Shown here piece by piece: positions 1-64,000 of a DNA stretch of 64,000 bases. Below the pieces are notes generated by a model. That model was given only the letters and a program-made list of their open reading frames with translations, did no database searches and was not told the origin of the DNA. The position numbers and the translations under genes are program-made. This stretch comes from a virus (Duplodnaviria > Caudoviricetes), in IMG/VR virus record IMGVR_UViG_3300028833_000068, positions 32,001-96,000 of that record. One strand, 5' to 3'. The stretch's first letter is position 1. Every line of letters begins with the position of its first letter.

Positions 1-991
1 TCAAGAGAATGCCATCAAGCTCTTTTGCTTCAATCTTAGCAAGCTCTACAGCCTTCTTAGCACAATTGATAAGCTTGTTAACAATAGGTTCAATTAGCTG
101 CTCAAACTTAGCCTTTGAAAGTGTCATCTGCAAGTGCTGTGGCACATTATCAGCAATCGTGATATAAGGAATGTTGATGTCAGTAGAAGGAGAGTTAGAC
201 AACTCAATCTTTGCCTTTTCAACGGCCTCAAGCACACGTGTCATGGCTTGTGAATCCTTTGTGATATCAACTGAACATGTCTTCTTAAACTCAGACACAA
301 CATAGTCAGCTACTAGCTTATCGATATCACTACCACCAAGGTAAACATCACCATTGGTAGAAAGAATCTCTACCACACCATCAGAAATGTCTGCGACAGA
401 GTTATCAAGGGTAGAACCACCAAAGTCTACCACCATATACTTACCGCCCTTCTGCATGTCGATGTTAGAAGAAAGAATAGCTGCGGTAGGTTCTGCGATT
501 ACACGAAGAACATTAAGGCCAGCTAGTTCACCAGCTTGTTTTGTTGCTTGTCTAGCACTGTCGTTGAAGAATGCAGGCACTGTAATCACAGCATCCTTTA
601 CCTCTTGTCCAAGGTAATCTTCTGCGATTTTCTTCATCTTACCAACGATGTAAGAAGAAATCTCTTCTGGAGAGAATGTCTTATCATCAATTTTCACACG
701 AGGTTTACCACCTTCGTTAACGATATCGTATTGAACATGCTTAATTGCCTCAGCGCTTTCTTCGTATGTGCTACCCATAAATCTCTTAATGAGGTAAACA
801 GTTTTCTTTGGGTTAACCATTTGCTGTCGTTTAGCGGCAGTACCCACCTTACGTTCACCTTCATTAATTGAAACTACTGACGGAGTTGTATAACTTCCAT
901 CTTCATTTGCAACTACAGTGGCTTTACCACCTTCAATTACTGCGACCTCTGACAATGTACTGCCTAGGTCAATTCCAATAACTTTTCCCAT
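1..991 (-). CDS. dnaK: Hsp70/DnaK chaperone, N-terminal part (runs off the window start; not in ORF track)
   Basis: Manual translation: MGKVIGIDLGST...TTPSVV...AVITVPAFFNDSARQATKQAGELAGLNVLRVIAEPTAA...DFGGSTLD...LGGSDID...EKAKIELS. Confidence 0.97.
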   Translation of the reverse strand, partial: MGKVIGIDLGSTLSEVAVIEGGKATVVANEDGSYTTPSVVSINEGERKVGTAAKRQQMVNPKKTVYLIKRFMGSTYEESAEAIKHVQYDIVNEGGKPRVKIDDKTFSPEEISSYIVGKMKKIAEDYLGQEVKDAVITVPAFFNDSARQATKQAGELAGLNVLRVIAEPTAAILSSNIDMQKGGKYMVVDFGGSTLDNSVADISDGVVEILSTNGDVYLGGSDIDKLVADYVVSEFKKTCSVDITKDSQAMTRVLEAVEKAKIELSNSPSTDINIPYITIADNVPQHLQMTLSKAKFEQLIEPIVNKLINCAKKAVELAKIEAKELDGILL

Positions 992-1009
992 TTTACTTAT
1001 TATATTTAA

Positions 1010-1294
1010 TTACATTATTTTTTCCCACATACTATCCAAATTTCCTTGTTCATCTTGGAAAGGTTTTCTTTCTCTAAGATTAAAGAGATTTGGTTCTCCG
1101 AATTCCAATATCATACGTCTTCCAAGTTTTGTTAAAACTGGATTCACTTGAATCTCAATAAGGTCTTCATAACACCATTCAAGCTTAATAGACCCATCTT
1201 CAAATACAAGAAGAATATACTTGGAATCTTTTATTTCCGCATCAGCGAGATATATTTCCTTCGCTCTGCCTTTACTCTGCAATATGTGTGCCAA
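1010..1294 (-). CDS. hypothetical protein; start uncertain (the TTG start lies inside the sigma54 motif)
   Basis: ORF track; protein-like composition. Confidence 0.4.
   Translation of the reverse strand: MAHILQSKGRAKEIYLADAEIKDSKYILLVFEDGSIKLEWCYEDLIEIQVNPVLTKLGRRMILEFGEPNLFNLRERKPFQDEQGNLDSMWEKIM
1278..1293 (-). promoter_or_regulatory. sigma54 (RpoN) -24/-12 promoter upstream of dnaK
   Basis: Minus strand TGGCAC-ACATA-TTGCA matches the consensus TGGCAC-N5-TTGCW. Confidence 0.75.
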
Positions 1295-1315
1295 AACTCA
1301 ATTTTTTTATAATAC

Positions 1316-1364
1316 TGACAATTTGTCATATGCCACATGTCATGGCGTTACTGACAAAATGGCA
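1316..1364. promoter_or_regulatory. Repeated TG[AC]CA-N2/3-TG[TG]CA palindromes, putative enhancer sites
   Basis: TGACAATTTGTCA (1316-1328), TGCCACATGTCA (1331-1342), TGACAAAATGGCA (1352-1364). Confidence 0.65.
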
Positions 1365-1384
1365 TAACCTTTCTATCTTTTTTG

Positions 1385-1430
1385 CAAATATACATAAAAA
1401 AATTGAGACTACCAAATAATAGTCCCAACT
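1385..1430 (-). promoter_or_regulatory. Bacteroidota housekeeping-type promoter fused with the upstream terminator hairpin
   Basis: GTTGGGACTA-TTATTTGG-TAGTCTCAAT-T6-ATG-TATATTTG; spacer 20 nt. Confidence 0.7.
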
Positions 1431-1462
1431 TTTAATAATCTTTAACAAAAACATTCAAGTAT

Positions 1463-1879
1463 TTAATCATCCTCTGATGGCAGATAGTCATCGATATTTC
1501 CTACGATATGATTCAACTTAACAAGTAGTTCTGCCATAATTGCATCCTCTGTGAGCATTGTAACGTTATTGGTTTCAAGCTTTCCAAGATTAAATCCTTC
1601 CTTGATTCTTTTCTTTGCCACTTCAACTCCAACTTCCTCATCGAATTCATCTGATGGGTGACAAATTGCCATACCTAGTGTTAATGTTCTCTTAAGTAGC
1701 TTAACATCATATGTCAGCTTACCCTTTACGAAAGAACCATTCATAGCTTCTACATCTACTTCTTCGTTAACCTCTGTTTTCTTCCGTGTCTGCTTAAACT
1801 CACCAACGATGGTGACATAATGTTCTTCTCCATTTGCGTCTACAGCCTTGCCATAAACATGAAAGTACTTTGTTCTCAT
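1463..1879 (-). CDS. conserved phage protein (gp49/gp66-like motif)
   Basis: LGMAICHPSDEFDEEVGVEVAKKR. Confidence 0.6.
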   Translation of the reverse strand: MRTKYFHVYGKAVDANGEEHYVTIVGEFKQTRKKTEVNEEVDVEAMNGSFVKGKLTYDVKLLKRTLTLGMAICHPSDEFDEEVGVEVAKKRIKEGFNLGKLETNNVTMLTEDAIMAELLVKLNHIVGNIDDYLPSEDD

Positions 1880-1902
1880 AACTATATAGTTTTTAATTTA
1901 AA

Positions 1903-2151
1903 TTATTTTTCATAAAAGAATTCAAAACAAGAAATATCTTCACCACTAACTTCATCTTCAAAATACATTCTCAGTGTATATTCTGATATATCATCAATTT
2001 TACTACCATCTTCGAATTTATATAAGACAGCATAATCCTCATCTGCCTTAATAAGATATGTGCGATGGTCTATACCAAGATACTTATTATAAAAATCAAT
2101 TAATTGCTGAAATGTAAATTTCTTATAATTAGGCTTTATTGTTAGTTTCAT
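1903..2151 (-). CDS. hypothetical protein
   Basis: ORF in a tightly packed operon. Confidence 0.7.
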   Translation of the reverse strand: MKLTIKPNYKKFTFQQLIDFYNKYLGIDHRTYLIKADEDYAVLYKFEDGSKIDDISEYTLRMYFEDEVSGEDISCFEFFYEK

Positions 2152-2155
2152 AATT

Positions 2156-2356
2156 TTAAAACATATTTTTTGGAATCTTCACCTTTCTAACATATTCATC
2201 ATTTCCAATTAGGTCAAGAAATAACTTATTATAAGAAGGAGGAATAGGACCTCCATTAACCCATACTTGCCCTCTAAAACAGATTATTTCACTTCCACTT
2301 GGAATTGTACCATATTGGCATTCAAAAGGTTTAATTAAAACATACTTTTCATTCAT
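2156..2356 (-). CDS. hypothetical protein
   Basis: ORF, ATGA overlap with the upstream gene. Confidence 0.7.
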   Translation of the reverse strand: MNEKYVLIKPFECQYGTIPSGSEIICFRGQVWVNGGPIPPSYNKLFLDLIGNDEYVRKVKIPKNMF

Positions 2357-2847
2357 AGTTTAACTTTGTTAAGCTTTTCACACATCTCCTCTAAGATGGG
2401 TGACATTATTTTATCCACTTCCTCCCAATCAACGTGTGGCCTATTACAACCATCTAACCATTGATGAGGGCAACCGATATTACGGTCATCAACCGACATT
2501 ACAGCAAAACTCTTGGTCACTTCATTGTAATTTCCCTCATTCTCTTGCATTGGGTTCTTTCTTATACCATATATCTTAACTCCTTTTTCCTCAAGGATTT
2601 TCAATGGTTCTTTTAAGATTTCATCGTGTCTCATTGAATTAAGAATCCAACCAACATTGTATTCTTTAGTCCAACGTTTCATCACTTCAAATGCAAGTTC
2701 ATTAAGGTGCATTTCTCCAGTTTCCCAAGAGGAACACTTTGTTAATGTATAATCCCAATCTACCTCAATTGGAATAATCCATCTACCATCTTCACTCCTT
2801 TCACTGTAATATAATACTTCGTCTATTATTCCATCAAATTTTCCCAT
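2353..2847 (-). CDS. HAD-superfamily phosphatase-like protein
   Basis: VDWDYT (DxDxT) motif I, NSMR motif II, VDDRN motif IV. Confidence 0.7.
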   Translation of the reverse strand: MGKFDGIIDEVLYYSERSEDGRWIIPIEVDWDYTLTKCSSWETGEMHLNELAFEVMKRWTKEYNVGWILNSMRHDEILKEPLKILEEKGVKIYGIRKNPMQENEGNYNEVTKSFAVMSVDDRNIGCPHQWLDGCNRPHVDWEEVDKIMSPILEEMCEKLNKVKL

Positions 2848-2855
2848 AATTTTAT

Positions 2856-3026
2856 TTAAATGTTAATTACAATATCTCTTGCTGATAACCAAGCATTTGC
2901 TTCATTCAACCTAGATTGTCGAACTGATTCTTCCATATATGCTTGAAAATCCCTTAAGAATTCTTCACTTGGACTCCAAGGCTCTATATGTTCAGCAATA
3001 TCTTCAAATCCTAACGTTTCTTCCAT
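2856..3026 (-). CDS. small hypothetical protein, 56 aa (MEETLGFEDIAEH...)
   Basis: Manual translation; TAATG coupling to the restored phosphatase stop. Confidence 0.6.
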   Translation of the reverse strand: MEETLGFEDIAEHIEPWSPSEEFLRDFQAYMEESVRQSRLNEANAWLSARDIVINI

Positions 3027-3612
3027 TAATACTCATCTCTATTTATTTCTCTTATTTGAATATTCACGAGGTCGTCTGGATATTCCTTCCCTTCCTCAGA
3101 ATATTCCTCTAACTTATGTTTCTTCCAATAGGCATGACTTAATCTTCTTAACACCCCTTGATTCACAAATGTTGTAAATTCATTTCTATCAGCGTATTCC
3201 ACCTCTATATCATGTTCTAACAGTAACGGTATATAAACTCTCCTACGGCACGAGAACGACTATATCCAGCCCTGCAGTGTATTTCAAATGTATCTATCCC
3301 TTTCTCAATCATATCTTCAATGAAATCAACAGTCTTTTCAGCTTGTTCCATTCGCATTGTCTTGAAGTGATGTCCATTATACATAACATCTTCTCCAATA
3401 TCATCGAAATCAAGATTCAATACGTTAGGATGGCCTTTGAAATAATGTTTTGTATTACCTTCGTCAAGATAATATTTTAAACACTCTTGAGTGCCAATAA
3501 TGGATATAAATGCCATATTGGCGTTCTCAACATTTTCATCATTCAAACCCATCTCTTCCATTTTCTCATCAAAGAGAAACTGAGATAATACTTCTATTTT
3601 AACTTCAGCCAT
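3026..3612 (-). CDS. protein tyrosine/dual-specificity phosphatase-like protein, interrupted by a 1-nt frameshift near 3219
   Basis: LDFDD and HCRAGYSRS (CX5R) motifs; the -1 frame continues LEHDIEVEYADRNEFTTFVNQGVLRRL... to TAA at 3026. Confidence 0.75.
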
Positions 3613-3893
3613 TTCTTTAATCTTGTTTTATACTCCCACTTTAATGAAGGGATTAAATGCGTAAATGCTTTTTTACAAGCTTCATTTAAATCCTCATCAT
3701 ATTTCCAAAATCCAAACGAACAAGGTGAATCTTTTTTCCAACTTGTTGTGTACACTTGATACACAGTATTACCATTTGGATTCAATGCCCAATACTCTGC
3801 ATTCTTTGGTCTTTCAAGCAAAGTTATTTCAACCTTGTACTTAAACACATTACTAAACGTTGTGAGTAATTTTTCATAATTAATAACCTTCAT
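3594..3893 (-). CDS. hypothetical protein
   Basis: ORF track; overlaps both neighbours. Confidence 0.6.
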   Translation of the reverse strand: MKVINYEKLLTTFSNVFKYKVEITLLERPKNAEYWALNPNGNTVYQVYTTSWKKDSPCSFGFWKYDEDLNEACKKAFTHLIPSLKWEYKTRLKKWLKLK

Positions 3894-4026
3894 CGTTCCA
3901 ACAATTATTATCTTTAATTCTGTTTATCATTCTATTGCTATATGTATACAAGTGTAATGATGCCAATAAAGACAATGTCAAACCACTTATAAATCCTCCC
4001 AATATATATTTATTTCTCTTTTTCAT
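3880..4026 (-). CDS. small membrane-anchored protein, 48 aa (MKKRNKYILGGFISGLTLSLLASLHLY...)
   Basis: Manual translation; ATGA overlap with the nuclease stop; basic N-terminus plus hydrophobic helix. Confidence 0.55.
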   Translation of the reverse strand: MKKRNKYILGGFISGLTLSLLASLHLYTYSNRMINRIKDNNCWNDEGY

Positions 4027-4871
4027 AACACATCTCTTAATCTATCTGTAACATCATTTAATGGTATTAACTCATATGTTCCATCGTCCTTAAGCCATAT
4101 TATTCTCCTTGCTATCACCTTTAACCCAATATCTTCCAATGGAAGCTGATAGCAACTTAACTGGGCTGTATAATATGAAAGCGGCTCTTCATAATAGTCC
4201 CCAAACGGAGGTAATAAAAACTTACCCATTTCACGACTAAAATCCTTTGTTAATTCACGATTCGTCTTGTAGTCCATAATTACCAAGCCACTTTTCGAAT
4301 CGTCATTTGGGTCTTTATAATAGAATAATATATCAAAAGTTCCGCAATAATCTTGTTTAAGGTTAGTTAGTTCCTTATTTTTTCCAGTATATACCTTAGT
4401 TTCAGCCAATACAAAGTGAAGGTTTGGATGTAATTCATCGTAGAACTTCAATATTGCCTCTTCCTTTGGTCTTGTTGGTATCAACCAATTCTTATCCTTA
4501 ATATACTTGCATTTATTCTCTTCCGTAATCAACTCTGGATGCCCATTTCTTAACCAACCTAGGGACTCTCCATATGAATGCACTAATGTGCCTTGAGTCG
4601 TTGCTTTAAGATTGGTAAACTTCCACTTATCCATCCAATACTCTGCTGTTTCACCATGTGTTTCAGCATATCTTTCAGCTTGCGTCTCAGAATCAAATGG
4701 ATATGCACAGAACTTGTGCGTTACTTCTGACACTGATGGTAATTGTTGCCCATTAAGGAAATATTTGTGACCATCTTCAATAAATGTTAAATCCTTAAAC
4801 TCGTTTAATATCTTATTCCTTATTTCAGTTACTTCTTTTGGTTCTCCTTTTACTATTAGTTTTTTAGCCAT
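4023..4871 (-). CDS. PD-(D/E)XK family exonuclease
   Basis: H.Y...PSVS, GTLVHSYGE, E, CGTFD, MDYKT, QLSCY motifs. Confidence 0.85.
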   Translation of the reverse strand: MAKKLIVKGEPKEVTEIRNKILNEFKDLTFIEDGHKYFLNGQQLPSVSEVTHKFCAYPFDSETQAERYAETHGETAEYWMDKWKFTNLKATTQGTLVHSYGESLGWLRNGHPELITEENKCKYIKDKNWLIPTRPKEEAILKFYDELHPNLHFVLAETKVYTGKNKELTNLKQDYCGTFDILFYYKDPNDDSKSGLVIMDYKTNRELTKDFSREMGKFLLPPFGDYYEEPLSYYTAQLSCYQLPLEDIGLKVIARRIIWLKDDGTYELIPLNDVTDRLRDVL

Positions 4872-4886
4872 TTTCTACACTTTTTG

Positions 4887-4918
4887 CAAAGATATATAAA
4901 AAAAAATAAAAAAACAAA
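4887..4918 (-). promoter_or_regulatory. Bacteroidota-type promoter
   Basis: TTTG-N20-TATCTTTG. Confidence 0.7.
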
Positions 4919-4930
4919 TAAATCAATAAA

Positions 4931-4960
4931 AAAATGCAGCCATTGCTGACTGCATTCTTT
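4931..4960 (-). terminator. intrinsic terminator
   Basis: AATGCAGTCAGCAATGGCTGCATT followed by a T-tract. Confidence 0.65.
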
Positions 4961-4970
4961 ATTTAGAATT

Positions 4971-7900
4971 TTAACTTGTCTTAGTTATGGTAATGTCATC
5001 ACAATCGCAAGGTGGTATATCCTTACCATTTTGTTTCAACTCTATTGGTTTTGTACAAGATGTGCCACTTGCTTTATAACTGATAGTTGTAGATTCAGTA
5101 ATCGCACTAGTTCCAGTATTTTCAGCTATTGGCCATACTTGAATCTTATTTCCACTAGGAGTAGATGCTGAGAACTTAGAACCACTACCTCCAACATTTA
5201 CTACAATATCACTAATACATACGCCACTTCCAGAAATAGTAATTTCTTGTGCGCCACTAGTAGTTTGTGCTGAACTTGCAAACGTTAATGCTGTTGGAGT
5301 AAATGAAACATCTTCACACTTGCATACTACCTTTTCTTGTGTTAACTTAATTGATATTGGCGTGCAAGCTGTTGATGAATTCTTATAATTAACATTTACA
5401 GTTTCAACAATATCAGTTGTGGCTGTTGTATTAGCACTCTTTGGACAAATTTTAATTGTATTTCCAATAACACTTCCAGAGAACTTAGAATCTGATGGAA
5501 GGTCTAACGTTACACTGTTTATACAAGTTCCACTATTATTTATCGTAATTGAACTTACTACTGAACTTGTTGCTGAACTTGCAAACGTTAATGCTGTTGG
5601 AGTTATTCCAAAGTTACTACATTCACATCCAGTACCATTTTGTGTAAGTGATATTGTTTTACTAGCACAACCACTACCATTAGCGCTATATGATACGGTT
5701 GCTGTTGCAGTTATTGCACTAGTCCCTTCATTTTTACTAACTGGATATATTGTAATAGCACTATTTGCAATTGAAGCTGTAAATGCAGTTGAACTTACTG
5801 AAACTTGAACATTACTTATACAAGCACCACTTGTGGTAATTGTTGATGAACTTGCAGCACTACTGCCACTAGCATCTGATGCAAATACCATTGAAGTTGT
5901 ACTAATTGCGAAGTTGGTACAATCACAAGCTGTTCCATTCTGTGTGATTGCTATGGTCTTAGCGGTACAACCACTTGTTCCAGCTTTATAGCTCACTGTT
6001 ACTGTGGCAGTTATTGCACTAGTTCCAGTGTTAGCACTATTTGGATAGACCTCAACATTGCTACCATTTAATATTGCTGTAAATGCAGTTGAACTTGCTG
6101 AAACAAAAATTCCACTTATACAAACACCACTTCTTATTGCTGCTGTTTGTTTCTTAGTTGACCCACTATCAGTATTAGCAAACGTCATTGAGGTTGTACT
6201 TAAACTAAAGTCTCCACAACCGCATCCTACTGGCTCTTGTGTTAAACTAATATCTACTTTAGTACAAGCACTTCCATCTGCCTTATATGTTATTGAAGCA
6301 GTACCAGTCACAGCAGACGCTCCAGTATTAGTTGTCTTAGGGAAGATTGAAACTATATTTCCAGTTACGGTAGCACTAAATGCCGTTGTAGTGGTTGCTG
6401 AAATATCACTTATACAACTTGCAGTAGATACTATTACATTTTGTGCTCTAGTACTTCCGCTATCGCTTGATGCAAAAGTTAAAGGTGTTTGTGGTACACT
6501 AGCTGAATTACAATCACAAGTTACTATTTTTTTTTTATGAGTCACATCAATGAATTGATTACAATCCTTTTCACGACTCTTATAGTTAACTTTAACTCGT
6601 CCAATAATATCATCTGATGTTGTATTTGCTGAAACTGGGTTGACACTTATAAGTTTAGTTCCAGTGTTTACACTTGCTACAAAATGTGAATTGTTACTAG
6701 ATACAGTAATTCCAGAAATACAATCATCTATTGTATAACCTACAGTTTGTACACTAGTTCCACTAGTATCCCAAGTCAATTGGTCATTATCTAACGCCAT
6801 TGAAGTACAATCACAATCCTTTCCTTCATGTTTAACAGTAAATGTCTTTGTACAACTTGTAGTACTAGTTTCATAGGAAACTGTGACCGTTGCAGTTATT
6901 TCTGTTAATGCGGTATTTGAACTCGTTGGTTGTACATAAATCATCTTATTGTCTTGATTGACAATAGTCATAAAATGAGTATTTGGGTTAACGCTTGAAT
7001 GCACATTCTTGATACAAGATTCAGCACTGTATCTCATATATTTCTCTTCTGTGCTAGCACCAGCCCAACTTATAGAGCTACCTTCTAAGAATAATGAATC
7101 ACAAGTACAAACCTTGGCTAACTGAACAACTGCAAATGTTGACATACAAGATGTTGAGTCTGCCATATAAGATACTGTAATTGTGCCTGTTTGGTTTGTA
7201 GTTCCAGTATTTTCACCGTTTGGGGTTACTGTCACTCTATTATTGCTTGCGTCTAACACTACTAAGAAGTGTGTGTTGTTGACAGAAACACTTATATTAC
7301 TTATACAAGTATTTGCAGTATATGTAACACTTTTAGCAGTTATCTCGTTACTATTGAAAGAAAGTTGGCTAGCACCTAAAGTAAATAGGGAACAAGTACA
7401 AGAACTACAAGTACACGTCTGGTCTATTTCCTTATTAGCTGTAACACCACTAGCTTGAGGAAACCAATGTCTATGGTATTGTCCCCCACTCACATATGTT
7501 GCATCAGTACAATCTGCTTTTGCAACAGCCTCACTCCAAGGAGTACTTGCAGTTTCAGTTCTATTGAAAACGGTTCTAGTAGTTCCACTAACATCTCCAC
7601 AAGTATCTCTAAACTGTTGGATGTCATAAATATTGATACTTTGTTTTAGAGTACCAACTGCTGTTCCACCATCGCACCCAAATTCATACACTGTTAATGT
7701 AAAGTCACTATATGTTGGAGTTTGCGAACTTGTACCAATGTTTTCCCAAGCGCCTCCAAGACTATTTTGTGTTAACGTTATTGTGTTACTAGAATTAGTT
7801 GTTCCTCTAAAAGTGTTGGTTGCAACAACATTAGTGCTTCTGTTGGAAGTAGTGTTGTTCTTATTAATAGTAAATGTTGGATAAGCTATTGTACCTATTG

Positions 7901-8371
7901 ATGGGTTTTGACTCCATGCAACGGAAGAAATTGCATCTGTGGCAGCAGTGTTTGTTGTTGTACTACTTTCACAATTACTACCAGTTAGTTTTTTCTCATA
8001 TCTTGTATATGTCAATGTATAGTTTAGAGTAACAGCAGTTTCACATGCAGATATATTAGTAGTTTGGTTTGCTCCAATTGTTAAACTACTATATCTTGTA
8101 TATCTTCATATAAGTCTTGTTGCCTTACATTCTGATTATTAGTATACGTACCATTAACAAAGATGCCATCAGTATCCAAGTTTGGGGACGTATTCTGAGA
8201 AGAAACTTGAATATAAGTTCCTCCAGTCAATTCAGAATAAGTTGGACAATAAGTTGCTGATTTACCACCGTAATTGACAGAAAGAATAGTTCCATTAGCA
8301 CTAGATTGAATCAATCCGTTAATGAAACTATCAAGATAACCAAGAGTTATTATTCTCTGACATTCAGTCAT
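4971..8371 (-). CDS. Cys-rich BACON/Ig-like repeat surface or tail-fibre protein (~1130 aa); ORFs 8081-8371 and 4971-8015 joined across a 1-nt frameshift near 8105
   Basis: Eight ~100-aa S/T-rich repeats CxC...CI...P..NT.....ATVTVSY....C...I.LTQ; the downstream frame is open from ~8104. Confidence 0.75.
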
Positions 8372-8456
8372 AATTACTATTATTTTATAATATATATTAT
8401 TTAATATTTTTAATTATATATAAATATTTAATTTATTAATATTATTTTATAATATA

Positions 8457-8488
8457 TTTGTTTTTTAATATTTTTTTATATATCTTTG
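8457..8488 (+). promoter_or_regulatory. Bacteroidota-type promoter
   Basis: TTTG-N20-TATCTTTG. Confidence 0.7.
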
Positions 8489-8504
8489 CAAAAAATAATA
8501 AATT

Positions 8505-9332
8505 ATGGTAAAATTAATTATACAATGTGCTGACATCCACATACGTCAATTTCAACGCCTAGAGGAATATGGTGAAATTTTAGAGAACTTTATTGAAAAA
8601 TGTAAAAAAACTGTAGAAGGCTACAAAAAAGAAGAAGTTCGTATTGTAATTTGCGGAGATTTATTTAATAACAAGAACAACATTTCAAATGAGTTAATTG
8701 TATTTGCTAGTTTTTTCTTAAGACAACTTGAAGAGATTGCAAAGGTTATCGTAATAGCTGGTAATCACGACCTAATTGTTGAAAATCAAACACGTACAGA
8801 CACTCTAACCGCATTATTTGATACAGCCAACTTTAGTAATTGCATATTCCTAGATTCGGAACTTGATTATAAGAGTGGTTGTGCCATAGACAATAACGTG
8901 GTATGGTGTTTATATTCAATATATGAGGAATTCTTACGTCCAACTACTATTGAAGAAATAAAGGAATCTCATCCAAATTCAAGGTTTATTGGTTTATTTC
9001 ATGGTCAAGTAATTGGTTCTACATTGAACAATGGTTATGTGTCAGATAGTGGTTTAGATGGTGATGCCTTTGAGGGATGTGATTGTGTGATGGCTGGACA
9101 TCTTCATAAACGTCAAGTGTTGAAGAGGGGAGATGCTGAAATTGTATATCCAGGTTCTTTAATTCAACAAACGTATGGAGAGACAGTATCTCAACACGGT
9201 TTTGCCGTATGGGATGTTGAAACAATGAAATATGAATTTATAGATATTGATAGTGATTATGGGTTATATGATATTGAGATAGATAATATCAATGATATTG
9301 AGGAAGATAAAGAAAAGCTGATTAATTTCTAA
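8505..9332 (+). CDS. SbcD/Mre11/T4 gp47-like metallophosphoesterase nuclease
   Basis: ADIH, GDLF, AGNHD, FHG, GHLHKRQ, YPGSLIQ..YGE. Confidence 0.9.
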   Translation: MVKLIIQCADIHIRQFQRLEEYGEILENFIEKCKKTVEGYKKEEVRIVICGDLFNNKNNISNELIVFASFFLRQLEEIAKVIVIAGNHDLIVENQTRTDTLTALFDTANFSNCIFLDSELDYKSGCAIDNNVVWCLYSIYEEFLRPTTIEEIKESHPNSRFIGLFHGQVIGSTLNNGYVSDSGLDGDAFEGCDCVMAGHLHKRQVLKRGDAEIVYPGSLIQQTYGETVSQHGFAVWDVETMKYEFIDIDSDYGLYDIEIDNINDIEEDKEKLINF

Positions 9333-9346
9333 TCAGCTTTTTCTTT
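9311..9346. terminator. bidirectional terminator between convergent genes
   Basis: AAAAGCTGATTA-ATTTC-TAATCAGCTTTT. Confidence 0.7.
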
Positions 9347-12300
9347 TATTTTGACGTATATTGAATCTGTAAAATTGTTGACGATGGAATCATTTGGGTT
9401 AAATAATTCATAACGATGTCATCAATATATTTTATTTCCTCTAAACCTTCTCTAGTATACCATTTATTATGCAATTTGAAATCTATTAAGAATCTCTTGT
9501 TATTAAGAATTTGATTGGTGACTTCATCTACAGTTCCACTAAGAGTTTGACCACTATATGGATTGTATGATTCTAACCACCCAGTAGAATCAGAAAGAAT
9601 ATAATTATTGATATTTGATGTTTCTCCGCTATAGATATAGTTAAAGCCAGAAGTTATACGTTCTGAATCTTCTCCATATATCCATATTTTATCTATAGTT
9701 GTAGCTGAATCACCATTCTTTTTGGCTTTATAGTTTCCAAAGAAATGGATTTTAGAATCTTCATTTAAGAACTTATCATATTGAACAATTGTTTCGCTTG
9801 ATTCAATTAATCCACTGAAACCATATAGATTAATTTCCTCGTCCAAATATGTATAGAAATCCTTATCATAACATCTAGTGTCAAATAGTTCATTATCAGC
9901 AGCATACTTGAAGATTCTATTGAAATATGTGAAGTATTCATGACCATTATCATATACCATATTTCCGTTATGAGGATTATTACCTTCATAATAGTTAATA
10001 ATGGTATTTATCTTTATGTATTCTTCATCATCCTCTGTTAATCTTCTCCAACCACTAGTATAGCCACTAATTTCGCTACTATATACCGATATTTCACTTG
10101 CATAGTTAATATCATCTAATACAAAATAGTTGGTATATGGTTTATCTTCTCTATCCCAATCTTTAAACAAGAAGAAACTAGATATTGAATAGTTGCCATC
10201 TTCATCTTGCTGACAAATAAATTTTTTATCAGCATCCCAGCCATCCCAATCATTTATATATGCCTTTAATTCATAACCATCAGATTTCTCTTCAATATCA
10301 TACATTGTTGGGTTTCCATCCTTATCATATACGATTATATCAGTATCAAAGAAATTATTATCACCTACTCTTATGAACCCATCACTTTTAATTAAGGACA
10401 CATATTTGTTTTCTCCACTACCATTCCATTCCTTCTTGACTGGATATACTACACCTCCAATCATAGCAGCATCTTTATCAATTCTTGTTACATAGCATAT
10501 AACACCGTTATGTAGATTTGATGTAGGAATTGATAATAAACCATTAATATCATCAACTCTTCTTATATTTCTGACACTTTCCTTATATAATGTTTCACCA
10601 CTAGGATAAACTGAATAAACTATATTATCATCAACATCAAATTGGAAGTTATATTTATTAACATCAGAAGATATTATCTTTGATAACCACCCACCATCCA
10701 TTTGATAATATGGATTACCATCCAATTGTTCATTAGAGTTGAAACTAGGATATAAATACCTCTTTAAAATTTTAGAACCATCCCTTCTAGTATATCCACT
10801 TAAATAAGCATCATTTCCTTTGCTTAAATATTCATCTCTATATGCTACAGGAATTCCTTGATACTGTATTCTTCCATTATCAAGTCCATACCTATTATAG
10901 TTAGATATAAATCTATTGTCATATGAAGTAGTCTTTGTTGAGTTAATCCAATTAATTCTATAGTCTTGATGAACAGCATCCCAAGTCTCCTCTATTCTAT
11001 GAGTAAATGAAGTATATTCTGTAACACTAAAGTCTGGTTCATAAGTGGCTTCACAAGAATGTTTTTTAACCTCATTAGTCCACCTTTCACTCTTAAGACC
11101 AAACATTCCAAGAATCATCTCTATTCCATCGATAGTTCCCTTTGTTCTCCAAATATAAGGAGAATTGATTTTAAGCCTTCTCAAAAATTCATTATTTGAC
11201 CTTTGGAAAGTCCAATTACTCTCATCTGTATATGATTTAATCCTATTTGTTCCCGATAAAATGACTTCATCTTCTTTGGCAACTCGATACACAAATTTTC
11301 CTGCGTCTACACCACATGGCTGCACATATGTTGCGCCACTTCCCATTTGTTCTCCATCAATATACAAATATTCACAAGTACCACCACTACAGTATCTTGA
11401 ATCATAACACATAATGAAATATCCATTCTTCAAATCACCCAATGATTCCTTAGTGTATGGATTTAATGTGGTTTTGGCATTTTGTGAAAACTTTCTTACT
11501 ATCTTATTACCTTCAAAATAGTTTATTAACTGACTTTCTTCACTATAATCACTTACCATCCCAGATATTGTTTCCTCAGTAAGGGAATAAGGATAAATAA
11601 GTTTAACATCCCACCCACTATCTCTAACAGCGTCTGTTAGGAAATAATCTGGCAAGTTACTTCTCTCATCATATGTTACTCTATTGATGTATCTGATATT
11701 GTTAATATATGATAAGGCTTCATCAAATTCCCTACCAAATATCCTTAATGCCTTTTGGATTCTTTGACCACCGAATACATATTCCTCTTCATCACCTTCA
11801 TTATATTCACGAGTATATGTCCAATCAAAGTTCTTGATTGCTTCATGTGTCATTGAACGCCATAAGTTATCAGTGAATCGTTCATCATAGAACTCACCAA
11901 TTTCAACCATCTTCTGCGTATAATCATTGAAACCATAATCTGATGCATCAATGTTATACCCACCTTCTCCAATTGGGAATTGGAATGGAACTAACTCTCT
12001 ATAATAACCATAGTCATTCTCACGTATAACAGAAAAAACTGCCTTATAATGAGTGTCCTCATTCATTAAGAGCTTTTGGAAATTATCACACTCATTATAG
12101 AACTTATCCAAGAATTGCAATTCCCTCTTTGGACGAATATGATACCCAGATTTATTTGACAAATAGATAATTTCGTTATTATCTCCAACCCAAACATCTA
12201 TTGTTATAATTTCATCATTTAACTTTACCCTTGCTATTCTTTTCCCTGGACATATTTTTGAACTGAGTGGTGTTACAACCCAAGAACTTATACCACTAGA

Positions 12301-12936
12301 TTGTTCACTATTACTAATTTCATAGTTTTTATACCCTTCATTTGCAAAATACTTCAGTGGGTCAACATCGTTAGGTAATACTTTACTATATATGTTTATA
12401 CCAAATGGGTTATGAACATAATTAGTAACATTAGCTTCACCTAATTGTTTTCTCTCTTCAATTCTTTCAAAATCAACAGTTATTGCTGAAGTATAATAAG
12501 CATTGGTTTGAGAAGAAGAAATATATAATTCTCCTGGAAAACGCTTCAATATATCAGTTACAGAAGCCCTAAACAACTCAGTCAAAGAACCATAATAAGC
12601 AAAGTCATTAAGGTCATAATAGTCTTGCTTTAAAACAATCTTGGTGTCATTTTCATCATCATTAGATGCTGACATTCCACTAATCGTTTCTAGTGTCCAT
12701 ATAGTTCCACTCTCATTCTCTTGCCACTTTTCACTATTGTGCTGATTAGATGGCTTACCATCATTCCTTACTGTTATAATGAAATTATTGGAACGATAAG
12801 TTGGAGTATGCCCAGGAGCAAACTGGTCAACACCACCAATCGTTGTGATGTCTCTCTCAAATATCGTTCCATCTTTAATGTCTTGATGCTTCTGTTGCAA
12901 GACATAATTGCTATGTGACTTAATATAATTCGCCAT
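9346..12936 (-). CDS. baseplate wedge/tail protein (P2 gpI / T4 gp7-like motif)
   Basis: NLPDYFL...SGW and IWRTKGTIDGIEMILGMFGL; structural block context. Confidence 0.65.
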   Translation of the reverse strand: MANYIKSHSNYVLQQKHQDIKDGTIFERDITTIGGVDQFAPGHTPTYRSNNFIITVRNDGKPSNQHNSEKWQENESGTIWTLETISGMSASNDDENDTKIVLKQDYYDLNDFAYYGSLTELFRASVTDILKRFPGELYISSSQTNAYYTSAITVDFERIEERKQLGEANVTNYVHNPFGINIYSKVLPNDVDPLKYFANEGYKNYEISNSEQSSGISSWVVTPLSSKICPGKRIARVKLNDEIITIDVWVGDNNEIIYLSNKSGYHIRPKRELQFLDKFYNECDNFQKLLMNEDTHYKAVFSVIRENDYGYYRELVPFQFPIGEGGYNIDASDYGFNDYTQKMVEIGEFYDERFTDNLWRSMTHEAIKNFDWTYTREYNEGDEEEYVFGGQRIQKALRIFGREFDEALSYINNIRYINRVTYDERSNLPDYFLTDAVRDSGWDVKLIYPYSLTEETISGMVSDYSEESQLINYFEGNKIVRKFSQNAKTTLNPYTKESLGDLKNGYFIMCYDSRYCSGGTCEYLYIDGEQMGSGATYVQPCGVDAGKFVYRVAKEDEVILSGTNRIKSYTDESNWTFQRSNNEFLRRLKINSPYIWRTKGTIDGIEMILGMFGLKSERWTNEVKKHSCEATYEPDFSVTEYTSFTHRIEETWDAVHQDYRINWINSTKTTSYDNRFISNYNRYGLDNGRIQYQGIPVAYRDEYLSKGNDAYLSGYTRRDGSKILKRYLYPSFNSNEQLDGNPYYQMDGGWLSKIISSDVNKYNFQFDVDDNIVYSVYPSGETLYKESVRNIRRVDDINGLLSIPTSNLHNGVICYVTRIDKDAAMIGGVVYPVKKEWNGSGENKYVSLIKSDGFIRVGDNNFFDTDIIVYDKDGNPTMYDIEEKSDGYELKAYINDWDGWDADKKFICQQDEDGNYSISSFFLFKDWDREDKPYTNYFVLDDINYASEISVYSSEISGYTSGWRRLTEDDEEYIKINTIINYYEGNNPHNGNMVYDNGHEYFTYFNRIFKYAADNELFDTRCYDKDFYTYLDEEINLYGFSGLIESSETIVQYDKFLNEDSKIHFFGNYKAKKNGDSATTIDKIWIYGEDSERITSGFNYIYSGETSNINNYILSDSTGWLESYNPYSGQTLSGTVDEVTNQILNNKRFLIDFKLHNKWYTREGLEEIKYIDDIVMNYLTQMIPSSTILQIQYTSK

Positions 12937-13853
12937 TATTTATTGTCAATTGTTTGTGAGAAATCTATGTTATTACCCTTGTTACGCTTAACCTCAAAGA
13001 CAGGCTTTCCCGTATACTGGTCTTTCAGAGTGTAATGTTCACTTTGACTATATATCTCATCGTTTTCATTATACGTTGTAACCAAGCCATTATCAAGGTC
13101 TCTAAGCTGGCTGTTTTCTAACATATAACTGATTGTGTCAGCATCATGAGTGGTTAATTCTATATCGAGTTGAATCGGTTCGAATAGTGTATTTACAAGC
13201 AATATACGTTGTGTTGGTTTTCCAATATACGGCAGCGAATTACTCTTAAATGTTGGAGCTGATGAAGGTGAAACAGTTATAAATGTCAAGCTAGAGCTAT
13301 CCTCATAGCGATATGTATATGATTTATCACTAGAAGATGATGGTGAACTAATTACGGGTTCGCACTTATTCGATGAGGTTATTATTCTATAATAGTCTTG
13401 TCTATTACCGCTTTCATCGAGATAAATGATTCTATAGCCTACTAGTTCATTATTTTTTCTTGCTTTTGTTCGTGTATAGGCGTTATCTATTTGTTCTGTA
13501 TCTATCACTAGTCCTTTCACTTCTGGGAATGCTGTTAGATTACCAACATCGGTGATTACTGCTTTTATTTCTCTAGGTTTTATAAAAACGGTATAGAATC
13601 CTTTTTTATTGAATTCACTAAGTGGCAGTTGAAGGTTATACATACCCTCAACGTAATTATCTACGTAATCTTCATTACTATCTCTTTTTGCTACGGTTAG
13701 TATTGAACTATCCAATTTTTTAAAAGAGGTTCTATTTAATGAATCAAAGCTTCTATTTTCGTGATAGCAGAAAGATATATCGACCAAATCTGCAATATCT
13801 CCATCCTTAATATATACTGGGATATTTAACCCATAAGACCCAATACTTCCCAT
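12936..13853 (-). CDS. putative tail/baseplate structural protein
   Basis: 305-aa beta-rich ORF coupled within the structural block. Confidence 0.55.
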   Translation of the reverse strand: MGSIGSYGLNIPVYIKDGDIADLVDISFCYHENRSFDSLNRTSFKKLDSSILTVAKRDSNEDYVDNYVEGMYNLQLPLSEFNKKGFYTVFIKPREIKAVITDVGNLTAFPEVKGLVIDTEQIDNAYTRTKARKNNELVGYRIIYLDESGNRQDYYRIITSSNKCEPVISSPSSSSDKSYTYRYEDSSSLTFITVSPSSAPTFKSNSLPYIGKPTQRILLVNTLFEPIQLDIELTTHDADTISYMLENSQLRDLDNGLVTTYNENDEIYSQSEHYTLKDQYTGKPVFEVKRNKGNNIDFSQTIDNK

Positions 13854-13864
13854 ATTGTTGTTTT

Positions 13865-16537
13865 TTAATTATTCATTATATTGAAAAAATTATTCCCAAA
13901 GTTTTCTAGTGCTTCTAAGCTAGTTACCTCACCAAGCTTTAAATGTTTCTCAAATGCTGCATTTATGCCTCTGTCTATATAAATATCACCTTCTACTTTT
14001 TCCATAGAAGAAATACCTAATTTATATTCTTCTTTAAATATTGGTGAAACATTTATTCCATTATATTCATTCATATCAGAATATTTGCTAAAATTAGAAG
14101 TTAAATCTTCATTTATAAGGTTTATTTCTGTTTTAAAAATAGCCATTGGTTCTTTAGTTATTGTACCATATGCATCATGTACTATATCTTCGGTTATTTG
14201 TTCAAGTTCATATGTATAGACGATATAACTAATTGAATGATTTAATGGATTATTTTCTTCACTTGGTATAATTAATCCATTTGTTTTTGTTCTTAATTGA
14301 TATTGAACTGGAGTTTTAACGAATTTAACCGTTTCATTATATTCTACTCCATAGTTCATATTTTCAGCTAATCTATAGACTGATTCGCCTTTATTTCTAC
14401 TTAATGTTGCTCCAATATAATACTTCATATCGCAATATAAAGAGTCATCAAACATTAGAGTATTAGCTGATGCTTTCATTTTAGATGTTGCTTGTGTAAT
14501 TGCTGATAAAGATGATATTTCGCTAGTACATTCAGCAGATGCATTAGTTTTATTACCTTCTATGTCTTTATAGTAGAATTCCATGTTGGTAATAATATTG
14601 CCTATAAAATAGTTTACAGCGCTATCTCCAATTTCAGTTATGCCAGATGTAAGTTTGAATTTTCCTATTAATGAAACGTTCCCAACTTGATATATTGGTT
14701 CTAGTTCTGTTTCTGCCAATGGTTGATGGTTGTACTTATTATTGTTAGTGATTTTATAAATGCCATTTATCTTATTTCCAACGTCATCAACTAATGTATT
14801 GGTGGCTGCTAAAGAAGCGAGTTTTGATGATGTGCGTCCAGTTAATTCTGCTGCATTATAAATTATAACATTTTCATTATATGCATCAAACAATACTTTA
14901 TCATCACTTTCATTTATGGTTGCTTTTTCTGTTTCATTTAGGCTTTCGTCTAATATTGATGTACCTGAGACATAATATATATGTCCATCATTATCATAGC
15001 AATAGCCATCAATTCTTATATAGTCAACACCATTGATAGTTACTCCACTGTCTTCTACTATTAAAGCATTTCCATCATATGTAATAAAACTCAATTCATT
15101 ATCGTTTGGTTTTCTTCCATATTTCGTGTCAAAGAATGGAAAATGATAGGAATTGTCTTCTATAGACCATTCACCATATGTTTTTTTACCATTAATTAGG
15201 GTATATGGTGTATTCGTTTCTTTTTCCCTATAAACAAAGTATGTCCTTCCACTTAAGTAGTCATTAGGTACACTATATGTTCCATATTCAGTCTTCTCAA
15301 CTTGAATTATAGTGTTGCCTAACAATATGGCATCTGTTTCAATTATAGAATAAGATTCGCCACTTGACATTGCAGAAATCACATCACCGCTAGTGCTTGC
15401 ACTATAAAATCTATCATCATTATCAAAAGCATAGTATGTGTATGCGCTAGAAACAAATTCTTGTGGATTAGCGTTAATATATAGTTTGGTGTAATCTTCC
15501 CATTCAAAACTGTTATAGAATTTATCCATATAGTATTGTGAGAAACAAAATCCCATACCTCCCTCATTTTTAAGAATCATAGTTTTCCCATCTACGATTA
15601 CGGTAGTGCCGCCTTTTGTGTTCCCACTCGCATTATAGTCAATCGCCCCACGATAATCTATTCCTAATTCATATTCTGGTGACAGTATTGAATATTCTCC
15701 AATATTTTCTAAAGAATTTTCTAATTCGATTTGGTCTATTAAACTTGGAATTAGACATTTCCTAAGTGTTTCATCATTTTTGACTTTAGAGTTGTTTATT
15801 GCAATATTGTCTTGAACAGCATTATACCATTCAAGCATTGAATCTAATGTTCTCTTGCCTCCACGATTAAAATACTCCTCGCAATCACAGCAATCTGTTA
15901 TACCACTGTTTTTACAATTCCAATGCTCAGTGTCACCACTTGTAAAGTTTGCTTCAGTTTCATAATATTCTCTTTGTTTAAGCCAGCCAATCCATTTAAT
16001 TACATCTGGATAAAACAACGTTTCTGTTTTCCAATATTCTGTGTACCCACTTAATATTATATATGTTGGTATCACGTTTTTACACAACCATTCATAGAAA
16101 CTATTCCCACCAATTTCATCAAATTTTGCATCTAATTCTTCATATGTTTCTATTTCATTTCCATATATCAATTCGTCAGAATATCTTGTTTTGATTTCAT
16201 AATCATAATATTCAGTTGCAGAAGAATAAATTTTACCACAATGCCCAGCATCATTAAGCAAATGATAATACTTTCTAAAGAAAGCATACCATTCACTTAT
16301 TCTTTCGAATGATATAGTATCTGCACTATTACATTCAAGATTATAATTCTTAGATTTGAAATTGCTAAATGAGAAAGATAATGGTATCATACCATAGTTA
16401 CTAGGGTATTCATATTGTCTTTCTTTGATAGAATTGTCATCGAAGAAATATAATTTGTTATCTTTATATGCTGGCCATACACTAGGTAATCTGCTAGTCA
16501 TTGGCTCTAATGAAATTGTTTTTTGTATTTTTTTCAT
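13865..16537 (-). CDS. putative tail/baseplate structural protein
   Basis: 890-aa ORF in the structural block. Confidence 0.55.
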   Translation of the reverse strand: MKKIQKTISLEPMTSRLPSVWPAYKDNKLYFFDDNSIKERQYEYPSNYGMIPLSFSFSNFKSKNYNLECNSADTISFERISEWYAFFRKYYHLLNDAGHCGKIYSSATEYYDYEIKTRYSDELIYGNEIETYEELDAKFDEIGGNSFYEWLCKNVIPTYIILSGYTEYWKTETLFYPDVIKWIGWLKQREYYETEANFTSGDTEHWNCKNSGITDCCDCEEYFNRGGKRTLDSMLEWYNAVQDNIAINNSKVKNDETLRKCLIPSLIDQIELENSLENIGEYSILSPEYELGIDYRGAIDYNASGNTKGGTTVIVDGKTMILKNEGGMGFCFSQYYMDKFYNSFEWEDYTKLYINANPQEFVSSAYTYYAFDNDDRFYSASTSGDVISAMSSGESYSIIETDAILLGNTIIQVEKTEYGTYSVPNDYLSGRTYFVYREKETNTPYTLINGKKTYGEWSIEDNSYHFPFFDTKYGRKPNDNELSFITYDGNALIVEDSGVTINGVDYIRIDGYCYDNDGHIYYVSGTSILDESLNETEKATINESDDKVLFDAYNENVIIYNAAELTGRTSSKLASLAATNTLVDDVGNKINGIYKITNNNKYNHQPLAETELEPIYQVGNVSLIGKFKLTSGITEIGDSAVNYFIGNIITNMEFYYKDIEGNKTNASAECTSEISSLSAITQATSKMKASANTLMFDDSLYCDMKYYIGATLSRNKGESVYRLAENMNYGVEYNETVKFVKTPVQYQLRTKTNGLIIPSEENNPLNHSISYIVYTYELEQITEDIVHDAYGTITKEPMAIFKTEINLINEDLTSNFSKYSDMNEYNGINVSPIFKEEYKLGISSMEKVEGDIYIDRGINAAFEKHLKLGEVTSLEALENFGNNFFNIMNN

Positions 16538-16542
16538 GTCTT

Positions 16543-19530
16543 TTATTCACCACATTTTTTATCGTGAGATGGGAACTGACTTGTATTAACATTTATTTTC
16601 GCTGTAGGTTGTGTTCCATATGTCACGCCTTTAAGAATATTAGTTCTTGTACTCAAATCAATATCAGCTGGTATTTTACCTTCATTGAATTTCATTTCAA
16701 ACAAGTTCATGGTTATATTTCCATCTTCTACTGTTACATACCTACTATCAAATACATATCCATATTCTTTATGTTTAAAATCATATACGGCATATAATGG
16801 AATATACATTTGTTCATTCGCATCTTCTAGATTAGTTCCGTTTTTAAGAACATCTAAATCTGCTGGCGTTAATGCTGATTCTGGATAAATATAGCCATTA
16901 GAATCTGCGTTTTCGCTCCATAGCATTGGTATTGTAAATGGAATTATGTGTCCTATTCCAGCATGGTTAAATTCAACTTTCATATAAATAGGTTTTGGTG
17001 ACAAATTTTCTGAATATTCTCTAAAGATATACAAATAATATCCCTCTGATGAAGTATCAGTTTCGTATTTATTCTTAATGATAAACTCAGAACCTATTCT
17101 ATGGTCATCATCAATTACTAAATCTTCATAATTATATTCTGTTTCATCATCAATTTCTCCGTTGTAAAGCTCACTATTTACTGAAATTTTGTTTCTGAAT
17201 TTTACTTCATCATTTGAATTAACTGCTATAAAGTTATTTTCATTTTTTCTAGAATTATCTACATATCTTTTAAACATTCTATGTTCATCCATAAACACAG
17301 TAGATGTTGCCAATAACGTTTGATTTTGTTTATCAGTACTATCATAGAAACTTAATCTTAGAAAAGATTTAGCAATTTTTGATTTCTGATAATATACGTC
17401 ATTGTTTGTAAAATTCAAAAGACCAACCAAGTCAGAATGATTCCAAACTTTATTTAAAATAGACTTACTTATATCTGAATGGTTCTCAAATTCATAAGGG
17501 AAATAATCTGTAATGAACCAGTTCCCATCTTCAATAATTTTCCAATTCTCAAGATTTCTAGTTCTGAAATGAAGATTTATTCTTATTTCCTCTATTTCTT
17601 TAAAATCTGTACTAGAACCATTATAGCCCCCTTCAAATGATTTTGGTATATAAACATCCTTTTCCATGTCGATTATTGGGTTTATCGCCTCTTTCTTTTT
17701 TGCTTCAAAGAAATCTCTTTGTACGGTATCATCCAATAAAGGATTACCGCCTTGTGGCGCATTTAAAGATAAAGGAATATGTATATAACCATTATTTGTA
17801 TAAATGGTAAAATTATCAAATAAATTGAAATAGTCATCACTAGATATTGGAGTATTAGTAACATTAAATGCTAGTTCTTTGGTTATTTCCCTATTTCCAA
17901 AAACATTATTTTTACCATAAACAGAAAAATGAACTTGATTAGTTACCACATCATCACACATATATCTTGACATTTCATCTATAAATTCTTCATTATAGTC
18001 AAATAAAGATAAATATGGACTACAAATCAACATAGAACTTCCAATAATATTTGATACGACAAAAGTATATTCTTTTGGTAAATCCATCATAATATATTTT
18101 GTCTCACCACTTTCATTTTCTATTCTATATTTATTTCCATTTATTGTAACTCCGCTATATTGTAAAATATCATATCTAGCATCTCTAGCCACATAAGGGT
18201 TTGTAGTTGGACTTAATCCAATAGATTCTTCAATAGGTGTCATAACTTTGCCATAACGTTTTAATTTAAAGTTTTCTTCCTCTTTAATGATTTCCATTGG
18301 AACAGCTTCACCATCAATCATTACAAGACAATCTGCGCTTTCAGTCTTTCCATTAATATAGTCTATATCAAATTCACTTCCATTTATTATTGCTCTATCA
18401 CAAATATTAGGCTCGACTTTGTATTTTGTTTCCCCATAGATGACAAATTCTTCGTTAATGGTATGCATTTCCTCTGGATACCTCTCCTCAAAAGTTCTCA
18501 CCAAACACAATCTATCACCAATATTAATTGTATTCTCTCCATCTTCCAAATATATTGCAATTTCTTTACCCTCGTTTGCATTTAACACTTCATTCTCGAC
18601 AAAAAATGTAGTACCTTCTATTCTTACATAACACGTGTTTTCTCTTAATGCATCAAATGTTCTGCCACTAATCTCAATATCCTCAGTTAAAGCATCAACA
18701 TTTGTGTCGTTTGCATAGAATACTCTACCACTAATTGGAGATAAATCTTCAGACCCATCCATAAGATATTTTGGAATATCATAGTAAAAATAATCACCCA
18801 CCTTATAGATGTTTAAATATTCATCTTTATATTTTATAAAATAATAATACTTTACAAATGATATTGCTTCAAATGGTTCTTCTATGTCTTCTCCTTTTAA
18901 TAGTTTAAACTTAGTTACATAATCAACATATGGCTTAAATTCAATGTCCTCGCAAGCAGTTATTTCTGATGGAAAAAGAATTCTACCATCATCGAAGTAT
19001 TTTAGCCCTTCTCTTTCAAAATCATAAATATATTCATTACCATCAATAACAACTTTTCCATCTTCTATCCAAGCAATTGTGTCTATTGTAACTGCACTTG
19101 TACCACTAACAGATATTGATGTCTCAACAACGATATTCCCAGACTCAACAAGCCAATTATCAATTTGGAATGTATCAGCACTGTCAGAATAGTAATATTT
19201 ACCATTTAGAAAAATATATTTGTACTCAATTGTTGTTCCACTATCTTCGGTTGAATAATCAATTACAGTGCCACTATTTACTGCATATTCCTTATCAATT
19301 ATTACTGCATAGCCTTGGCGCTTAACATTCTTGCTTTCCAATTGAAGAATATTGTTTGGTGTAGATAGACTAGTGTTTGAGACAGCTAGTTTATTAAATT
19401 TCTCCAAGTGATAATCTTGAGAGGTAACTCCAGTAATAAAAGAAAGGTCTGAAGAAAGATATTTCTCCCTCCAAACCAACTCTTCAGCCTTTATATCTCC
19501 ATCTGTAAGTTTTATTCTGTAGTTTAACAT
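16543..19530 (-). CDS. putative tail/baseplate structural protein
   Basis: 995-aa acidic beta-rich ORF in the structural block. Confidence 0.55.
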   Translation of the reverse strand: MLNYRIKLTDGDIKAEELVWREKYLSSDLSFITGVTSQDYHLEKFNKLAVSNTSLSTPNNILQLESKNVKRQGYAVIIDKEYAVNSGTVIDYSTEDSGTTIEYKYIFLNGKYYYSDSADTFQIDNWLVESGNIVVETSISVSGTSAVTIDTIAWIEDGKVVIDGNEYIYDFEREGLKYFDDGRILFPSEITACEDIEFKPYVDYVTKFKLLKGEDIEEPFEAISFVKYYYFIKYKDEYLNIYKVGDYFYYDIPKYLMDGSEDLSPISGRVFYANDTNVDALTEDIEISGRTFDALRENTCYVRIEGTTFFVENEVLNANEGKEIAIYLEDGENTINIGDRLCLVRTFEERYPEEMHTINEEFVIYGETKYKVEPNICDRAIINGSEFDIDYINGKTESADCLVMIDGEAVPMEIIKEEENFKLKRYGKVMTPIEESIGLSPTTNPYVARDARYDILQYSGVTINGNKYRIENESGETKYIMMDLPKEYTFVVSNIIGSSMLICSPYLSLFDYNEEFIDEMSRYMCDDVVTNQVHFSVYGKNNVFGNREITKELAFNVTNTPISSDDYFNLFDNFTIYTNNGYIHIPLSLNAPQGGNPLLDDTVQRDFFEAKKKEAINPIIDMEKDVYIPKSFEGGYNGSSTDFKEIEEIRINLHFRTRNLENWKIIEDGNWFITDYFPYEFENHSDISKSILNKVWNHSDLVGLLNFTNNDVYYQKSKIAKSFLRLSFYDSTDKQNQTLLATSTVFMDEHRMFKRYVDNSRKNENNFIAVNSNDEVKFRNKISVNSELYNGEIDDETEYNYEDLVIDDDHRIGSEFIIKNKYETDTSSEGYYLYIFREYSENLSPKPIYMKVEFNHAGIGHIIPFTIPMLWSENADSNGYIYPESALTPADLDVLKNGTNLEDANEQMYIPLYAVYDFKHKEYGYVFDSRYVTVEDGNITMNLFEMKFNEGKIPADIDLSTRTNILKGVTYGTQPTAKINVNTSQFPSHDKKCGE

Positions 19531-22355
19531 TCTATTTCTTTGTCTTTTACATAATTATCTTCATTTCCAACATATAGTTCAGCACCTCTTATATCGCCAT
19601 ATGAATATAATCCCCACACCTCATATGGGTCTTGTCTCTTAACATAAATATCAACCCTTTTATTAATATAGAATGCGCCATTTGTGAATGGATATTCTTC
19701 AATAGTATCATCATTCATGTTTAGCCCATTATTGACAATGTTACGCCATATTAACCTACAAGTTCCATCCTTAAGTATTTGCGCATAACTAGGAATATTT
19801 AAATTATCCATCTTGAAAACCTTAAATTCTCTTAATGGTCTCATTCCTCCTTCATCGTTTTTGAAAACTTCATTTGGAGTTATGAATTTTCCGTTTTCAT
19901 CATATGCTTTAAACGTATATGTATGATAATCGTCATCCTTACCCTTAACAGTTATACAATGATAATATTTCTTTTTGGTTTTGTCATATATCACAGTCTT
20001 ATCACCAATTGAAAGATAATGATATTGGAGTGTTGTAAATTTAGTGGTTTCACCTCTGATAACTAAACTAACAACACTTAAGAAATCTGGCATAGCTGTT
20101 TGCAGTTTATCAAACGATTTAATTTTTATCTCATAATGTGGATTATAATAATAACCCTCATGTTTCTCATTACAAAGTTCATCATATTTTTGTGTTGCTA
20201 CCCTAAATTTACTTGCAGTGTCGTAATCATCAGACCTAATTTCATCGTGATAGAATTTTTCGAAGTACATTGCATCCTTGCCTTTATAAATTTTATTACA
20301 TGCTGCATCCTTTGATTCCCTTTGTGCTGTATTGAATCTATGCAGTATTGGCTGTATAACCCTTTCAATTGCGTGATATCCATCATAATAACATAAGTCT
20401 CCATAGAAGTGTTTATTAGCGCCAAAATCTATTTCAGTATCATCACTATCGAATACCTTATATCCTCTTGGTGTTGTTTTATCATATGTGTTATTATTAA
20501 TTCGATTAATTGAGTTAATATCATTATTGAATCTAGTTTCTTCACTAGTTTCTATACCACAAGTAATCTTACCAAAACAATGAGAAAATTCAACATTTTC
20601 ACTAGTTATCATTGTTTCACTCCAAGGATTTTCTGTATTATAGCCGAATCCATACCACTCTTTATATCCCTTGTTATTCTTAACAAATGTGAGATATATA
20701 GATGATAATGGTCTACCTAAATTATCCTTTAAATTAGATATATCTATATCATCAGTAAAGACAATCTCGCCAATATCATCAGAATATATATTCTTAGCAA
20801 ATGCAAGCCTTGAAGGATGGCTTTCAAAATCATATTTGCTATCTTGATATTCATCTATTACTTTACCATTATCTTTATATAATGCGTATTCACTTGAAGT
20901 ATCGGCACTTGCAAACTTGAAATTTGGTATCTTTGAAAATATCCTTACATAATACTCACATTCTATTCCACTAACAACTTTCTTATATGACAATTCTTGG
21001 GCATCATCATCTAAGTTAACGTATTTATCTTCTATCACATAATACTTATATCCATCCTCTTCACCATTCTTGATATAATATAAGCCATTGAGGACATATG
21101 TATCATCATTAATGTTAATTGTGGAATCTTCACTAGACACTTCCATCCAATTCTTGCTTATTTGAACATCTGAAAATACGATGAATATATAATCATTTAC
21201 AATGGTTGTAACCTCCGCATTCTGCAAGATTAACGAGGTTTCTCCACTTATAGTATTATATATATTGACATAATCACCTTTGGATAAACCATGTTTTGCA
21301 ATGCTATATATTACCAATTGTTTTACACCGCCATCTGACACTGTATTCTCATTGAAATATAATACCTTTAATGAGTTATTATTGGGTTGTATAATATCAG
21401 TAAATGGTTCAGTAATTGATGAACTAGGATAAGTTAGACAGTAATTCCAATTCTTCTCTATTCTATTTCTATAAGGATTGTATTTAGGAACGAATGAATA
21501 TAAACTTCTATCTGGATACATATCAACAAAATCACCACCGTTCATATACATTATAGGTTTGTTGATTTGCATTGGGAAATCATCATTCCAAAAATCTTTA
21601 TAAGTTGATATTTTGGCTTTATTTTTAAAACCAACCCAACCAGTAAAATTATTTATTAGCCTATTTTCAACACAATCTTCAAATGAATATATATCATCAG
21701 ATTTATAGACATGCAATTTGGTTGGAGTTCTACCTTTATTAACAAAACCACTATCAACTGGATAATATATCCTTTCCTTTACTCTTCCACCCTCAGCATT
21801 ACGCATATCATCCCTTATGGTATTAAAATTAGCAATATCAGTTGTATCTGAGCCTTTACTGCAAATAGCCTTAAATGTATTACTTCTAATTAAATGATTG
21901 TTAAAAATGTCTTTTCCACAATGATAAACATATTCATCATTAGTAATTTGAGTGTCTCTAATAAGTTCAAGAGTTCCAAAATTATTATTTACCCAACCAC
22001 TAATAGTATTATTTTTGTAATATATCTTATCACTAATGACATCTTCATCATTTGCAATCTTTCCACTAAGAACCTTGTAATTCAGAAAAGACACCTCGCT
22101 ACTGCCCTCATCCTTAACAATCTCAGTAATAGAGTTAAAAAGAACATTTGTACAAACTGGATTAACTTGACAAGTTAGACGTATTTTGTTGCAATTTTTA
22201 CGTTCTTCATTGTAGACATCGCTCTGACTAATAGTTTCAGACATGTCAGTTGTGGGTAAAAGTCTCCTTTTACCCACAAGTCTGACGTTTAGTCCCTCAC
22301 TAGTGTTTACAGACTTCTTACTATTAAACCCTTGTAAAAATATTTTATTATCCAT
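19524..22355 (-). CDS. putative tail/baseplate structural protein
   Basis: 943-aa ORF in the structural block. Confidence 0.55.
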   Translation of the reverse strand: MDNKIFLQGFNSKKSVNTSEGLNVRLVGKRRLLPTTDMSETISQSDVYNEERKNCNKIRLTCQVNPVCTNVLFNSITEIVKDEGSSEVSFLNYKVLSGKIANDEDVISDKIYYKNNTISGWVNNNFGTLELIRDTQITNDEYVYHCGKDIFNNHLIRSNTFKAICSKGSDTTDIANFNTIRDDMRNAEGGRVKERIYYPVDSGFVNKGRTPTKLHVYKSDDIYSFEDCVENRLINNFTGWVGFKNKAKISTYKDFWNDDFPMQINKPIMYMNGGDFVDMYPDRSLYSFVPKYNPYRNRIEKNWNYCLTYPSSSITEPFTDIIQPNNNSLKVLYFNENTVSDGGVKQLVIYSIAKHGLSKGDYVNIYNTISGETSLILQNAEVTTIVNDYIFIVFSDVQISKNWMEVSSEDSTININDDTYVLNGLYYIKNGEEDGYKYYVIEDKYVNLDDDAQELSYKKVVSGIECEYYVRIFSKIPNFKFASADTSSEYALYKDNGKVIDEYQDSKYDFESHPSRLAFAKNIYSDDIGEIVFTDDIDISNLKDNLGRPLSSIYLTFVKNNKGYKEWYGFGYNTENPWSETMITSENVEFSHCFGKITCGIETSEETRFNNDINSINRINNNTYDKTTPRGYKVFDSDDTEIDFGANKHFYGDLCYYDGYHAIERVIQPILHRFNTAQRESKDAACNKIYKGKDAMYFEKFYHDEIRSDDYDTASKFRVATQKYDELCNEKHEGYYYNPHYEIKIKSFDKLQTAMPDFLSVVSLVIRGETTKFTTLQYHYLSIGDKTVIYDKTKKKYYHCITVKGKDDDYHTYTFKAYDENGKFITPNEVFKNDEGGMRPLREFKVFKMDNLNIPSYAQILKDGTCRLIWRNIVNNGLNMNDDTIEEYPFTNGAFYINKRVDIYVKRQDPYEVWGLYSYGDIRGAELYVGNEDNYVKDKEIEC

Positions 22356-22368
22356 TATTTACTGATTT

Positions 22369-25300
22369 TTAAATGTTAGATTCTCCAAATGCAAACCTAT
22401 ATCTAATATTATCGTCTGTTGTTAAATAAACAAAAAGTTCAGTCAATCTTATGTCATCTATATTTATAACCCACTTATGACCAACAACAATTATTGGGAT
22501 TGATACACCGTCATACGTAATTGTACTAGCTTCCCCAATAGACAATGTTTGAGTAAAGTAATATCTTTGACTTATATGCATATAGTTAACATTTACTTCA
22601 AATACGATATTGGCACTTATTGTACCTTCTATTTTTCTACCTCTATCAAAAACATCTCCATATTGTGTGTGTCTTTTTTTGGTCTCATAAACATCAAATT
22701 GTTTAATTGTTATATTTCCTCCTTCATTTACAATGTTATACTCAACTTCTAAAGGTCCACAATAATAGAATTTGGTAAATTCATATGACACGATACTATT
22801 TTTTAACTTAGTTTCTCCCTTTGCAACATATTTTTTCTTATAACACATTCCAAGATAGTTTTCACCAGTCATATAATAGCTAATGTCTTTATTATACACA
22901 ATTAAACTACTATCAGTTAAACTGCCAACATCATATTGATAGACTAAGCCACCACATTGAGAATAATAGGAATCTATTAAAGCTTTATATGTATAACTTA
23001 TAGCACTAACTTCTTTATCACCTTGGCTGTTCTCATACATTTGCTGTACTGTTAAACCCTTACCTTTATCATTGTCATGCCAAGTCCTATTACTAAAACC
23101 ACGATTGCTTATGTGTATATTTCTAAACGCTCCATCAGAAATGCTAATCTCATGACCATTCATTGTTATGTACCCATCAGAGTTTTCGCCATAAGTGCCA
23201 TATTCCTCACCTTCATCTTTTTTTAAGAAGGATGGCTGTATAATAGCCGCTTTCCTTAATTTTTTCCACCATTCTTCTATCATAGATGGGTCATATGATT
23301 GTGTTTTTTTCATAAAGGTTAAATCTCCAATTGACACATATCTTGGTACAGACACATAAACATCATACTTACCATTGGTGTCTCTTTGATATTCAAACAA
23401 AGTTCCAATTTTTTCTATATAAACATATTCGGTTCCAGATGCACTAGAATTAGATTTAACATCATATCCATTAATATGATAGTTAAAGTGTCCATAATCA
23501 AGTTCTGCAATATTCTTTTTAATATTATAGTTAGGATTTGGCATAGTTGTTGACCACAATGGTGGTGGAACTAATGTTTGATTAAACTTAAGTTTCACAT
23601 CTAGAGTTTCTCCTCTTGATACAATTCCAGTAAATTCATTTGCTTCAAAATTTGGTTTTAAATTGATATTAAAACTACAAGATGAAACCTTTAATCGTAA
23701 TTCATTGTTTGCATCAATTTCACGGAAGTTGATATACCTCTTTGCTGGATAGTTTTCCCCACTAAACCAACCATTAACTGGACCACTAGTAGTATACACT
23801 AGTGCAAATTTTTCATCATCTTGAATAGTTCTATTTCCAAACTTATCGATATAGAACTGGTTACCTAAATAATTTTCACTAGATACAAAATAATTTACAA
23901 TATTTGCTGTACCAAGTTTAGCCTCATAATATCTCTTAATGGTAGTAAGATTAGAGCTAGGTGTCAAGATAGCATCTGCCTTATCTTCAGTAAGAACATA
24001 GTCATATTCATAATTATAATGTATCTCTTCATTAGTGTTTTCATCTATCTCAGTCCTAGATATAACATTATAAGTTTCATCCTCATATGACATTTCAATG
24101 CCATTATAGAAATACCCAAACAAAGCAACATTTTGAACCTTTTTATCACTTACTTCTTTTGCTGTTTTCAAATCTGCTGAGTCTACTGTTGGGTCTTCTG
24201 TAACATCAATTACTATTGGAGTATCATTTCCTCCACCATTTGGTCTTGGATTACCAAGTTCAATATCAACCCTCTCATTTGAAGTGTCTGATGAAAGTGC
24301 CTCAACTAGCTTTAACGGCCATCTATCAGGTCCAAAAGGTCCTAGAGCAACAAGGTCATAATCAAGTCTTCTGTCAACAAACATTGCCCTAAAATATGGG
24401 TTTGTATAGTGTTTGCAAATATCAGTGCCACTTTGATATGCTAGTGCTGGTACAGTTGTTAGTTCTTCATCGTCACCAAGTTCTTTCCATCTATTTGTTA
24501 AGTTTGGTGTTGCATTCGTTGGTATTGCTTCACAGAATATGTTACAATCTCCCTCATCGTTTCCATTGTACATGCCATTGCTTGAGAATGCCCCAAAGTA
24601 ATTACCAATATAATTTCTAATCTTTCTAATGTAATTATTATTTATTCTGATTGTATCCTTATATTGTTCTTTTGTTTCGTCATTATAGTTATACCCCACA
24701 ATATTTGGATATATGGCGTTAACTGTTGTTGAATTATTATCAGAATATATTACATTAGTTGAAATTAAATCAGTATCATCATAACAAGGTGTTAATGACC
24801 TATACAATGTAGGCTGTATACCACCAGTGGCAGTATATTGGAAGGTGTTTTCACCACCTCGTCCAACTACATATGTTGCTTTACATAAGTTGAACAACTT
24901 CTCAAACTTATAAAGAAGAATATTCTGTCTATTAGTCCAAAGTGTTTCTATTCTATCTTCCTCATCAGTTAATTGGGTTTCATCTACGAAACCGCCTATG
25001 AAATCTTGCCAAACTTTTGTTTCTCCAACATTTGGGAACACATAAGATGCTGGGTCTTGTACATCTATCCAATGTTTTAATTGCGGCATATAATTAGTAG
25101 AATCATAATTCGTAACTGGTGGATAGAAATATTCATTACCCTTATCTATCATAAATTTAACTGGCATTGTATTCAGATAAGCATAGAAGTTTTCGCCATT
25201 ATCAACAGTAACAGCTTGTGTTGTGATGTTTGCTGAATATGATTCTTCATCACCTTCCATTTCTTTACCATCACAAATCTGTGCAATCTTAATATCAAAC

Positions 25301-28300
25301 GTAGCTGGCGTGTGAACTCTTAAACCAAAATCTGTAACATAAAGTCCATCTCGATGCATATAGAATGCATCACTGCACAGATACTCATTTATATTGAGTT
25401 CAACAGTATTTGTGCTTTCTTCATTATCGTCTTTAGACACTGATACATAGATATTGGCAATGTGTTTGTATTCTGTTTTAAATAATTCATTACTTCCATA
25501 TACATAGAATTTACCAATACCGTATCCTAGTTCTTCACTAGTTGTCACATATTCTACATTTGTAATGTCAAATCTATAATTGTCAATAAATAAGTCACTG
25601 AATTCTATAGTGCCATTATAATGTTCGCAGATTCTTTCAATCTGAGCTTGTTTTGAGACAGCATCTTTTGCCAAATCTTCATAATATTTAGTACCTAATG
25701 GAGTGCCTATTGCACTAATTGTTATTTTTGGCATTTCCAATCTGACTCTTTCTATCAATGACCTTCCATTATAATCAACAACACGTAAGTTATATGTTCC
25801 ATTTTCTAGAAGTTCACCATTCGTATATGCTGATATTGTATATTCATTGGTCTCATAATCATCTCCAAAATTAACCAATTTGCCAAGAGAAGTATATAGA
25901 CGATATGAATATGGGATTTCAATATCATCTGAAGTAAATTTTATATATCCTATTGCATCATCTTCCTTCTTGTATTCTACTGGACAATATGATGCACCTC
26001 TTTTCTCTATTTCTAATGTAAATGGGTATTTAGTATTTTTGAAACATCTAGCTGAGAACATCTTATTAAACTTCTCAATTGCAGTATTACCTTTTTTAAC
26101 ACCAAAATAGAAATAGAATGAGTTGTTATATAATGGCATAGAATTATCATCTATATAGAACTGTCCTTCACCATTAAAATTTGATTTACCTTGAACGTCA
26201 CCCAATCTAAAGTTAATATATGCTTCATCAGCATCATCACTCATTACTTGTTTAAAATTACCATACTTATAACGTTCAGTAAGTACCTTCATTCTTCCAT
26301 CTAAGTCAGTTGGATACAAATACTTAAACTTTGGTATATAGTAATTGGTATTTTCGTCTAATACTTGTGTTGTATAGAAACTATCATTTCCATAATTCTT
26401 TCTGAGTTTGTTTTGATAAGTTTGTGGAATAAAACCTAGATGGTTCATTGTTGCAAACATTGCACGATTTTCCGTATCATCAAGTTCATACTTGGTGATA
26501 AGCCCATCAGTTTCAAATGTTCCTTCCTTAAAACCAGATGATGTGGGATATTGTACACTATATGACATATCTAAATTCATTCCAAGCTCACTCAATCGTT
26601 CAACATTTATGCAAGACTTCGCCTTGGTATCAGCATATGTACATTCAAGATTCATGAATAGACCATTCTTATAACTAGGAGGTCCACCTTCATCCCAATC
26701 AACCCAATCCATGCCAGTTGTCATAGAAGGACCACTTGTGTCGCCAGAGTCAGACAATGTATTTTTAGAATTTTTTTCTTCTTCAGTATCATCTACTGCA
26801 TCATGTATTGTTGCAATTGGAGGTATATTAGCAGTTGTAGATGGCAATGCATTAAAGAATTGAGGTAATCCATATAAGTTATCCTCATTTAAATTACCTA
26901 ATAATATTATATCTGTTGCAAATAATCTAATTGCTTCAAACCCTTCATTCTCATTAACTCCTTTTCCTATTGCCTCATTGGTAGGATTTAATGCCGTATA
27001 GTAATATGCAGTCAAGCCATCCTTATTTGTCACACCTTTAATAAGACCATTTGAAAACCCCACCATAGTAGCATGAGACTTTCCACGATGCCATTCATCA
27101 TCACTTTCTGGGATGTTTCCACTACTTAATTTAAGTTTCTTGTTGTTATAAATGAAACTACAAGTAAGATATGACTTCATTCTAGAATAACTTCTATTAC
27201 AATCACAGAATTCATTACTAGCGGGAGTAGAGAACAGTCCAAACAAGAAGCTCTTCTTTCTTCTCTTTCTCCAATACCACAATGGCATATAAAGAGACCC
27301 ATTAATCCAATCTTGGAAGAAATCTAACTTAACAATCTTATAATCTTGTGCCAATTTTTGCTGCACTAAGTCCATAAGAACAGACACACTTGCTCTTTTA
27401 TTGCAGTTTTCCATTCCTTCTGGACAATCAGATGCGTCTAGACTATCATCACCACATCCTGGATAGAATGCAGTGTTATCATCACTAAGTCCAGCGCCTA
27501 ATGATATGCACCCAATTAATCCTATATGCGCCCAATTAAACACACACCCAAGGAAAGGTATGCAAATGTTAAGTATCGAATTTAAAATGTCAATAATAGT
27601 ATTGATTACACCAATGATAAATTTGTTAATGAACCATACAATAAGTGCAATTAAATTAAATATAATACACACAACAGCATACATAAATGGTATGTCAATT
27701 CTTAACTTATTAAATGGTACGGGATTTTGGTCATCTACCAAGTTACTACCTTTCAGACCAGTATAGTTAGGCGAATGGGGCCTATGTGCAACTTGGGTCT
27801 TAGGAATATAGTTCTTTACACTATATACATTATTCCAATAAAGGTCACGGAAACAATCCTCTGGTGTTGAAGAACCAAAGGTATACATTTTTTCAATATA
27901 TTCACTATTTTCCACTGTTGTTGGTTTATCCCCAATCAACGTAGGATTCATTGGAACTAGATACTTTGCAGTATGGCGTGAATGCCCCTCGTCTCCAGTT
28001 TCTAGTTTACTAAATCTGAACCTTACTTGCGTTCTAGTTGGAATACCCTTATTTGGATTATCTGTTGGTACAATATTACCATATTCATCAGTGCCTATAA
28101 AGTCTAAGTTCATTGGAATTTGATAACACCATACTCCATTTGTATCAATTAACTGATTTCCTTGGATAGAATATTCTTCAACCAATCCATCTTGTGTCTT
28201 GCGAATCATCTCAATTGTACCTTCACCAGCAATAAGTTGGCTATTCATTCCATTATCTTCACTTGGTGAACATCTATGACCAATTGAATTACCCTCATTG

Positions 28301-29076
28301 TCTGATATAATTGAACCCATAAACACGCAAGTAGGCTCAAACTTATATTGAATCTGAACATCACAGCGTGTAATAGCCGCAATACCATTATCTAGGTTCA
28401 TATCACCCCAAAATGGATAGACAAACACACTTTTGTTTTGTGAGAACAATTGTGCCAAACCATCTAAATTAGTACTTTCCTTAAATTGTCTAGGACTATC
28501 GAACATTGTCATACTATAACCCTTATATTCAAAATCAGTAGGGGTTTGGGAAAGAATGCCTATATCAGATAAATCCATGTCAACGTGTAACTGCTGATTT
28601 CCACTAGGAACACCAAAAAGCATATAGTCACCAGCGTTATTTGTAACGGTGGTGAACTTATAATATTTGTCAAATATTTCTAATTGAACATTATCATCTA
28701 GTATTAACCTTTTATTTGGAAACGTACCAACAATTCTGTAACAATCATCGTCACTGTCACTTGGAAGAAGGTTGTATCTTCTTCCATCTTTGTCTTTATC
28801 CATCACTTCTTGATATGGATAAAGCGATTCCATATATGTTGGGTCATTCTTATCTCTTTCAATGAATATAGAAACCCTTGCATTTGGAATACCAAATGCA
28901 TCATTTGCAAGAACTCTTCCAACTATAACACCATAATTGGAAGAGTGTAATCTGTAAGCATCTACTTGAGATAAACTCATGGTTAATACGTTAAGAAACT
29001 CATAGTCTTGTGACATATTAACATTCAAAACAGTATCGCTTACAATATTTGTGTGTATTCTATAATTTTTTTCCAT
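22369..29076 (-). CDS. giant (2235 aa) structural protein with an N-terminal carboxypeptidase-regulatory-like beta sandwich and an internal hydrophobic segment
   Basis: GVIVGRVLANDAFGIPNARVSI...TVTNNAGDYMLFGVPSG; hydrophobic stretch at about aa 465-535. Confidence 0.6.
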   Translation of the reverse strand: MEKNYRIHTNIVSDTVLNVNMSQDYEFLNVLTMSLSQVDAYRLHSSNYGVIVGRVLANDAFGIPNARVSIFIERDKNDPTYMESLYPYQEVMDKDKDGRRYNLLPSDSDDDCYRIVGTFPNKRLILDDNVQLEIFDKYYKFTTVTNNAGDYMLFGVPSGNQQLHVDMDLSDIGILSQTPTDFEYKGYSMTMFDSPRQFKESTNLDGLAQLFSQNKSVFVYPFWGDMNLDNGIAAITRCDVQIQYKFEPTCVFMGSIISDNEGNSIGHRCSPSEDNGMNSQLIAGEGTIEMIRKTQDGLVEEYSIQGNQLIDTNGVWCYQIPMNLDFIGTDEYGNIVPTDNPNKGIPTRTQVRFRFSKLETGDEGHSRHTAKYLVPMNPTLIGDKPTTVENSEYIEKMYTFGSSTPEDCFRDLYWNNVYSVKNYIPKTQVAHRPHSPNYTGLKGSNLVDDQNPVPFNKLRIDIPFMYAVVCIIFNLIALIVWFINKFIIGVINTIIDILNSILNICIPFLGCVFNWAHIGLIGCISLGAGLSDDNTAFYPGCGDDSLDASDCPEGMENCNKRASVSVLMDLVQQKLAQDYKIVKLDFFQDWINGSLYMPLWYWRKRRKKSFLFGLFSTPASNEFCDCNRSYSRMKSYLTCSFIYNNKKLKLSSGNIPESDDEWHRGKSHATMVGFSNGLIKGVTNKDGLTAYYYTALNPTNEAIGKGVNENEGFEAIRLFATDIILLGNLNEDNLYGLPQFFNALPSTTANIPPIATIHDAVDDTEEEKNSKNTLSDSGDTSGPSMTTGMDWVDWDEGGPPSYKNGLFMNLECTYADTKAKSCINVERLSELGMNLDMSYSVQYPTSSGFKEGTFETDGLITKYELDDTENRAMFATMNHLGFIPQTYQNKLRKNYGNDSFYTTQVLDENTNYYIPKFKYLYPTDLDGRMKVLTERYKYGNFKQVMSDDADEAYINFRLGDVQGKSNFNGEGQFYIDDNSMPLYNNSFYFYFGVKKGNTAIEKFNKMFSARCFKNTKYPFTLEIEKRGASYCPVEYKKEDDAIGYIKFTSDDIEIPYSYRLYTSLGKLVNFGDDYETNEYTISAYTNGELLENGTYNLRVVDYNGRSLIERVRLEMPKITISAIGTPLGTKYYEDLAKDAVSKQAQIERICEHYNGTIEFSDLFIDNYRFDITNVEYVTTSEELGYGIGKFYVYGSNELFKTEYKHIANIYVSVSKDDNEESTNTVELNINEYLCSDAFYMHRDGLYVTDFGLRVHTPATFDIKIAQICDGKEMEGDEESYSANITTQAVTVDNGENFYAYLNTMPVKFMIDKGNEYFYPPVTNYDSTNYMPQLKHWIDVQDPASYVFPNVGETKVWQDFIGGFVDETQLTDEEDRIETLWTNRQNILLYKFEKLFNLCKATYVVGRGGENTFQYTATGGIQPTLYRSLTPCYDDTDLISTNVIYSDNNSTTVNAIYPNIVGYNYNDETKEQYKDTIRINNNYIRKIRNYIGNYFGAFSSNGMYNGNDEGDCNIFCEAIPTNATPNLTNRWKELGDDEELTTVPALAYQSGTDICKHYTNPYFRAMFVDRRLDYDLVALGPFGPDRWPLKLVEALSSDTSNERVDIELGNPRPNGGGNDTPIVIDVTEDPTVDSADLKTAKEVSDKKVQNVALFGYFYNGIEMSYEDETYNVISRTEIDENTNEEIHYNYEYDYVLTEDKADAILTPSSNLTTIKRYYEAKLGTANIVNYFVSSENYLGNQFYIDKFGNRTIQDDEKFALVYTTSGPVNGWFSGENYPAKRYINFREIDANNELRLKVSSCSFNINLKPNFEANEFTGIVSRGETLDVKLKFNQTLVPPPLWSTTMPNPNYNIKKNIAELDYGHFNYHINGYDVKSNSSASGTEYVYIEKIGTLFEYQRDTNGKYDVYVSVPRYVSIGDLTFMKKTQSYDPSMIEEWWKKLRKAAIIQPSFLKKDEGEEYGTYGENSDGYITMNGHEISISDGAFRNIHISNRGFSNRTWHDNDKGKGLTVQQMYENSQGDKEVSAISYTYKALIDSYYSQCGGLVYQYDVGSLTDSSLIVYNKDISYYMTGENYLGMCYKKKYVAKGETKLKNSIVSYEFTKFYYCGPLEVEYNIVNEGGNITIKQFDVYETKKRHTQYGDVFDRGRKIEGTISANIVFEVNVNYMHISQRYYFTQTLSIGEASTITYDGVSIPIIVVGHKWVINIDDIRLTELFVYLTTDDNIRYRFAFGESNI

Positions 29077-29308
29077 TTTCTAAATACTTTCCCAAAAACT
29101 TAGGTAACACTATTCTATGATTCCCAAAAAATATTGCATAAACTGCCCATAACATTATGATTGGCGTGAGCACTATAGCAAATCCAACTGCAATTACGAA
29201 AAATAACACCTTATAAGAATATCTCGTAACTTTCCTCATAACACTCTCTTCTTGAGGAACACCATATTTTTCCTCAAAATTTCTAGCCTTCTTACAATTA
29301 CAAGCCAT
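29060..29308 (-). CDS. small membrane protein with N-terminal MACNCK
   Basis: MACNCKK followed by a long transmembrane helix. Confidence 0.7.
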   Translation of the reverse strand: MACNCKKARNFEEKYGVPQEESVMRKVTRYSYKVLFFVIAVGFAIVLTPIIMLWAVYAIFFGNHRIVLPKFLGKYLENGKKL

Positions 29309-29445
29309 AACCATTTATTAATTTTTCACCGATTTGTTTAAAAACATCTTTATCATAATCAATATAAATCATTTTTATTCCATGCTTTTCACATAATTCC
29401 TTTTTCAATTTATCTCTAAAAAAAGCACACAAAAACTGAAATAGA

Positions 29446-31449
29446 CTAACGAGTTTTTACACGACAAGATATATCAATACTAGGTTGCTTAATTTCAAAG
29501 AGTGAGTTGTAGTCAGAATATAGAACTCTATCAATTGCATCGAGGTCTATTTCCTCGCTATTCGCTGTTGGGTCTTTTGGTATAAATCCACTATCAGTAA
29601 CCACATCACAAGCTCCTCCTTGTACCTTTGTTGGTAATGGACATTTATCTGGTGAATAACCGCCATTCCAAACCTTATAAGCTCTTAATGATATAAGACT
29701 TATAACACCATCTTGCAAGGTAATCTCCTTTTCTAAATCACCAATAAAAATGTCTTCTCCCATATCATGCTTATTAACATCAAAATAACTACGGATGCTT
29801 TCAATTACATTTGAAGTAACATTTGCCACATTATAGTTCTTATCTATGAATAAATCAACTAAAAAGGCTATATTGTATATTCTACCACTCTTAATTTCAA
29901 TATAATCGTTTATTTGTTTATAATGAGACATGTATTCGATTATATTTTCTACTAGAGTTTGTGGCAAAGCAGAATCTAATTTACCTTCATTATTAAGACC
30001 TAATAAATCCATCTCAATCTTATTGTTTGTTTCAACCACACAACTTCTGAATGGAGCACCATATTTAGGGGGCATCTGTGCCAATTTTACCTTATAATCT
30101 TTGACAGTAACAGCACGATTCTGAGATGAGGTATTATATTTCATTAATGCCTTTATCTCTTCCGTAGAAGGTGCATCCTTACCAGCCAACGCTGGAGACA
30201 GATTTGTTACCTTAAGAGAATTGATTACTTCTCCTCTTCTAGTCCCATCAGTTTCTACCACATTACCACCCCAATCAATATTTGCAATAGTAATTTTATT
30301 AATTGAATCTGGTCCTAAATTGGTAGAAACACCCCCTCCAATACGATATAAAACAAACATTGTCCATCCTTCTTTTGGTAATATGCCAAGCATGTTATTA
30401 TTCACTTGTCTTGACATAATATATTCACCATATGTGCTTATACCCTCTGGCAGTGGCTCATAACCATTTCCAGCACCAAATATAATCTTCAAATATCCAT
30501 TATCAGTGAATTCTGTAATGAACTTTTGGGTTAATGGCTTCCACTTTCCAACATAATATCTAGTTGTTCTAGTAGATGCACTATTACTTCCTTCAGTGTA
30601 ATCCTCATATTTGTCTGGATTTAATGTATCGATTATGCCATCTGTTAAATTAGATTCAGTACCAAACCTCCATTGGTCTGCTAGTGAATCACATTCAAAG
30701 AAACGATATGTTTTAACTGCATTTGATGATATTCTATATTCCTCTGCGTCAATAAAATATTCATAAATACTAGGACTAGAAGTATAATCTGAAGTCTCTT
30801 TAAATATAATGGATTCAATTTCCATTACATTCTCTTCTGGTAATACAATTTCCATAAATGGTTTTAAATCAGTAGAACTAATAACTCTACGATATACTCT
30901 AGAATTACCATTAACTACAATAGTAGACTTGGAAACAGTATATCCAGTAATATTTCCATTTCCATCTCTACTTGGGACAATTTTTCTATTTGAAAAACCA
31001 TTCTTATTGAATTGTTCAGAAAAATCAACATCTTCAGTTAATTGGAAATTATAGTTTCCAGCAGAAACAATACTAGTTTGCTGAACAATGGGAGCATAAT
31101 TCCAATCTGGACGAGATATACTATCACCAGTACTAGGAGGTAAAACACAACTAAGTTCTATCTCACAAAGTGATGCCTTCTGTCCAGGTATCTTTAAACC
31201 ATTGGTTCTAGCCATATTTAACACAGTGCTTTCAAGATTTGCACTATCAATATTGGTTTCTTGATACATTCTATCAATATGATAGTTCAAATCATCACCA
31301 ACTGCTGACACAAGGTCAATAAACCATGCACCAACACTTGAATCATTGAAATCATCTGCAAGTTCTGGATAATACTTGTTGCTAAACTTTAGCAACTCAC
31401 CCTTAATATCTTCAAATGACCTACTCAAATAATTTATACCTTTTTCCAT
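29446..31449 (-). CDS. baseplate wedge subunit (T4 gp6 / baseplate J-like)
   Basis: RSFEDIK..L...YYPE..DFNDSSVG..FIDL, IIFGAG, QNRAVTVKDY. Confidence 0.9.
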   Translation of the reverse strand: MEKGINYLSRSFEDIKGELLKFSNKYYPELADDFNDSSVGAWFIDLVSAVGDDLNYHIDRMYQETNIDSANLESTVLNMARTNGLKIPGQKASLCEIELSCVLPPSTGDSISRPDWNYAPIVQQTSIVSAGNYNFQLTEDVDFSEQFNKNGFSNRKIVPSRDGNGNITGYTVSKSTIVVNGNSRVYRRVISSTDLKPFMEIVLPEENVMEIESIIFKETSDYTSSPSIYEYFIDAEEYRISSNAVKTYRFFECDSLADQWRFGTESNLTDGIIDTLNPDKYEDYTEGSNSASTRTTRYYVGKWKPLTQKFITEFTDNGYLKIIFGAGNGYEPLPEGISTYGEYIMSRQVNNNMLGILPKEGWTMFVLYRIGGGVSTNLGPDSINKITIANIDWGGNVVETDGTRRGEVINSLKVTNLSPALAGKDAPSTEEIKALMKYNTSSQNRAVTVKDYKVKLAQMPPKYGAPFRSCVVETNNKIEMDLLGLNNEGKLDSALPQTLVENIIEYMSHYKQINDYIEIKSGRIYNIAFLVDLFIDKNYNVANVTSNVIESIRSYFDVNKHDMGEDIFIGDLEKEITLQDGVISLISLRAYKVWNGGYSPDKCPLPTKVQGGACDVVTDSGFIPKDPTANSEEIDLDAIDRVLYSDYNSLFEIKQPSIDISCRVKTR

Positions 31450-31451
31450 TT

Positions 31452-31841
31452 TTATATCTGTACTACTACACTGTCATTAGTTACCTTATTTCCTTCTGTT
31501 ACGCTATAATCTATTCTAACGTAAATTTCTGCCTCATCTTCCTCATTCTTAACAACTTGCAAGTTATTAAGCGTGATATTCGTTGCCCATCTACTCACAG
31601 AGTCTCTAACCTCATTCTTAACTGCTTCCCAAGTCACATTCTCGTTTGGGTCAAATATGTATTTGATTAAATCTGTTCCAAATTCTGGCATTCTGCATCT
31701 TTGGCCTTTAGGAGTGAAGACAATATGCATTAATTGACTCCTAACTTTTTCATTTAAATTGTTATTAACATCAACATAAAAATGTTGGAAGTCATCTCTT
31801 AAGAATGGGTATTTTATACCAAAGTACTGACGTTTAGCCAT
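31452..31841 (-). CDS. baseplate/sheath initiator (T4 gp25 / GPW-like)
   Basis: TPKGQRCRMPEFGTDLIKYIFDP. Confidence 0.9.
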   Translation of the reverse strand: MAKRQYFGIKYPFLRDDFQHFYVDVNNNLNEKVRSQLMHIVFTPKGQRCRMPEFGTDLIKYIFDPNENVTWEAVKNEVRDSVSRWATNITLNNLQVVKNEEDEAEIYVRIDYSVTEGNKVTNDSVVVQI

Positions 31842-31930
31842 CGTTTTTTATGTGTTTTATTAAATTATTAACATCTAAATTATTTCTAATAATTATTTAA
31901 AAAATAACTTTTTATTCCAAATTTTAAATA

Positions 31931-31960
31931 AAAAAAGCGAGATGTTGCCTCTCGCTTTTA
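31931..31960 (-). terminator. intrinsic terminator
   Basis: AAAAGCGAGA...TCTCGCTTTT inverted repeat. Confidence 0.7.
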
Positions 31961-34684
31961 ATCTATAAATTCTCTATATGATAGTTTTCTTGCCTCATTA
32001 ATTCTATTCATTAATTTCTTGAATTCTTCAGCAACAGAATAAGCCAACTCATTTTCTCCTTGGGGTGCTTGCTGTTGCTGCGTTTGAACTTGTGGCTGAC
32101 CAACAACTTGATTATAGAAGTTTATAACCTCTTGTGGTGTATTATGGTCAATTTCAGAACCGCCACCGCCATATTCAGAACCATTTTGTATAACCCATCT
32201 CTTTAATACAGTACCATTATTATCAAAGTTCTTCCTAAATTCTAATCCAATACCACTACCATTGAAACAATCTATACAACCATTATCGTAATTAAGTTGC
32301 AATGGATAATCAACGCCATTTGGATTAACTAGCGATAAATTGGTTTTATAATCATATGCAAAATACTTGCCATTTATGGTATATATAATCATATATGTCC
32401 ATTCTTCAGCTTCCACAATACTATCAACATTATTTGGTAATAGTTCTTCTGCATCTATATTGGTTGCTGCATAGCTTTTGTCTCTAAATCCAAATACATT
32501 GAATTTACCATCCATTTTCTGCAACACCCTTAAATCACTGTGACTGTCTGGTCGTGTGACATCACTAATGCCTCTTGCCACATATTCTTGTTTCTTAAAG
32601 TCGAATATTGCTTTCTCCTCACTATTTCTTAAATAGCAATACAAGTAACGGCTATTTGCACTATAAAGTTTAACTGTTGATTCAATTTCTTCATTACACA
32701 ATCTGCGCTGTACGTAGTCATATATGACCCAAGTGTTCATCGCAATTCGTGGATTATAAACGCCAACGACAACCTTGTTGTTAACTGGACTATTGCTCCC
32801 TAATCCTTGGAATTCTGCATATACGTCTTTTTGCTGCAAATCTATGAAATGAACATTCTTGCCTTGGTTAACACCACAAGCAATACCCTTTTTTATGTCA
32901 AGATAACCCCATTTGTCATACCATTCTCCTATTTGTTGGCCATTATAGTCAAAATAACCAAATTTATCTTGTTTTTCAGCAACAATTATTAACTGATTGG
33001 CATCAATGAAGTCATCTACCCATTCTTTAAGTAATAAATCACCACCCCATTGTGTTACAATATTTTTTAGTGTTTTTGTACTAGTATCACCATAACTGTC
33101 AGTTTCTTTCTCGTTTACTGTAACAACATAACACCCATTTGCAATTTCTCTCTCCAAATGGTAATTTGGATATTCTTGTCCATCCTCTGAAGGATTTCCA
33201 TCATCATATGCCCTATATTTACCAAACATACCCTCAACGATACCATTTTCGCTGATAATATAGTATTCGCCATTTCTAGGTGTGTCTCTATGTACAATGC
33301 AGTCTAAATCATACCCATTATTACTATCACCGCCAACAGTAAATAGTGAATGATAATCATCACAAATGGTCTCAATAAAGATTCTATACCATTTTCCTTC
33401 ATCTGCTTGGGTACAAACTTTGTTTATTACCATACTTTCTACATTGGTAGCATCTAAATGCTTATATTCATTCTCACCATAAGGAGAATAAAAAGTGAAA
33501 AAATGACTCGAATCATTAGATACTGCAAAAACACCAAGACCGCTTGGTAACTCTAAGAATTCCGCTATTTGATACATCTCCCATCTAGAATTAGCCCAAC
33601 TAGAAGAAGGGTTTTGTTCGTTAATGGCGAGTAATGTTGAGCTTTCACCTCTCAAAATAACATAAGGAACATCTTCATTGTTAGAAATAATAACATCATT
33701 GGTATTTGGATTTGGAACTCCTTCCCATCCTATTGGGTCTCTGTCATCTCTATCTACATCATAAAGATAAAAACTTGTATTTTCATCTGGTTCTGTGTAT
33801 TCATAGTTATCGTCATATTCTTGCAAAAGATACAAGTCATCTGTTATACTATATCCGTGTTCCCATCTTCTTTGCTCATAATGTTCTATTTTAGCCTCCA
33901 TATCCTCAAAATCAGAGTCATCAATGCCCTCACTTCTATAGAATTCAAAGGCACTATCTGGCATGTCAATCTCAGTCAATGTAACTGGTTCATCATCCTT
34001 ATCCATAAATTGATGACTAGGGAAATGGAACTGATAACGAGTAAATGGATAATCTTTACCAAGTCTGCTTTCTCCCTTTGACATATCAAAGTTAACATAG
34101 TATTTATCATCACCATTTTCTAGATAATGGTCATAATATTGTCTACCACCACGAAAGTCAGTACGACCACCAGCAGTACACCAATACATATTCTCTCCAA
34201 GCTTACAATCTGCTTCATATGTATTAGGAACGGCAATTATCCAATCATCTTCATCGAAAACAATGTCAAAATCATTAGCTAGCTCTGATGGAACTTCTTC
34301 AACCCAACCATTATTCATCAACGTAGTAGTAGATTCATCACTCTTGGTTAGAACAGTATCCTCCTCTGGGACAAATCTCAACCCAGCTTCAACTGAAGGA
34401 CAATGCTGAATTTGCACCTCTGGATGTTCTTTATAGTGTTGAAACATCTTTTGGATTCTACCATTGTTCAAATTTCTAGTAATTTCATCACTCTCATTAT
34501 CCCACTTGCTTAAAAGCCATTGAGAATAACTCTTTTTCTTTGTGGGGTCAATCTCAATAACTGCGTCAATAACATCAGAAGGAACATTTTGATATTTATA
34601 ATGAAGAACCTCCCTAGGGTCTCTGCCTTCCTCTAACAACTGCTCAAACTCTATCCTATCTAATATTTCATTTAAAAAAGTCAT
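31958..34684 (-). CDS. large acidic protein with a PcfJ-like YWCT motif; putative internal virion protein
   Basis: DPTKKKSYSQWLL, YWCTAGG, FHFPSHQFMD; LLEE-type N-terminus; TATTTAT element upstream. Confidence 0.55.
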   Translation of the reverse strand: MTFLNEILDRIEFEQLLEEGRDPREVLHYKYQNVPSDVIDAVIEIDPTKKKSYSQWLLSKWDNESDEITRNLNNGRIQKMFQHYKEHPEVQIQHCPSVEAGLRFVPEEDTVLTKSDESTTTLMNNGWVEEVPSELANDFDIVFDEDDWIIAVPNTYEADCKLGENMYWCTAGGRTDFRGGRQYYDHYLENGDDKYYVNFDMSKGESRLGKDYPFTRYQFHFPSHQFMDKDDEPVTLTEIDMPDSAFEFYRSEGIDDSDFEDMEAKIEHYEQRRWEHGYSITDDLYLLQEYDDNYEYTEPDENTSFYLYDVDRDDRDPIGWEGVPNPNTNDVIISNNEDVPYVILRGESSTLLAINEQNPSSSWANSRWEMYQIAEFLELPSGLGVFAVSNDSSHFFTFYSPYGENEYKHLDATNVESMVINKVCTQADEGKWYRIFIETICDDYHSLFTVGGDSNNGYDLDCIVHRDTPRNGEYYIISENGIVEGMFGKYRAYDDGNPSEDGQEYPNYHLEREIANGCYVVTVNEKETDSYGDTSTKTLKNIVTQWGGDLLLKEWVDDFIDANQLIIVAEKQDKFGYFDYNGQQIGEWYDKWGYLDIKKGIACGVNQGKNVHFIDLQQKDVYAEFQGLGSNSPVNNKVVVGVYNPRIAMNTWVIYDYVQRRLCNEEIESTVKLYSANSRYLYCYLRNSEEKAIFDFKKQEYVARGISDVTRPDSHSDLRVLQKMDGKFNVFGFRDKSYAATNIDAEELLPNNVDSIVEAEEWTYMIIYTINGKYFAYDYKTNLSLVNPNGVDYPLQLNYDNGCIDCFNGSGIGLEFRKNFDNNGTVLKRWVIQNGSEYGGGGSEIDHNTPQEVINFYNQVVGQPQVQTQQQQAPQGENELAYSVAEEFKKLMNRINEARKLSYREFID

Positions 34685-34696
34685 ACTTATATAACA

Positions 34697-34713
34697 CTAT
34701 TTCACTATAAATA
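34697..34713 (-). promoter_or_regulatory. putative late promoter TATTTAT-N4-AAATAG
   Basis: TATTTATAGTGAAATAG; recurs upstream of leader-bearing genes. Confidence 0.55.
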
Positions 34714-34725
34714 TAAAAAAGGTGA

Positions 34726-35217
34726 CTAAACAGCCACCTTTTTCCAAAAAAAATTTGTAATATCAATAAACTCAAGTTTTTTATCTCCATTCTCTAGCTT
34801 CTCGTGATTAATATAGAATAATTTCTGATTTGTTGTTTCTTTATTCAAACCACCAAGTTCTTCATCATAGTGTCCCAACTTGATGTAATCGAACCAATTA
34901 AACTCAACGTTTTTATAATAATTATCCATACCACTATACCAACCAACCTTTAAATGCCTTACCTCATGTACATATTCAGCTAGTGCATTAATTGTCTCTG
35001 GTTCTGCGTCACCACCCATAAAACATACAGTTGTTATACCATCGTTCTTGTCTATCAACCTATCAAGCTCATCTGCCGTAAGTTCTGTGCCAACATCATC
35101 CCAAAGGAACTTAGAATGGCATCCCTTACAATGACAAGGACAGTTGGTTATATTAATCGCTAACGTTATCTCATTCGGTATTTCTTCAAATACCACCATC
35201 GCATTATAATACTTCAT
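34726..35217 (-). CDS. nrdG: anaerobic ribonucleotide reductase activase (radical SAM)
   Basis: CPCHCKGC (CxxxCxxC), FMGGD, YIKLGHY, TNQ. Confidence 0.93.
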   Translation of the reverse strand: MKYYNAMVVFEEIPNEITLAINITNCPCHCKGCHSKFLWDDVGTELTADELDRLIDKNDGITTVCFMGGDAEPETINALAEYVHEVRHLKVGWYSGMDNYYKNVEFNWFDYIKLGHYDEELGGLNKETTNQKLFYINHEKLENGDKKLEFIDITNFFWKKVAV

Positions 35218-35447
35218 ACTCCCTTATCCTTAAAATAATTCTCATCCAATACGTATAACCCACATTCACACACATCTTTCTCCTTATAATCTGTACAAGG
35301 ACAATGCAAGTCCTTACCCTCATAATCCTCAGAATCGTGCGTACAAGGGCATAACCCATCACATTTCTCACATCTCCTTAATATTGCATTCACAACCTTG
35401 TCATTTGGATTTAACTTCCAACCTTGCTTACGTAATATTTGTATCAT
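35214..35447 (-). CDS. ferredoxin:thioredoxin reductase catalytic-subunit-like protein
   Basis: LNPN...CPC-x13-CPC-x8-CEC-GLY. Confidence 0.85.
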   Translation of the reverse strand: MIQILRKQGWKLNPNDKVVNAILRRCEKCDGLCPCTHDSEDYEGKDLHCPCTDYKEKDVCECGLYVLDENYFKDKGV

Positions 35448-36150
35448 TTTTTAAAACCTTTATTAATTCTTCTAATGGAGAACTCGTTTCAAGAATATAG
35501 AACAAATCCTTATTTGGACCAAATTCCCCACATAATTCATTTTCTTTTGTTATCCTTGCTAGTACAGCTTCTTCAAAACTATCATATTTTCCTAGGTCAA
35601 GTGTCTTATAATCTTTCATTAACCTTGCAGAATATTTACCATCTCTAAGTCGATTAACTCCAGTAATTTTCCCTTTTTTCCTTATATTCGTCATATTTTC
35701 TCTATGAGAACATATTCTGAGGTTTGATTTCCTATTATCTAATGTATCCCCATTAATATGGTCAACAACTCTTTTTATTGAATATTCTTCATTGTGAACC
35801 CCCATAACAAATCTATGAGCAAGTATCTTATGCAATTGTGGAGTTGAAATTATGGCATATATTTTACTATTATGCCTACAAATATATATCTTCTTGTCTT
35901 TCAGCTTATCATAATCGTCCAAATCAAATTTTACCTTAGCATTTGGTTCAAAATTTTTATCATATGTAATACATTCAGCATAGTTATCGTTCAATATCCA
36001 TTCATTTCTATCGAATATCGTCCTTTCCAATACTTTACCATAACGCCACATCTGCATTAGATGTCTTTTACAATATTCCTTTCCTTTGAATCTAGCTCTT
36101 GATTTTTCACCACAAATACAACAATTAGTTAATGGTTCTCTATTCCTCAT
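35428..36150 (-). mobile_element. free-standing HNH homing endonuclease with N-terminal Zn finger and C-terminal AP2-like domain
   Basis: CCICG...YCKRH; AHRFVM...VDHINGDTLDNRKSNLR; LGKYDSFEEAVLAR. Confidence 0.88.
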
Positions 36151-36169
36151 AACAGTATACTATCCAAAT

Positions 36170-36193
36170 GTGGCTTACAAACACTGTAAGCCA
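36170..36193. terminator. stem-loop between nrdD and the HNH gene
   Basis: GTGGCTTACA-AACAC-TGTAAGCCAC. Confidence 0.5.
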
Positions 36194-36203
36194 CCTTATT
36201 TTT

Positions 36204-38396
36204 TTATTCTACATTATAATATCTCATATGTTCCTCTATTTGCCTTGCTTCATTGAAAGAACTTACTCGTTTAAGATACCCGATTATCCTTGTTAGATAA
36301 TCGATATCTTTACTTCCACACTTTGGACAAACATCCAATGTATCTTTACTTATGTAACCACATTCATTGCAGACAGAATTCTTGCAATTGAACGTGAAAT
36401 AACTACATCCATATTCTGATGCCACTCTCAATAACTGCCTATATTGGTCGAATGAAAGGTGCTCATTCAAATTTAAATGAGCAGCTTGTCCTCCATCAAG
36501 ATATTTAACAAAGTTGTTGCCATGTAATTTCATCTTATCAAGAATTGAAAGACTAGTATCTTCTGGATTAAAGAAATAGCTGCTATACATTATATGCTTT
36601 GGTGATACGTAATATCCATCTTTTTTGTCCCAATTATAGTTCTTGTTGGAAAGATTTTCACCTGGGATAAACTCTGTGTTGTACATGCACTCTCTAGTTC
36701 TATCCTTCTTATTTGATATGTTGATGGTTTCAAGTACTTTGTTTACAAATTCCTCATAATCTTTATTGAGGTTTGCATCTATTGATAAAAACTCTGCTGC
36801 ATCTGTAAGACCATTTACGCCAACTGTAAGATATTGTTTACGCATATTAATGAAGCCAGCTCTATAAACATCGAGCATATTTGCATTAAGGAAGTCCTTA
36901 ATAATCTCATTGAAAGCTCTTTGATACTTATGAACTCTCTCAGTCATTTCAGTAATACCACTTGAAATATATTTATAAAGAAGTTCCTTATCTTTAACTT
37001 CATTAATATTAACTTGTTTTGATGCTTCAAGCTCAATACCCTCGAACTCACTGAAATATAATCTAGTAGCATTCTGAATAACACGGTTAAGATTAATTGT
37101 CATAACTGACTTAGAACCAGTTGCAACAGATGCCGTACCCATTGAGAATTGGTGTGTTGTATGATTGTGCTCATCATCCTCAACATCTTTAAGAGAGTTG
37201 CGCAATCTACAACAGCTTGAGAGGCTATCTGGTGAATCGCTCAAATAACAGAAGAAAGAATGACCTTCAGCCCACATTTCTGCTGTGAAATCTGCATATT
37301 CCTTATCCACAATATCATGCCCATCAGTAAGCATTGCCATTGTTTCTACTGGGAATGTCAATACATATTTCGTTCTTTCCTCGTTGAACCACTTCATGAA
37401 TTTCTTCTGAAGCCAAGAAAGCGTTTCCCATTTTGGCGCAGTTCCATCTGGGAATCTGAAATCGTTGAATACGCCTTCGAAATAATTCTTATCGAAGTAT
37501 CCAACATTCCAGAATACAGTTTGGTAACCTCTGTTACCTGCGGGCATATTCATGGAATGTACCACTTGTTGGAAGCAATTTTCTATTACTTGCTCTAATG
37601 TTCTACCTTTTCTATTTAATTCAACTTGTTTATCCAAAATGTTAAGATAGTCATCACCATAATCTTTTCTAATGAAATAGTCCATATACATAAGGAATTC
37701 TGGTGTTGCAACAGCTCCCATAAACTGTGATGACACTGAATAAACTAAGTTAATAAATTCGCCACAATATGACTTTAGGTCTGTTGGGGCTTTAGATTGT
37801 CCTCCAAGGTTCTTAAGCCCGTCTACAAGGAAAGGATACATTGTAATGGCAACACAATAGGGATATCCTGGAGTTCCACTTTCATCGTGTTTATATAAAA
37901 CATGTGATTCGAGGTCTTTTATATATTGGTCAGCTAATTTCTTAGAATACAATACTTTAATTTTATTATGCATTATATATCTATTTTGCTGAATATTCTT
38001 TCCTTTATGTAGTTCTTGACCTAATGTAACTACATTTTTGTTTTCCACATTAGCATTGGAATCATATTTTGAGCCTGTGGAGGCATTAGATGCATTGATA
38101 TAGTCTCTGATGAAATCGCTGTCTTTCTTTAAGGTTTTGTCCTTGTCTTTCTTCTCTTCATATTTCTTAATGTATTCTCTAGCAACTTTCTTATTAACAG
38201 ACATAAGTGCTTCTTCTACTTGTCTTCTAATTTCATTTGAAGAAATCTTGTCATAAATGAATAGATTACTGATTAAAGACTCAATTAAACCATCTGGACA
38301 AACCTCATTGACAGATGTATATGCTTCACAAATCCCGTGTTTTACCTTTGAAGGGTCATATTCTTCAAAGTATCCTTCGCTTTTTCTTACTTCCAT
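36204..38396 (-). CDS. nrdD: class III anaerobic ribonucleotide reductase with ATP cone (NrdD2-type active site)
   Basis: YKHDE, PYC, SSCCRL, YNTEFIPGENL, CxxC..CxxC, RIIGYL glycyl-radical loop. Confidence 0.97.
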   Translation of the reverse strand: MEVRKSEGYFEEYDPSKVKHGICEAYTSVNEVCPDGLIESLISNLFIYDKISSNEIRRQVEEALMSVNKKVAREYIKKYEEKKDKDKTLKKDSDFIRDYINASNASTGSKYDSNANVENKNVVTLGQELHKGKNIQQNRYIMHNKIKVLYSKKLADQYIKDLESHVLYKHDESGTPGYPYCVAITMYPFLVDGLKNLGGQSKAPTDLKSYCGEFINLVYSVSSQFMGAVATPEFLMYMDYFIRKDYGDDYLNILDKQVELNRKGRTLEQVIENCFQQVVHSMNMPAGNRGYQTVFWNVGYFDKNYFEGVFNDFRFPDGTAPKWETLSWLQKKFMKWFNEERTKYVLTFPVETMAMLTDGHDIVDKEYADFTAEMWAEGHSFFCYLSDSPDSLSSCCRLRNSLKDVEDDEHNHTTHQFSMGTASVATGSKSVMTINLNRVIQNATRLYFSEFEGIELEASKQVNINEVKDKELLYKYISSGITEMTERVHKYQRAFNEIIKDFLNANMLDVYRAGFINMRKQYLTVGVNGLTDAAEFLSIDANLNKDYEEFVNKVLETINISNKKDRTRECMYNTEFIPGENLSNKNYNWDKKDGYYVSPKHIMYSSYFFNPEDTSLSILDKMKLHGNNFVKYLDGGQAAHLNLNEHLSFDQYRQLLRVASEYGCSYFTFNCKNSVCNECGYISKDTLDVCPKCGSKDIDYLTRIIGYLKRVSSFNEARQIEEHMRYYNVE

Positions 38397-38617
38397 TAAA
38401 GCAAAACTTTTTTATTCTATTATTTTATTAAATTCGGTTAACCATTTTTTAATTTTAACATCTGATGTAAGAATAAATATAGAGTAAGTCTTTAAAAAAA
38501 TTCTCAAAAATTAAAAAAATGGCTATCATTTTTCGCAACTACTTGATAGCCAACTGATAAAAAAAATAATTTTTTTTTTATTAATTTTTTCTACAAAAAA
38601 ATGTATTGTTGTTATAT

Positions 38618-40024
38618 TTACTTTTTCTTTTCTGTCATACTTTTCATTATTTGAGTTTGTAGTTTAAAGGTATCATCCTTTTCTTTCTTTTTCAGTTCAA
38701 ATAAGCTATCGAATTCATCAGTATTATCAGTACTTATGCGACAAGTTCCATTATTAAACTCAACATTATGGAAGACTTTACCGCTCTTTCCTGCACGATT
38801 CTTAAGGATTGCTATTGTTGCTTTATTTGCTGCAATATCATCAACTGTTCTTGCAATTGACATAATTACGTGAGCAATCTGTGCTTTTTTCACAGAGCCA
38901 CCAATTTTATCCATTGTTACAAGTTCAAGATTGATTGAATCCTTTGTTCCTTGGGAAGGAATCCAAATTGCCATATCAAGTTCACCAGCCATAGCTTCAA
39001 ATTTACGCATTGTCTTACCCTCTTGTGAGAACTCATTTGATGATGCTCTATCATTCTCATGTTCAAGACATTCGAAATAGTCTATAATGGTTAAATCTGG
39101 CTTGAATCCACTATTAATCAGTTTCCTTATGAACCTTTCAAGTTGTCTTGCTGTTTTTTCTCCACTTGGAAATTTAACTATTCTTAAGTTCTTATCCAAT
39201 TTATCCTTATCAGGGAAATTTGCAATTGTTTCTTTAACCAATTCAATATTCTCTGGTTTTGATAAATCTTTTGCTTCAATACCAGTAATGCGTCCAATAT
39301 GTTTTCTTTGGATTTGCTTTATTCTATCCTCAAACACAATTTGTAGCACTTTAAACCCACTGCAAGCTGCATGAGAAGCCATCGCTGTAGTCAGCGATGT
39401 CTTTCCAAAACTCGTAGGCCCGATAATAACTCCAAGTTCTCCTTTTCCAAGACCGCCTTCAAGGGCTTCATCAATCTTACCAATGCCAGTTGGAATTGGG
39501 GTACGATAATCGTCTGATAAAGTTTCTCCTATATGTTCGAATACTGTTTCTCCAAAGTCATTATGGATACCTTGTGTCATGGCATCGTTAAGAAGTCCAA
39601 CGCATCTGTCATATTGGTCATCTTCGCCTTTTCCAGCAATTTTAAGGATTTCATTGGCCGTTTTAATTATATTCTGTTGTCTGAAGAATTTTTCAGCCAT
39701 ATCTCTGATTCTATCTACCCCATCAGTCTGGGTTTCACGAATCTTTTCAATAATTGCGAGATATGTTTCAATCTCTTTTTCAGAGTGTGATATATCTCGC
39801 AATTCAATTTCCATCATATCGTATGATGGCACGTGTCCTTCTCTTTCAAAAAAGTTCTTCATCACGCCCACATATGTCTTCAGATTTGGGTCTGTAAACA
39901 TATTTTGGTCTATTATTGAACTTAAATCTTCAAAGAAGGTGTGATTTTCCATGAATTCATGGGTGAGTTTATACTGGAACTTCTCACCCAAGAATCCTAG
40001 ATTTGTTTTATTAGGTTGAGCCAT
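38618..40024 (-). CDS. DnaB-like (SF4) replicative helicase
   Basis: IPTG...D...GG, GPTSFGKT Walker A, IIDY, KNRAG. Confidence 0.93.
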   Translation of the reverse strand: MAQPNKTNLGFLGEKFQYKLTHEFMENHTFFEDLSSIIDQNMFTDPNLKTYVGVMKNFFEREGHVPSYDMMEIELRDISHSEKEIETYLAIIEKIRETQTDGVDRIRDMAEKFFRQQNIIKTANEILKIAGKGEDDQYDRCVGLLNDAMTQGIHNDFGETVFEHIGETLSDDYRTPIPTGIGKIDEALEGGLGKGELGVIIGPTSFGKTSLTTAMASHAACSGFKVLQIVFEDRIKQIQRKHIGRITGIEAKDLSKPENIELVKETIANFPDKDKLDKNLRIVKFPSGEKTARQLERFIRKLINSGFKPDLTIIDYFECLEHENDRASSNEFSQEGKTMRKFEAMAGELDMAIWIPSQGTKDSINLELVTMDKIGGSVKKAQIAHVIMSIARTVDDIAANKATIAILKNRAGKSGKVFHNVEFNNGTCRISTDNTDEFDSLFELKKKEKDDTFKLQTQIMKSMTEKKK

Positions 40025-40058
40025 TAATCTTGGTCATTTTACTCAAATTATTTTCCAA

Positions 40059-40832
40059 TTAATATAGGTTTTTAAAGTATTTATTGGTCTTTGCTTGTAC
40101 TGCACGTTCCCAATCCTTTTCTATCTTCTTGTTAGCCAAATACAAGCTATAAGAATACCTCTTGTTCTTTCCGTTACCATCCTTGCCATAATCGTCAATA
40201 ACGGTATACTTGCTCAAGTATTTGGAATTTTCCCTTGGGTCAAACTTTCCATTTTCCTTAAGTTCTTCCTTTGATGGGGAACAAACCTCGCAGATTTTCT
40301 TTGTAATTTGAAGCAATACATCTGGTTTATCAATAATCATGCCCTTCAATACCTCATGTTCAAATGACAATCTATCCTCATTTGCCTTGAAGAATGCCTC
40401 TTTTTCATAAGAGAATGTTTGACCTTCCTTATTGGTAATCTTCACATTCTTATTACTTAAATCAACCTTGTCACGAATATACTTTGGATAAGCATATCCA
40501 TCCCAAATCTTAGTAATCACATCTCTTTTGTTGTCGGATATTACAATCTTGAACGTACAAGCCCAAGGTTCAATTAAGGGAGAAATGAATTCCTCATTGT
40601 CTTCTGGGAACTGTGGATTAAAGTAATACCACGAATAAACACGACTCTTTGACTTTAAATCATCATCGATTAAACGAACAATCTCATCTACCTTCTCCTT
40701 GAACTCCAACGTGTTCATACTGTTCTCAATGAAGTTGTAAATTCTGAAATTTCGCTTACAGATAATGTTGTCATTCACATAAATAGTAAACTCAAATCTC
40801 TCCTCTTTGTAATCTCTTTCCTTATTTTCCAT
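40059..40832 (-). CDS. hypothetical protein in the replication block
   Basis: 257-aa ORF. Confidence 0.75.
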   Translation of the reverse strand: MENKERDYKEERFEFTIYVNDNIICKRNFRIYNFIENSMNTLEFKEKVDEIVRLIDDDLKSKSRVYSWYYFNPQFPEDNEEFISPLIEPWACTFKIVISDNKRDVITKIWDGYAYPKYIRDKVDLSNKNVKITNKEGQTFSYEKEAFFKANEDRLSFEHEVLKGMIIDKPDVLLQITKKICEVCSPSKEELKENGKFDPRENSKYLSKYTVIDDYGKDGNGKNKRYSYSLYLANKKIEKDWERAVQAKTNKYFKNLY

Positions 40833-40866
40833 AATTTTTAATAATTAAAAGTTAAACATATATAAA

Positions 40867-41121
40867 CTAAACTCTATAATAATCAAACACTTCTGATAAT
40901 TTAATGCTTCCTTCCCCAAATATTTTATAACCTCGATTATTTGCCACTGAGAACTTGGATGGATTATTTAATGCTTCATAAATTTTTTCTTTAGAATTGC
41001 CTTTCCTTTGGTCACAAAGTTCAAAATAATATTCTAATATTCTAAATTTTCCCCATAACTTTTCCCTTTTAAGTTTTTGAGCAAATTTTTTAAATGATTT
41101 ACTTTTGTATCTATCGTTCAT
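40867..41121 (-). CDS. hypothetical protein
   Basis: ORF with its own promoter at 41140-41171. Confidence 0.65.
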   Translation of the reverse strand: MNDRYKSKSFKKFAQKLKREKLWGKFRILEYYFELCDQRKGNSKEKIYEALNNPSKFSVANNRGYKIFGEGSIKLSEVFDYYRV

Positions 41122-41139
41122 AATTCAAATTTCGTAATG

Positions 41140-41171
41140 CAAAGATATATAAAAAAATGTTAAATTCCAAA
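41140..41171 (-). promoter_or_regulatory. Bacteroidota-type promoter
   Basis: TTTG-N20-TATCTTTG. Confidence 0.7.
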
Positions 41172-41190
41172 TTTTATGTTAAAAAATGTT

Positions 41191-41532
41191 TTAAATTTTA
41201 AAATAATTAAAAACATCTCCAATTGTGATATATCTACATTCACCCCAATTTAATGGTTCAAACTCCTTTCCATCATTTTTTTTCTTGTATATTTCATCAA
41301 AGGCTTTATATCTTATATCTTCGATACCAAGACAAATATAGGTCTCATCACAATACTTTAATGCAGCTTTAATGTCAGATGGTGTTAAGCCATTAAGCAT
41401 ATCTGGGAAATAGTATATCATACATTTCAGCCTATTATAAGTCTTTAAATCCTTATTGGATATTAGTTTTTTAAGATACTCCTTTAACCAATAACACTTA
41501 TATTGTTCAATTTTCTTTTCTATACTGCTCAT
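41191..41532 (-). CDS. hypothetical protein
   Basis: ORF overlapping the exonuclease end. Confidence 0.65.
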   Translation of the reverse strand: MSSIEKKIEQYKCYWLKEYLKKLISNKDLKTYNRLKCMIYYFPDMLNGLTPSDIKAALKYCDETYICLGIEDIRYKAFDEIYKKKNDGKEFEPLNWGECRYITIGDVFNYFKI

Positions 41533-42673
41533 AACGTCTATTCTCCATTAAAATAATTCTAGAATATGGCTCTAATATGTTACCAAATTTTTCTTCATCT
41601 AATATTTCATTTATTTTATTCTCACTTACAATCTTATATACATTCTTTATACTCCTATCACTAGTATCAATTGGTGCATATAACTCTTCATCCATAGTTT
41701 CCTTCGCCTCATCTGTTAATAATGGAACTGATAAATCAATGATTTTCTCGTTTATCTCATAAAGCCTATCACCTTGGCATCCATCTGTAACCACATTAAC
41801 GATGTTTTCAAGCGATTTGAGAGGCTTTTGCTTGTTCTGCTTCCTCTCTTCCAATAACTCCTTTGAACGACTTATAATCGCCTCCAAATTAAGTCTATCA
41901 GTCTTTAATTGTGGGAACAACTTAACCAATGTGGTATTACCAACGCCCTTTACGCCTTTTATGTTATCAGATACATCTCCGCATATCATTTTCTCAAGAA
42001 CAATGTTCTCTGGCAATATGCCAATCTTTTCAACAGCGTTTTCTTTTGTGATAAACTCTCTTAATCTAGGATTATATATAATGACGGTATCTGAAATCAA
42101 TTGCGTTAAATCTCTGTCTGACGAAACAATCACAATCTTTTCATCTGCTTTCTTGTTCTTCACATAATAACTTATAATGTCATCACCTTCAACGTTCTCA
42201 AACTCATATTGCCGTATGCACAATTCATCAAGTATTTCTTGAAGAATAGGCTTTTGTCTTGCAAAACTCTCATCGTCACTCTCTTGCCTATTAGACTTCT
42301 CCCTAGAATGACTCATTACCATCTTAGCAAAGTCACGCAGTTTCTTATCATATTCAGTCATATTGGGGTCATGGTTCTCATAGTTCTTATCCCTATTTGC
42401 CTTATAATCCTTGTATATTTGGTATCTGAGCACCCCACTCCCGTCACCATCGAATGCGGCAATACAATAATTGAAATCCTTCTTTCTAAGAATATCACCT
42501 ATCATCCTTAATGATGTCAATATAATTCCATATTCCTTTCCATCATTATTCATCTTATGGTCTACAGAAGCCATTTTCATGATGTTATTGCCATCTATCA
42601 ATAATGTATACGTGTATTTTGTTATGTCTATATTGTTCGCTTCTGCTATTCGTTTCCTAATTGGTTGTCTCAT
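41507..42673 (-). CDS. 5'-3' exonuclease / flap endonuclease (T4 RNase H-like)
   Basis: LIDGNN, FDG, YKANR, EGDDII, SSDRDLTQL, GDVSDNIKGVKGVG. Confidence 0.93.
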   Translation of the reverse strand: MRQPIRKRIAEANNIDITKYTYTLLIDGNNIMKMASVDHKMNNDGKEYGIILTSLRMIGDILRKKDFNYCIAAFDGDGSGVLRYQIYKDYKANRDKNYENHDPNMTEYDKKLRDFAKMVMSHSREKSNRQESDDESFARQKPILQEILDELCIRQYEFENVEGDDIISYYVKNKKADEKIVIVSSDRDLTQLISDTVIIYNPRLREFITKENAVEKIGILPENIVLEKMICGDVSDNIKGVKGVGNTTLVKLFPQLKTDRLNLEAIISRSKELLEERKQNKQKPLKSLENIVNVVTDGCQGDRLYEINEKIIDLSVPLLTDEAKETMDEELYAPIDTSDRSIKNVYKIVSENKINEILDEEKFGNILEPYSRIILMENRRYEQYRKEN

Positions 42674-43034
42674 ATTCTACCACTTTAACTTGTAAGTTTT
42701 TTTCATTCATAATATCAATCATATGCTTTGTTCCGTGAGATTTACCATCCCAAAATGCAATAAGGGCATCTGCCACCTCTGCCATTTGTTCATTTCTACG
42801 AAATCCAGCCCTCTTACCAAACTTCTTCCAATCTGCTGGATATATTTCCAACGTAAATCCCTCATCCTCACAGTACTTTTCTCCAAGTAAATCAGCTCCA
42901 CGTGCATGACCACTAACTATGATGATATTATGGGTTTTCCTTTTCTCACGAAGATACTTATTACACTGCTCATGTAATAAACGATAATTGCTAAAACCTC
43001 TTGACCCAGCTATGATAACTTTAAAGTTTTCCAT
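42657..43034 (-). CDS. SLOG-family protein (YspA/DUF2493-like)
   Basis: IIAGSR, SGHARGAD, PADW...GKRAG..RN..M, FWDGKSHGT. Confidence 0.9.
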   Translation of the reverse strand: MENFKVIIAGSRGFSNYRLLHEQCNKYLREKRKTHNIIIVSGHARGADLLGEKYCEDEGFTLEIYPADWKKFGKRAGFRRNEQMAEVADALIAFWDGKSHGTKHMIDIMNEKNLQVKVVEYETTN

Positions 43035-43050
43035 ATTCAGTTATTTTTTG

Positions 43051-43107
43051 CAAAGATATACAAAAAATTGTTAAAAACCAAATTTAAAAGGTATTTATTG
43101 AAAAATA
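43051..43107. promoter_or_regulatory. back-to-back promoters: Bacteroidota type (minus) and TATTTAT-N4-AAATA (plus)
   Basis: CAAAGATA 43051-43058, CAAA 43079-43082; TATTTAT 43092-43098. Confidence 0.6.
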
Positions 43108-43117
43108 TTTTAAAAAA

Positions 43118-44428
43118 ATGAAAATCAAAATAACTGAATCACAATATGATAACCTTGTATTGGTTGAAACTGAAAATGCTGCTTTTAAAAGAAGTAATGC
43201 TAAGGATGCCAATCTAAAGCGAATTTGGAAAGTGATTGACATGAAACAAAAACAACTTTATAAAGAGGTCTTTGGTGAATTGTCAGAAAAAATGTATGAC
43301 ATTACAGTTGCCAAAGAAAAAAGAATGAAGGGAGTAAAACCAAAAGGAGATTTCTTAAAGATACCAAATAATATGTTCTCAGCTGGAAATGATAAACTTC
43401 CAGCTAGTGTACTAATTGTGAACATGTCTTCCGCTTTAATGTGCCCATCATACTACCTTGGTGTTTGCCAAATCACAAATGGCGCTTGTTATGCAATGAG
43501 AGATGAAAACCAATACTCAAGAGTAGATGTTGGTTCTGTACTTCGAAACAATTGGCAACGTGACCTTATGCATACCCAAATGCTACAACAATATCAACAT
43601 GGCAATAAAAAACCAATGAGAACATTTTTCAAAATTCTAGAAACATATATACAATTGGGAAATGCATATGCTGAAAACTTATATAAGATAGAATTAGAAA
43701 AGATGGAATACAAATATGGAAGAGAATTAACCCAAGAAGAAAAAAATCTATTAAGAGTTCAACAATCTGATAGTAAAATTACCGATATTAGATTGAATGA
43801 AAGCGGTGATTTCCATTGCCAACTAGCAGTAGACCTATGGGCTAAATTCGCTAGAAAAATTAAAAAGAAATATGGCATTAATACCCATGCTTATACAGCT
43901 AGAAATCTTGATTATTCAAAAGCATCACAAGATATGTCCATTAACTATTCACATCAAGGGGATGGAAATGCAAGAGGTGGCTTACCAAGAAGATTTAAAG
44001 CTGTTAGTGATGCAGAGTTTAATTCACTAGAAGGTGGTAATGAGGTTAAAAACCAACAGCCAATACTAGGACAAAAACCTAATGGCGAATTCTTCTATAA
44101 ATGCCCTTGCAGTAATAAAGAAACTAAATGCGATAGATGTGGCGTTTGTTTTGCCCCAAATAAGACTGGAACACCATACACCATTTATGTTAAATATCAT
44201 GGTGCTGTAGCTGCAAATGGACTCAAAAACTTATTTACAGCCAAGGAAATTAATAGTGTAATGAATGCACTAAAGACAAATGGATGGGTTACAGATAAAG
44301 AAATGAAATCTAGAAATAGAAAAGACAACGTTAAAAAACTTAACGACTACTCAGAAAAAATATTGGCACAAAGAAATGGAAAAGCACCAAAAGATGAATT
44401 TAATACTGAAAAAGTTGGAAAAGAATAA
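43118..44428 (+). CDS. GP88-like Cys-rich (radical-SAM-like) protein with N-terminal KIKITESQ leader
   Basis: GNDKL, CPS....C.....CYA, IRLNESGDF, YT, CPC...CDRCGVC. Confidence 0.7.
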   Translation: MKIKITESQYDNLVLVETENAAFKRSNAKDANLKRIWKVIDMKQKQLYKEVFGELSEKMYDITVAKEKRMKGVKPKGDFLKIPNNMFSAGNDKLPASVLIVNMSSALMCPSYYLGVCQITNGACYAMRDENQYSRVDVGSVLRNNWQRDLMHTQMLQQYQHGNKKPMRTFFKILETYIQLGNAYAENLYKIELEKMEYKYGRELTQEEKNLLRVQQSDSKITDIRLNESGDFHCQLAVDLWAKFARKIKKKYGINTHAYTARNLDYSKASQDMSINYSHQGDGNARGGLPRRFKAVSDAEFNSLEGGNEVKNQQPILGQKPNGEFFYKCPCSNKETKCDRCGVCFAPNKTGTPYTIYVKYHGAVAANGLKNLFTAKEINSVMNALKTNGWVTDKEMKSRNRKDNVKKLNDYSEKILAQRNGKAPKDEFNTEKVGKE

Positions 44429-44458
44429 AAGGCTAAGAAACAAAACTTAGCCTTTCTT
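44428..44458. terminator. bidirectional terminator
   Basis: AAAGGCTAAG-N-CTTAGCCTTT. Confidence 0.7.
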
Positions 44459-44460
44459 AT

Positions 44461-44958
44461 TTATTCTAACAACTTCTTATCATCATATTTGTCAAATATC
44501 TTCTGAATCATATCCATAGTTCCAAGAGTTGCCTTCATAATCATCTCATGAATCTTCATTACCTCATTCAACTTGGTCTTGTTGGACTTCCTCTTACCAA
44601 ATAATGAATCCTTATATTCAGACACAATCGCCTCATATGCTCTCTTCCATTCAGGATGTAGTTCAAAAATTGGTAGACAATACTTCATGAACTCAGCAAT
44701 CTCATCAGTCTTCTTCTTGCGATGCTTCTTAGGCCAATAATCAAGAATAATGTCAAAATCATAATCCAACATGATTTGGCTCTTATCATTTTCATCCAAT
44801 TGATTCATCACTTGTTCCTCAATTGACGTTGGGGGTAAGTCAATACCATGCCACTTCTGAGCTGGAATTACCTCAAACTCATTCTCAATCGTAATATTTC
44901 TAGTAACAATTCTACGGTCACTAGTAATTGCCTTAAATGTTATTATTGTTTTATTCAT
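44461..44958 (-). CDS. hypothetical protein
   Basis: ORF track. Confidence 0.7.
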   Translation of the reverse strand: MNKTIITFKAITSDRRIVTRNITIENEFEVIPAQKWHGIDLPPTSIEEQVMNQLDENDKSQIMLDYDFDIILDYWPKKHRKKKTDEIAEFMKYCLPIFELHPEWKRAYEAIVSEYKDSLFGKRKSNKTKLNEVMKIHEMIMKATLGTMDMIQKIFDKYDDKKLLE

Positions 44959-44962
44959 ATTT

Positions 44963-45193
44963 TTATCTGTACGTTGGTTTATATTCCCACCTATCTATCA
45001 CTTTGTTATACTTGTTATACACCTCCACGTTGAAGCATTTAACTTTTATCAAGTTCTCCTTAGAAATTCTTTCGGAAATATAGTTATTGACCTTATCGAT
45101 GATGTTGTCTTTGCAGCCAATAATCGTTTTGGTAAGAACTGTCTTACGAGACCAACTAGGTTTAACTAATGCTTCTCTTATAATCGCTTTCAT
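44963..45193 (-). CDS. hypothetical protein (start corrected to MKAIIRE)
   Basis: Promoter at 45212-45242 lies inside the longer ORF call. Confidence 0.65.
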   Translation of the reverse strand: MKAIIREALVKPSWSRKTVLTKTIIGCKDNIIDKVNNYISERISKENLIKVKCFNVEVYNKYNKVIDRWEYKPTYR

Positions 45194-45211
45194 ATTTATT
45201 CTTTTTTTTTG

Positions 45212-45256
45212 CAAATGTACGAAAAAAAATTGGAGTGACAAAATATCTACTCCAAT
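45212..45256 (-). promoter_or_regulatory. Bacteroidota-type promoter fused with a terminator hairpin
   Basis: ATTGGAGTAGATATTTTGTCACTCCAAT-T7-CG-TACATTTG. Confidence 0.65.
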
Positions 45257-45377
45257 CTTTAATATATTTTAACGAATATACTCTATTAGTCTATCTATAT
45301 CATTAAAATATAAATCATCATCTTTCATGAACTTATTATATTTTTCATCTAAAAAATATATGAGTTTTGCCATAATG

Positions 45378-45425
45378 CAAAGATATAAAAAAAATCTGAG
45401 AATTCCAAATAAATCCCCAGATTTT
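45378..45425 (-). promoter_or_regulatory. Bacteroidota-type promoter fused with the neck-gene terminator hairpin
   Basis: AATCTGGGGATTTATTTGGAATTCTCAGATT-T6-A-TATCTTTG. Confidence 0.7.
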
Positions 45426-45432
45426 TATTCTT

Positions 45433-46584
45433 TTATCTTATATACATTCCCAAAGGTTTCTTCTTCAACACTTCCATAAGCTGATTATTGAGTTCAGCTT
45501 GATTCTTCATGAGATTCCACGGGAGCATTTCATCCAACCTCTCCTTCAACTCATTTAATACAGTCTCCTTCTCAGCCTTCCCTTGTTCAAGCAACATGTT
45601 GTAGTCCATTTGAGCTTCAGCTTCGGGAATCTTAATTTGTCCCGAAAAAGTCCCTCGGATTATACCTAATAGAATCTTCGCTTCTGCCACAAGCAAACGT
45701 CTAATAATCTGTTGAGTTGGGTTGTTCATCAACTCGTACCTCATCTTGTCCAACGGCACTTGGTCTGGCGTTATAATTACATCATCCTTGTTCTCAATCC
45801 TACAAAGGTCAGCATCTTCTGCACTTCCACTAACATCATAGTAGGTATACCAACAAATGCAATTGTGGTACTTACGCCACCCCCATGTGTCATCAGCAGC
45901 AACACCACCAATCATGTTTGGTGAACCTGGAACGGACATGAGGTGAATCAAGTGTGTACCATCTGGACCAGCTGTAACCTTATAAGCTAAGTCACCCCTT
46001 AGCATGGAGTTCTTATACTTCAAGTCTGCTGCCATTAAAGCCGTGTCATAGACATTGCCCACATAGAAGCCTGTCAAACCACCCATGTAGGATAGATTGC
46101 CAAGTTGTCCAAAACCACCACCAATACCAGTATCAAGTGTACCCAAGTTACCGTATAAAGCAGCCTTGGTTGTTGATGGCGTGATATATAAAACCTTATT
46201 GATTTCACGTCCAGCTGGAACAACGTACACTTGTTTGCCTTTTTCAATTCTGAAGAAATCTTTTTTAAGTTCATAGTTACCACGTTGCTGTAAACCTACC
46301 TCTCTACTGAACCAATAACTGTAATCCCTACTCCAATCCATTGTACGCACGGTCATTGCATAAGCAAGTTCATTTGCGTTTTGGAATTGGAATGTGTTCT
46401 TGCTTTGGATATTAAGCCATTGAGTTTTTAGCACCCAATTCTGTACCTTTTCTGAGTAATCGCCTATTGCTACGTCCAAGAGGTCACAAAGTTGCTCGTC
46501 CTCAAGTTGAACCTTACGCACTGGACTTCCCAAAAGTGTCCTCGTTAATTTAAATAAGTCTTTTATTTCTTGACTAAGTACCAT
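45433..46584 (-). CDS. neck / head-tail adaptor protein (T4 gp13-like)
   Basis: LLGSPVRKVQLEDEQL, AEAKILLGIIRGTFSG, EQGKAEKE.L..EL. Confidence 0.8.
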   Translation of the reverse strand: MVLSQEIKDLFKLTRTLLGSPVRKVQLEDEQLCDLLDVAIGDYSEKVQNWVLKTQWLNIQSKNTFQFQNANELAYAMTVRTMDWSRDYSYWFSREVGLQQRGNYELKKDFFRIEKGKQVYVVPAGREINKVLYITPSTTKAALYGNLGTLDTGIGGGFGQLGNLSYMGGLTGFYVGNVYDTALMAADLKYKNSMLRGDLAYKVTAGPDGTHLIHLMSVPGSPNMIGGVAADDTWGWRKYHNCICWYTYYDVSGSAEDADLCRIENKDDVIITPDQVPLDKMRYELMNNPTQQIIRRLLVAEAKILLGIIRGTFSGQIKIPEAEAQMDYNMLLEQGKAEKETVLNELKERLDEMLPWNLMKNQAELNNQLMEVLKKKPLGMYIR

Positions 46585-47515
46585 ATTTATTTATTTCATT
46601 TATTAAATCATTATTATTACTATAAATAGTATCTAAATAATGATTTGGTATTTCTTTTTCTTTAGAAAAATAAAATAATTTTATCCCATTATTTTTACAT
46701 TTTTCAAATTTTTCTTTATCTTTTTTAACAGTATATTCATATTTCTTATTTCCACCAAAATATTTGACGGGTTTAAAATGTTGTATTCCTTGGTATTCGA
46801 TTCCAACTTTTTTAGATGGTATATAAATATCAATACTTTGTCCTTTAAGCCAATCTGTTTTGTATTGACAAATAACTTCTTCACCATAATATTTCTTTAA
46901 TATGTCAAATAACAGCATTTCATTAATATTATGTTCCTCATGACATTTAGGGCAACCAACACCAGTCATGTGAGAATGTGGTGACTGCCAGAATTCTCCA
47001 TGCTCTGGACATATAATACAAACCTTATCATCAGTCCCTTTACATTCTACCTTTGAGTAATCATATTTATTATTATGTACCTTTTTTGACCTTTTTATAA
47101 AAATTTCGTTAGTTAATTTAGCCACTCTAGAACACATTTGACATCCTTGACCTCTTAAATGCTTTTCTGGAGTTTTCTCAAATTCTCCATGTATCGAGCA
47201 TATTATTATCACTGGAGTCTTTTCATTAACATATTTAACTTTTGAATAATCATACTTATCGCCATGAACTTTTTTAGCTCGCTCTATGAACTCTTCTGTA
47301 GTATAAGCGAAACTTCTGTGATTACAATATTTGCACCCTTGCTTTTGATTAATATGATTATTAAATGGCATTTCAAAAACATTTCCACAGTTTTTACAGA
47401 TTATTTTATTTTTAGCAAATAAACCTTCATTCTCCACCAATGAGTAGTCATACTTATTACCATGAACTTTTTTAGCTCGCTCTATCATTTCTAAAATTGT
47501 TAATCGTTTACTCAT
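46574..47515 (-). mobile_element. free-standing homing endonuclease (DUF723-like repeats plus C-terminal Vsr/PD-(D/E)XK-like domain)
   Basis: 3x F.ERAKKVHG.KYDYS...C..HG.F...H..G.GC..C; IDIYIP...IEYQGIQHF. Confidence 0.85.
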
Positions 47516-47585
47516 AATATTTTCTTTTTATATATAAATATAAAGGTTTACTAAAAAGTGCGCCTAGTAAAGTGTAATTTATATA

Positions 47586-47615
47586 AAAAAAAACAGCAAC
47601 ATTTATTGCTGTTTT
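47586..47615. terminator. intrinsic terminator
   Basis: AAAACAGCAA-CATTTA-TTGCTGTTTT. Confidence 0.65.
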
Positions 47616-47790
47616 ATATTACCTCGTTTATTTCATCTTCTGCGTTTCTCTGTATGAATCTTCTCATGCTACGCTTCCTATACTTGATAAGCAAATGTTG
47701 TCTATCAGTTTTACTAAACCTTCTGCCATCAGTAGTCCAATGTTCTGTGAGAGCATATTTAACTCTTCTTCTCATTGCCATGTGTTTCAT
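47614..47790 (-). CDS. small basic hypothetical protein, 58 aa (MKHMAMRRRVKY...)
   Basis: Manual translation; fills the gap before the terminator. Confidence 0.5.
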   Translation of the reverse strand: MKHMAMRRRVKYALTEHWTTDGRRFSKTDRQHLLIKYRKRSMRRFIQRNAEDEINEVI

Positions 47791-48154
47791 GCTGCTTTTT
47801 TCTTTCCTCCATTTTTTCCTTTATAAGTTTTCTTTGTAATCTGTCTGCGATTATTTCTGCATGACAGCATTTAGGTTTGCAGAAGCATTGAAGGTATATA
47901 TCCTCACCATTTTTATAGTGTTCATATATTTCATCAAATGCCTTTGTAAGCTCTGTATTTTTGCCGTAGGCTGCGTCAAAATACTTCTCGTAGGCTTCTA
48001 CTGCCTCGTCCCTAGTTTTGAACGTGAGGGTCTTAAAAACGCTTTTAACACCATTATGAGAAAACGGATTACCTAATGGGCTAGGTCTAGCAACATAGAA
48101 ATTGTTAGGTTCTGATGTATGGTCTTCGTTATGACTATTATAAACGTATATCAT
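47759..48154 (-). CDS. DUF4326-like protein
   Basis: YVARPSPLGNPF, RDEAVEAY, L.CFCKPKCCHAEII. Confidence 0.85.
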   Translation of the reverse strand: MIYVYNSHNEDHTSEPNNFYVARPSPLGNPFSHNGVKSVFKTLTFKTRDEAVEAYEKYFDAAYGKNTELTKAFDEIYEHYKNGEDIYLQCFCKPKCCHAEIIADRLQRKLIKEKMEERKKQHETHGNEKKS

Positions 48155-48600
48155 ACTTCTATATCCTTTAGTTTATAGTCTACTATTTCTCCATTATAGA
48201 TTCTCTTACCACTATTTTCAATATACTTTTTGAGGAAATCATGCCATAATCTAACATAGGTATCAACGTATACTATATCGTTAGTATATTTACCCCAAGG
48301 ATTCAATCTAACTTCCCTATTACGATAATCCCCATTATAACGTTTAAATGTTACTAACCCACTTTCTATGTGTTTTAAGAGATTACCCATAAATCCATCA
48401 AGGGTTCTGCCTCTTCCCTTACTAAGGAAATCTTCAACGAATGTATTACTACCTTTTGGAAAATTGGTTCTACGTATTCTTCCTTGATTTCTCCAATATG
48501 ACCCAGCGTATTCGCCCTTAAGGATTCTGTGAAAGTAGATATGCCCATCAAGCGATAGTTCTCTTTTCAAGAACATATAAAATACTTGTGTTGCTGTCAT
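48151..48600 (-). CDS. hypothetical protein
   Basis: ORF track. Confidence 0.7.
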   Translation of the reverse strand: MTATQVFYMFLKRELSLDGHIYFHRILKGEYAGSYWRNQGRIRRTNFPKGSNTFVEDFLSKGRGRTLDGFMGNLLKHIESGLVTFKRYNGDYRNREVRLNPWGKYTNDIVYVDTYVRLWHDFLKKYIENSGKRIYNGEIVDYKLKDIEV

Positions 48601-48603
48601 AGT

Positions 48604-48807
48604 TTAGAAATTATTGTCAATATACCTAAGAATCTCATTGATTTCCTTCGGTGATTTCTTTGAAAACTTATCAAATAACTTAATCGCTAGGTTTCTGTCA
48701 ATCTCATTGCTCTTAAATGCCTCTGCTGCATTTAATATAGCTTCAACTTGGTCACTAGGCATATTCAACATTGATGCCATAGTCTTCTTTAAAAACATAT
48801 TTGCCAT
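48604..48807 (-). CDS. hypothetical protein
   Basis: ORF with promoter at 48827-48858. Confidence 0.7.
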   Translation of the reverse strand: MANMFLKKTMASMLNMPSDQVEAILNAAEAFKSNEIDRNLAIKLFDKFSKKSPKEINEILRYIDNNF

Positions 48808-48826
48808 AATCTTTGTATTTTTTTTG

Positions 48827-48858
48827 CAAAGATATGTAAAAAAAATGAAATTAACAAA
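48827..48858 (-). promoter_or_regulatory. Bacteroidota-type promoter
   Basis: TTTG-N20-TATCTTTG. Confidence 0.7.
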
Positions 48859-49070
48859 TTTTTAGAGATTTAATTTCCCTAAAGCATCATATAAATCCTT
48901 AATCTCTTCCTTTGAAAACTTTACCTCATCAATATAATGGCCATAAACATCATATACAGCCAATGTGTACTCTAACTTGTAATCATCACAAGTTAACTCA
49001 ATCTTATTATTATTAATTATATCCATATCTAAATCCAATTTAGAATAAATATAACAATACTTTCAAAAAA

Positions 49071-49104
49071 GAAAAATGCAGCTACTTTCACAAGCAACTG
49101 CATC
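49071..49104 (-). terminator. intrinsic terminator after the tRNA operon
   Basis: GATGCAGTTGCTT-GTGA-AAGTAGCTGCATT-TTT. Confidence 0.7.
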
Positions 49105-49138
49105 GTTAAATATGATTATTCATGGTGTGCCAACGCTA

Positions 49139-49345
49139 TTAATCCCACCCCCATATTTCATGGGACATAGGAAATCGCATCGACATCCTCTCTAGAGATT
49201 CATCCTTAAACCATTTCTTCTGCCTAAAGTACCACTTGAACTTCTTATGGGACTTACTCATCACGTGAGCATGATAGAACTTAACCTTCTTCCCCAATTT
49301 ATTCCAATACTTCTTTGGAGTATTTTGTTTATTTCCATTAGACAT
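49139..49345 (-). CDS. small basic hypothetical protein
   Basis: ORF track. Confidence 0.6.
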   Translation of the reverse strand: MSNGNKQNTPKKYWNKLGKKVKFYHAHVMSKSHKKFKWYFRQKKWFKDESLERMSMRFPMSHEIWGWD

Positions 49346-49361
49346 TCTTTATGATTTTTTG

Positions 49362-49432
49362 TAGCGATTGAGGTAGTCGAAACCCCACTTCCTGGGCCAA
49401 ATCCAGACGTGCGACCGCCACACCGAACCGCT
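49362..49432 (-). tRNA. tRNA-Gln(UUG)
   Basis: Acceptor AGCGGTT/AATCGCT; anticodon arm TCTGG-ATTTGGC-CCAGG; T loop TTCGACT; C at position 8. Confidence 0.85.
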
Positions 49433-49475
49433 TGGTCTACAGATACTTACGTATTTGTTTCTCTAGTAAATTTTG

Positions 49476-49557
49476 TACCCTCGGAGAGACTCGGACTCTC
49501 AAGCCTTACGGCACTAGATCCTTGGTCTAGCGTGTCTGCCAATTCCACCACAAGGGC
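49476..49557 (-). tRNA. tRNA-Leu-like with anticodon AAG (atypical C33 and C55)
   Basis: Acceptor GCCCTTG/CGAGGGT; D loop GGAATTGGCAGA; arm CTAGA-CCAAGGA-TCTAG; variable arm GCCGTAAGGC; T loop TCCGAGT. Confidence 0.75.
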
Positions 49558-49567
49558 AAATAGTTTG

Positions 49568-49654
49568 TAGCTCTGAATGGAGTCGAACCATCACAAGGCA
49601 AATGCCTTATACATTTTGAGTGTATTGCGTCTCAACCATTTGCGCCACAGAGCC
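49568..49654 (-). tRNA. tRNA-Leu(CAA)
   Basis: Acceptor GGCTCTG/CAGAGCT; arm ATACA-CTCAAAA-TGTAT; long variable arm; T loop TTCGACT. Confidence 0.92.
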
Positions 49655-49808
49655 ATATAATATATTTTTCCTACACGAAGAGGCTACCATATTGTCTGAC
49701 CAACGTCTCTTCTCCTTCAGCATTCCTTCGTCAGAAAGGTCATGCCATCCAATCCCTCCCTCGGAAAAAAAATTGCATTACAAACTAGTATTTACCCAAT
49801 TCGTAATG

Positions 49809-49840
49809 CAAAGATATGAAAAAAAATTCAAATAACCAAA
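49809..49840 (-). promoter_or_regulatory. Bacteroidota-type promoter of the tRNA operon
   Basis: TTTG-N20-TATCTTTG. Confidence 0.75.
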
Positions 49841-49854
49841 TTATTTAATAAGAA

Positions 49855-49986
49855 TTAACGAATTATTCGTTTTTCTGTTCTTCTAATAGTACCTCCAACG
49901 CTTCCGTTGTTAAGTGGGTTACTTGGTCTCTGTACTGCTTGTGTTGCAGCAGTATTGTTCTGTTTATTTTTACAACCGCATGCCAT
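49855..49986 (-). CDS. small protein, 43 aa, MACGCKNKQNN...RRTEKRIIR
   Basis: Manual translation; AT-rich ribosome-binding context; MxCxCK N-terminus. Confidence 0.7.
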   Translation of the reverse strand: MACGCKNKQNNTAATQAVQRPSNPLNNGSVGGTIRRTEKRIIR

Positions 49987-50012
49987 AATATTTTTCTTAT
50001 TTAATAACGTTA

Positions 50013-50474
50013 TTATTCTTCTGTATAATAATAATCCTCTTCGCTTGGAATATCTAATGGATTATAATTAATTTCCATTATGCTTTCTAAAGCTTTCTTA
50101 ACAATTCCATTGTCATGTATTGGAATGCAGCGTCCATCATTGTTGCAGTATTCAATACTTCCAACTTCAATTGTTGGATTATCTATTATTTCATCTGGGT
50201 CATCTGGCACATCATAGCTGTTACTTCTCATACCTCTTTTCATGTATGGGTCTCCTATAACTTCAAATGTTATATTAGCAAATCTACCACCTTGCAATTC
50301 AATATCTGTATCATTTTCTCCAAGAATTACATCCAATCGTCCTTTTTTGGCTACAGATTGGGCGATAGATTGCAAGAGCAAGTTGTTATCTTGTTGTTCT
50401 TGCAGCACCATTGCAACACTACGTTGGACTAGATTGTGCAAATCTGACTCAGTTAATCTTATTATCTTCTTCAT
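50013..50474 (-). CDS. MKKIIRLTESDL-leader protein (acidic cargo)
   Basis: Shared leader; upstream TATTTAT-N5-AAATAG at 50489-50506. Confidence 0.8.
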   Translation of the reverse strand: MKKIIRLTESDLHNLVQRSVAMVLQEQQDNNLLLQSIAQSVAKKGRLDVILGENDTDIELQGGRFANITFEVIGDPYMKRGMRSNSYDVPDDPDEIIDNPTIEVGSIEYCNNDGRCIPIHDNGIVKKALESIMEINYNPLDIPSEEDYYYTEE

Positions 50475-50527
50475 TGCCTATATTTATACTATTTCTCTAA
50501 TAAATATAACATCTTTTGAAAAAAGAA

Positions 50528-50740
50528 TCAAGATTTATCAATATTTTCCAATATTTCTTTAGCTAACTCGCTCTCATAGCACCAACGTTTATAGCATATT
50601 GGCTTTACAAGTCCTCTATTGCTATAAAACTTGCCATCCACCCACCAAGCAGATTCTACCTTGTTTCCACGTGTTAAAACTAATATTCTACCACGTCTAC
50701 AATCTGGCTTCTCATTCCTCAGTGTCTTCCAAATGCTCAT
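50528..50740 (-). CDS. small hypothetical protein (DUF551-like W...P pattern)
   Basis: WKTLRNEKP...ILV...RWCY. Confidence 0.55.
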   Translation of the reverse strand: MSIWKTLRNEKPDCRRGRILVLTRGNKVESAWWVDGKFYSNRGLVKPICYKRWCYESELAKEILENIDKS

Positions 50741-50907
50741 TTCTGATTATATTCCCCAATTTTACATTTCACAAAACTATCTGTGTCATGACCATCGACC
50801 TTACAACGACCATCATATCCAGTTCCGATGTGAAAGTTGACTATTCCCATGTTCTCAAAATGCGTACAAGTTTTGCATTCTCCATAATGTTCACAAACTT
50901 TACTCAT
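50737..50907 (-). CDS. small Cys-rich protein (start corrected to MSKVC)
   Basis: CKTC...GRC...C; ATGA coupling. Confidence 0.55.
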   Translation of the reverse strand: MSKVCEHYGECKTCTHFENMGIVNFHIGTGYDGRCKVDGHDTDSFVKCKIGEYNQK

Positions 50908-51329
50908 AAACCTAAATAATCTAATATTGGATAACAATTCTTTCTTATTTCCTCTCTTTCATCCTTTGTATACTTAGAATGGTCACTTACAAGATAATCA
51001 ACTTCTTCCCTACCATTGCGTTCTGCCACGCATTTTGTAAGATGGCTACATTCCCAATCAATTACAGCTCCAAGCCAATCTACCTTATTGTATCCATGAC
51101 TTCTACCATACATTACATGATGACTGTTATGGTGTTTATGCCACATTCTAACACGCTGGTAATCTCCCCAAATGAGTTTAAGCCAAGGTTTTTCAATGTC
51201 ATGCAATAACCATTTTGGCTTCCATACACCTAGTTTCCAAGCCGTATAATTAAAAGCAAACCAGTGCCATACCCAATACGGAAATGAACTTTTTTCTTTT
51301 ACTGTAAATTTTCTGAAATTTATGGCCAT
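50904..51329 (-). CDS. HD-like phosphohydrolase (DUF5662-like)
   Basis: LHDIEK, HKHHNSHH, IDW. Confidence 0.6.
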   Translation of the reverse strand: MAINFRKFTVKEKSSFPYWVWHWFAFNYTAWKLGVWKPKWLLHDIEKPWLKLIWGDYQRVRMWHKHHNSHHVMYGRSHGYNKVDWLGAVIDWECSHLTKCVAERNGREEVDYLVSDHSKYTKDEREEIRKNCYPILDYLGL

Positions 51330-51354
51330 AAATGATGTTTATATAAAAATAATC

Positions 51355-51612
51355 TTAATTTATTTGGTTTCTCAAAAAATAATCAAAATTGTCTTTTTGT
51401 AGCGTTATACCAACATATGTATCATATACCTTTATGTTCCCATTTTCAGTTTCTTCACATCTGTAAAAACCTTTGTGTACGGTTTTAAGAAAAATAACCC
51501 CGCCTTCAATGCAGTTATACTGAAAACGCCTATGACAATAATATAATGGTAATTGTTCATATTTTTCTAAATATCGTTGATATAATCCAGTGAGTCCTAA
51601 TTCAATTTTCAT
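51355..51612 (-). CDS. hypothetical protein (start corrected to MKIELG)
   Basis: ATGA coupling to the upstream stop. Confidence 0.6.
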   Translation of the reverse strand: MKIELGLTGLYQRYLEKYEQLPLYYCHRRFQYNCIEGGVIFLKTVHKGFYRCEETENGNIKVYDTYVGITLQKDNFDYFLRNQIN

Positions 51613-52145
51613 GTGACTTTCAAGTAATTTCTGTAGATGTAATTTTTGTCGAAACAAGCATATTTCAAGATTTCATTTTTAATTACCAATATATCATTTG
51701 TATTGAATAATGGTATTCCATAACTTTGACACACTATTCTTACATTTTCATACCTATAGAAATTTTCATTGCAAAAGACAATCATTTTCTTATCCTTCGC
51801 AAATAAGCCCAATTCCAACAATGATATTGGTGACTTTGAATTTGGCAATATATTCATAGCAATAAGGTCAGCACGTTCAAGATGATATAATTCCCAATCA
51901 ATTTGTTTCTTTAATTCATCTTTGTCAGCATCCTTATTCCATTCAGCACGCCTTGGGTTATAAATCATGATTGGATGAACTATATCCTTTTCATCCAACT
52001 CACGAATTAACTCACTCTGCCAATCCAAACTTTCTCCATCGTCTATAGTTCCTCCAAGAAACACATTTAATGGATACACCCCATCTATGGTGTACCTACT
52101 GTTATCATAGTCATGGGGCGGTGTAAATACTTTATTCTTTCTCAT
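51609..52145 (-). CDS. nucleoside 2-deoxyribosyltransferase-like protein
   Basis: VFLGGTI, DWQ, NPRR, QIDWE, SPISLLELG. Confidence 0.88.
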   Translation of the reverse strand: MRKNKVFTPPHDYDNSRYTIDGVYPLNVFLGGTIDDGESLDWQSELIRELDEKDIVHPIMIYNPRRAEWNKDADKDELKKQIDWELYHLERADLIAMNILPNSKSPISLLELGLFAKDKKMIVFCNENFYRYENVRIVCQSYGIPLFNTNDILVIKNEILKYACFDKNYIYRNYLKVT

Positions 52146-52151
52146 ACATTG

Positions 52152-52183
52152 CAAATATATAGAAAAATATTGAGAAAAACAAA
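52152..52183 (-). promoter_or_regulatory. Bacteroidota-type promoter
   Basis: TTTG-N20-TATATTTG. Confidence 0.65.
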
Positions 52184-52186
52184 TGT

Positions 52187-52855
52187 TTAAGACTTCTTAA
52201 CAAGTACTGAATCTGCCAATCCGTAATCTACAGACTCTTGTCCTAACAGCCAATAGTTTCTATCACAATCGTGTTCTATTTGTTCAAAAGGTTTATTGGT
52301 ATTCTTTGCAAGTATCTCATATAAATCCTTCTTGCATCGTCTTGTTTGTTCAAGTTCAATCTCCATATCCTTCAAAACTCCTTGCATCCCACTGCTCACT
52401 TGATGTATCATCACTCTGCTATGTGGTAAAACGAACCTCTTACCTTTTGTTCCACAAGAAAGTAATACTGCACCCATTGATGCTGCCATACCCAAACAAG
52501 TAGTTGATACATCAGACTCAATAAAATTCATCGTATCAATTAATGAAAGACCAGCCAAAACATCTCCTCCAGGAGAATTGATGTATAAACTAATATCTCT
52601 ATTATCAACTGAATTTAGATACAACATCTGTGCAACCATTGTATCCATTGAGATACTATCAACTTGTCCACTCAAAAATAGTATTCTGTCTTGAATCAAG
52701 CGCGAGAAGACGTTCATCTCACTGACTCGCATAGCAGAATCTCGCTCTTCAATGATGGTTGGGTATACCATGTCCTTAATCTTATCATCAATAACTGATG
52801 GTGAAATGTTTGCCTTATCAATTGCAAACTTCCTAAAATCTTCTATTATTTCCAT
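52187..52855 (-). CDS. clpP: Clp protease proteolytic subunit (catalytic Asp position is Asn)
   Basis: SRLIQDRILFL, YINSPGG, GMAASMG, RVMIHQ, CDRNYW. Confidence 0.96.
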   Translation of the reverse strand: MEIIEDFRKFAIDKANISPSVIDDKIKDMVYPTIIEERDSAMRVSEMNVFSRLIQDRILFLSGQVDSISMDTMVAQMLYLNSVDNRDISLYINSPGGDVLAGLSLIDTMNFIESDVSTTCLGMAASMGAVLLSCGTKGKRFVLPHSRVMIHQVSSGMQGVLKDMEIELEQTRRCKKDLYEILAKNTNKPFEQIEHDCDRNYWLLGQESVDYGLADSVLVKKS

Positions 52856-52860
52856 ATCTT

Positions 52861-53109
52861 TTAAAAAATATTTAAGTCTTCTATTGTTAAGTGTTCATTA
52901 TAAACAAAGTTATATCTACACAATATACTTTGTATTGCAGCTCTAGTAATCTCTGTATTTGGTTCTCCAATAAACTGATTTAACTGCTCTTTTAGTGATT
53001 CTCGTGACCATTCTAATGGTGTTATACCAATTCGTTCATTAGGGTCTATTGGCGTAATGCGAATACCATTACGTTTATTTACCTTGTTTGAAAATTCAAG
53101 CCTTGCCAT
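52861..53109 (-). CDS. hypothetical protein
   Basis: ORF track; contains FIGEPNTEITR. Confidence 0.6.
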   Translation of the reverse strand: MARLEFSNKVNKRNGIRITPIDPNERIGITPLEWSRESLKEQLNQFIGEPNTEITRAAIQSILCRYNFVYNEHLTIEDLNIF

Positions 53110-53164
53110 ATAGTATCATTAAAATGAATAAAAATGATTAATTTTGATTAAGTTTTTTTTATTT

Positions 53165-53194
53165 AGGGGACTAATAGTTAGTTAGTCCCCTTTT
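53165..53194. terminator. intrinsic terminator
   Basis: AGGGGACTAA...TTAGTCCCCT. Confidence 0.7.
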
Positions 53195-53201
53195 AATAGG
53201 C

Positions 53202-53891
53202 TTACTCATTTGTCAATTTCTTTCCAATTTCCTTTTCAAAGTCAAGTGTATTCTTGGTTGCTGCTGCATCCAAATTAAGCGCAAATGTCTCATTAAGTGA
53301 ATCCATTGTAGCTCCAGCGGATGCTAACTTTCTGTATGATGTTGTTACACAATTAATCATGTCATAGTTTCCACCAAGTTTGCTTCTTGAACTGTAGCTC
53401 CTATACTTGAATCCCAAATCATCAGCGGCCTTTGTAGTTGTGATATCACAGCCTATGTATAGGAACTCCCAAGAATATGTCTCAGTTTGAAGTTTAATTT
53501 TATCTTGTACTTGCTTCAATGTATATTCTCTTGATGCGTTTTCCTTACCATCTGTGAACACAGCAACTAGAACCTTTCCTGGTCTGTCTTCCTCTCGCAT
53601 TGCTGCAAGCCATTTTCCTGTATTATCGATGGCTACTCCCAATCCATCGTTCATGGCTGTCATTCCATCTGGGTTATACTTAAATTCCTCAATATCGTTT
53701 ACGTCCTTTCCAACAAACACCTCATCTACTCTATCACTGAATGTATAAAGTGAAACTGTGCATTTACCTTCCTTATTTGCTTTTTGTTCATCGATGATTT
53801 TTTTAACACCGCCTACTACATCTTCTTTAGATGTATACATACTACCACTCTTATCTATCACCATTGTGATATGAATATAATCATTTCTCAT
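53202..53891 (-). CDS. von Willebrand factor A (vWA) domain protein
   Basis: IDKSGSM MIDAS motif, G.TAMNDG, FTDGKENASRE. Confidence 0.9.
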   Translation of the reverse strand: MRNDYIHITMVIDKSGSMYTSKEDVVGGVKKIIDEQKANKEGKCTVSLYTFSDRVDEVFVGKDVNDIEEFKYNPDGMTAMNDGLGVAIDNTGKWLAAMREEDRPGKVLVAVFTDGKENASREYTLKQVQDKIKLQTETYSWEFLYIGCDITTTKAADDLGFKYRSYSSRSKLGGNYDMINCVTTSYRKLASAGATMDSLNETFALNLDAAATKNTLDFEKEIGKKLTNE

Positions 53892-53895
53892 TGCT

Positions 53896-54123
53896 TTAAT
53901 TTAATTTATTTAAATCGTTATTATCTTGTTCAAATAGAATTTGTATTTTTCCACTAGAGTCTACCGCTACGTTTGCATTATCGATTGCCTCAAAGGTTTT
54001 CTTTCTAAGTTCTTCATCTTCTTTAAGTTTAGGGTATTCTTTCAATACCATCAACTTAGCCTTTTCCCTAAGTTTTTTATTCTTAAGCCTTTGGATTCTT
54101 GCTTCTGATATTCTTTTGCTCAT
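53896..54123 (-). CDS. hypothetical protein
   Basis: ORF track. Confidence 0.65.
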   Translation of the reverse strand: MSKRISEARIQRLKNKKLREKAKLMVLKEYPKLKEDEELRKKTFEAIDNANVAVDSSGKIQILFEQDNNDLNKLN

Positions 54124-54126
54124 ACG

Positions 54127-54597
54127 TTACTTGTTTCTTTTCTTTGCAGCCTTTTCCTCTGCTTTCCTTAGTTTTTCCTCTTCCTTGCGTCTCTTTTCCT
54201 CGTCTTCAATCTGTTCAATTACGGCATATGAGGCTTCCATCATATCAACGTAGTTTTCATACTTTCTACGCATTCTGAACATTTCCTTTGCAATATCACC
54301 TTCAACATTTAACTTATCCTTTTCACTATCATAGGAAATATTAGAAATAGCACCTTCCATAAGTCTATCTTGCATTTCCTTGCTTAGTCTATCAAATGCT
54401 TCCTCATAGATAATTAAGAATGCATCTTTCTGTGTAAGATATTGTACGGTAGCTCCTGCTTTTGCAACTTTAAGTACATTTTTAGCCTTTGTTACTGACA
54501 TTACCTTGAGGTTAATACCCATTTGAGGTAAATTTGTTTGTTCGAACTTATCTTGTGCAAGTTCTGCAATGTCTGCTGACGTTTCAAAAAATTTCAT
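54127..54597 (-). CDS. phage metallopeptidase-like protein lacking HExxH
   Basis: DAFLIIYEEAFDRL.......LMEGAISNI pattern; charged C-terminal tail. Confidence 0.5.
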   Translation of the reverse strand: MKFFETSADIAELAQDKFEQTNLPQMGINLKVMSVTKAKNVLKVAKAGATVQYLTQKDAFLIIYEEAFDRLSKEMQDRLMEGAISNISYDSEKDKLNVEGDIAKEMFRMRRKYENYVDMMEASYAVIEQIEDEEKRRKEEEKLRKAEEKAAKKRNK

Positions 54598-54605
54598 AAC
54601 TTTCT

Positions 54606-54812
54606 TTATTTTATAGGTTTTATTTTTTCAATATTTAGGTTTACAATATTTGCATTAATATACTCTTGTCCTTGTTTTTCGTGGGTATATTTACCATCTC
54701 TAATAACTATAATAGTGCATAGTCCACCTTTTTGAATGGAATATAAGTACCATTGACGATTTGGTTTCCAGTCATCGATGTATTCAACTATATCTCCTAC
54801 TTTAAGTTCCAT
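54606..54812 (-). CDS. small SH3-like hypothetical protein
   Basis: LKVGDIV N-terminus. Confidence 0.6.
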   Translation of the reverse strand: MELKVGDIVEYIDDWKPNRQWYLYSIQKGGLCTIIVIRDGKYTHEKQGQEYINANIVNLNIEKIKPIK

Positions 54813-54967
54813 ATTCCACTAATTTTGTTTCATAAATGGCATAACCATTTTTAAATTGTTCACCTTGTTTTCTTGCTGATTCAAGACTTGTAGTTCTCAT
54901 TATTGGTATTTCCAAATCATTTTCAAATCTGCATAGGATGTATTTTTCCATATTATTCCTTTTTATG

Positions 54968-55006
54968 CAAAGATATATAAAAAAATGTTAAAAAACAAGT
55001 ATTTAT
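54968..55006. promoter_or_regulatory. back-to-back Bacteroidota-type (minus) and TATTTAT (plus) promoters
   Basis: CAAAGATA 54968-54975; TATTTAT 55000-55006. Confidence 0.55.
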
Positions 55007-55039
55007 TGAATTATTTTCAAAAAACATTAAATTTTATGT

Positions 55040-55753
55040 ATGGCAAGGATAAAAAGGGCAAAAAAAAGGAATAAGGTTAAGATATATTCTATCATTCACA
55101 CCAATCATGGAAAGATGAAAGAAACGATTTGCAGTGCAAAGACTGAAAAGGAAATATATAAGAAATTCAATGATATATTAAAGGAGAACAAGAAGGTTAT
55201 ATTTCCAATGAGATATAACAATCTTGAACATATTATGAAGCCATCTGAGCATGAAATCGTTATTATAAAGTGTAGGGATGAATTTGAAGGTAAGGTAAAT
55301 AAGGTTAGGACTGATACTGGTGAATTTGTCAATTATCAAACTGATGAGGATAACTGGATGGTAATTGACCGTGCGCCATATGAAATTGAAGAAACCTTTT
55401 GGGTATATGGTTATCATCCACGACTTCAAAGAAAAACATTTGAATGGATATTTGAGAATTTTATATTAAATGATTCAAAGAACAAGTATATGTTCAAAAC
55501 CATACAAGTATATCATAACAAGGTATTAATTGATTGTAATGGTAAACTTGAAATGATTATGTGCAAGAATAAGAGTGATTCTGTAAGATTCTACAACTTG
55601 CTTGAAACATACGCTAGCAAGGCTAAGTGTAAATATGTGCTATTTATGGGGGATTTATTGCACAGCAAATATAAAGGTGAATGGATACAGAGAATAATGG
55701 ATATGACTGGTTGGAATAAAAAGAAAATCACACGAAAATCTACTAGAGATTGA
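55040..55753 (+). CDS. basic hypothetical protein
   Basis: 237-aa ORF. Confidence 0.75.
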   Translation: MARIKRAKKRNKVKIYSIIHTNHGKMKETICSAKTEKEIYKKFNDILKENKKVIFPMRYNNLEHIMKPSEHEIVIIKCRDEFEGKVNKVRTDTGEFVNYQTDEDNWMVIDRAPYEIEETFWVYGYHPRLQRKTFEWIFENFILNDSKNKYMFKTIQVYHNKVLIDCNGKLEMIMCKNKSDSVRFYNLLETYASKAKCKYVLFMGDLLHSKYKGEWIQRIMDMTGWNKKKITRKSTRD

Positions 55754-55836
55754 ATGAAGAATTATAAAAAAATAAATTGCACTTAAATAAGTGATTTTTT
55801 GGTTATAGACACTTTTTATAATAAAAGGAAAGAATT

Positions 55837-55986
55837 ATGAATAGAAAGAGATTAACTACAGAACAGTTCGTAGAACGAGCAAAAAAGATTCATGTGGATA
55901 AATATGATTACATTAAAACCATTACAACTTCACTATGTCCATCACAATATTTTGTTCGAAGTTTCTTGAAGCCAAATGTTTTATAA
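55837..55986 (+). pseudogene. truncated remnant of a DUF723-repeat homing endonuclease
   Basis: MNRKRLTTEQFVERAKKIHVDKYDY, then the antisense of the GNAT gene. Confidence 0.75.
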
Positions 55987-56360
55987 AATTCTACTAGTCT
56001 TTTTGTCTTTAAACCATCTTTAGGGGCTTTATAAATAGTCCAAAATGGAGAAGGATGGTGATATGGGCAAGCATTTAAGTGTATTAAATCGTATTTACCT
56101 TTAAAACGTCTGATGACATCATTTAATAGATACCGCCCATAACCTTTGTTTCTATTTCCATCTGTTGTGCTAAATGTGTTTAGATATATTACTTTTTTAT
56201 CTTTATATTCATTGATGTATTTTGTTTTATCTTCAATTGTTTCTACATCTGCATCTATAGAACACAAAACTTTTTCATCATCTGAAATTAGCTTGTATCT
56301 ATAATACTCTATTTCTCTAAAATTTGCAAATCCTTTACGTTTTTCTTTAATAACTTCCAT
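55908..56360 (-). CDS. GNAT-family acetyltransferase (start corrected to MEVIKE)
   Basis: RNKGYGRYLL motif A; LVEFYKTFGF. Confidence 0.82.
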   Translation of the reverse strand: MEVIKEKRKGFANFREIEYYRYKLISDDEKVLCSIDADVETIEDKTKYINEYKDKKVIYLNTFSTTDGNRNKGYGRYLLNDVIRRFKGKYDLIHLNACPYHHPSPFWTIYKAPKDGLKTKRLVEFYKTFGFKKLRTKYCDGHSEVVMVLM

Positions 56361-56433
56361 ATTGAATTGATTTTTTTTGCAAATATACAAAAAAAAGTTG
56401 AACTGATAAAATATCAATTCAACTTTTAACATT

Positions 56434-56988
56434 CTATAACTTAAATGGTGTATCAAAATCCTTTAACATTGGATGGTTCTTGTCCTTTTCTGACAAGATT
56501 GCCTCATTCAATGGTATTTGCCAATCAATCCCCAATGATTCATCCAATATATTGATTCCACCATCCACTTCTGGATGATAAAACTCATCACACTTGTATT
56601 GGAACACAGCCTCATCTGACAACACTGCAAAACCGTGTGCAAATCCCTTTGGAATGAAGAATTGTCTATGATTATCTTCTGTAAGAAGTACTGATACGTG
56701 TTCTCCATATGTTGGACTACCTTTTCTTAAGTCAACTGCAACATCTAATACCTTTCCCTTCACGCATCTTACAAGTTTTGATTGTGAATATGGTGGTTTT
56801 TGGAAATGTAAGCCTCTCATGACACCGTATGATGATTTGCTTTCATTGTCTTGAACAAAATTGATTTTTCCAACCTTTTCTTCAAAGTCTCTTTGTGAGA
56901 ATGATTCAAGGAAATATCCTCTTTCATCTTTAAAAATCTTTGGTTCTATAATCACAACGCCATCAATATTAGTCTTTACTACGTTCAT
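56434..56988 (-). CDS. rmlC: dTDP-4-dehydrorhamnose 3,5-epimerase
   Basis: DERGYFLE, QDNESKS, RGLHFQ, DVAVDLRKGSPT, IPKGFAHGF, LSEKD. Confidence 0.96.
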   Translation of the reverse strand: MNVVKTNIDGVVIIEPKIFKDERGYFLESFSQRDFEEKVGKINFVQDNESKSSYGVMRGLHFQKPPYSQSKLVRCVKGKVLDVAVDLRKGSPTYGEHVSVLLTEDNHRQFFIPKGFAHGFAVLSDEAVFQYKCDEFYHPEVDGGINILDESLGIDWQIPLNEAILSEKDKNHPMLKDFDTPFKL

Positions 56989-57241
56989 AATCTGTGTTTT
57001 TAACAATTATCATAACTCCACCAAAGTTGATGTTTATTTCTCCTTCTGATGGTATAAATTTATCTTCAGCATTTATTCTATTCCTATAGAACAAATCTTC
57101 GTCAACTCTTTTAAATTCCTCATCATTAAGATAGATGTACAGTTTGGATTGTTGAGCAACCCCATCCTCCTTAAGTCTTGAGGAAACCATTTGACCAAGT
57201 TCAAAAATGCTCATTGTTCCAAACTTAAAATTTTCTTCCAT
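56969..57241 (-). CDS. hypothetical protein
   Basis: ORF track. Confidence 0.7.
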   Translation of the reverse strand: MEENFKFGTMSIFELGQMVSSRLKEDGVAQQSKLYIYLNDEEFKRVDEDLFYRNRINAEDKFIPSEGEININFGGVMIIVKNTDYERSKD

Positions 57242-57245
57242 AACC

Positions 57246-57464
57246 TTAATTAAATAAATTCAAAAAACAATCTATCTTATGTTTAAATTTTTGCCAAAAT
57301 GTTAGTTCAACTTTCTTTTTTCCAGTTAACACATCATGCATATCCTTTCCCATTGAACCATTTAACTGTTCTGCAATATTCCATTGCAGTCCTTTAAGAG
57401 CCAATGCGTCCATTCTCTTCTCACTTTCGTAAGTAGTCACTTCTCTGTTATATTCACTATCCAT
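57246..57464 (-). CDS. hypothetical protein
   Basis: ORF track. Confidence 0.7.
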   Translation of the reverse strand: MDSEYNREVTTYESEKRMDALALKGLQWNIAEQLNGSMGKDMHDVLTGKKKVELTFWQKFKHKIDCFLNLFN

Positions 57465-57819
57465 TGTTATTACTCCTTTCTAACGCTTCTTGTAGTGTAT
57501 TTATTAGCCAATTACTACTACTAACAAACGCTCCATCTAAAAATATTGTTACATACCAATATTCTAATGGCAAACCAATCATAATCATTGGTGTTAATAT
57601 TACACTTGGTAATATCCATAAATTAAGCGCTGACATTCCAAATCCTAACCACCACCCAGAACATATAAAACAAGAGAGCATTTCATCCAATTGTGGATGA
57701 ATCTTTTTAGCTATTTCGTGCATTTTAACAAAACAATGAAATGGACCATTTGCATAAATTATAGTATTTGCAATACCATAACAAACAATCATATAAATAA
57801 CTAATATTAACCAGTACAT
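57457..57819 (-). CDS. DUF1360-like membrane protein with CxxC
   Basis: TM helices; GPF...LSCFICSGWWLG. Confidence 0.7.
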   Translation of the reverse strand: MYWLILVIYMIVCYGIANTIIYANGPFHCFVKMHEIAKKIHPQLDEMLSCFICSGWWLGFGMSALNLWILPSVILTPMIMIGLPLEYWYVTIFLDGAFVSSSNWLINTLQEALERSNNNG

Positions 57820-58706
57820 ATTTCAATTAATTCATTTATCTTATTTTCTAACTTGTCATTATAATTTATATAAAACAAATTCACATTATTCTCAGTACAT
57901 AATTTCAATTTATTTCTATCTAAATTTTTTCTATGCTCAAACATTTTTTCTCCACCAAAAAATTCTATTGGCTCAAAATGCTGTATACCTTGACATTCTA
58001 TTGCTATATCATATTTTGGTAAATAAAAATCTAAGCTTTGTTTACCTAGCCATGATAAATTTTCCTTCTTACAATGCCATATGTATTTTAAATTATTCTT
58101 TTCCAATTCTCTAGCAACTTTTTCTTCCAAAATACTGTTTTGACAATGTGGACATCCAACACCTCTCATATGATGCATAGGATAAGTATAAAATTCTCCA
58201 TGTTTAGAACAAATAACGCATACCTTTGTTTTCTGATTTACATATACTGTTTTACTATAATCATATTTCTCACCATACAATTCTTTGCAAATTGAAATAA
58301 ATTCATCTGTCGTATAATTATGTGTCAAAGAACATTTTTTGCATCCATAACCTTTTAAATGATGTTGTGGAGTTTGCCAGAACTCACCATGAATAGGACA
58401 AATTATGCATACTTTAGTTTGATTATCCACATAATTTACATTAGAATAATCATATCTATTACCGTGAATTTCCTTTGCTTTATTTATAAATTCTTCTAGT
58501 GTATACTTAGTGCTCCTATGTGAACAATGCGGACAATTCTGACCATGCAAATGGTCTAAAGGACGTTGAAAAAAGCTTCCATGAATTTTACAAACAATTT
58601 CAACTGGTTTTTGAGTTGATTCATATATGACTTTCGAATAATCATATTTATCTCCATGTACATTTTTAGCTTGTTCAACAAACTCCTCAGTTGTCTTTCT
58701 TTTCAT
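57807..58706 (-). mobile_element. free-standing homing endonuclease (DUF723-like repeats plus Vsr/PD-(D/E)XK-like domain)
   Basis: 3x T.EEF...AK..HG.KYDYS...C..HG.F; LDFYLP...IECQGIQHF. Confidence 0.85.
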
Positions 58707-59181
58707 TATCTTTTATTAACTCTTTTATATCTTCATTATTTTCGATTTGAGGCGCTTCTTGAGCTTTCTCAGCCTCTTTCACTTTCTTCGTGGTCTTCTT
58801 CCTACCCTTGGGCGTTTTAACGCTCTCAGTGACAAATTTAATGGTCTTAAGCTCATCATATGGAAGCTGTGAGAACAATTCCTTAAGCTCCTCAACTTTT
58901 GTCTTAAGTAGTTGAAGTTTAAGCACAATTTCATTGTTTGCCCTAATCGTTTCTTCAATTAAGTCAAACATATCCTCATAGGTTGTATCCTTGGAATCAG
59001 CATAATAATACGTCAAACTCTTGTCATTATCTCCAGCGGTGACTTTTATTCTCCCATCAGCACTTGGGTATGCTTTCCACCTATTGGGGTATATAACCTT
59101 TACCATTAAAGCCTCATTATACATTTCAATACCTCTAAAATAAGGCTTCATATCATTCATCCTCTCTTGTAACGTTCTCAT
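58687..59181 (-). CDS. coiled-coil hypothetical protein (start MRTLQ)
   Basis: KLQLLKTKVEELKELF. Confidence 0.7.
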   Translation of the reverse strand: MRTLQERMNDMKPYFRGIEMYNEALMVKVIYPNRWKAYPSADGRIKVTAGDNDKSLTYYYADSKDTTYEDMFDLIEETIRANNEIVLKLQLLKTKVEELKELFSQLPYDELKTIKFVTESVKTPKGRKKTTKKVKEAEKAQEAPQIENNEDIKELIKDNEKKDN

Positions 59182-59182
59182 T

Positions 59183-59374
59183 TTAGAAACCACATATTAA
59201 CATTGTTAGGATATAAGCAAACGCAACACCAAATACTATTAATTCATTCTGTGTTGCAAGTTTTCCACTCTTCAATCTAAATACACTAACCACATGGAAT
59301 ATATCAACAATCAGTGTAAGTATTGCCATTATAAATAAAAATACCTTAATTTGTAATAATAAAGTTGCTATCAT
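59183..59374 (-). CDS. small two-helix membrane protein
   Basis: Two hydrophobic helices. Confidence 0.7.
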   Translation of the reverse strand: MIATLLLQIKVFLFIMAILTLIVDIFHVVSVFRLKSGKLATQNELIVFGVAFAYILTMLICGF

Positions 59375-59461
59375 AATATTTTTTTTTTAATTTAAATATA
59401 TTATTGCCTTATAAAATATAAAAAAATTGCTCAACAATTAAAGTATTGTTAAGCAATTAAT

Positions 59462-60157
59462 TCATTTCTTTGTTAAATCAAATGTGGCTGAAACGCCTAC
59501 CATTAATCCAAACTGTTTATTCATAATGTCATATCCTCCAGTAACTGCTGGTCCTATTGCCATTCTATCCCATACTGTCCTTTTTTGTTTCTTATGGAAC
59601 ATTGTAACATCAGATATTGTGCCACCATTGTTGCTTCCAATTGTTGCGTGATTCATTCCATTTTCTTCTTTATTTACAATTGTAAACTTATTCTTAACCT
59701 TTGCTTGGATTGAATACCATTTTGGTTCTGTATATGAATTCACGTTTAACTTATATTGAAATGTATCGTTTGGTTCACTTGTATATTCATATGTCCTAGC
59801 CACTTGAGGAATAGTAATTGGAATTGTATCATAAACCGTACTATCCTTTATGTTTGGTTTAGTGGTAACATTGCCTGTATTATAGTCTTTTTGGTGTGTA
59901 AATTGGATTACATAATCGAGTTTATCCTTATATTTCTTCAAAGAATCATATAATTCAGCATTTTCCTTTTTTAAAGCAGAGAAAGCTTTACTATAATAAA
60001 TCTTGTTATAATTATTCAAACTATCATAGTATTCAACTTCTTCTATAAGTTTTTGTGATGACTTATATTGCCTATTAGAATACCATAATAATCCGCACGT
60101 AATTAAGAATAAAACTAAAACAATATAGAAACATTTTTGTTTAGTAAATTTCTCCAT
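59462..60157 (-). CDS. putative spanin-like protein
   Basis: N-terminal TM, coiled coil, C-terminal amphipathic beta hairpin; adjacent to the holin-like gene. Confidence 0.45.
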   Translation of the reverse strand: MEKFTKQKCFYIVLVLFLITCGLLWYSNRQYKSSQKLIEEVEYYDSLNNYNKIYYSKAFSALKKENAELYDSLKKYKDKLDYVIQFTHQKDYNTGNVTTKPNIKDSTVYDTIPITIPQVARTYEYTSEPNDTFQYKLNVNSYTEPKWYSIQAKVKNKFTIVNKEENGMNHATIGSNNGGTISDVTMFHKKQKRTVWDRMAIGPAVTGGYDIMNKQFGLMVGVSATFDLTKK

Positions 60158-60158
60158 A

Positions 60159-60920
60159 TTACTTTCTCCTATGCTTTAATTGTGCCTTCAAATCAAGAAG
60201 TTCACTTAGTTTACCACCGCATTCTCTCATCTTTTCCTCAATCAACTTATCATCTGGTAAATTTCCACTCTTATGAAAAGATACACCCAAGAATCCTAAA
60301 GGTTCTTCAATACCATTAAGGAATACTATTGATACATATTCTCCACCATCTTCTTTTAATTGTTTTGCAAAGTCATAATCGATTTTTTCAATGTCATCAG
60401 AAGTCCCAATGAAGAACTTATGCTTATACATATAGTTTGGATATGCATACATGTTCAAAGGAACATCTTGATACTTTTTATAGCATCTATTAACTCCTTT
60501 TTCTCTATTGGCAAATTCATATGACATATCTGCATATCTAAATGGTAATCCACTGATATTCTTCTTACCATTATGCAACTCGAATATGAATACTCTGTCT
60601 GCGTCTAGAGTATATAAAAGAGCACCAAGTAAATGTTGAACTTGTGGTGTAACAATAAAATCCCTTATATCTTCTTCTGTTGTGTCATCTGCAATTTTCT
60701 CAGCAGTTTTGGACAAAAATACCTCATTCTTAACAATATTATATGTGAAGAAACCAGCTAAACTTGTGGCTAGAAAGAAAAACATAACGAAATAAACTTT
60801 TAAAATCTTTGTCCACTTTGCATTTGCAATTGTTGATGTCAACCATTTTGCAGCTTGAATATGGATTGGTTCTTTTTTACCACTAGGATTTATATTAATA
60901 TTTACATCTTTGTTTTTCAT
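60159..60920 (-). CDS. T4 T-like holin (single TM plus GAF-like domain)
   Basis: TM at about aa 40-60; DADRVFIFELHNG...SGLPFRYADMSYE; PLGFLGVSF. Confidence 0.6.
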   Translation of the reverse strand: MKNKDVNININPSGKKEPIHIQAAKWLTSTIANAKWTKILKVYFVMFFFLATSLAGFFTYNIVKNEVFLSKTAEKIADDTTEEDIRDFIVTPQVQHLLGALLYTLDADRVFIFELHNGKKNISGLPFRYADMSYEFANREKGVNRCYKKYQDVPLNMYAYPNYMYKHKFFIGTSDDIEKIDYDFAKQLKEDGGEYVSIVFLNGIEEPLGFLGVSFHKSGNLPDDKLIEEKMRECGGKLSELLDLKAQLKHRRK

Positions 60921-60952
60921 TTCTACTATTATATATTAATTAAATCTTGTTA

Positions 60953-61774
60953 TTAATCCATTAACTTTCTAGCCTTTTTGACCATATCAGAGAACTCATT
61001 GTTTTCTTGGATTCTAAAACTAGCTGTTGATGTCTTTGCTTCAACACTCTTATAACCCCAAAGTTGCTTCATTCTCTCCTTCTGCTCATTAACCAAAGTC
61101 ATATTCACTTTCTTAGTTACCATTGGCTCTTTTTTATGCCATTCTACCAAGTATTGGTTATCTGAACTATCCTTCATAATAAATTTATTGCCTTCAGTCT
61201 TATACTCATCTGGTATTCTTGTCATCATATGTCCTTCAGAAAGGAACTGAGTATTCTTAAAGGTTAACATCTTGATTTTCTTTGACTCTCCCATTGTTTC
61301 TCTTTGTTTTTCTACTTCATTTTTATTTAATTCACGTCCTGTTAGACCAATTTCAACTGCTGCATCCTTGCCTTTCTTCACAGCTTCAGCATGGTCTTTT
61401 GCTGCATCATAAATCTTACCATCCTTATCAAAGTCTGCGTTTCCAAACTCATCATTCTTGTGCTTATCCTCAGCATCCTTTGAAACATATCCCTTCATCT
61501 GGGACTTAACTCTGTCCTTAAATGGCTTATTGATGTTGTCATACTCCAAGTCATGCATCCCCTTATTGTCAGTAGCATTAATTCCGCCACTAACCTTTTG
61601 GGTTTTGCTTGTCAAACCTCCATCGTACTTTTCAGTTTCTTTCTTGATGTCACTGTAGGCTTTCCTATTAATTTCTGCTGATTCCTTATTACCAAATTGA
61701 ACAGGTTTGAATTCATTCTTGGTCTCTTCGTTTAGAATCCTTCTTAATTCTCCTACGCTAATAGTTGTTATCAT
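60953..61774 (-). CDS. charged putative internal head/core protein
   Basis: ELRRILNEE N-terminus; repeated hydrophobic-x-E sites; VNEQKERMKQL. Confidence 0.55.
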   Translation of the reverse strand: MITTISVGELRRILNEETKNEFKPVQFGNKESAEINRKAYSDIKKETEKYDGGLTSKTQKVSGGINATDNKGMHDLEYDNINKPFKDRVKSQMKGYVSKDAEDKHKNDEFGNADFDKDGKIYDAAKDHAEAVKKGKDAAVEIGLTGRELNKNEVEKQRETMGESKKIKMLTFKNTQFLSEGHMMTRIPDEYKTEGNKFIMKDSSDNQYLVEWHKKEPMVTKKVNMTLVNEQKERMKQLWGYKSVEAKTSTASFRIQENNEFSDMVKKARKLMD

Positions 61775-61787
61775 ATCTTTTTTATTT

Positions 61788-61934
61788 TTAAAATTGATTT
61801 ATGTATAATCCTCTTAACATCTGCTCAAACATGAGCCTTGTTTGTTCTTTACCACTAATTTTTTCTTCGTGAAGTTTATCATCAATTTCACGAACCTTCT
61901 TAATGGTATCTGCATTTGCTTCGTAATCTATCAT
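61788..61934 (-). CDS. small hypothetical protein, 48 aa (MIDYEANADTIKK...)
   Basis: Manual translation; fills the gap. Confidence 0.55.
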   Translation of the reverse strand: MIDYEANADTIKKVREIDDKLHEEKISGKEQTRLMFEQMLRGLYINQF

Positions 61935-61937
61935 AGT

Positions 61938-62264
61938 TTACTTCTGTCTATTCATTGAGATTGAACCACCTCTTTCTAAAGCTGGTTTCATATCAACTTG
62001 ATTTGTCTTTGCTTGGGTAACATCACCAAGATTATGCTTTTGCCTCATAATTGGTTCTTTCCAAGGGTTTCCTCCCACTCCTTTTTTTTTGTTCTTTCCA
62101 CTAAAAGCAGGATATGCAACACCACCAGATGAATCTGAATTACCAACCATAAGTCCAGCACTATTGGTAGCACCATCACCACCTTCTTCTTGTAATATCC
62201 TATTCACAGCTTCTGCAACAATCTGATGCAAATCGCTCTCTGTTAATCTTATAATCTTTTTCAT
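61938..62264 (-). CDS. MKKIIRLTESDL-leader protein (Gly-rich cargo)
   Basis: Shared leader. Confidence 0.8.
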   Translation of the reverse strand: MKKIIRLTESDLHQIVAEAVNRILQEEGGDGATNSAGLMVGNSDSSGGVAYPAFSGKNKKKGVGGNPWKEPIMRQKHNLGDVTQAKTNQVDMKPALERGGSISMNRQK

Positions 62265-62267
62265 AAT

Positions 62268-62621
62268 TTAAAATAAATTATTAATTACCGTACCAATTGC
62301 TTCCTCTTGGTCACAATCATTTTCACTCCAATATTTACATATTTGATTTATTAATTCATCTGCCTCATCACCTTGCAAGAAATAATCCTCACCTTGTTCA
62401 CCTTCTATTGATATATATGACATGCTTGTGTTTATCTCAACGTGATAATAACCATCACAAACATCAAATTTGCCATTCATATAAGAAGCATCACCATTAA
62501 GATATGGATTATAATCACTTGACAAATCCATTGGGTCGTTAAACTCCTTCAATATTCTTTTGACAGATTCATTAACAATATTACGTAAATCACTCTCCGT
62601 TAATCTTATAATTTTCTTCAT
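62268..62621 (-). CDS. MKKIIRLTESDL-leader protein (acidic cargo)
   Basis: Shared leader; upstream TATTTAT-N4-AAATAG at 62634-62650. Confidence 0.8.
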   Translation of the reverse strand: MKKIIRLTESDLRNIVNESVKRILKEFNDPMDLSSDYNPYLNGDASYMNGKFDVCDGYYHVEINTSMSYISIEGEQGEDYFLQGDEADELINQICKYWSENDCDQEEAIGTVINNLF

Positions 62622-62720
62622 ATATCTAGACAGCTATTTACATATAAATATTCCATTTATGTTAAAATTGTTAAATCTCTTGGTTATTTATTGGAAATTT
62701 AGTATATTTACAAAAAAAAT

Positions 62721-63137
62721 ATGATAGCAGATTATAACACAATGCCAAGAATGTTTAGCGAATGTAATAAGAAATATTTCAATCGTGAACTTCCAATGCC
62801 AAAATTTGGTTTAATTAATAAAACTAGTATTTTGGCAAGATTTGAATTCTTCAAAGAAAAAGAAGGGGAGAAAATCAAACATAAAAAGATTTTGTTTTCT
62901 GATTGTTTTGACTTTGAAAATAGCGTTTTTGAGAATCTTATGGTACACGAGATGATTCACTATTATCTTGCTTGGAATGGAATTAAAAATCCTACAGAGC
63001 ATAATAAAGAATTTATGGATATTGCCAATAAATTAAATGCTGAATATGGTTTAAATATTACAAAAAAAGTAGATGCATCCTCATTCAAAAAGACTGAAAA
63101 TGCACCTAAAAGTATATTTAAAATCCTATTTGGGTAA
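62721..63137 (+). CDS. SprT-like zinc metalloprotease
   Basis: NKKYFNRELP, LMVHEMIH, EHNKEF. Confidence 0.85.
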   Translation: MIADYNTMPRMFSECNKKYFNRELPMPKFGLINKTSILARFEFFKEKEGEKIKHKKILFSDCFDFENSVFENLMVHEMIHYYLAWNGIKNPTEHNKEFMDIANKLNAEYGLNITKKVDASSFKKTENAPKSIFKILFG

Positions 63138-63138
63138 A

Positions 63139-63651
63139 TTAAGCACCAACTGTTTGATTTTTCCAAGCATTAAAGTTTGCGCTAGAACGTCCACCAGCAC
63201 TATTAAGTTGATTAATACAACTTTGAACTGCTTTAATTGTTGTTGCGCCAGCTACTCCAGGAGTTCTTTGTGCTTGTTGTAAGAAATTATTTAATGCTTT
63301 AATCGCATTGTTTTTTGCTGACTGAATATTTGTATTTGCTGCTCCAGCCTTAACTGTATTACCAACATTATAGGCTGTTTGTCTTGCAGTATCATATGCT
63401 TGACCAACCTTGTTCGCAGCAGTGTTATAAGCATTACCAATTGCTTGTCCAGCTCTATTCATTGCACCACTAGCTGCATTCATGGCATTGCCACCAAATT
63501 TCTGCATACCACGTCCAGCCATTTGTCCTAATGCTTGAGCACCTCCCTTAAAAGAATCCCAAAAGCCTTCTTGAATCATATAGTTTCTAACAGCATCCTC
63601 AACAAGGAAATGAAGGTCTTGTTCTGTTAATTGAATTTGTTTATTATTCAT
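63139..63651 (-). CDS. leader-bearing Gly/Ala-rich amphipathic protein
   Basis: IQLTEQDLHFLVEDAV...IQE-GFWDSFKGGAQALG; 11-mer-like helical repeats. Confidence 0.75.
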   Translation of the reverse strand: MNNKQIQLTEQDLHFLVEDAVRNYMIQEGFWDSFKGGAQALGQMAGRGMQKFGGNAMNAASGAMNRAGQAIGNAYNTAANKVGQAYDTARQTAYNVGNTVKAGAANTNIQSAKNNAIKALNNFLQQAQRTPGVAGATTIKAVQSCINQLNSAGGRSSANFNAWKNQTVGA

Positions 63652-64000
63652 ATTTATTTTTTCTTAATTTTATAGATTATTTTTCCATTTTTCTTATTAC
63701 CCTTAAACTGATAAGGATTATCTTCTTCTTGTTTCTTGGCTTCCATCATGGCAACTTCACCATAGTTATCAAATTCAAAGTCTATCATAATTATTTAGTT
63801 TTTTCGTCTATTATTTCAGAAATTATTGCCATTTTATAAGGTTCAACATCCTTTGTTTCCATTGGATAAATCTCAAGATATTCGTGGTCTTCAAGAGTTC
63901 TTACAATATTTTTCATAATTAAATTGAATTATATAATTTTCTTATTCTTTCCTTTAATGGGTTATTCATCCTCTTTGGGTTCTTAATTGCTGCCTTAACG

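Follow-up and report, generated by a model that had tools for sequence, protein, structure and literature searches.

Four genes in a stretch of DNA from an uncultured giant rumen phage begin with a common peptide of about 26 residues, which raises the question of what this peptide does. We analyzed the stretch of 64,000 nucleotides (the window) together with its source contig G000, which has a length of 171,411 bp and a CheckV completeness estimate of about 53%. On balance, and judging from sequence comparison, we lean towards the motif being a portable capsid-address and cleavage module of an uncultured clade of T4-like jumbo phages (about 410 kb) of rumen Prevotella.

A conserved peptide motif on unrelated proteins

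A profile was derived from the motif copies and searched against all ORFs of the whole contig. The motif K-K-x-I-R-L-T-E-S-D-L-H-x-I-V-K-E-S-V-x-R-I-L-x-E was found in 10 copies in nine ORFs, with E-values from 1e-13 to 1e-22. Since the next-best ORF reached only E = 0.6, the nine ORFs are far beyond chance. The whole-genome scan with a leader profile that the initial annotation had suggested thus returns these copies and leaves the remaining ORFs at chance level. All four genes for which a shared leader of about 26 residues had been described do begin with it and are profile-significant (Table 1). They are also unrelated past the leader, as had been claimed: the 14 segments outside the motif showed no pairwise similarity (best BLASTP E = 0.07).

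The shorter variants listed at 43118, 61774 and 34684 did not reach significance; the first two score only about 5–7 bits and the third gives no profile score at all. Orthologues of the GP88-like protein at 43118 have similar N-termini with a conserved peptide ending in [LI]-x-E, which makes it a doubtful candidate for the same tag. The proposed 'Fe-S enzyme' cargo (43118-44428, Pfam GP88) likewise does not hold as a tagged protein, because the variant at its start has no significant profile score. Some orthologues of the family at 61774 reach 8–10 bits with E about 0.005–0.02 at Z = 213 (the proteome), which is marginal.

Table 1. Tagged genes, late-type promoter boxes and doubtful motif variants in the window
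Feature	Position	Strand	Description	Profile score
Tagged gene w153	50013..50474	-	153 aa; tag at residues 1-26 (50397-50474), then acidic beta-rich domain	E 2.7e-14
Tagged gene w108	61938..62264	-	108 aa; tag at residues 1-26 (62187-62264), then Gly/Ser-rich basic tail	E 3.9e-16
Tagged gene w117	62268..62621	-	117 aa; tag at residues 1-26 (62544-62621), then acidic domain (net charge -18)	E 1.9e-15
Tagged gene w170	63139..63651	-	170 aa; divergent tag with one-residue insertion at residues 1-28 (63568-63651), then Ala/Gly/Asn/Gln-rich basic part	E 1.3e-13
Late-type promoter box ATATTTAT	50500..50507	-	33 nt upstream of w153 start codon	
Late-type promoter box ATATTTAT	62644..62651	-	30 nt upstream of w117 start; heads w117-w108 unit	
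Doubtful short variant	43118..43168	+	N-terminal peptide of GP88-like protein	6-7 bits only
Doubtful half-motif	61715..61774	-	start of 273-aa protein	4.7-6.3 bits

The synonymous sites of the motif copies vary (Thr is encoded by ACT, ACA, ACG or ACC, Leu by TTG, TTA, CTT or CTC) and the DNA upstream of the tagged genes is unconserved between copies. Because the codons differ and the upstream DNA is not conserved, selection acts on the peptide and not on a DNA repeat. Homology breakpoints do occur at the motif, as loci L122 and L126 are 97% identical through the motif end and divergent beyond it, which would fit a functionless peptide left as a by-product of DNA-level recombination or insertion. 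We find this explanation barely credible: synonymous sites are free, yet T8, E9, L12 and E26 are invariant in all ten copies of the contig, two of them (E9 and E26) also across 159 database copies, and the motif is found at the protein level in about 6,900 clusters.

The description as an N-terminal leader fits the four named genes and fails as a strict rule, since four copies of the contig are internal, at residues 144, 153, 295 and 492 of longer proteins. Among the 150 best database representatives 128 copies are N-terminal, 136 internal and 15 C-terminal, and the motif is often present twice per protein. In a 607-aa protein both internal copies are kept in 120 of 120 homologues listed. Worldwide, about 6,900 protein clusters carry the motif, be it near their start, in the middle or towards the end. 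Of the modular tag proposed earlier, portability and attachment to unrelated proteins hold; confinement to the N-terminus does not, given the internal and C-terminal copies. Profile searches of Pfam, PHROG, NCBIfam, PADLOC and PDB yielded no curated family covering the motif, and no copy was found in GenBank phages.

As phage genes, the tagged families of the window are stable and conserved by vertical descent. For w153 we found 210 homologues with 52–98% identity, all of which keep the tag. Its AF2 model shows a helix at residues 9-44; pLDDT is 63–70 over residues 1-30 and about 90 in the domain, whose fold had no match in a PDB search. The gene w108 begins 3 nt downstream of w117 and forms one transcription unit with it. 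In P0287, a 210-aa relative of w117, another tagged module is fused ahead of the w117 cargo and the internal tag is degenerate. Tagged modules thus occur fused or split, with joints at the tag borders, and in AF2 models the tag lies apart from the folded domains as a free-standing helix.

Residue conservation and candidate cut sites

Conservation was computed on the 159 copies, which were taken from database representatives. E9 and E26 are the only positions that are 100% invariant. Two residues before each Glu a Leu (L7, 91%) and a Leu or Ile (position 24, 88%) are found. The information content is 4.3 bits for E26 but only 0.6–0.8 bits for the residues that follow, giving the motif a sharp C-terminal boundary. 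The T4 prohead protease gp21 cuts after L/I-x-E (PMC9026906). Both invariant Glu match this rule and are therefore two candidate cut sites. In addition, the T4 gp23 site L-T-E/A (slash, cut) aligns near a predicted site H-L-I-Y-E/A (L-I-Y-E/A or L-I-S-E/A) in the capsid protein of the clade; from this alignment the same protease specificity is expected.

The tag opens with a short basic segment, K-K-x-I-R, and continues as a well-capped amphipathic helix that starts with a hydrophobic staple and capping box, L-T-E-S-D-L, and contains the conserved polar residues K-E-S. Ordinary helix capping is another possible reading of the invariance of L-T-E-S-D-L. The helix might then never be cleaved and serve only for docking or oligomerisation, unrelated to the capsid, by binding a common phage or host hub partner or by self-association. 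The motif is an idealised amphipathic helix whose sole PDB profile matches are de novo designed helical repeat proteins; it stands free in AF2 models, its K-E-S residues would suit a specific interface, some C-terminal copies have little or nothing behind them that a cut at E26 could release, and host-chromosomal copies exist without any phage. We nevertheless regard an uncleaved helix as rather unlikely, since it leaves unexplained why both invariant Glu stand at L-x-E and why conservation ends at the second one.

Head genes of related phages and the promoter of tagged genes

The gp21-type protease and capsid genes are absent from the incomplete contig, so that any link to the head machinery runs via relatives. 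The ClpP gene in the window was considered as the protease meant and rejected, the relevant type being gp21. The DNA polymerase of the contig is 79–87% identical to that of four complete records of about 410 kb and 64% identical to that of a 335-kb one. All five complete relatives encode Peptidase_S77/gp21 (PF03420, over cut-off, E down to 1.7e-26) side by side with a Gp23-type capsid protein (PF07068, E about 1e-64). PF03420 was over cut-off also in G008, G009, G013, G014 and G015. Among the motif-bearing IMG/VR records with a completeness of 80% or more, none lacks the protease, and the sampled motif-bearing viral records are restricted to phages with a gp21-type protease.

In the relatives G001–G004 the protease gene is directly followed by a 132-aa tagged gene and then by a 110-aa tagged gene, giving 2–3 copies within 5 kb versus 0.3 expected, an adjacency that represents one inherited arrangement and not four independent events. 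In G005 the head module has 7 of the 31 copies within 10 kb, where 1.9 would be expected (P = 0.002). The profile finds no copy of the motif in the scaffold protein (5.6 bits or less). By its context the capsid-loading reading of the initial annotation is partly supported.

Transcription units headed by the box ATATTTAT hold nine of nine tagged genes of the contig versus 87 of 213 genes overall. In relatives the same box precedes capsid, scaffold, sheath and protease genes; the DNA polymerase and other replication genes are located behind a TA.CTTTG box instead. The NrdD gene also lies behind this 'late' box, a point against the capsid-address explanation. From the shared box we infer that the tagged genes are probably co-expressed with head genes. 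A helix that only docks leaves unexplained the late promoter class, the position beside the protease gene and why the sampled viral records come only from phages that have a gp21-type protease.

If the motif is an address and cleavage module, its helix would dock the attached protein onto some part of the prohead core during assembly. The gp21-type prohead protease of the clade would then cut after one or both invariant Glu (L-T-E, [IL]-x-E) and free the cargo inside the head, from where it may enter the host along with the DNA. Internal copies would be the joints of small polyproteins. We infer from sequence that the tag may mediate docking, cleavage, packaging and injection.

Tagged genes on host chromosomes

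Copies on host chromosomes had not been foreseen by the earlier reading. Tagged genes were found in chromosomes of rumen Prevotella, three isolates among them, where they are located in IS1595-family transposons and apart from any phage genes, a point against the capsid-address explanation. Of 30 bacterial loci, at least 15 have the tagged gene in tail-to-tail arrangement with a 325-aa DDE_Tnp_IS1595 transposase (E 8.6e-43), the stop codons overlapping. Terminal inverted repeats (GGCAAC/TTATATA...) bound 2.3–2.8 kb, and at one locus an 8-bp duplication, TAAACTAA, is present. When loci are compared, their homology stops at the motif and at the end of the IS. The downstream neighbour of tagged genes is another tagged gene or the transposase. 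Some phage loci also have the tagged gene in an IS1595-type element, and one cargo from a host matches one from a phage with 99% identity.

These observations would suit a motif that is the joint of an IS1595-family passenger gene moving between Prevotella and jumbo phages, with a role in phage-host conflict, e.g. as a host-borne sensor, decoy or saboteur that is cut or packaged by the head machinery. Sensing of prohead proteases by immune proteins of the host has been described (PMC12991175). We judge this origin improbable as a full account: the contig has 10 copies, those of the window genes included, and neither transposase nor terminal repeats, the tagged families of the window are vertically conserved in phages, and the host tagged proteins match no PADLOC defence family. 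It would also still require the tag as a head-machinery signal, and therefore extends the capsid-address explanation and does not replace it. In a more speculative form, which we consider a long shot, the tag would be a shared 'password' of the head machinery exploited by the transposon: host copies would be cut or packaged as sensors, decoys or saboteurs, the elements would seed phages with injectable cargo, and an arms race would run via the capsid address label.

Comparison with known systems

In T4 the capsid targeting sequence (CTS) is found on internal proteins (IPI, IPII, IPIII) and, like the propeptides of Alt, is removed by gp21; it is transferable, and related phages have varied CTS-bearing proteins (PMC9026906). 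Like the CTS, the tag is a peptide that can be transferred, sits on small proteins of a T4-type phage that are otherwise unrelated, and ends in L/I-x-Glu; the clade has gp21- and gp23-family genes, and its tagged genes show putative late-type expression. C-terminal tag copies have a counterpart in the C-terminal propeptides of T4 Alt. Unlike the N-terminal CTS of 10–19 residues, the tag comprises 26 residues with two candidate sites, is also internal or C-terminal and often occurs twice per protein. It is further distinguished by its presence on thousands of cargo families, the lack of PHROG and Pfam matches and its transposon-borne spread into hosts, and its packaging and cleavage are putative.

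In the phiKZ gp175 and SPN3US gp245 systems many proteins inside the head are cleaved behind a Glu by a gp21-related protease (PMC9026906, PMC5694885), as proposed for the tag. Jumbo size, many packaged proteins and multiple propeptide sites are shared with the phiKZ-like phages, whose propeptides have several redundant cut sites (PMC9026906). Their rule is S/A-x-E, however, a single shared 26-residue tag is not described there, and they belong to another lineage with another capsid type.

With junctions of the VENN type the tag shares a short conserved motif bordering exchanged variable modules. Such junction motifs, e.g. VENN of CdiA, are found in polymorphic toxin and effector genes, where variable modules recombine at the border, and MuF-domain toxins are probably carried inside phage heads. 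In contrast to polymorphic toxins, variable parts flank the motif on both sides, and no toxin, delivery or immunity families were recognised among the tagged proteins or their neighbours. The host copies and some phage copies resemble IS1595-family passengers (Pfam PF12762/PF12760) in being located inside an element with DDE_Tnp_IS1595, terminal inverted repeats and an 8-bp target duplication. The four genes of the window and the other six copies of the contig differ in having no transposase or repeats nearby, and the tag is not part of the transposase.

Implications

The general idea of a T4-like CTS is already known; what is new is the form that the tag takes, the scale on which it occurs and the fact that it is mobile. 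If the proposed role is correct, the evolution of capsid cargo would be tied to a transposon that phage and host have in common; we did not find this route of cargo exchange in the literature. The tag would also be a candidate for a longer, helix-based loading signal in the engineering of Bacteroidota phages. It would provide a sequence rule to list probable head-carried proteins of a large group of uncultured jumbo phages from the rumen and gut, and the approximately 6,900 protein clusters, nearly all of unknown function, would become candidate anti-defence or host take-over factors.

Copies of the tag in the contig

The initial annotation had described a leader shared by four genes of the window whose products are unrelated behind it, and had suggested scanning the genome and its relatives with a profile of that leader. 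All four genes (w153, w108, w117 and w170, named by length in residues) are present and carry it. We searched the whole viral contig (171,411 bp, of which bases 32001-96000 form the window; 33% G+C, completeness about 53% according to CheckV) for this 26-residue peptide, here called the tag, first with a pattern and then with a profile made from the copies. The profile detected 10 copies in nine ORFs with E values of 1e-13 to 1e-22, the best remaining ORF reaching E = 0.6; copies were recovered from the relatives as well. Four of the 10 fall inside the window, and the remaining six map to contig positions 109092, 133077, 133839, 140157, 140748 and 149642. The lack of relationship behind the leader was borne out: no two of the 14 segments that the nine proteins have outside the motif resemble each other (best E = 0.07), and the charge of these segments ranges from -18 to +15. 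An N-terminal position applies to the four named genes and not as a general rule, since three proteins of the contig carry the tag internally. One of these, of 607 residues, has two internal copies, both kept in all 120 listed homologues. More than 600 homologues of this protein were found; its N-terminal part resembles a Dps/ferritin-like four-helix fold (weak matches) and its basic C-terminal tail is strongly conserved.

Codons for the invariant tag residues vary between copies and the DNA upstream is unrelated, so it is the peptide that is under selection. The same observations rule out a DNA repeat or a regulatory element lying over the start codons, and the codon data make it highly improbable that the motif is purely a joint at the DNA level.

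Shorter variants of the leader had been listed at 43118, 61774 and 34684. These were dropped as tag copies, the profile scores being non-significant: 6–7 bits at 43118, 5–6 bits at 61774 (8–10 bits for some orthologues of the latter family) and no score at all at 34684. The gene at 43118 encodes a Cys-rich 436-aa protein that matches Pfam GP88. A 17-residue N-terminal peptide is kept by orthologues of this GP88-like family; it closes with [LI]-x-E and may be a short leader in its own right.

Positions of the features discussed in the text (window positions unless a locus or the contig is named; loci L088–L092 are from the head module of the relatives, L101–L128 are bacterial)
Feature	Position	Strand	Remark
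w153	50013-50474	-	153 aa; opens with the leader
w108	61938-62264	-	108 aa; opens with the leader
w117	62268-62621	-	117 aa; opens with the leader
w170	63139-63651	-	170 aa; opens with the leader
607-aa protein	L005:7807-9630 = contig 139807-141630	-	two internal tags
GP88-like protein	43118-44428	+	
ATATTTAT examples	50500-50507; 62644-62651		
ClpP-family protease gene	52187-52855	-	Pfam E 2.3e-63
von Willebrand A-domain gene	53202-53891	-	near the ClpP gene
Zinc-ribbon paralogues	46574-47515; 57807-58706	-	
Run of very large genes	9346-34684	-	
Baseplate wedge match	29446-31449		exception within the run
Very acidic scaffold-like protein	L088:3-1154, equivalents in L089-L092	-	between protease and capsid genes of the relatives
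Transposon examples	L104:4726-7514; L122:4895-7387		within L101-L128

Anatomy and predicted structure of the tag

Column statistics were drawn from 159 copies. K2 is found in 91% of them, followed by I5-R6-L7-T8-E9 with E9 in 100%. S10, D11 and L12 (97%) come next, then H13, I15, V16, K17, E18, S19 and V20, and the tag ends in [IV]23, [LI]24, x25 and E26, the last again in 100%. Directly past E26 the information content drops to 0.6–0.8 bits. Both invariant residues are thus glutamates, each two residues past a conserved Leu/Ile, as in the L/I-x-E cut sites of T4 gp21. We regard the tag as a candidate capsid-address and cleavage module of a T4-like clade, a reading that on the sequence evidence has about even chances.

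The stretch L-T-E-S-D-L matches a textbook helix start, with hydrophobic staple and capping box. Helix capping explains part of the invariance without any protease, which limits the cleavage reading; where the tag is C-terminal, little or nothing would be left to release, which limits the capsid-address reading. The tag could instead be a docking or oligomerisation helix that stays uncleaved, an explanation we consider rather unlikely. In the AF2 model of w153 a helix begins at residue 9 with pLDDT of 63–70, compared to about 90 for the beta-rich domain after it. In the model of the 607-aa protein the folded N-terminal part gives way to a low-confidence region, in which both internal tags stand as isolated helices. 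Since the predicted helices lie apart from the folded domains, the tag is modeled as a self-contained module outside the folds of the cargo, i.e. the non-tag part of the proteins. In the w153 family the tag is 90–99% conserved, and a variable spacer separates E26 from the conserved domain. Orthologues of the window cargo keep the tag, and in one relative two tagged modules are fused in a single ORF.

Head genes and cleavage sites of the phage clade

A motif scan of IMG/VR yielded loci from many viral contigs; among these contigs are five rated complete or near complete, four with about 410 kb and one with 335 kb. Because its DNA polymerase is 79–87% identical to that of the four ~410-kb records and 64% to that of the 335-kb record, the contig is a fragment of this clade. 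The capsid protein of the clade matches 2,562 T4-like GenBank records, each at less than 60% identity; the clade has no close cultured relative.

In all five relatives a Peptidase_S77 protease of the T4 gp21 type (E down to 1.7e-26) adjoins a Gp23-type major capsid gene (E about 1e-64). In G003, one of the ~410-kb records, the protease gene is at L088:1291-2049. Neither gene is present in our contig at its completeness of about 53%. Motif-bearing contigs of 83–110 kb are likewise fragments (29–48%), and the protease is present in every motif-bearing record that is at least 80% complete. The ClpP gene of the window was ruled out as head protease, as the head protease of the clade is the gp21-type gene beside the capsid gene.

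T4 gp21 cuts after L/I-x-E, and propeptides of the PhiKZ type contain redundant cut sites (PMC9026906). In the T4 sequence the maturation site of gp23 is L-T-E/A. By BLAST this region aligns near H-L-I-Y-E/A-T-A of the clade capsid protein and with L-I-S-E in a distant relative; the N-terminal region of the clade protein holds four or five [LIV]-x-E sites.

In the four ~410-kb relatives the acidic scaffold-like gene is followed by the divergent protease gene and directly by two tagged genes of 132 and 110 aa; in two of them (G002 and G004) an inserted endonuclease-like gene separates the protease gene from the 132-aa tagged gene. Within 5 kb two to three tag copies are found in these four genomes versus 0.3 expected; in the 335-kb relative 7 of the 31 copies are no more than 10 kb away from the head module (P = 0.002). 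Since the four genomes share one ancestral arrangement, this neighborhood counts as at most two independent observations. The scaffold-like protein has no Pfam family match. A derivation of the tag from this protein was rejected, the N-terminal likeness being visible by eye only and scoring 5.6 bits or less. Because the protein lacks the motif, no partner of the tag is named.

Two paralogous proteins of about 300 aa in the window with repeated zinc-ribbon units (Pfam DUF4379, DUF723) look like products of mobile endonuclease genes; the gene inserted behind the protease gene in G002 and G004 is of this kind. The window also contains a run of very large genes (305–2235 aa) with almost no family matches, a baseplate wedge match being the exception; this is presumably the baseplate and fibre module.

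Promoter-like boxes

Upstream of genes, usually 24–33 nt ahead of the start codon, the 8-mer ATATTTAT shows about 8.5-fold enrichment. In the relatives it stands before the capsid, scaffold, sheath and protease genes, and in the contig before the baseplate operon. The units of all nine tagged genes of the contig are headed by it, compared to 41% of all genes (P about 0.002 for the seven units). Replication genes and many small genes lie behind a TA.CTTTG box of the Bacteroidota -7 type. We distinguish two putative promoter-like classes, ATATTTAT for structural and tagged genes and TA.CTTTG. ATATTTAT, the 'late' box, is also found within 90 nt of the NrdD gene, which limits its weight for the capsid-address reading. 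The T4 late promoter TATAAATA was discarded, as it occurs upstream of only 7 of 213 genes and the enriched box is ATATTTAT.

Tagged genes in an IS1595-family transposon

Scanning one genome per prokaryote species yielded 30 bacterial tag loci, almost all of them from rumen Prevotella, Prevotellaceae or Bacteroidales. Three of the loci belong to isolates: Segatella bryantii DSM 11371, Prevotella sp. MA2016 and Prevotella sp. tf2-5. Neighbors were read at two of the isolate loci; they look ordinarily bacterial, with no phage genes around the tag. The gene of a 325-aa IS1595-family transposase (DDE_Tnp_IS1595, E 8.6e-43, plus zinc ribbon) faces the tagged gene tail-to-tail in at least 15 loci, and the two stop codons overlap at TTAA. 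The transposon spans 2.3–2.8 kb between terminal inverted repeats GGCAACTATATA... and GGCAATTATATAG... (GGCAAC/TTATATA...) and contains a small opposite-strand gene, the tagged gene, often with an extra N-terminal part of 90–270 residues, and the transposase. At one locus, L122, an 8-bp duplication TAAACTAA was found. At L121 the motif start and the IS flank share an inverted repeat of 26 nt, which is not general; the true element ends are elsewhere.

Conserved between loci are only the element ends, the transposase and about 100 bp over motif and leader; the flanks of the motif are exchanged. The transposon is built as a mosaic whose breakpoints fall at the motif. Phage contigs, too, contain copies of it, intact or decayed (loci L061, L066 and L079). 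A jumbo-phage contig bearing the S77 protease encodes a cargo with 99% identity to one host cargo. The simplest view is that the transposon carries tagged genes back and forth from phage to host DNA. No transposase, terminal repeats or transposon remnants were found in our contig; the four window genes are stable phage genes, not current passengers. Host-borne tagged proteins might also act in conflict with phages, as sensors, decoys or saboteurs of the head machinery. Sensing of prohead proteases by hosts is already known (PMC12991175), but defense-system profiles (PADLOC) match none of the host passenger proteins, and we think such a role improbable.

Distribution and relation to known families

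Searching 1.84 billion representative proteins with a 33-column tag profile gave 6,924 clusters at E ≤ 1e-3, of which 729 pass E ≤ 1e-10. The best 150 matches contain 128 N-terminal, 136 internal and 15 C-terminal copies, with two copies in most proteins. Ten matches were looked up: nine are metagenomic proteins without a name, and the remaining one, a fish adhesin, is spurious. GenBank phages contain no tag copy, a profile search of PDB sequences matched only de novo designed helical repeat proteins, and a full-text literature search for motif strings returned nothing relevant. For the cargo, PHROGs gave only weak matches, to a tape-measure family (w170) and a Dps-like family (607-aa protein). 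The w153 model has no fold match in the PDB, and a protein atlas search for cargo function returned viral hypothetical proteins only.

No paper or family library searchable here describes the tag's form, its scale or its transposon link; the principle is already known from T4. The candidate capsid-address and cleavage module of this clade would be analogous to the capsid targeting sequence of T4 internal proteins, but it matches no family in PHROGs, Pfam, NCBIfam or PADLOC, is longer, and would have two sites and be usable at any position of a protein.
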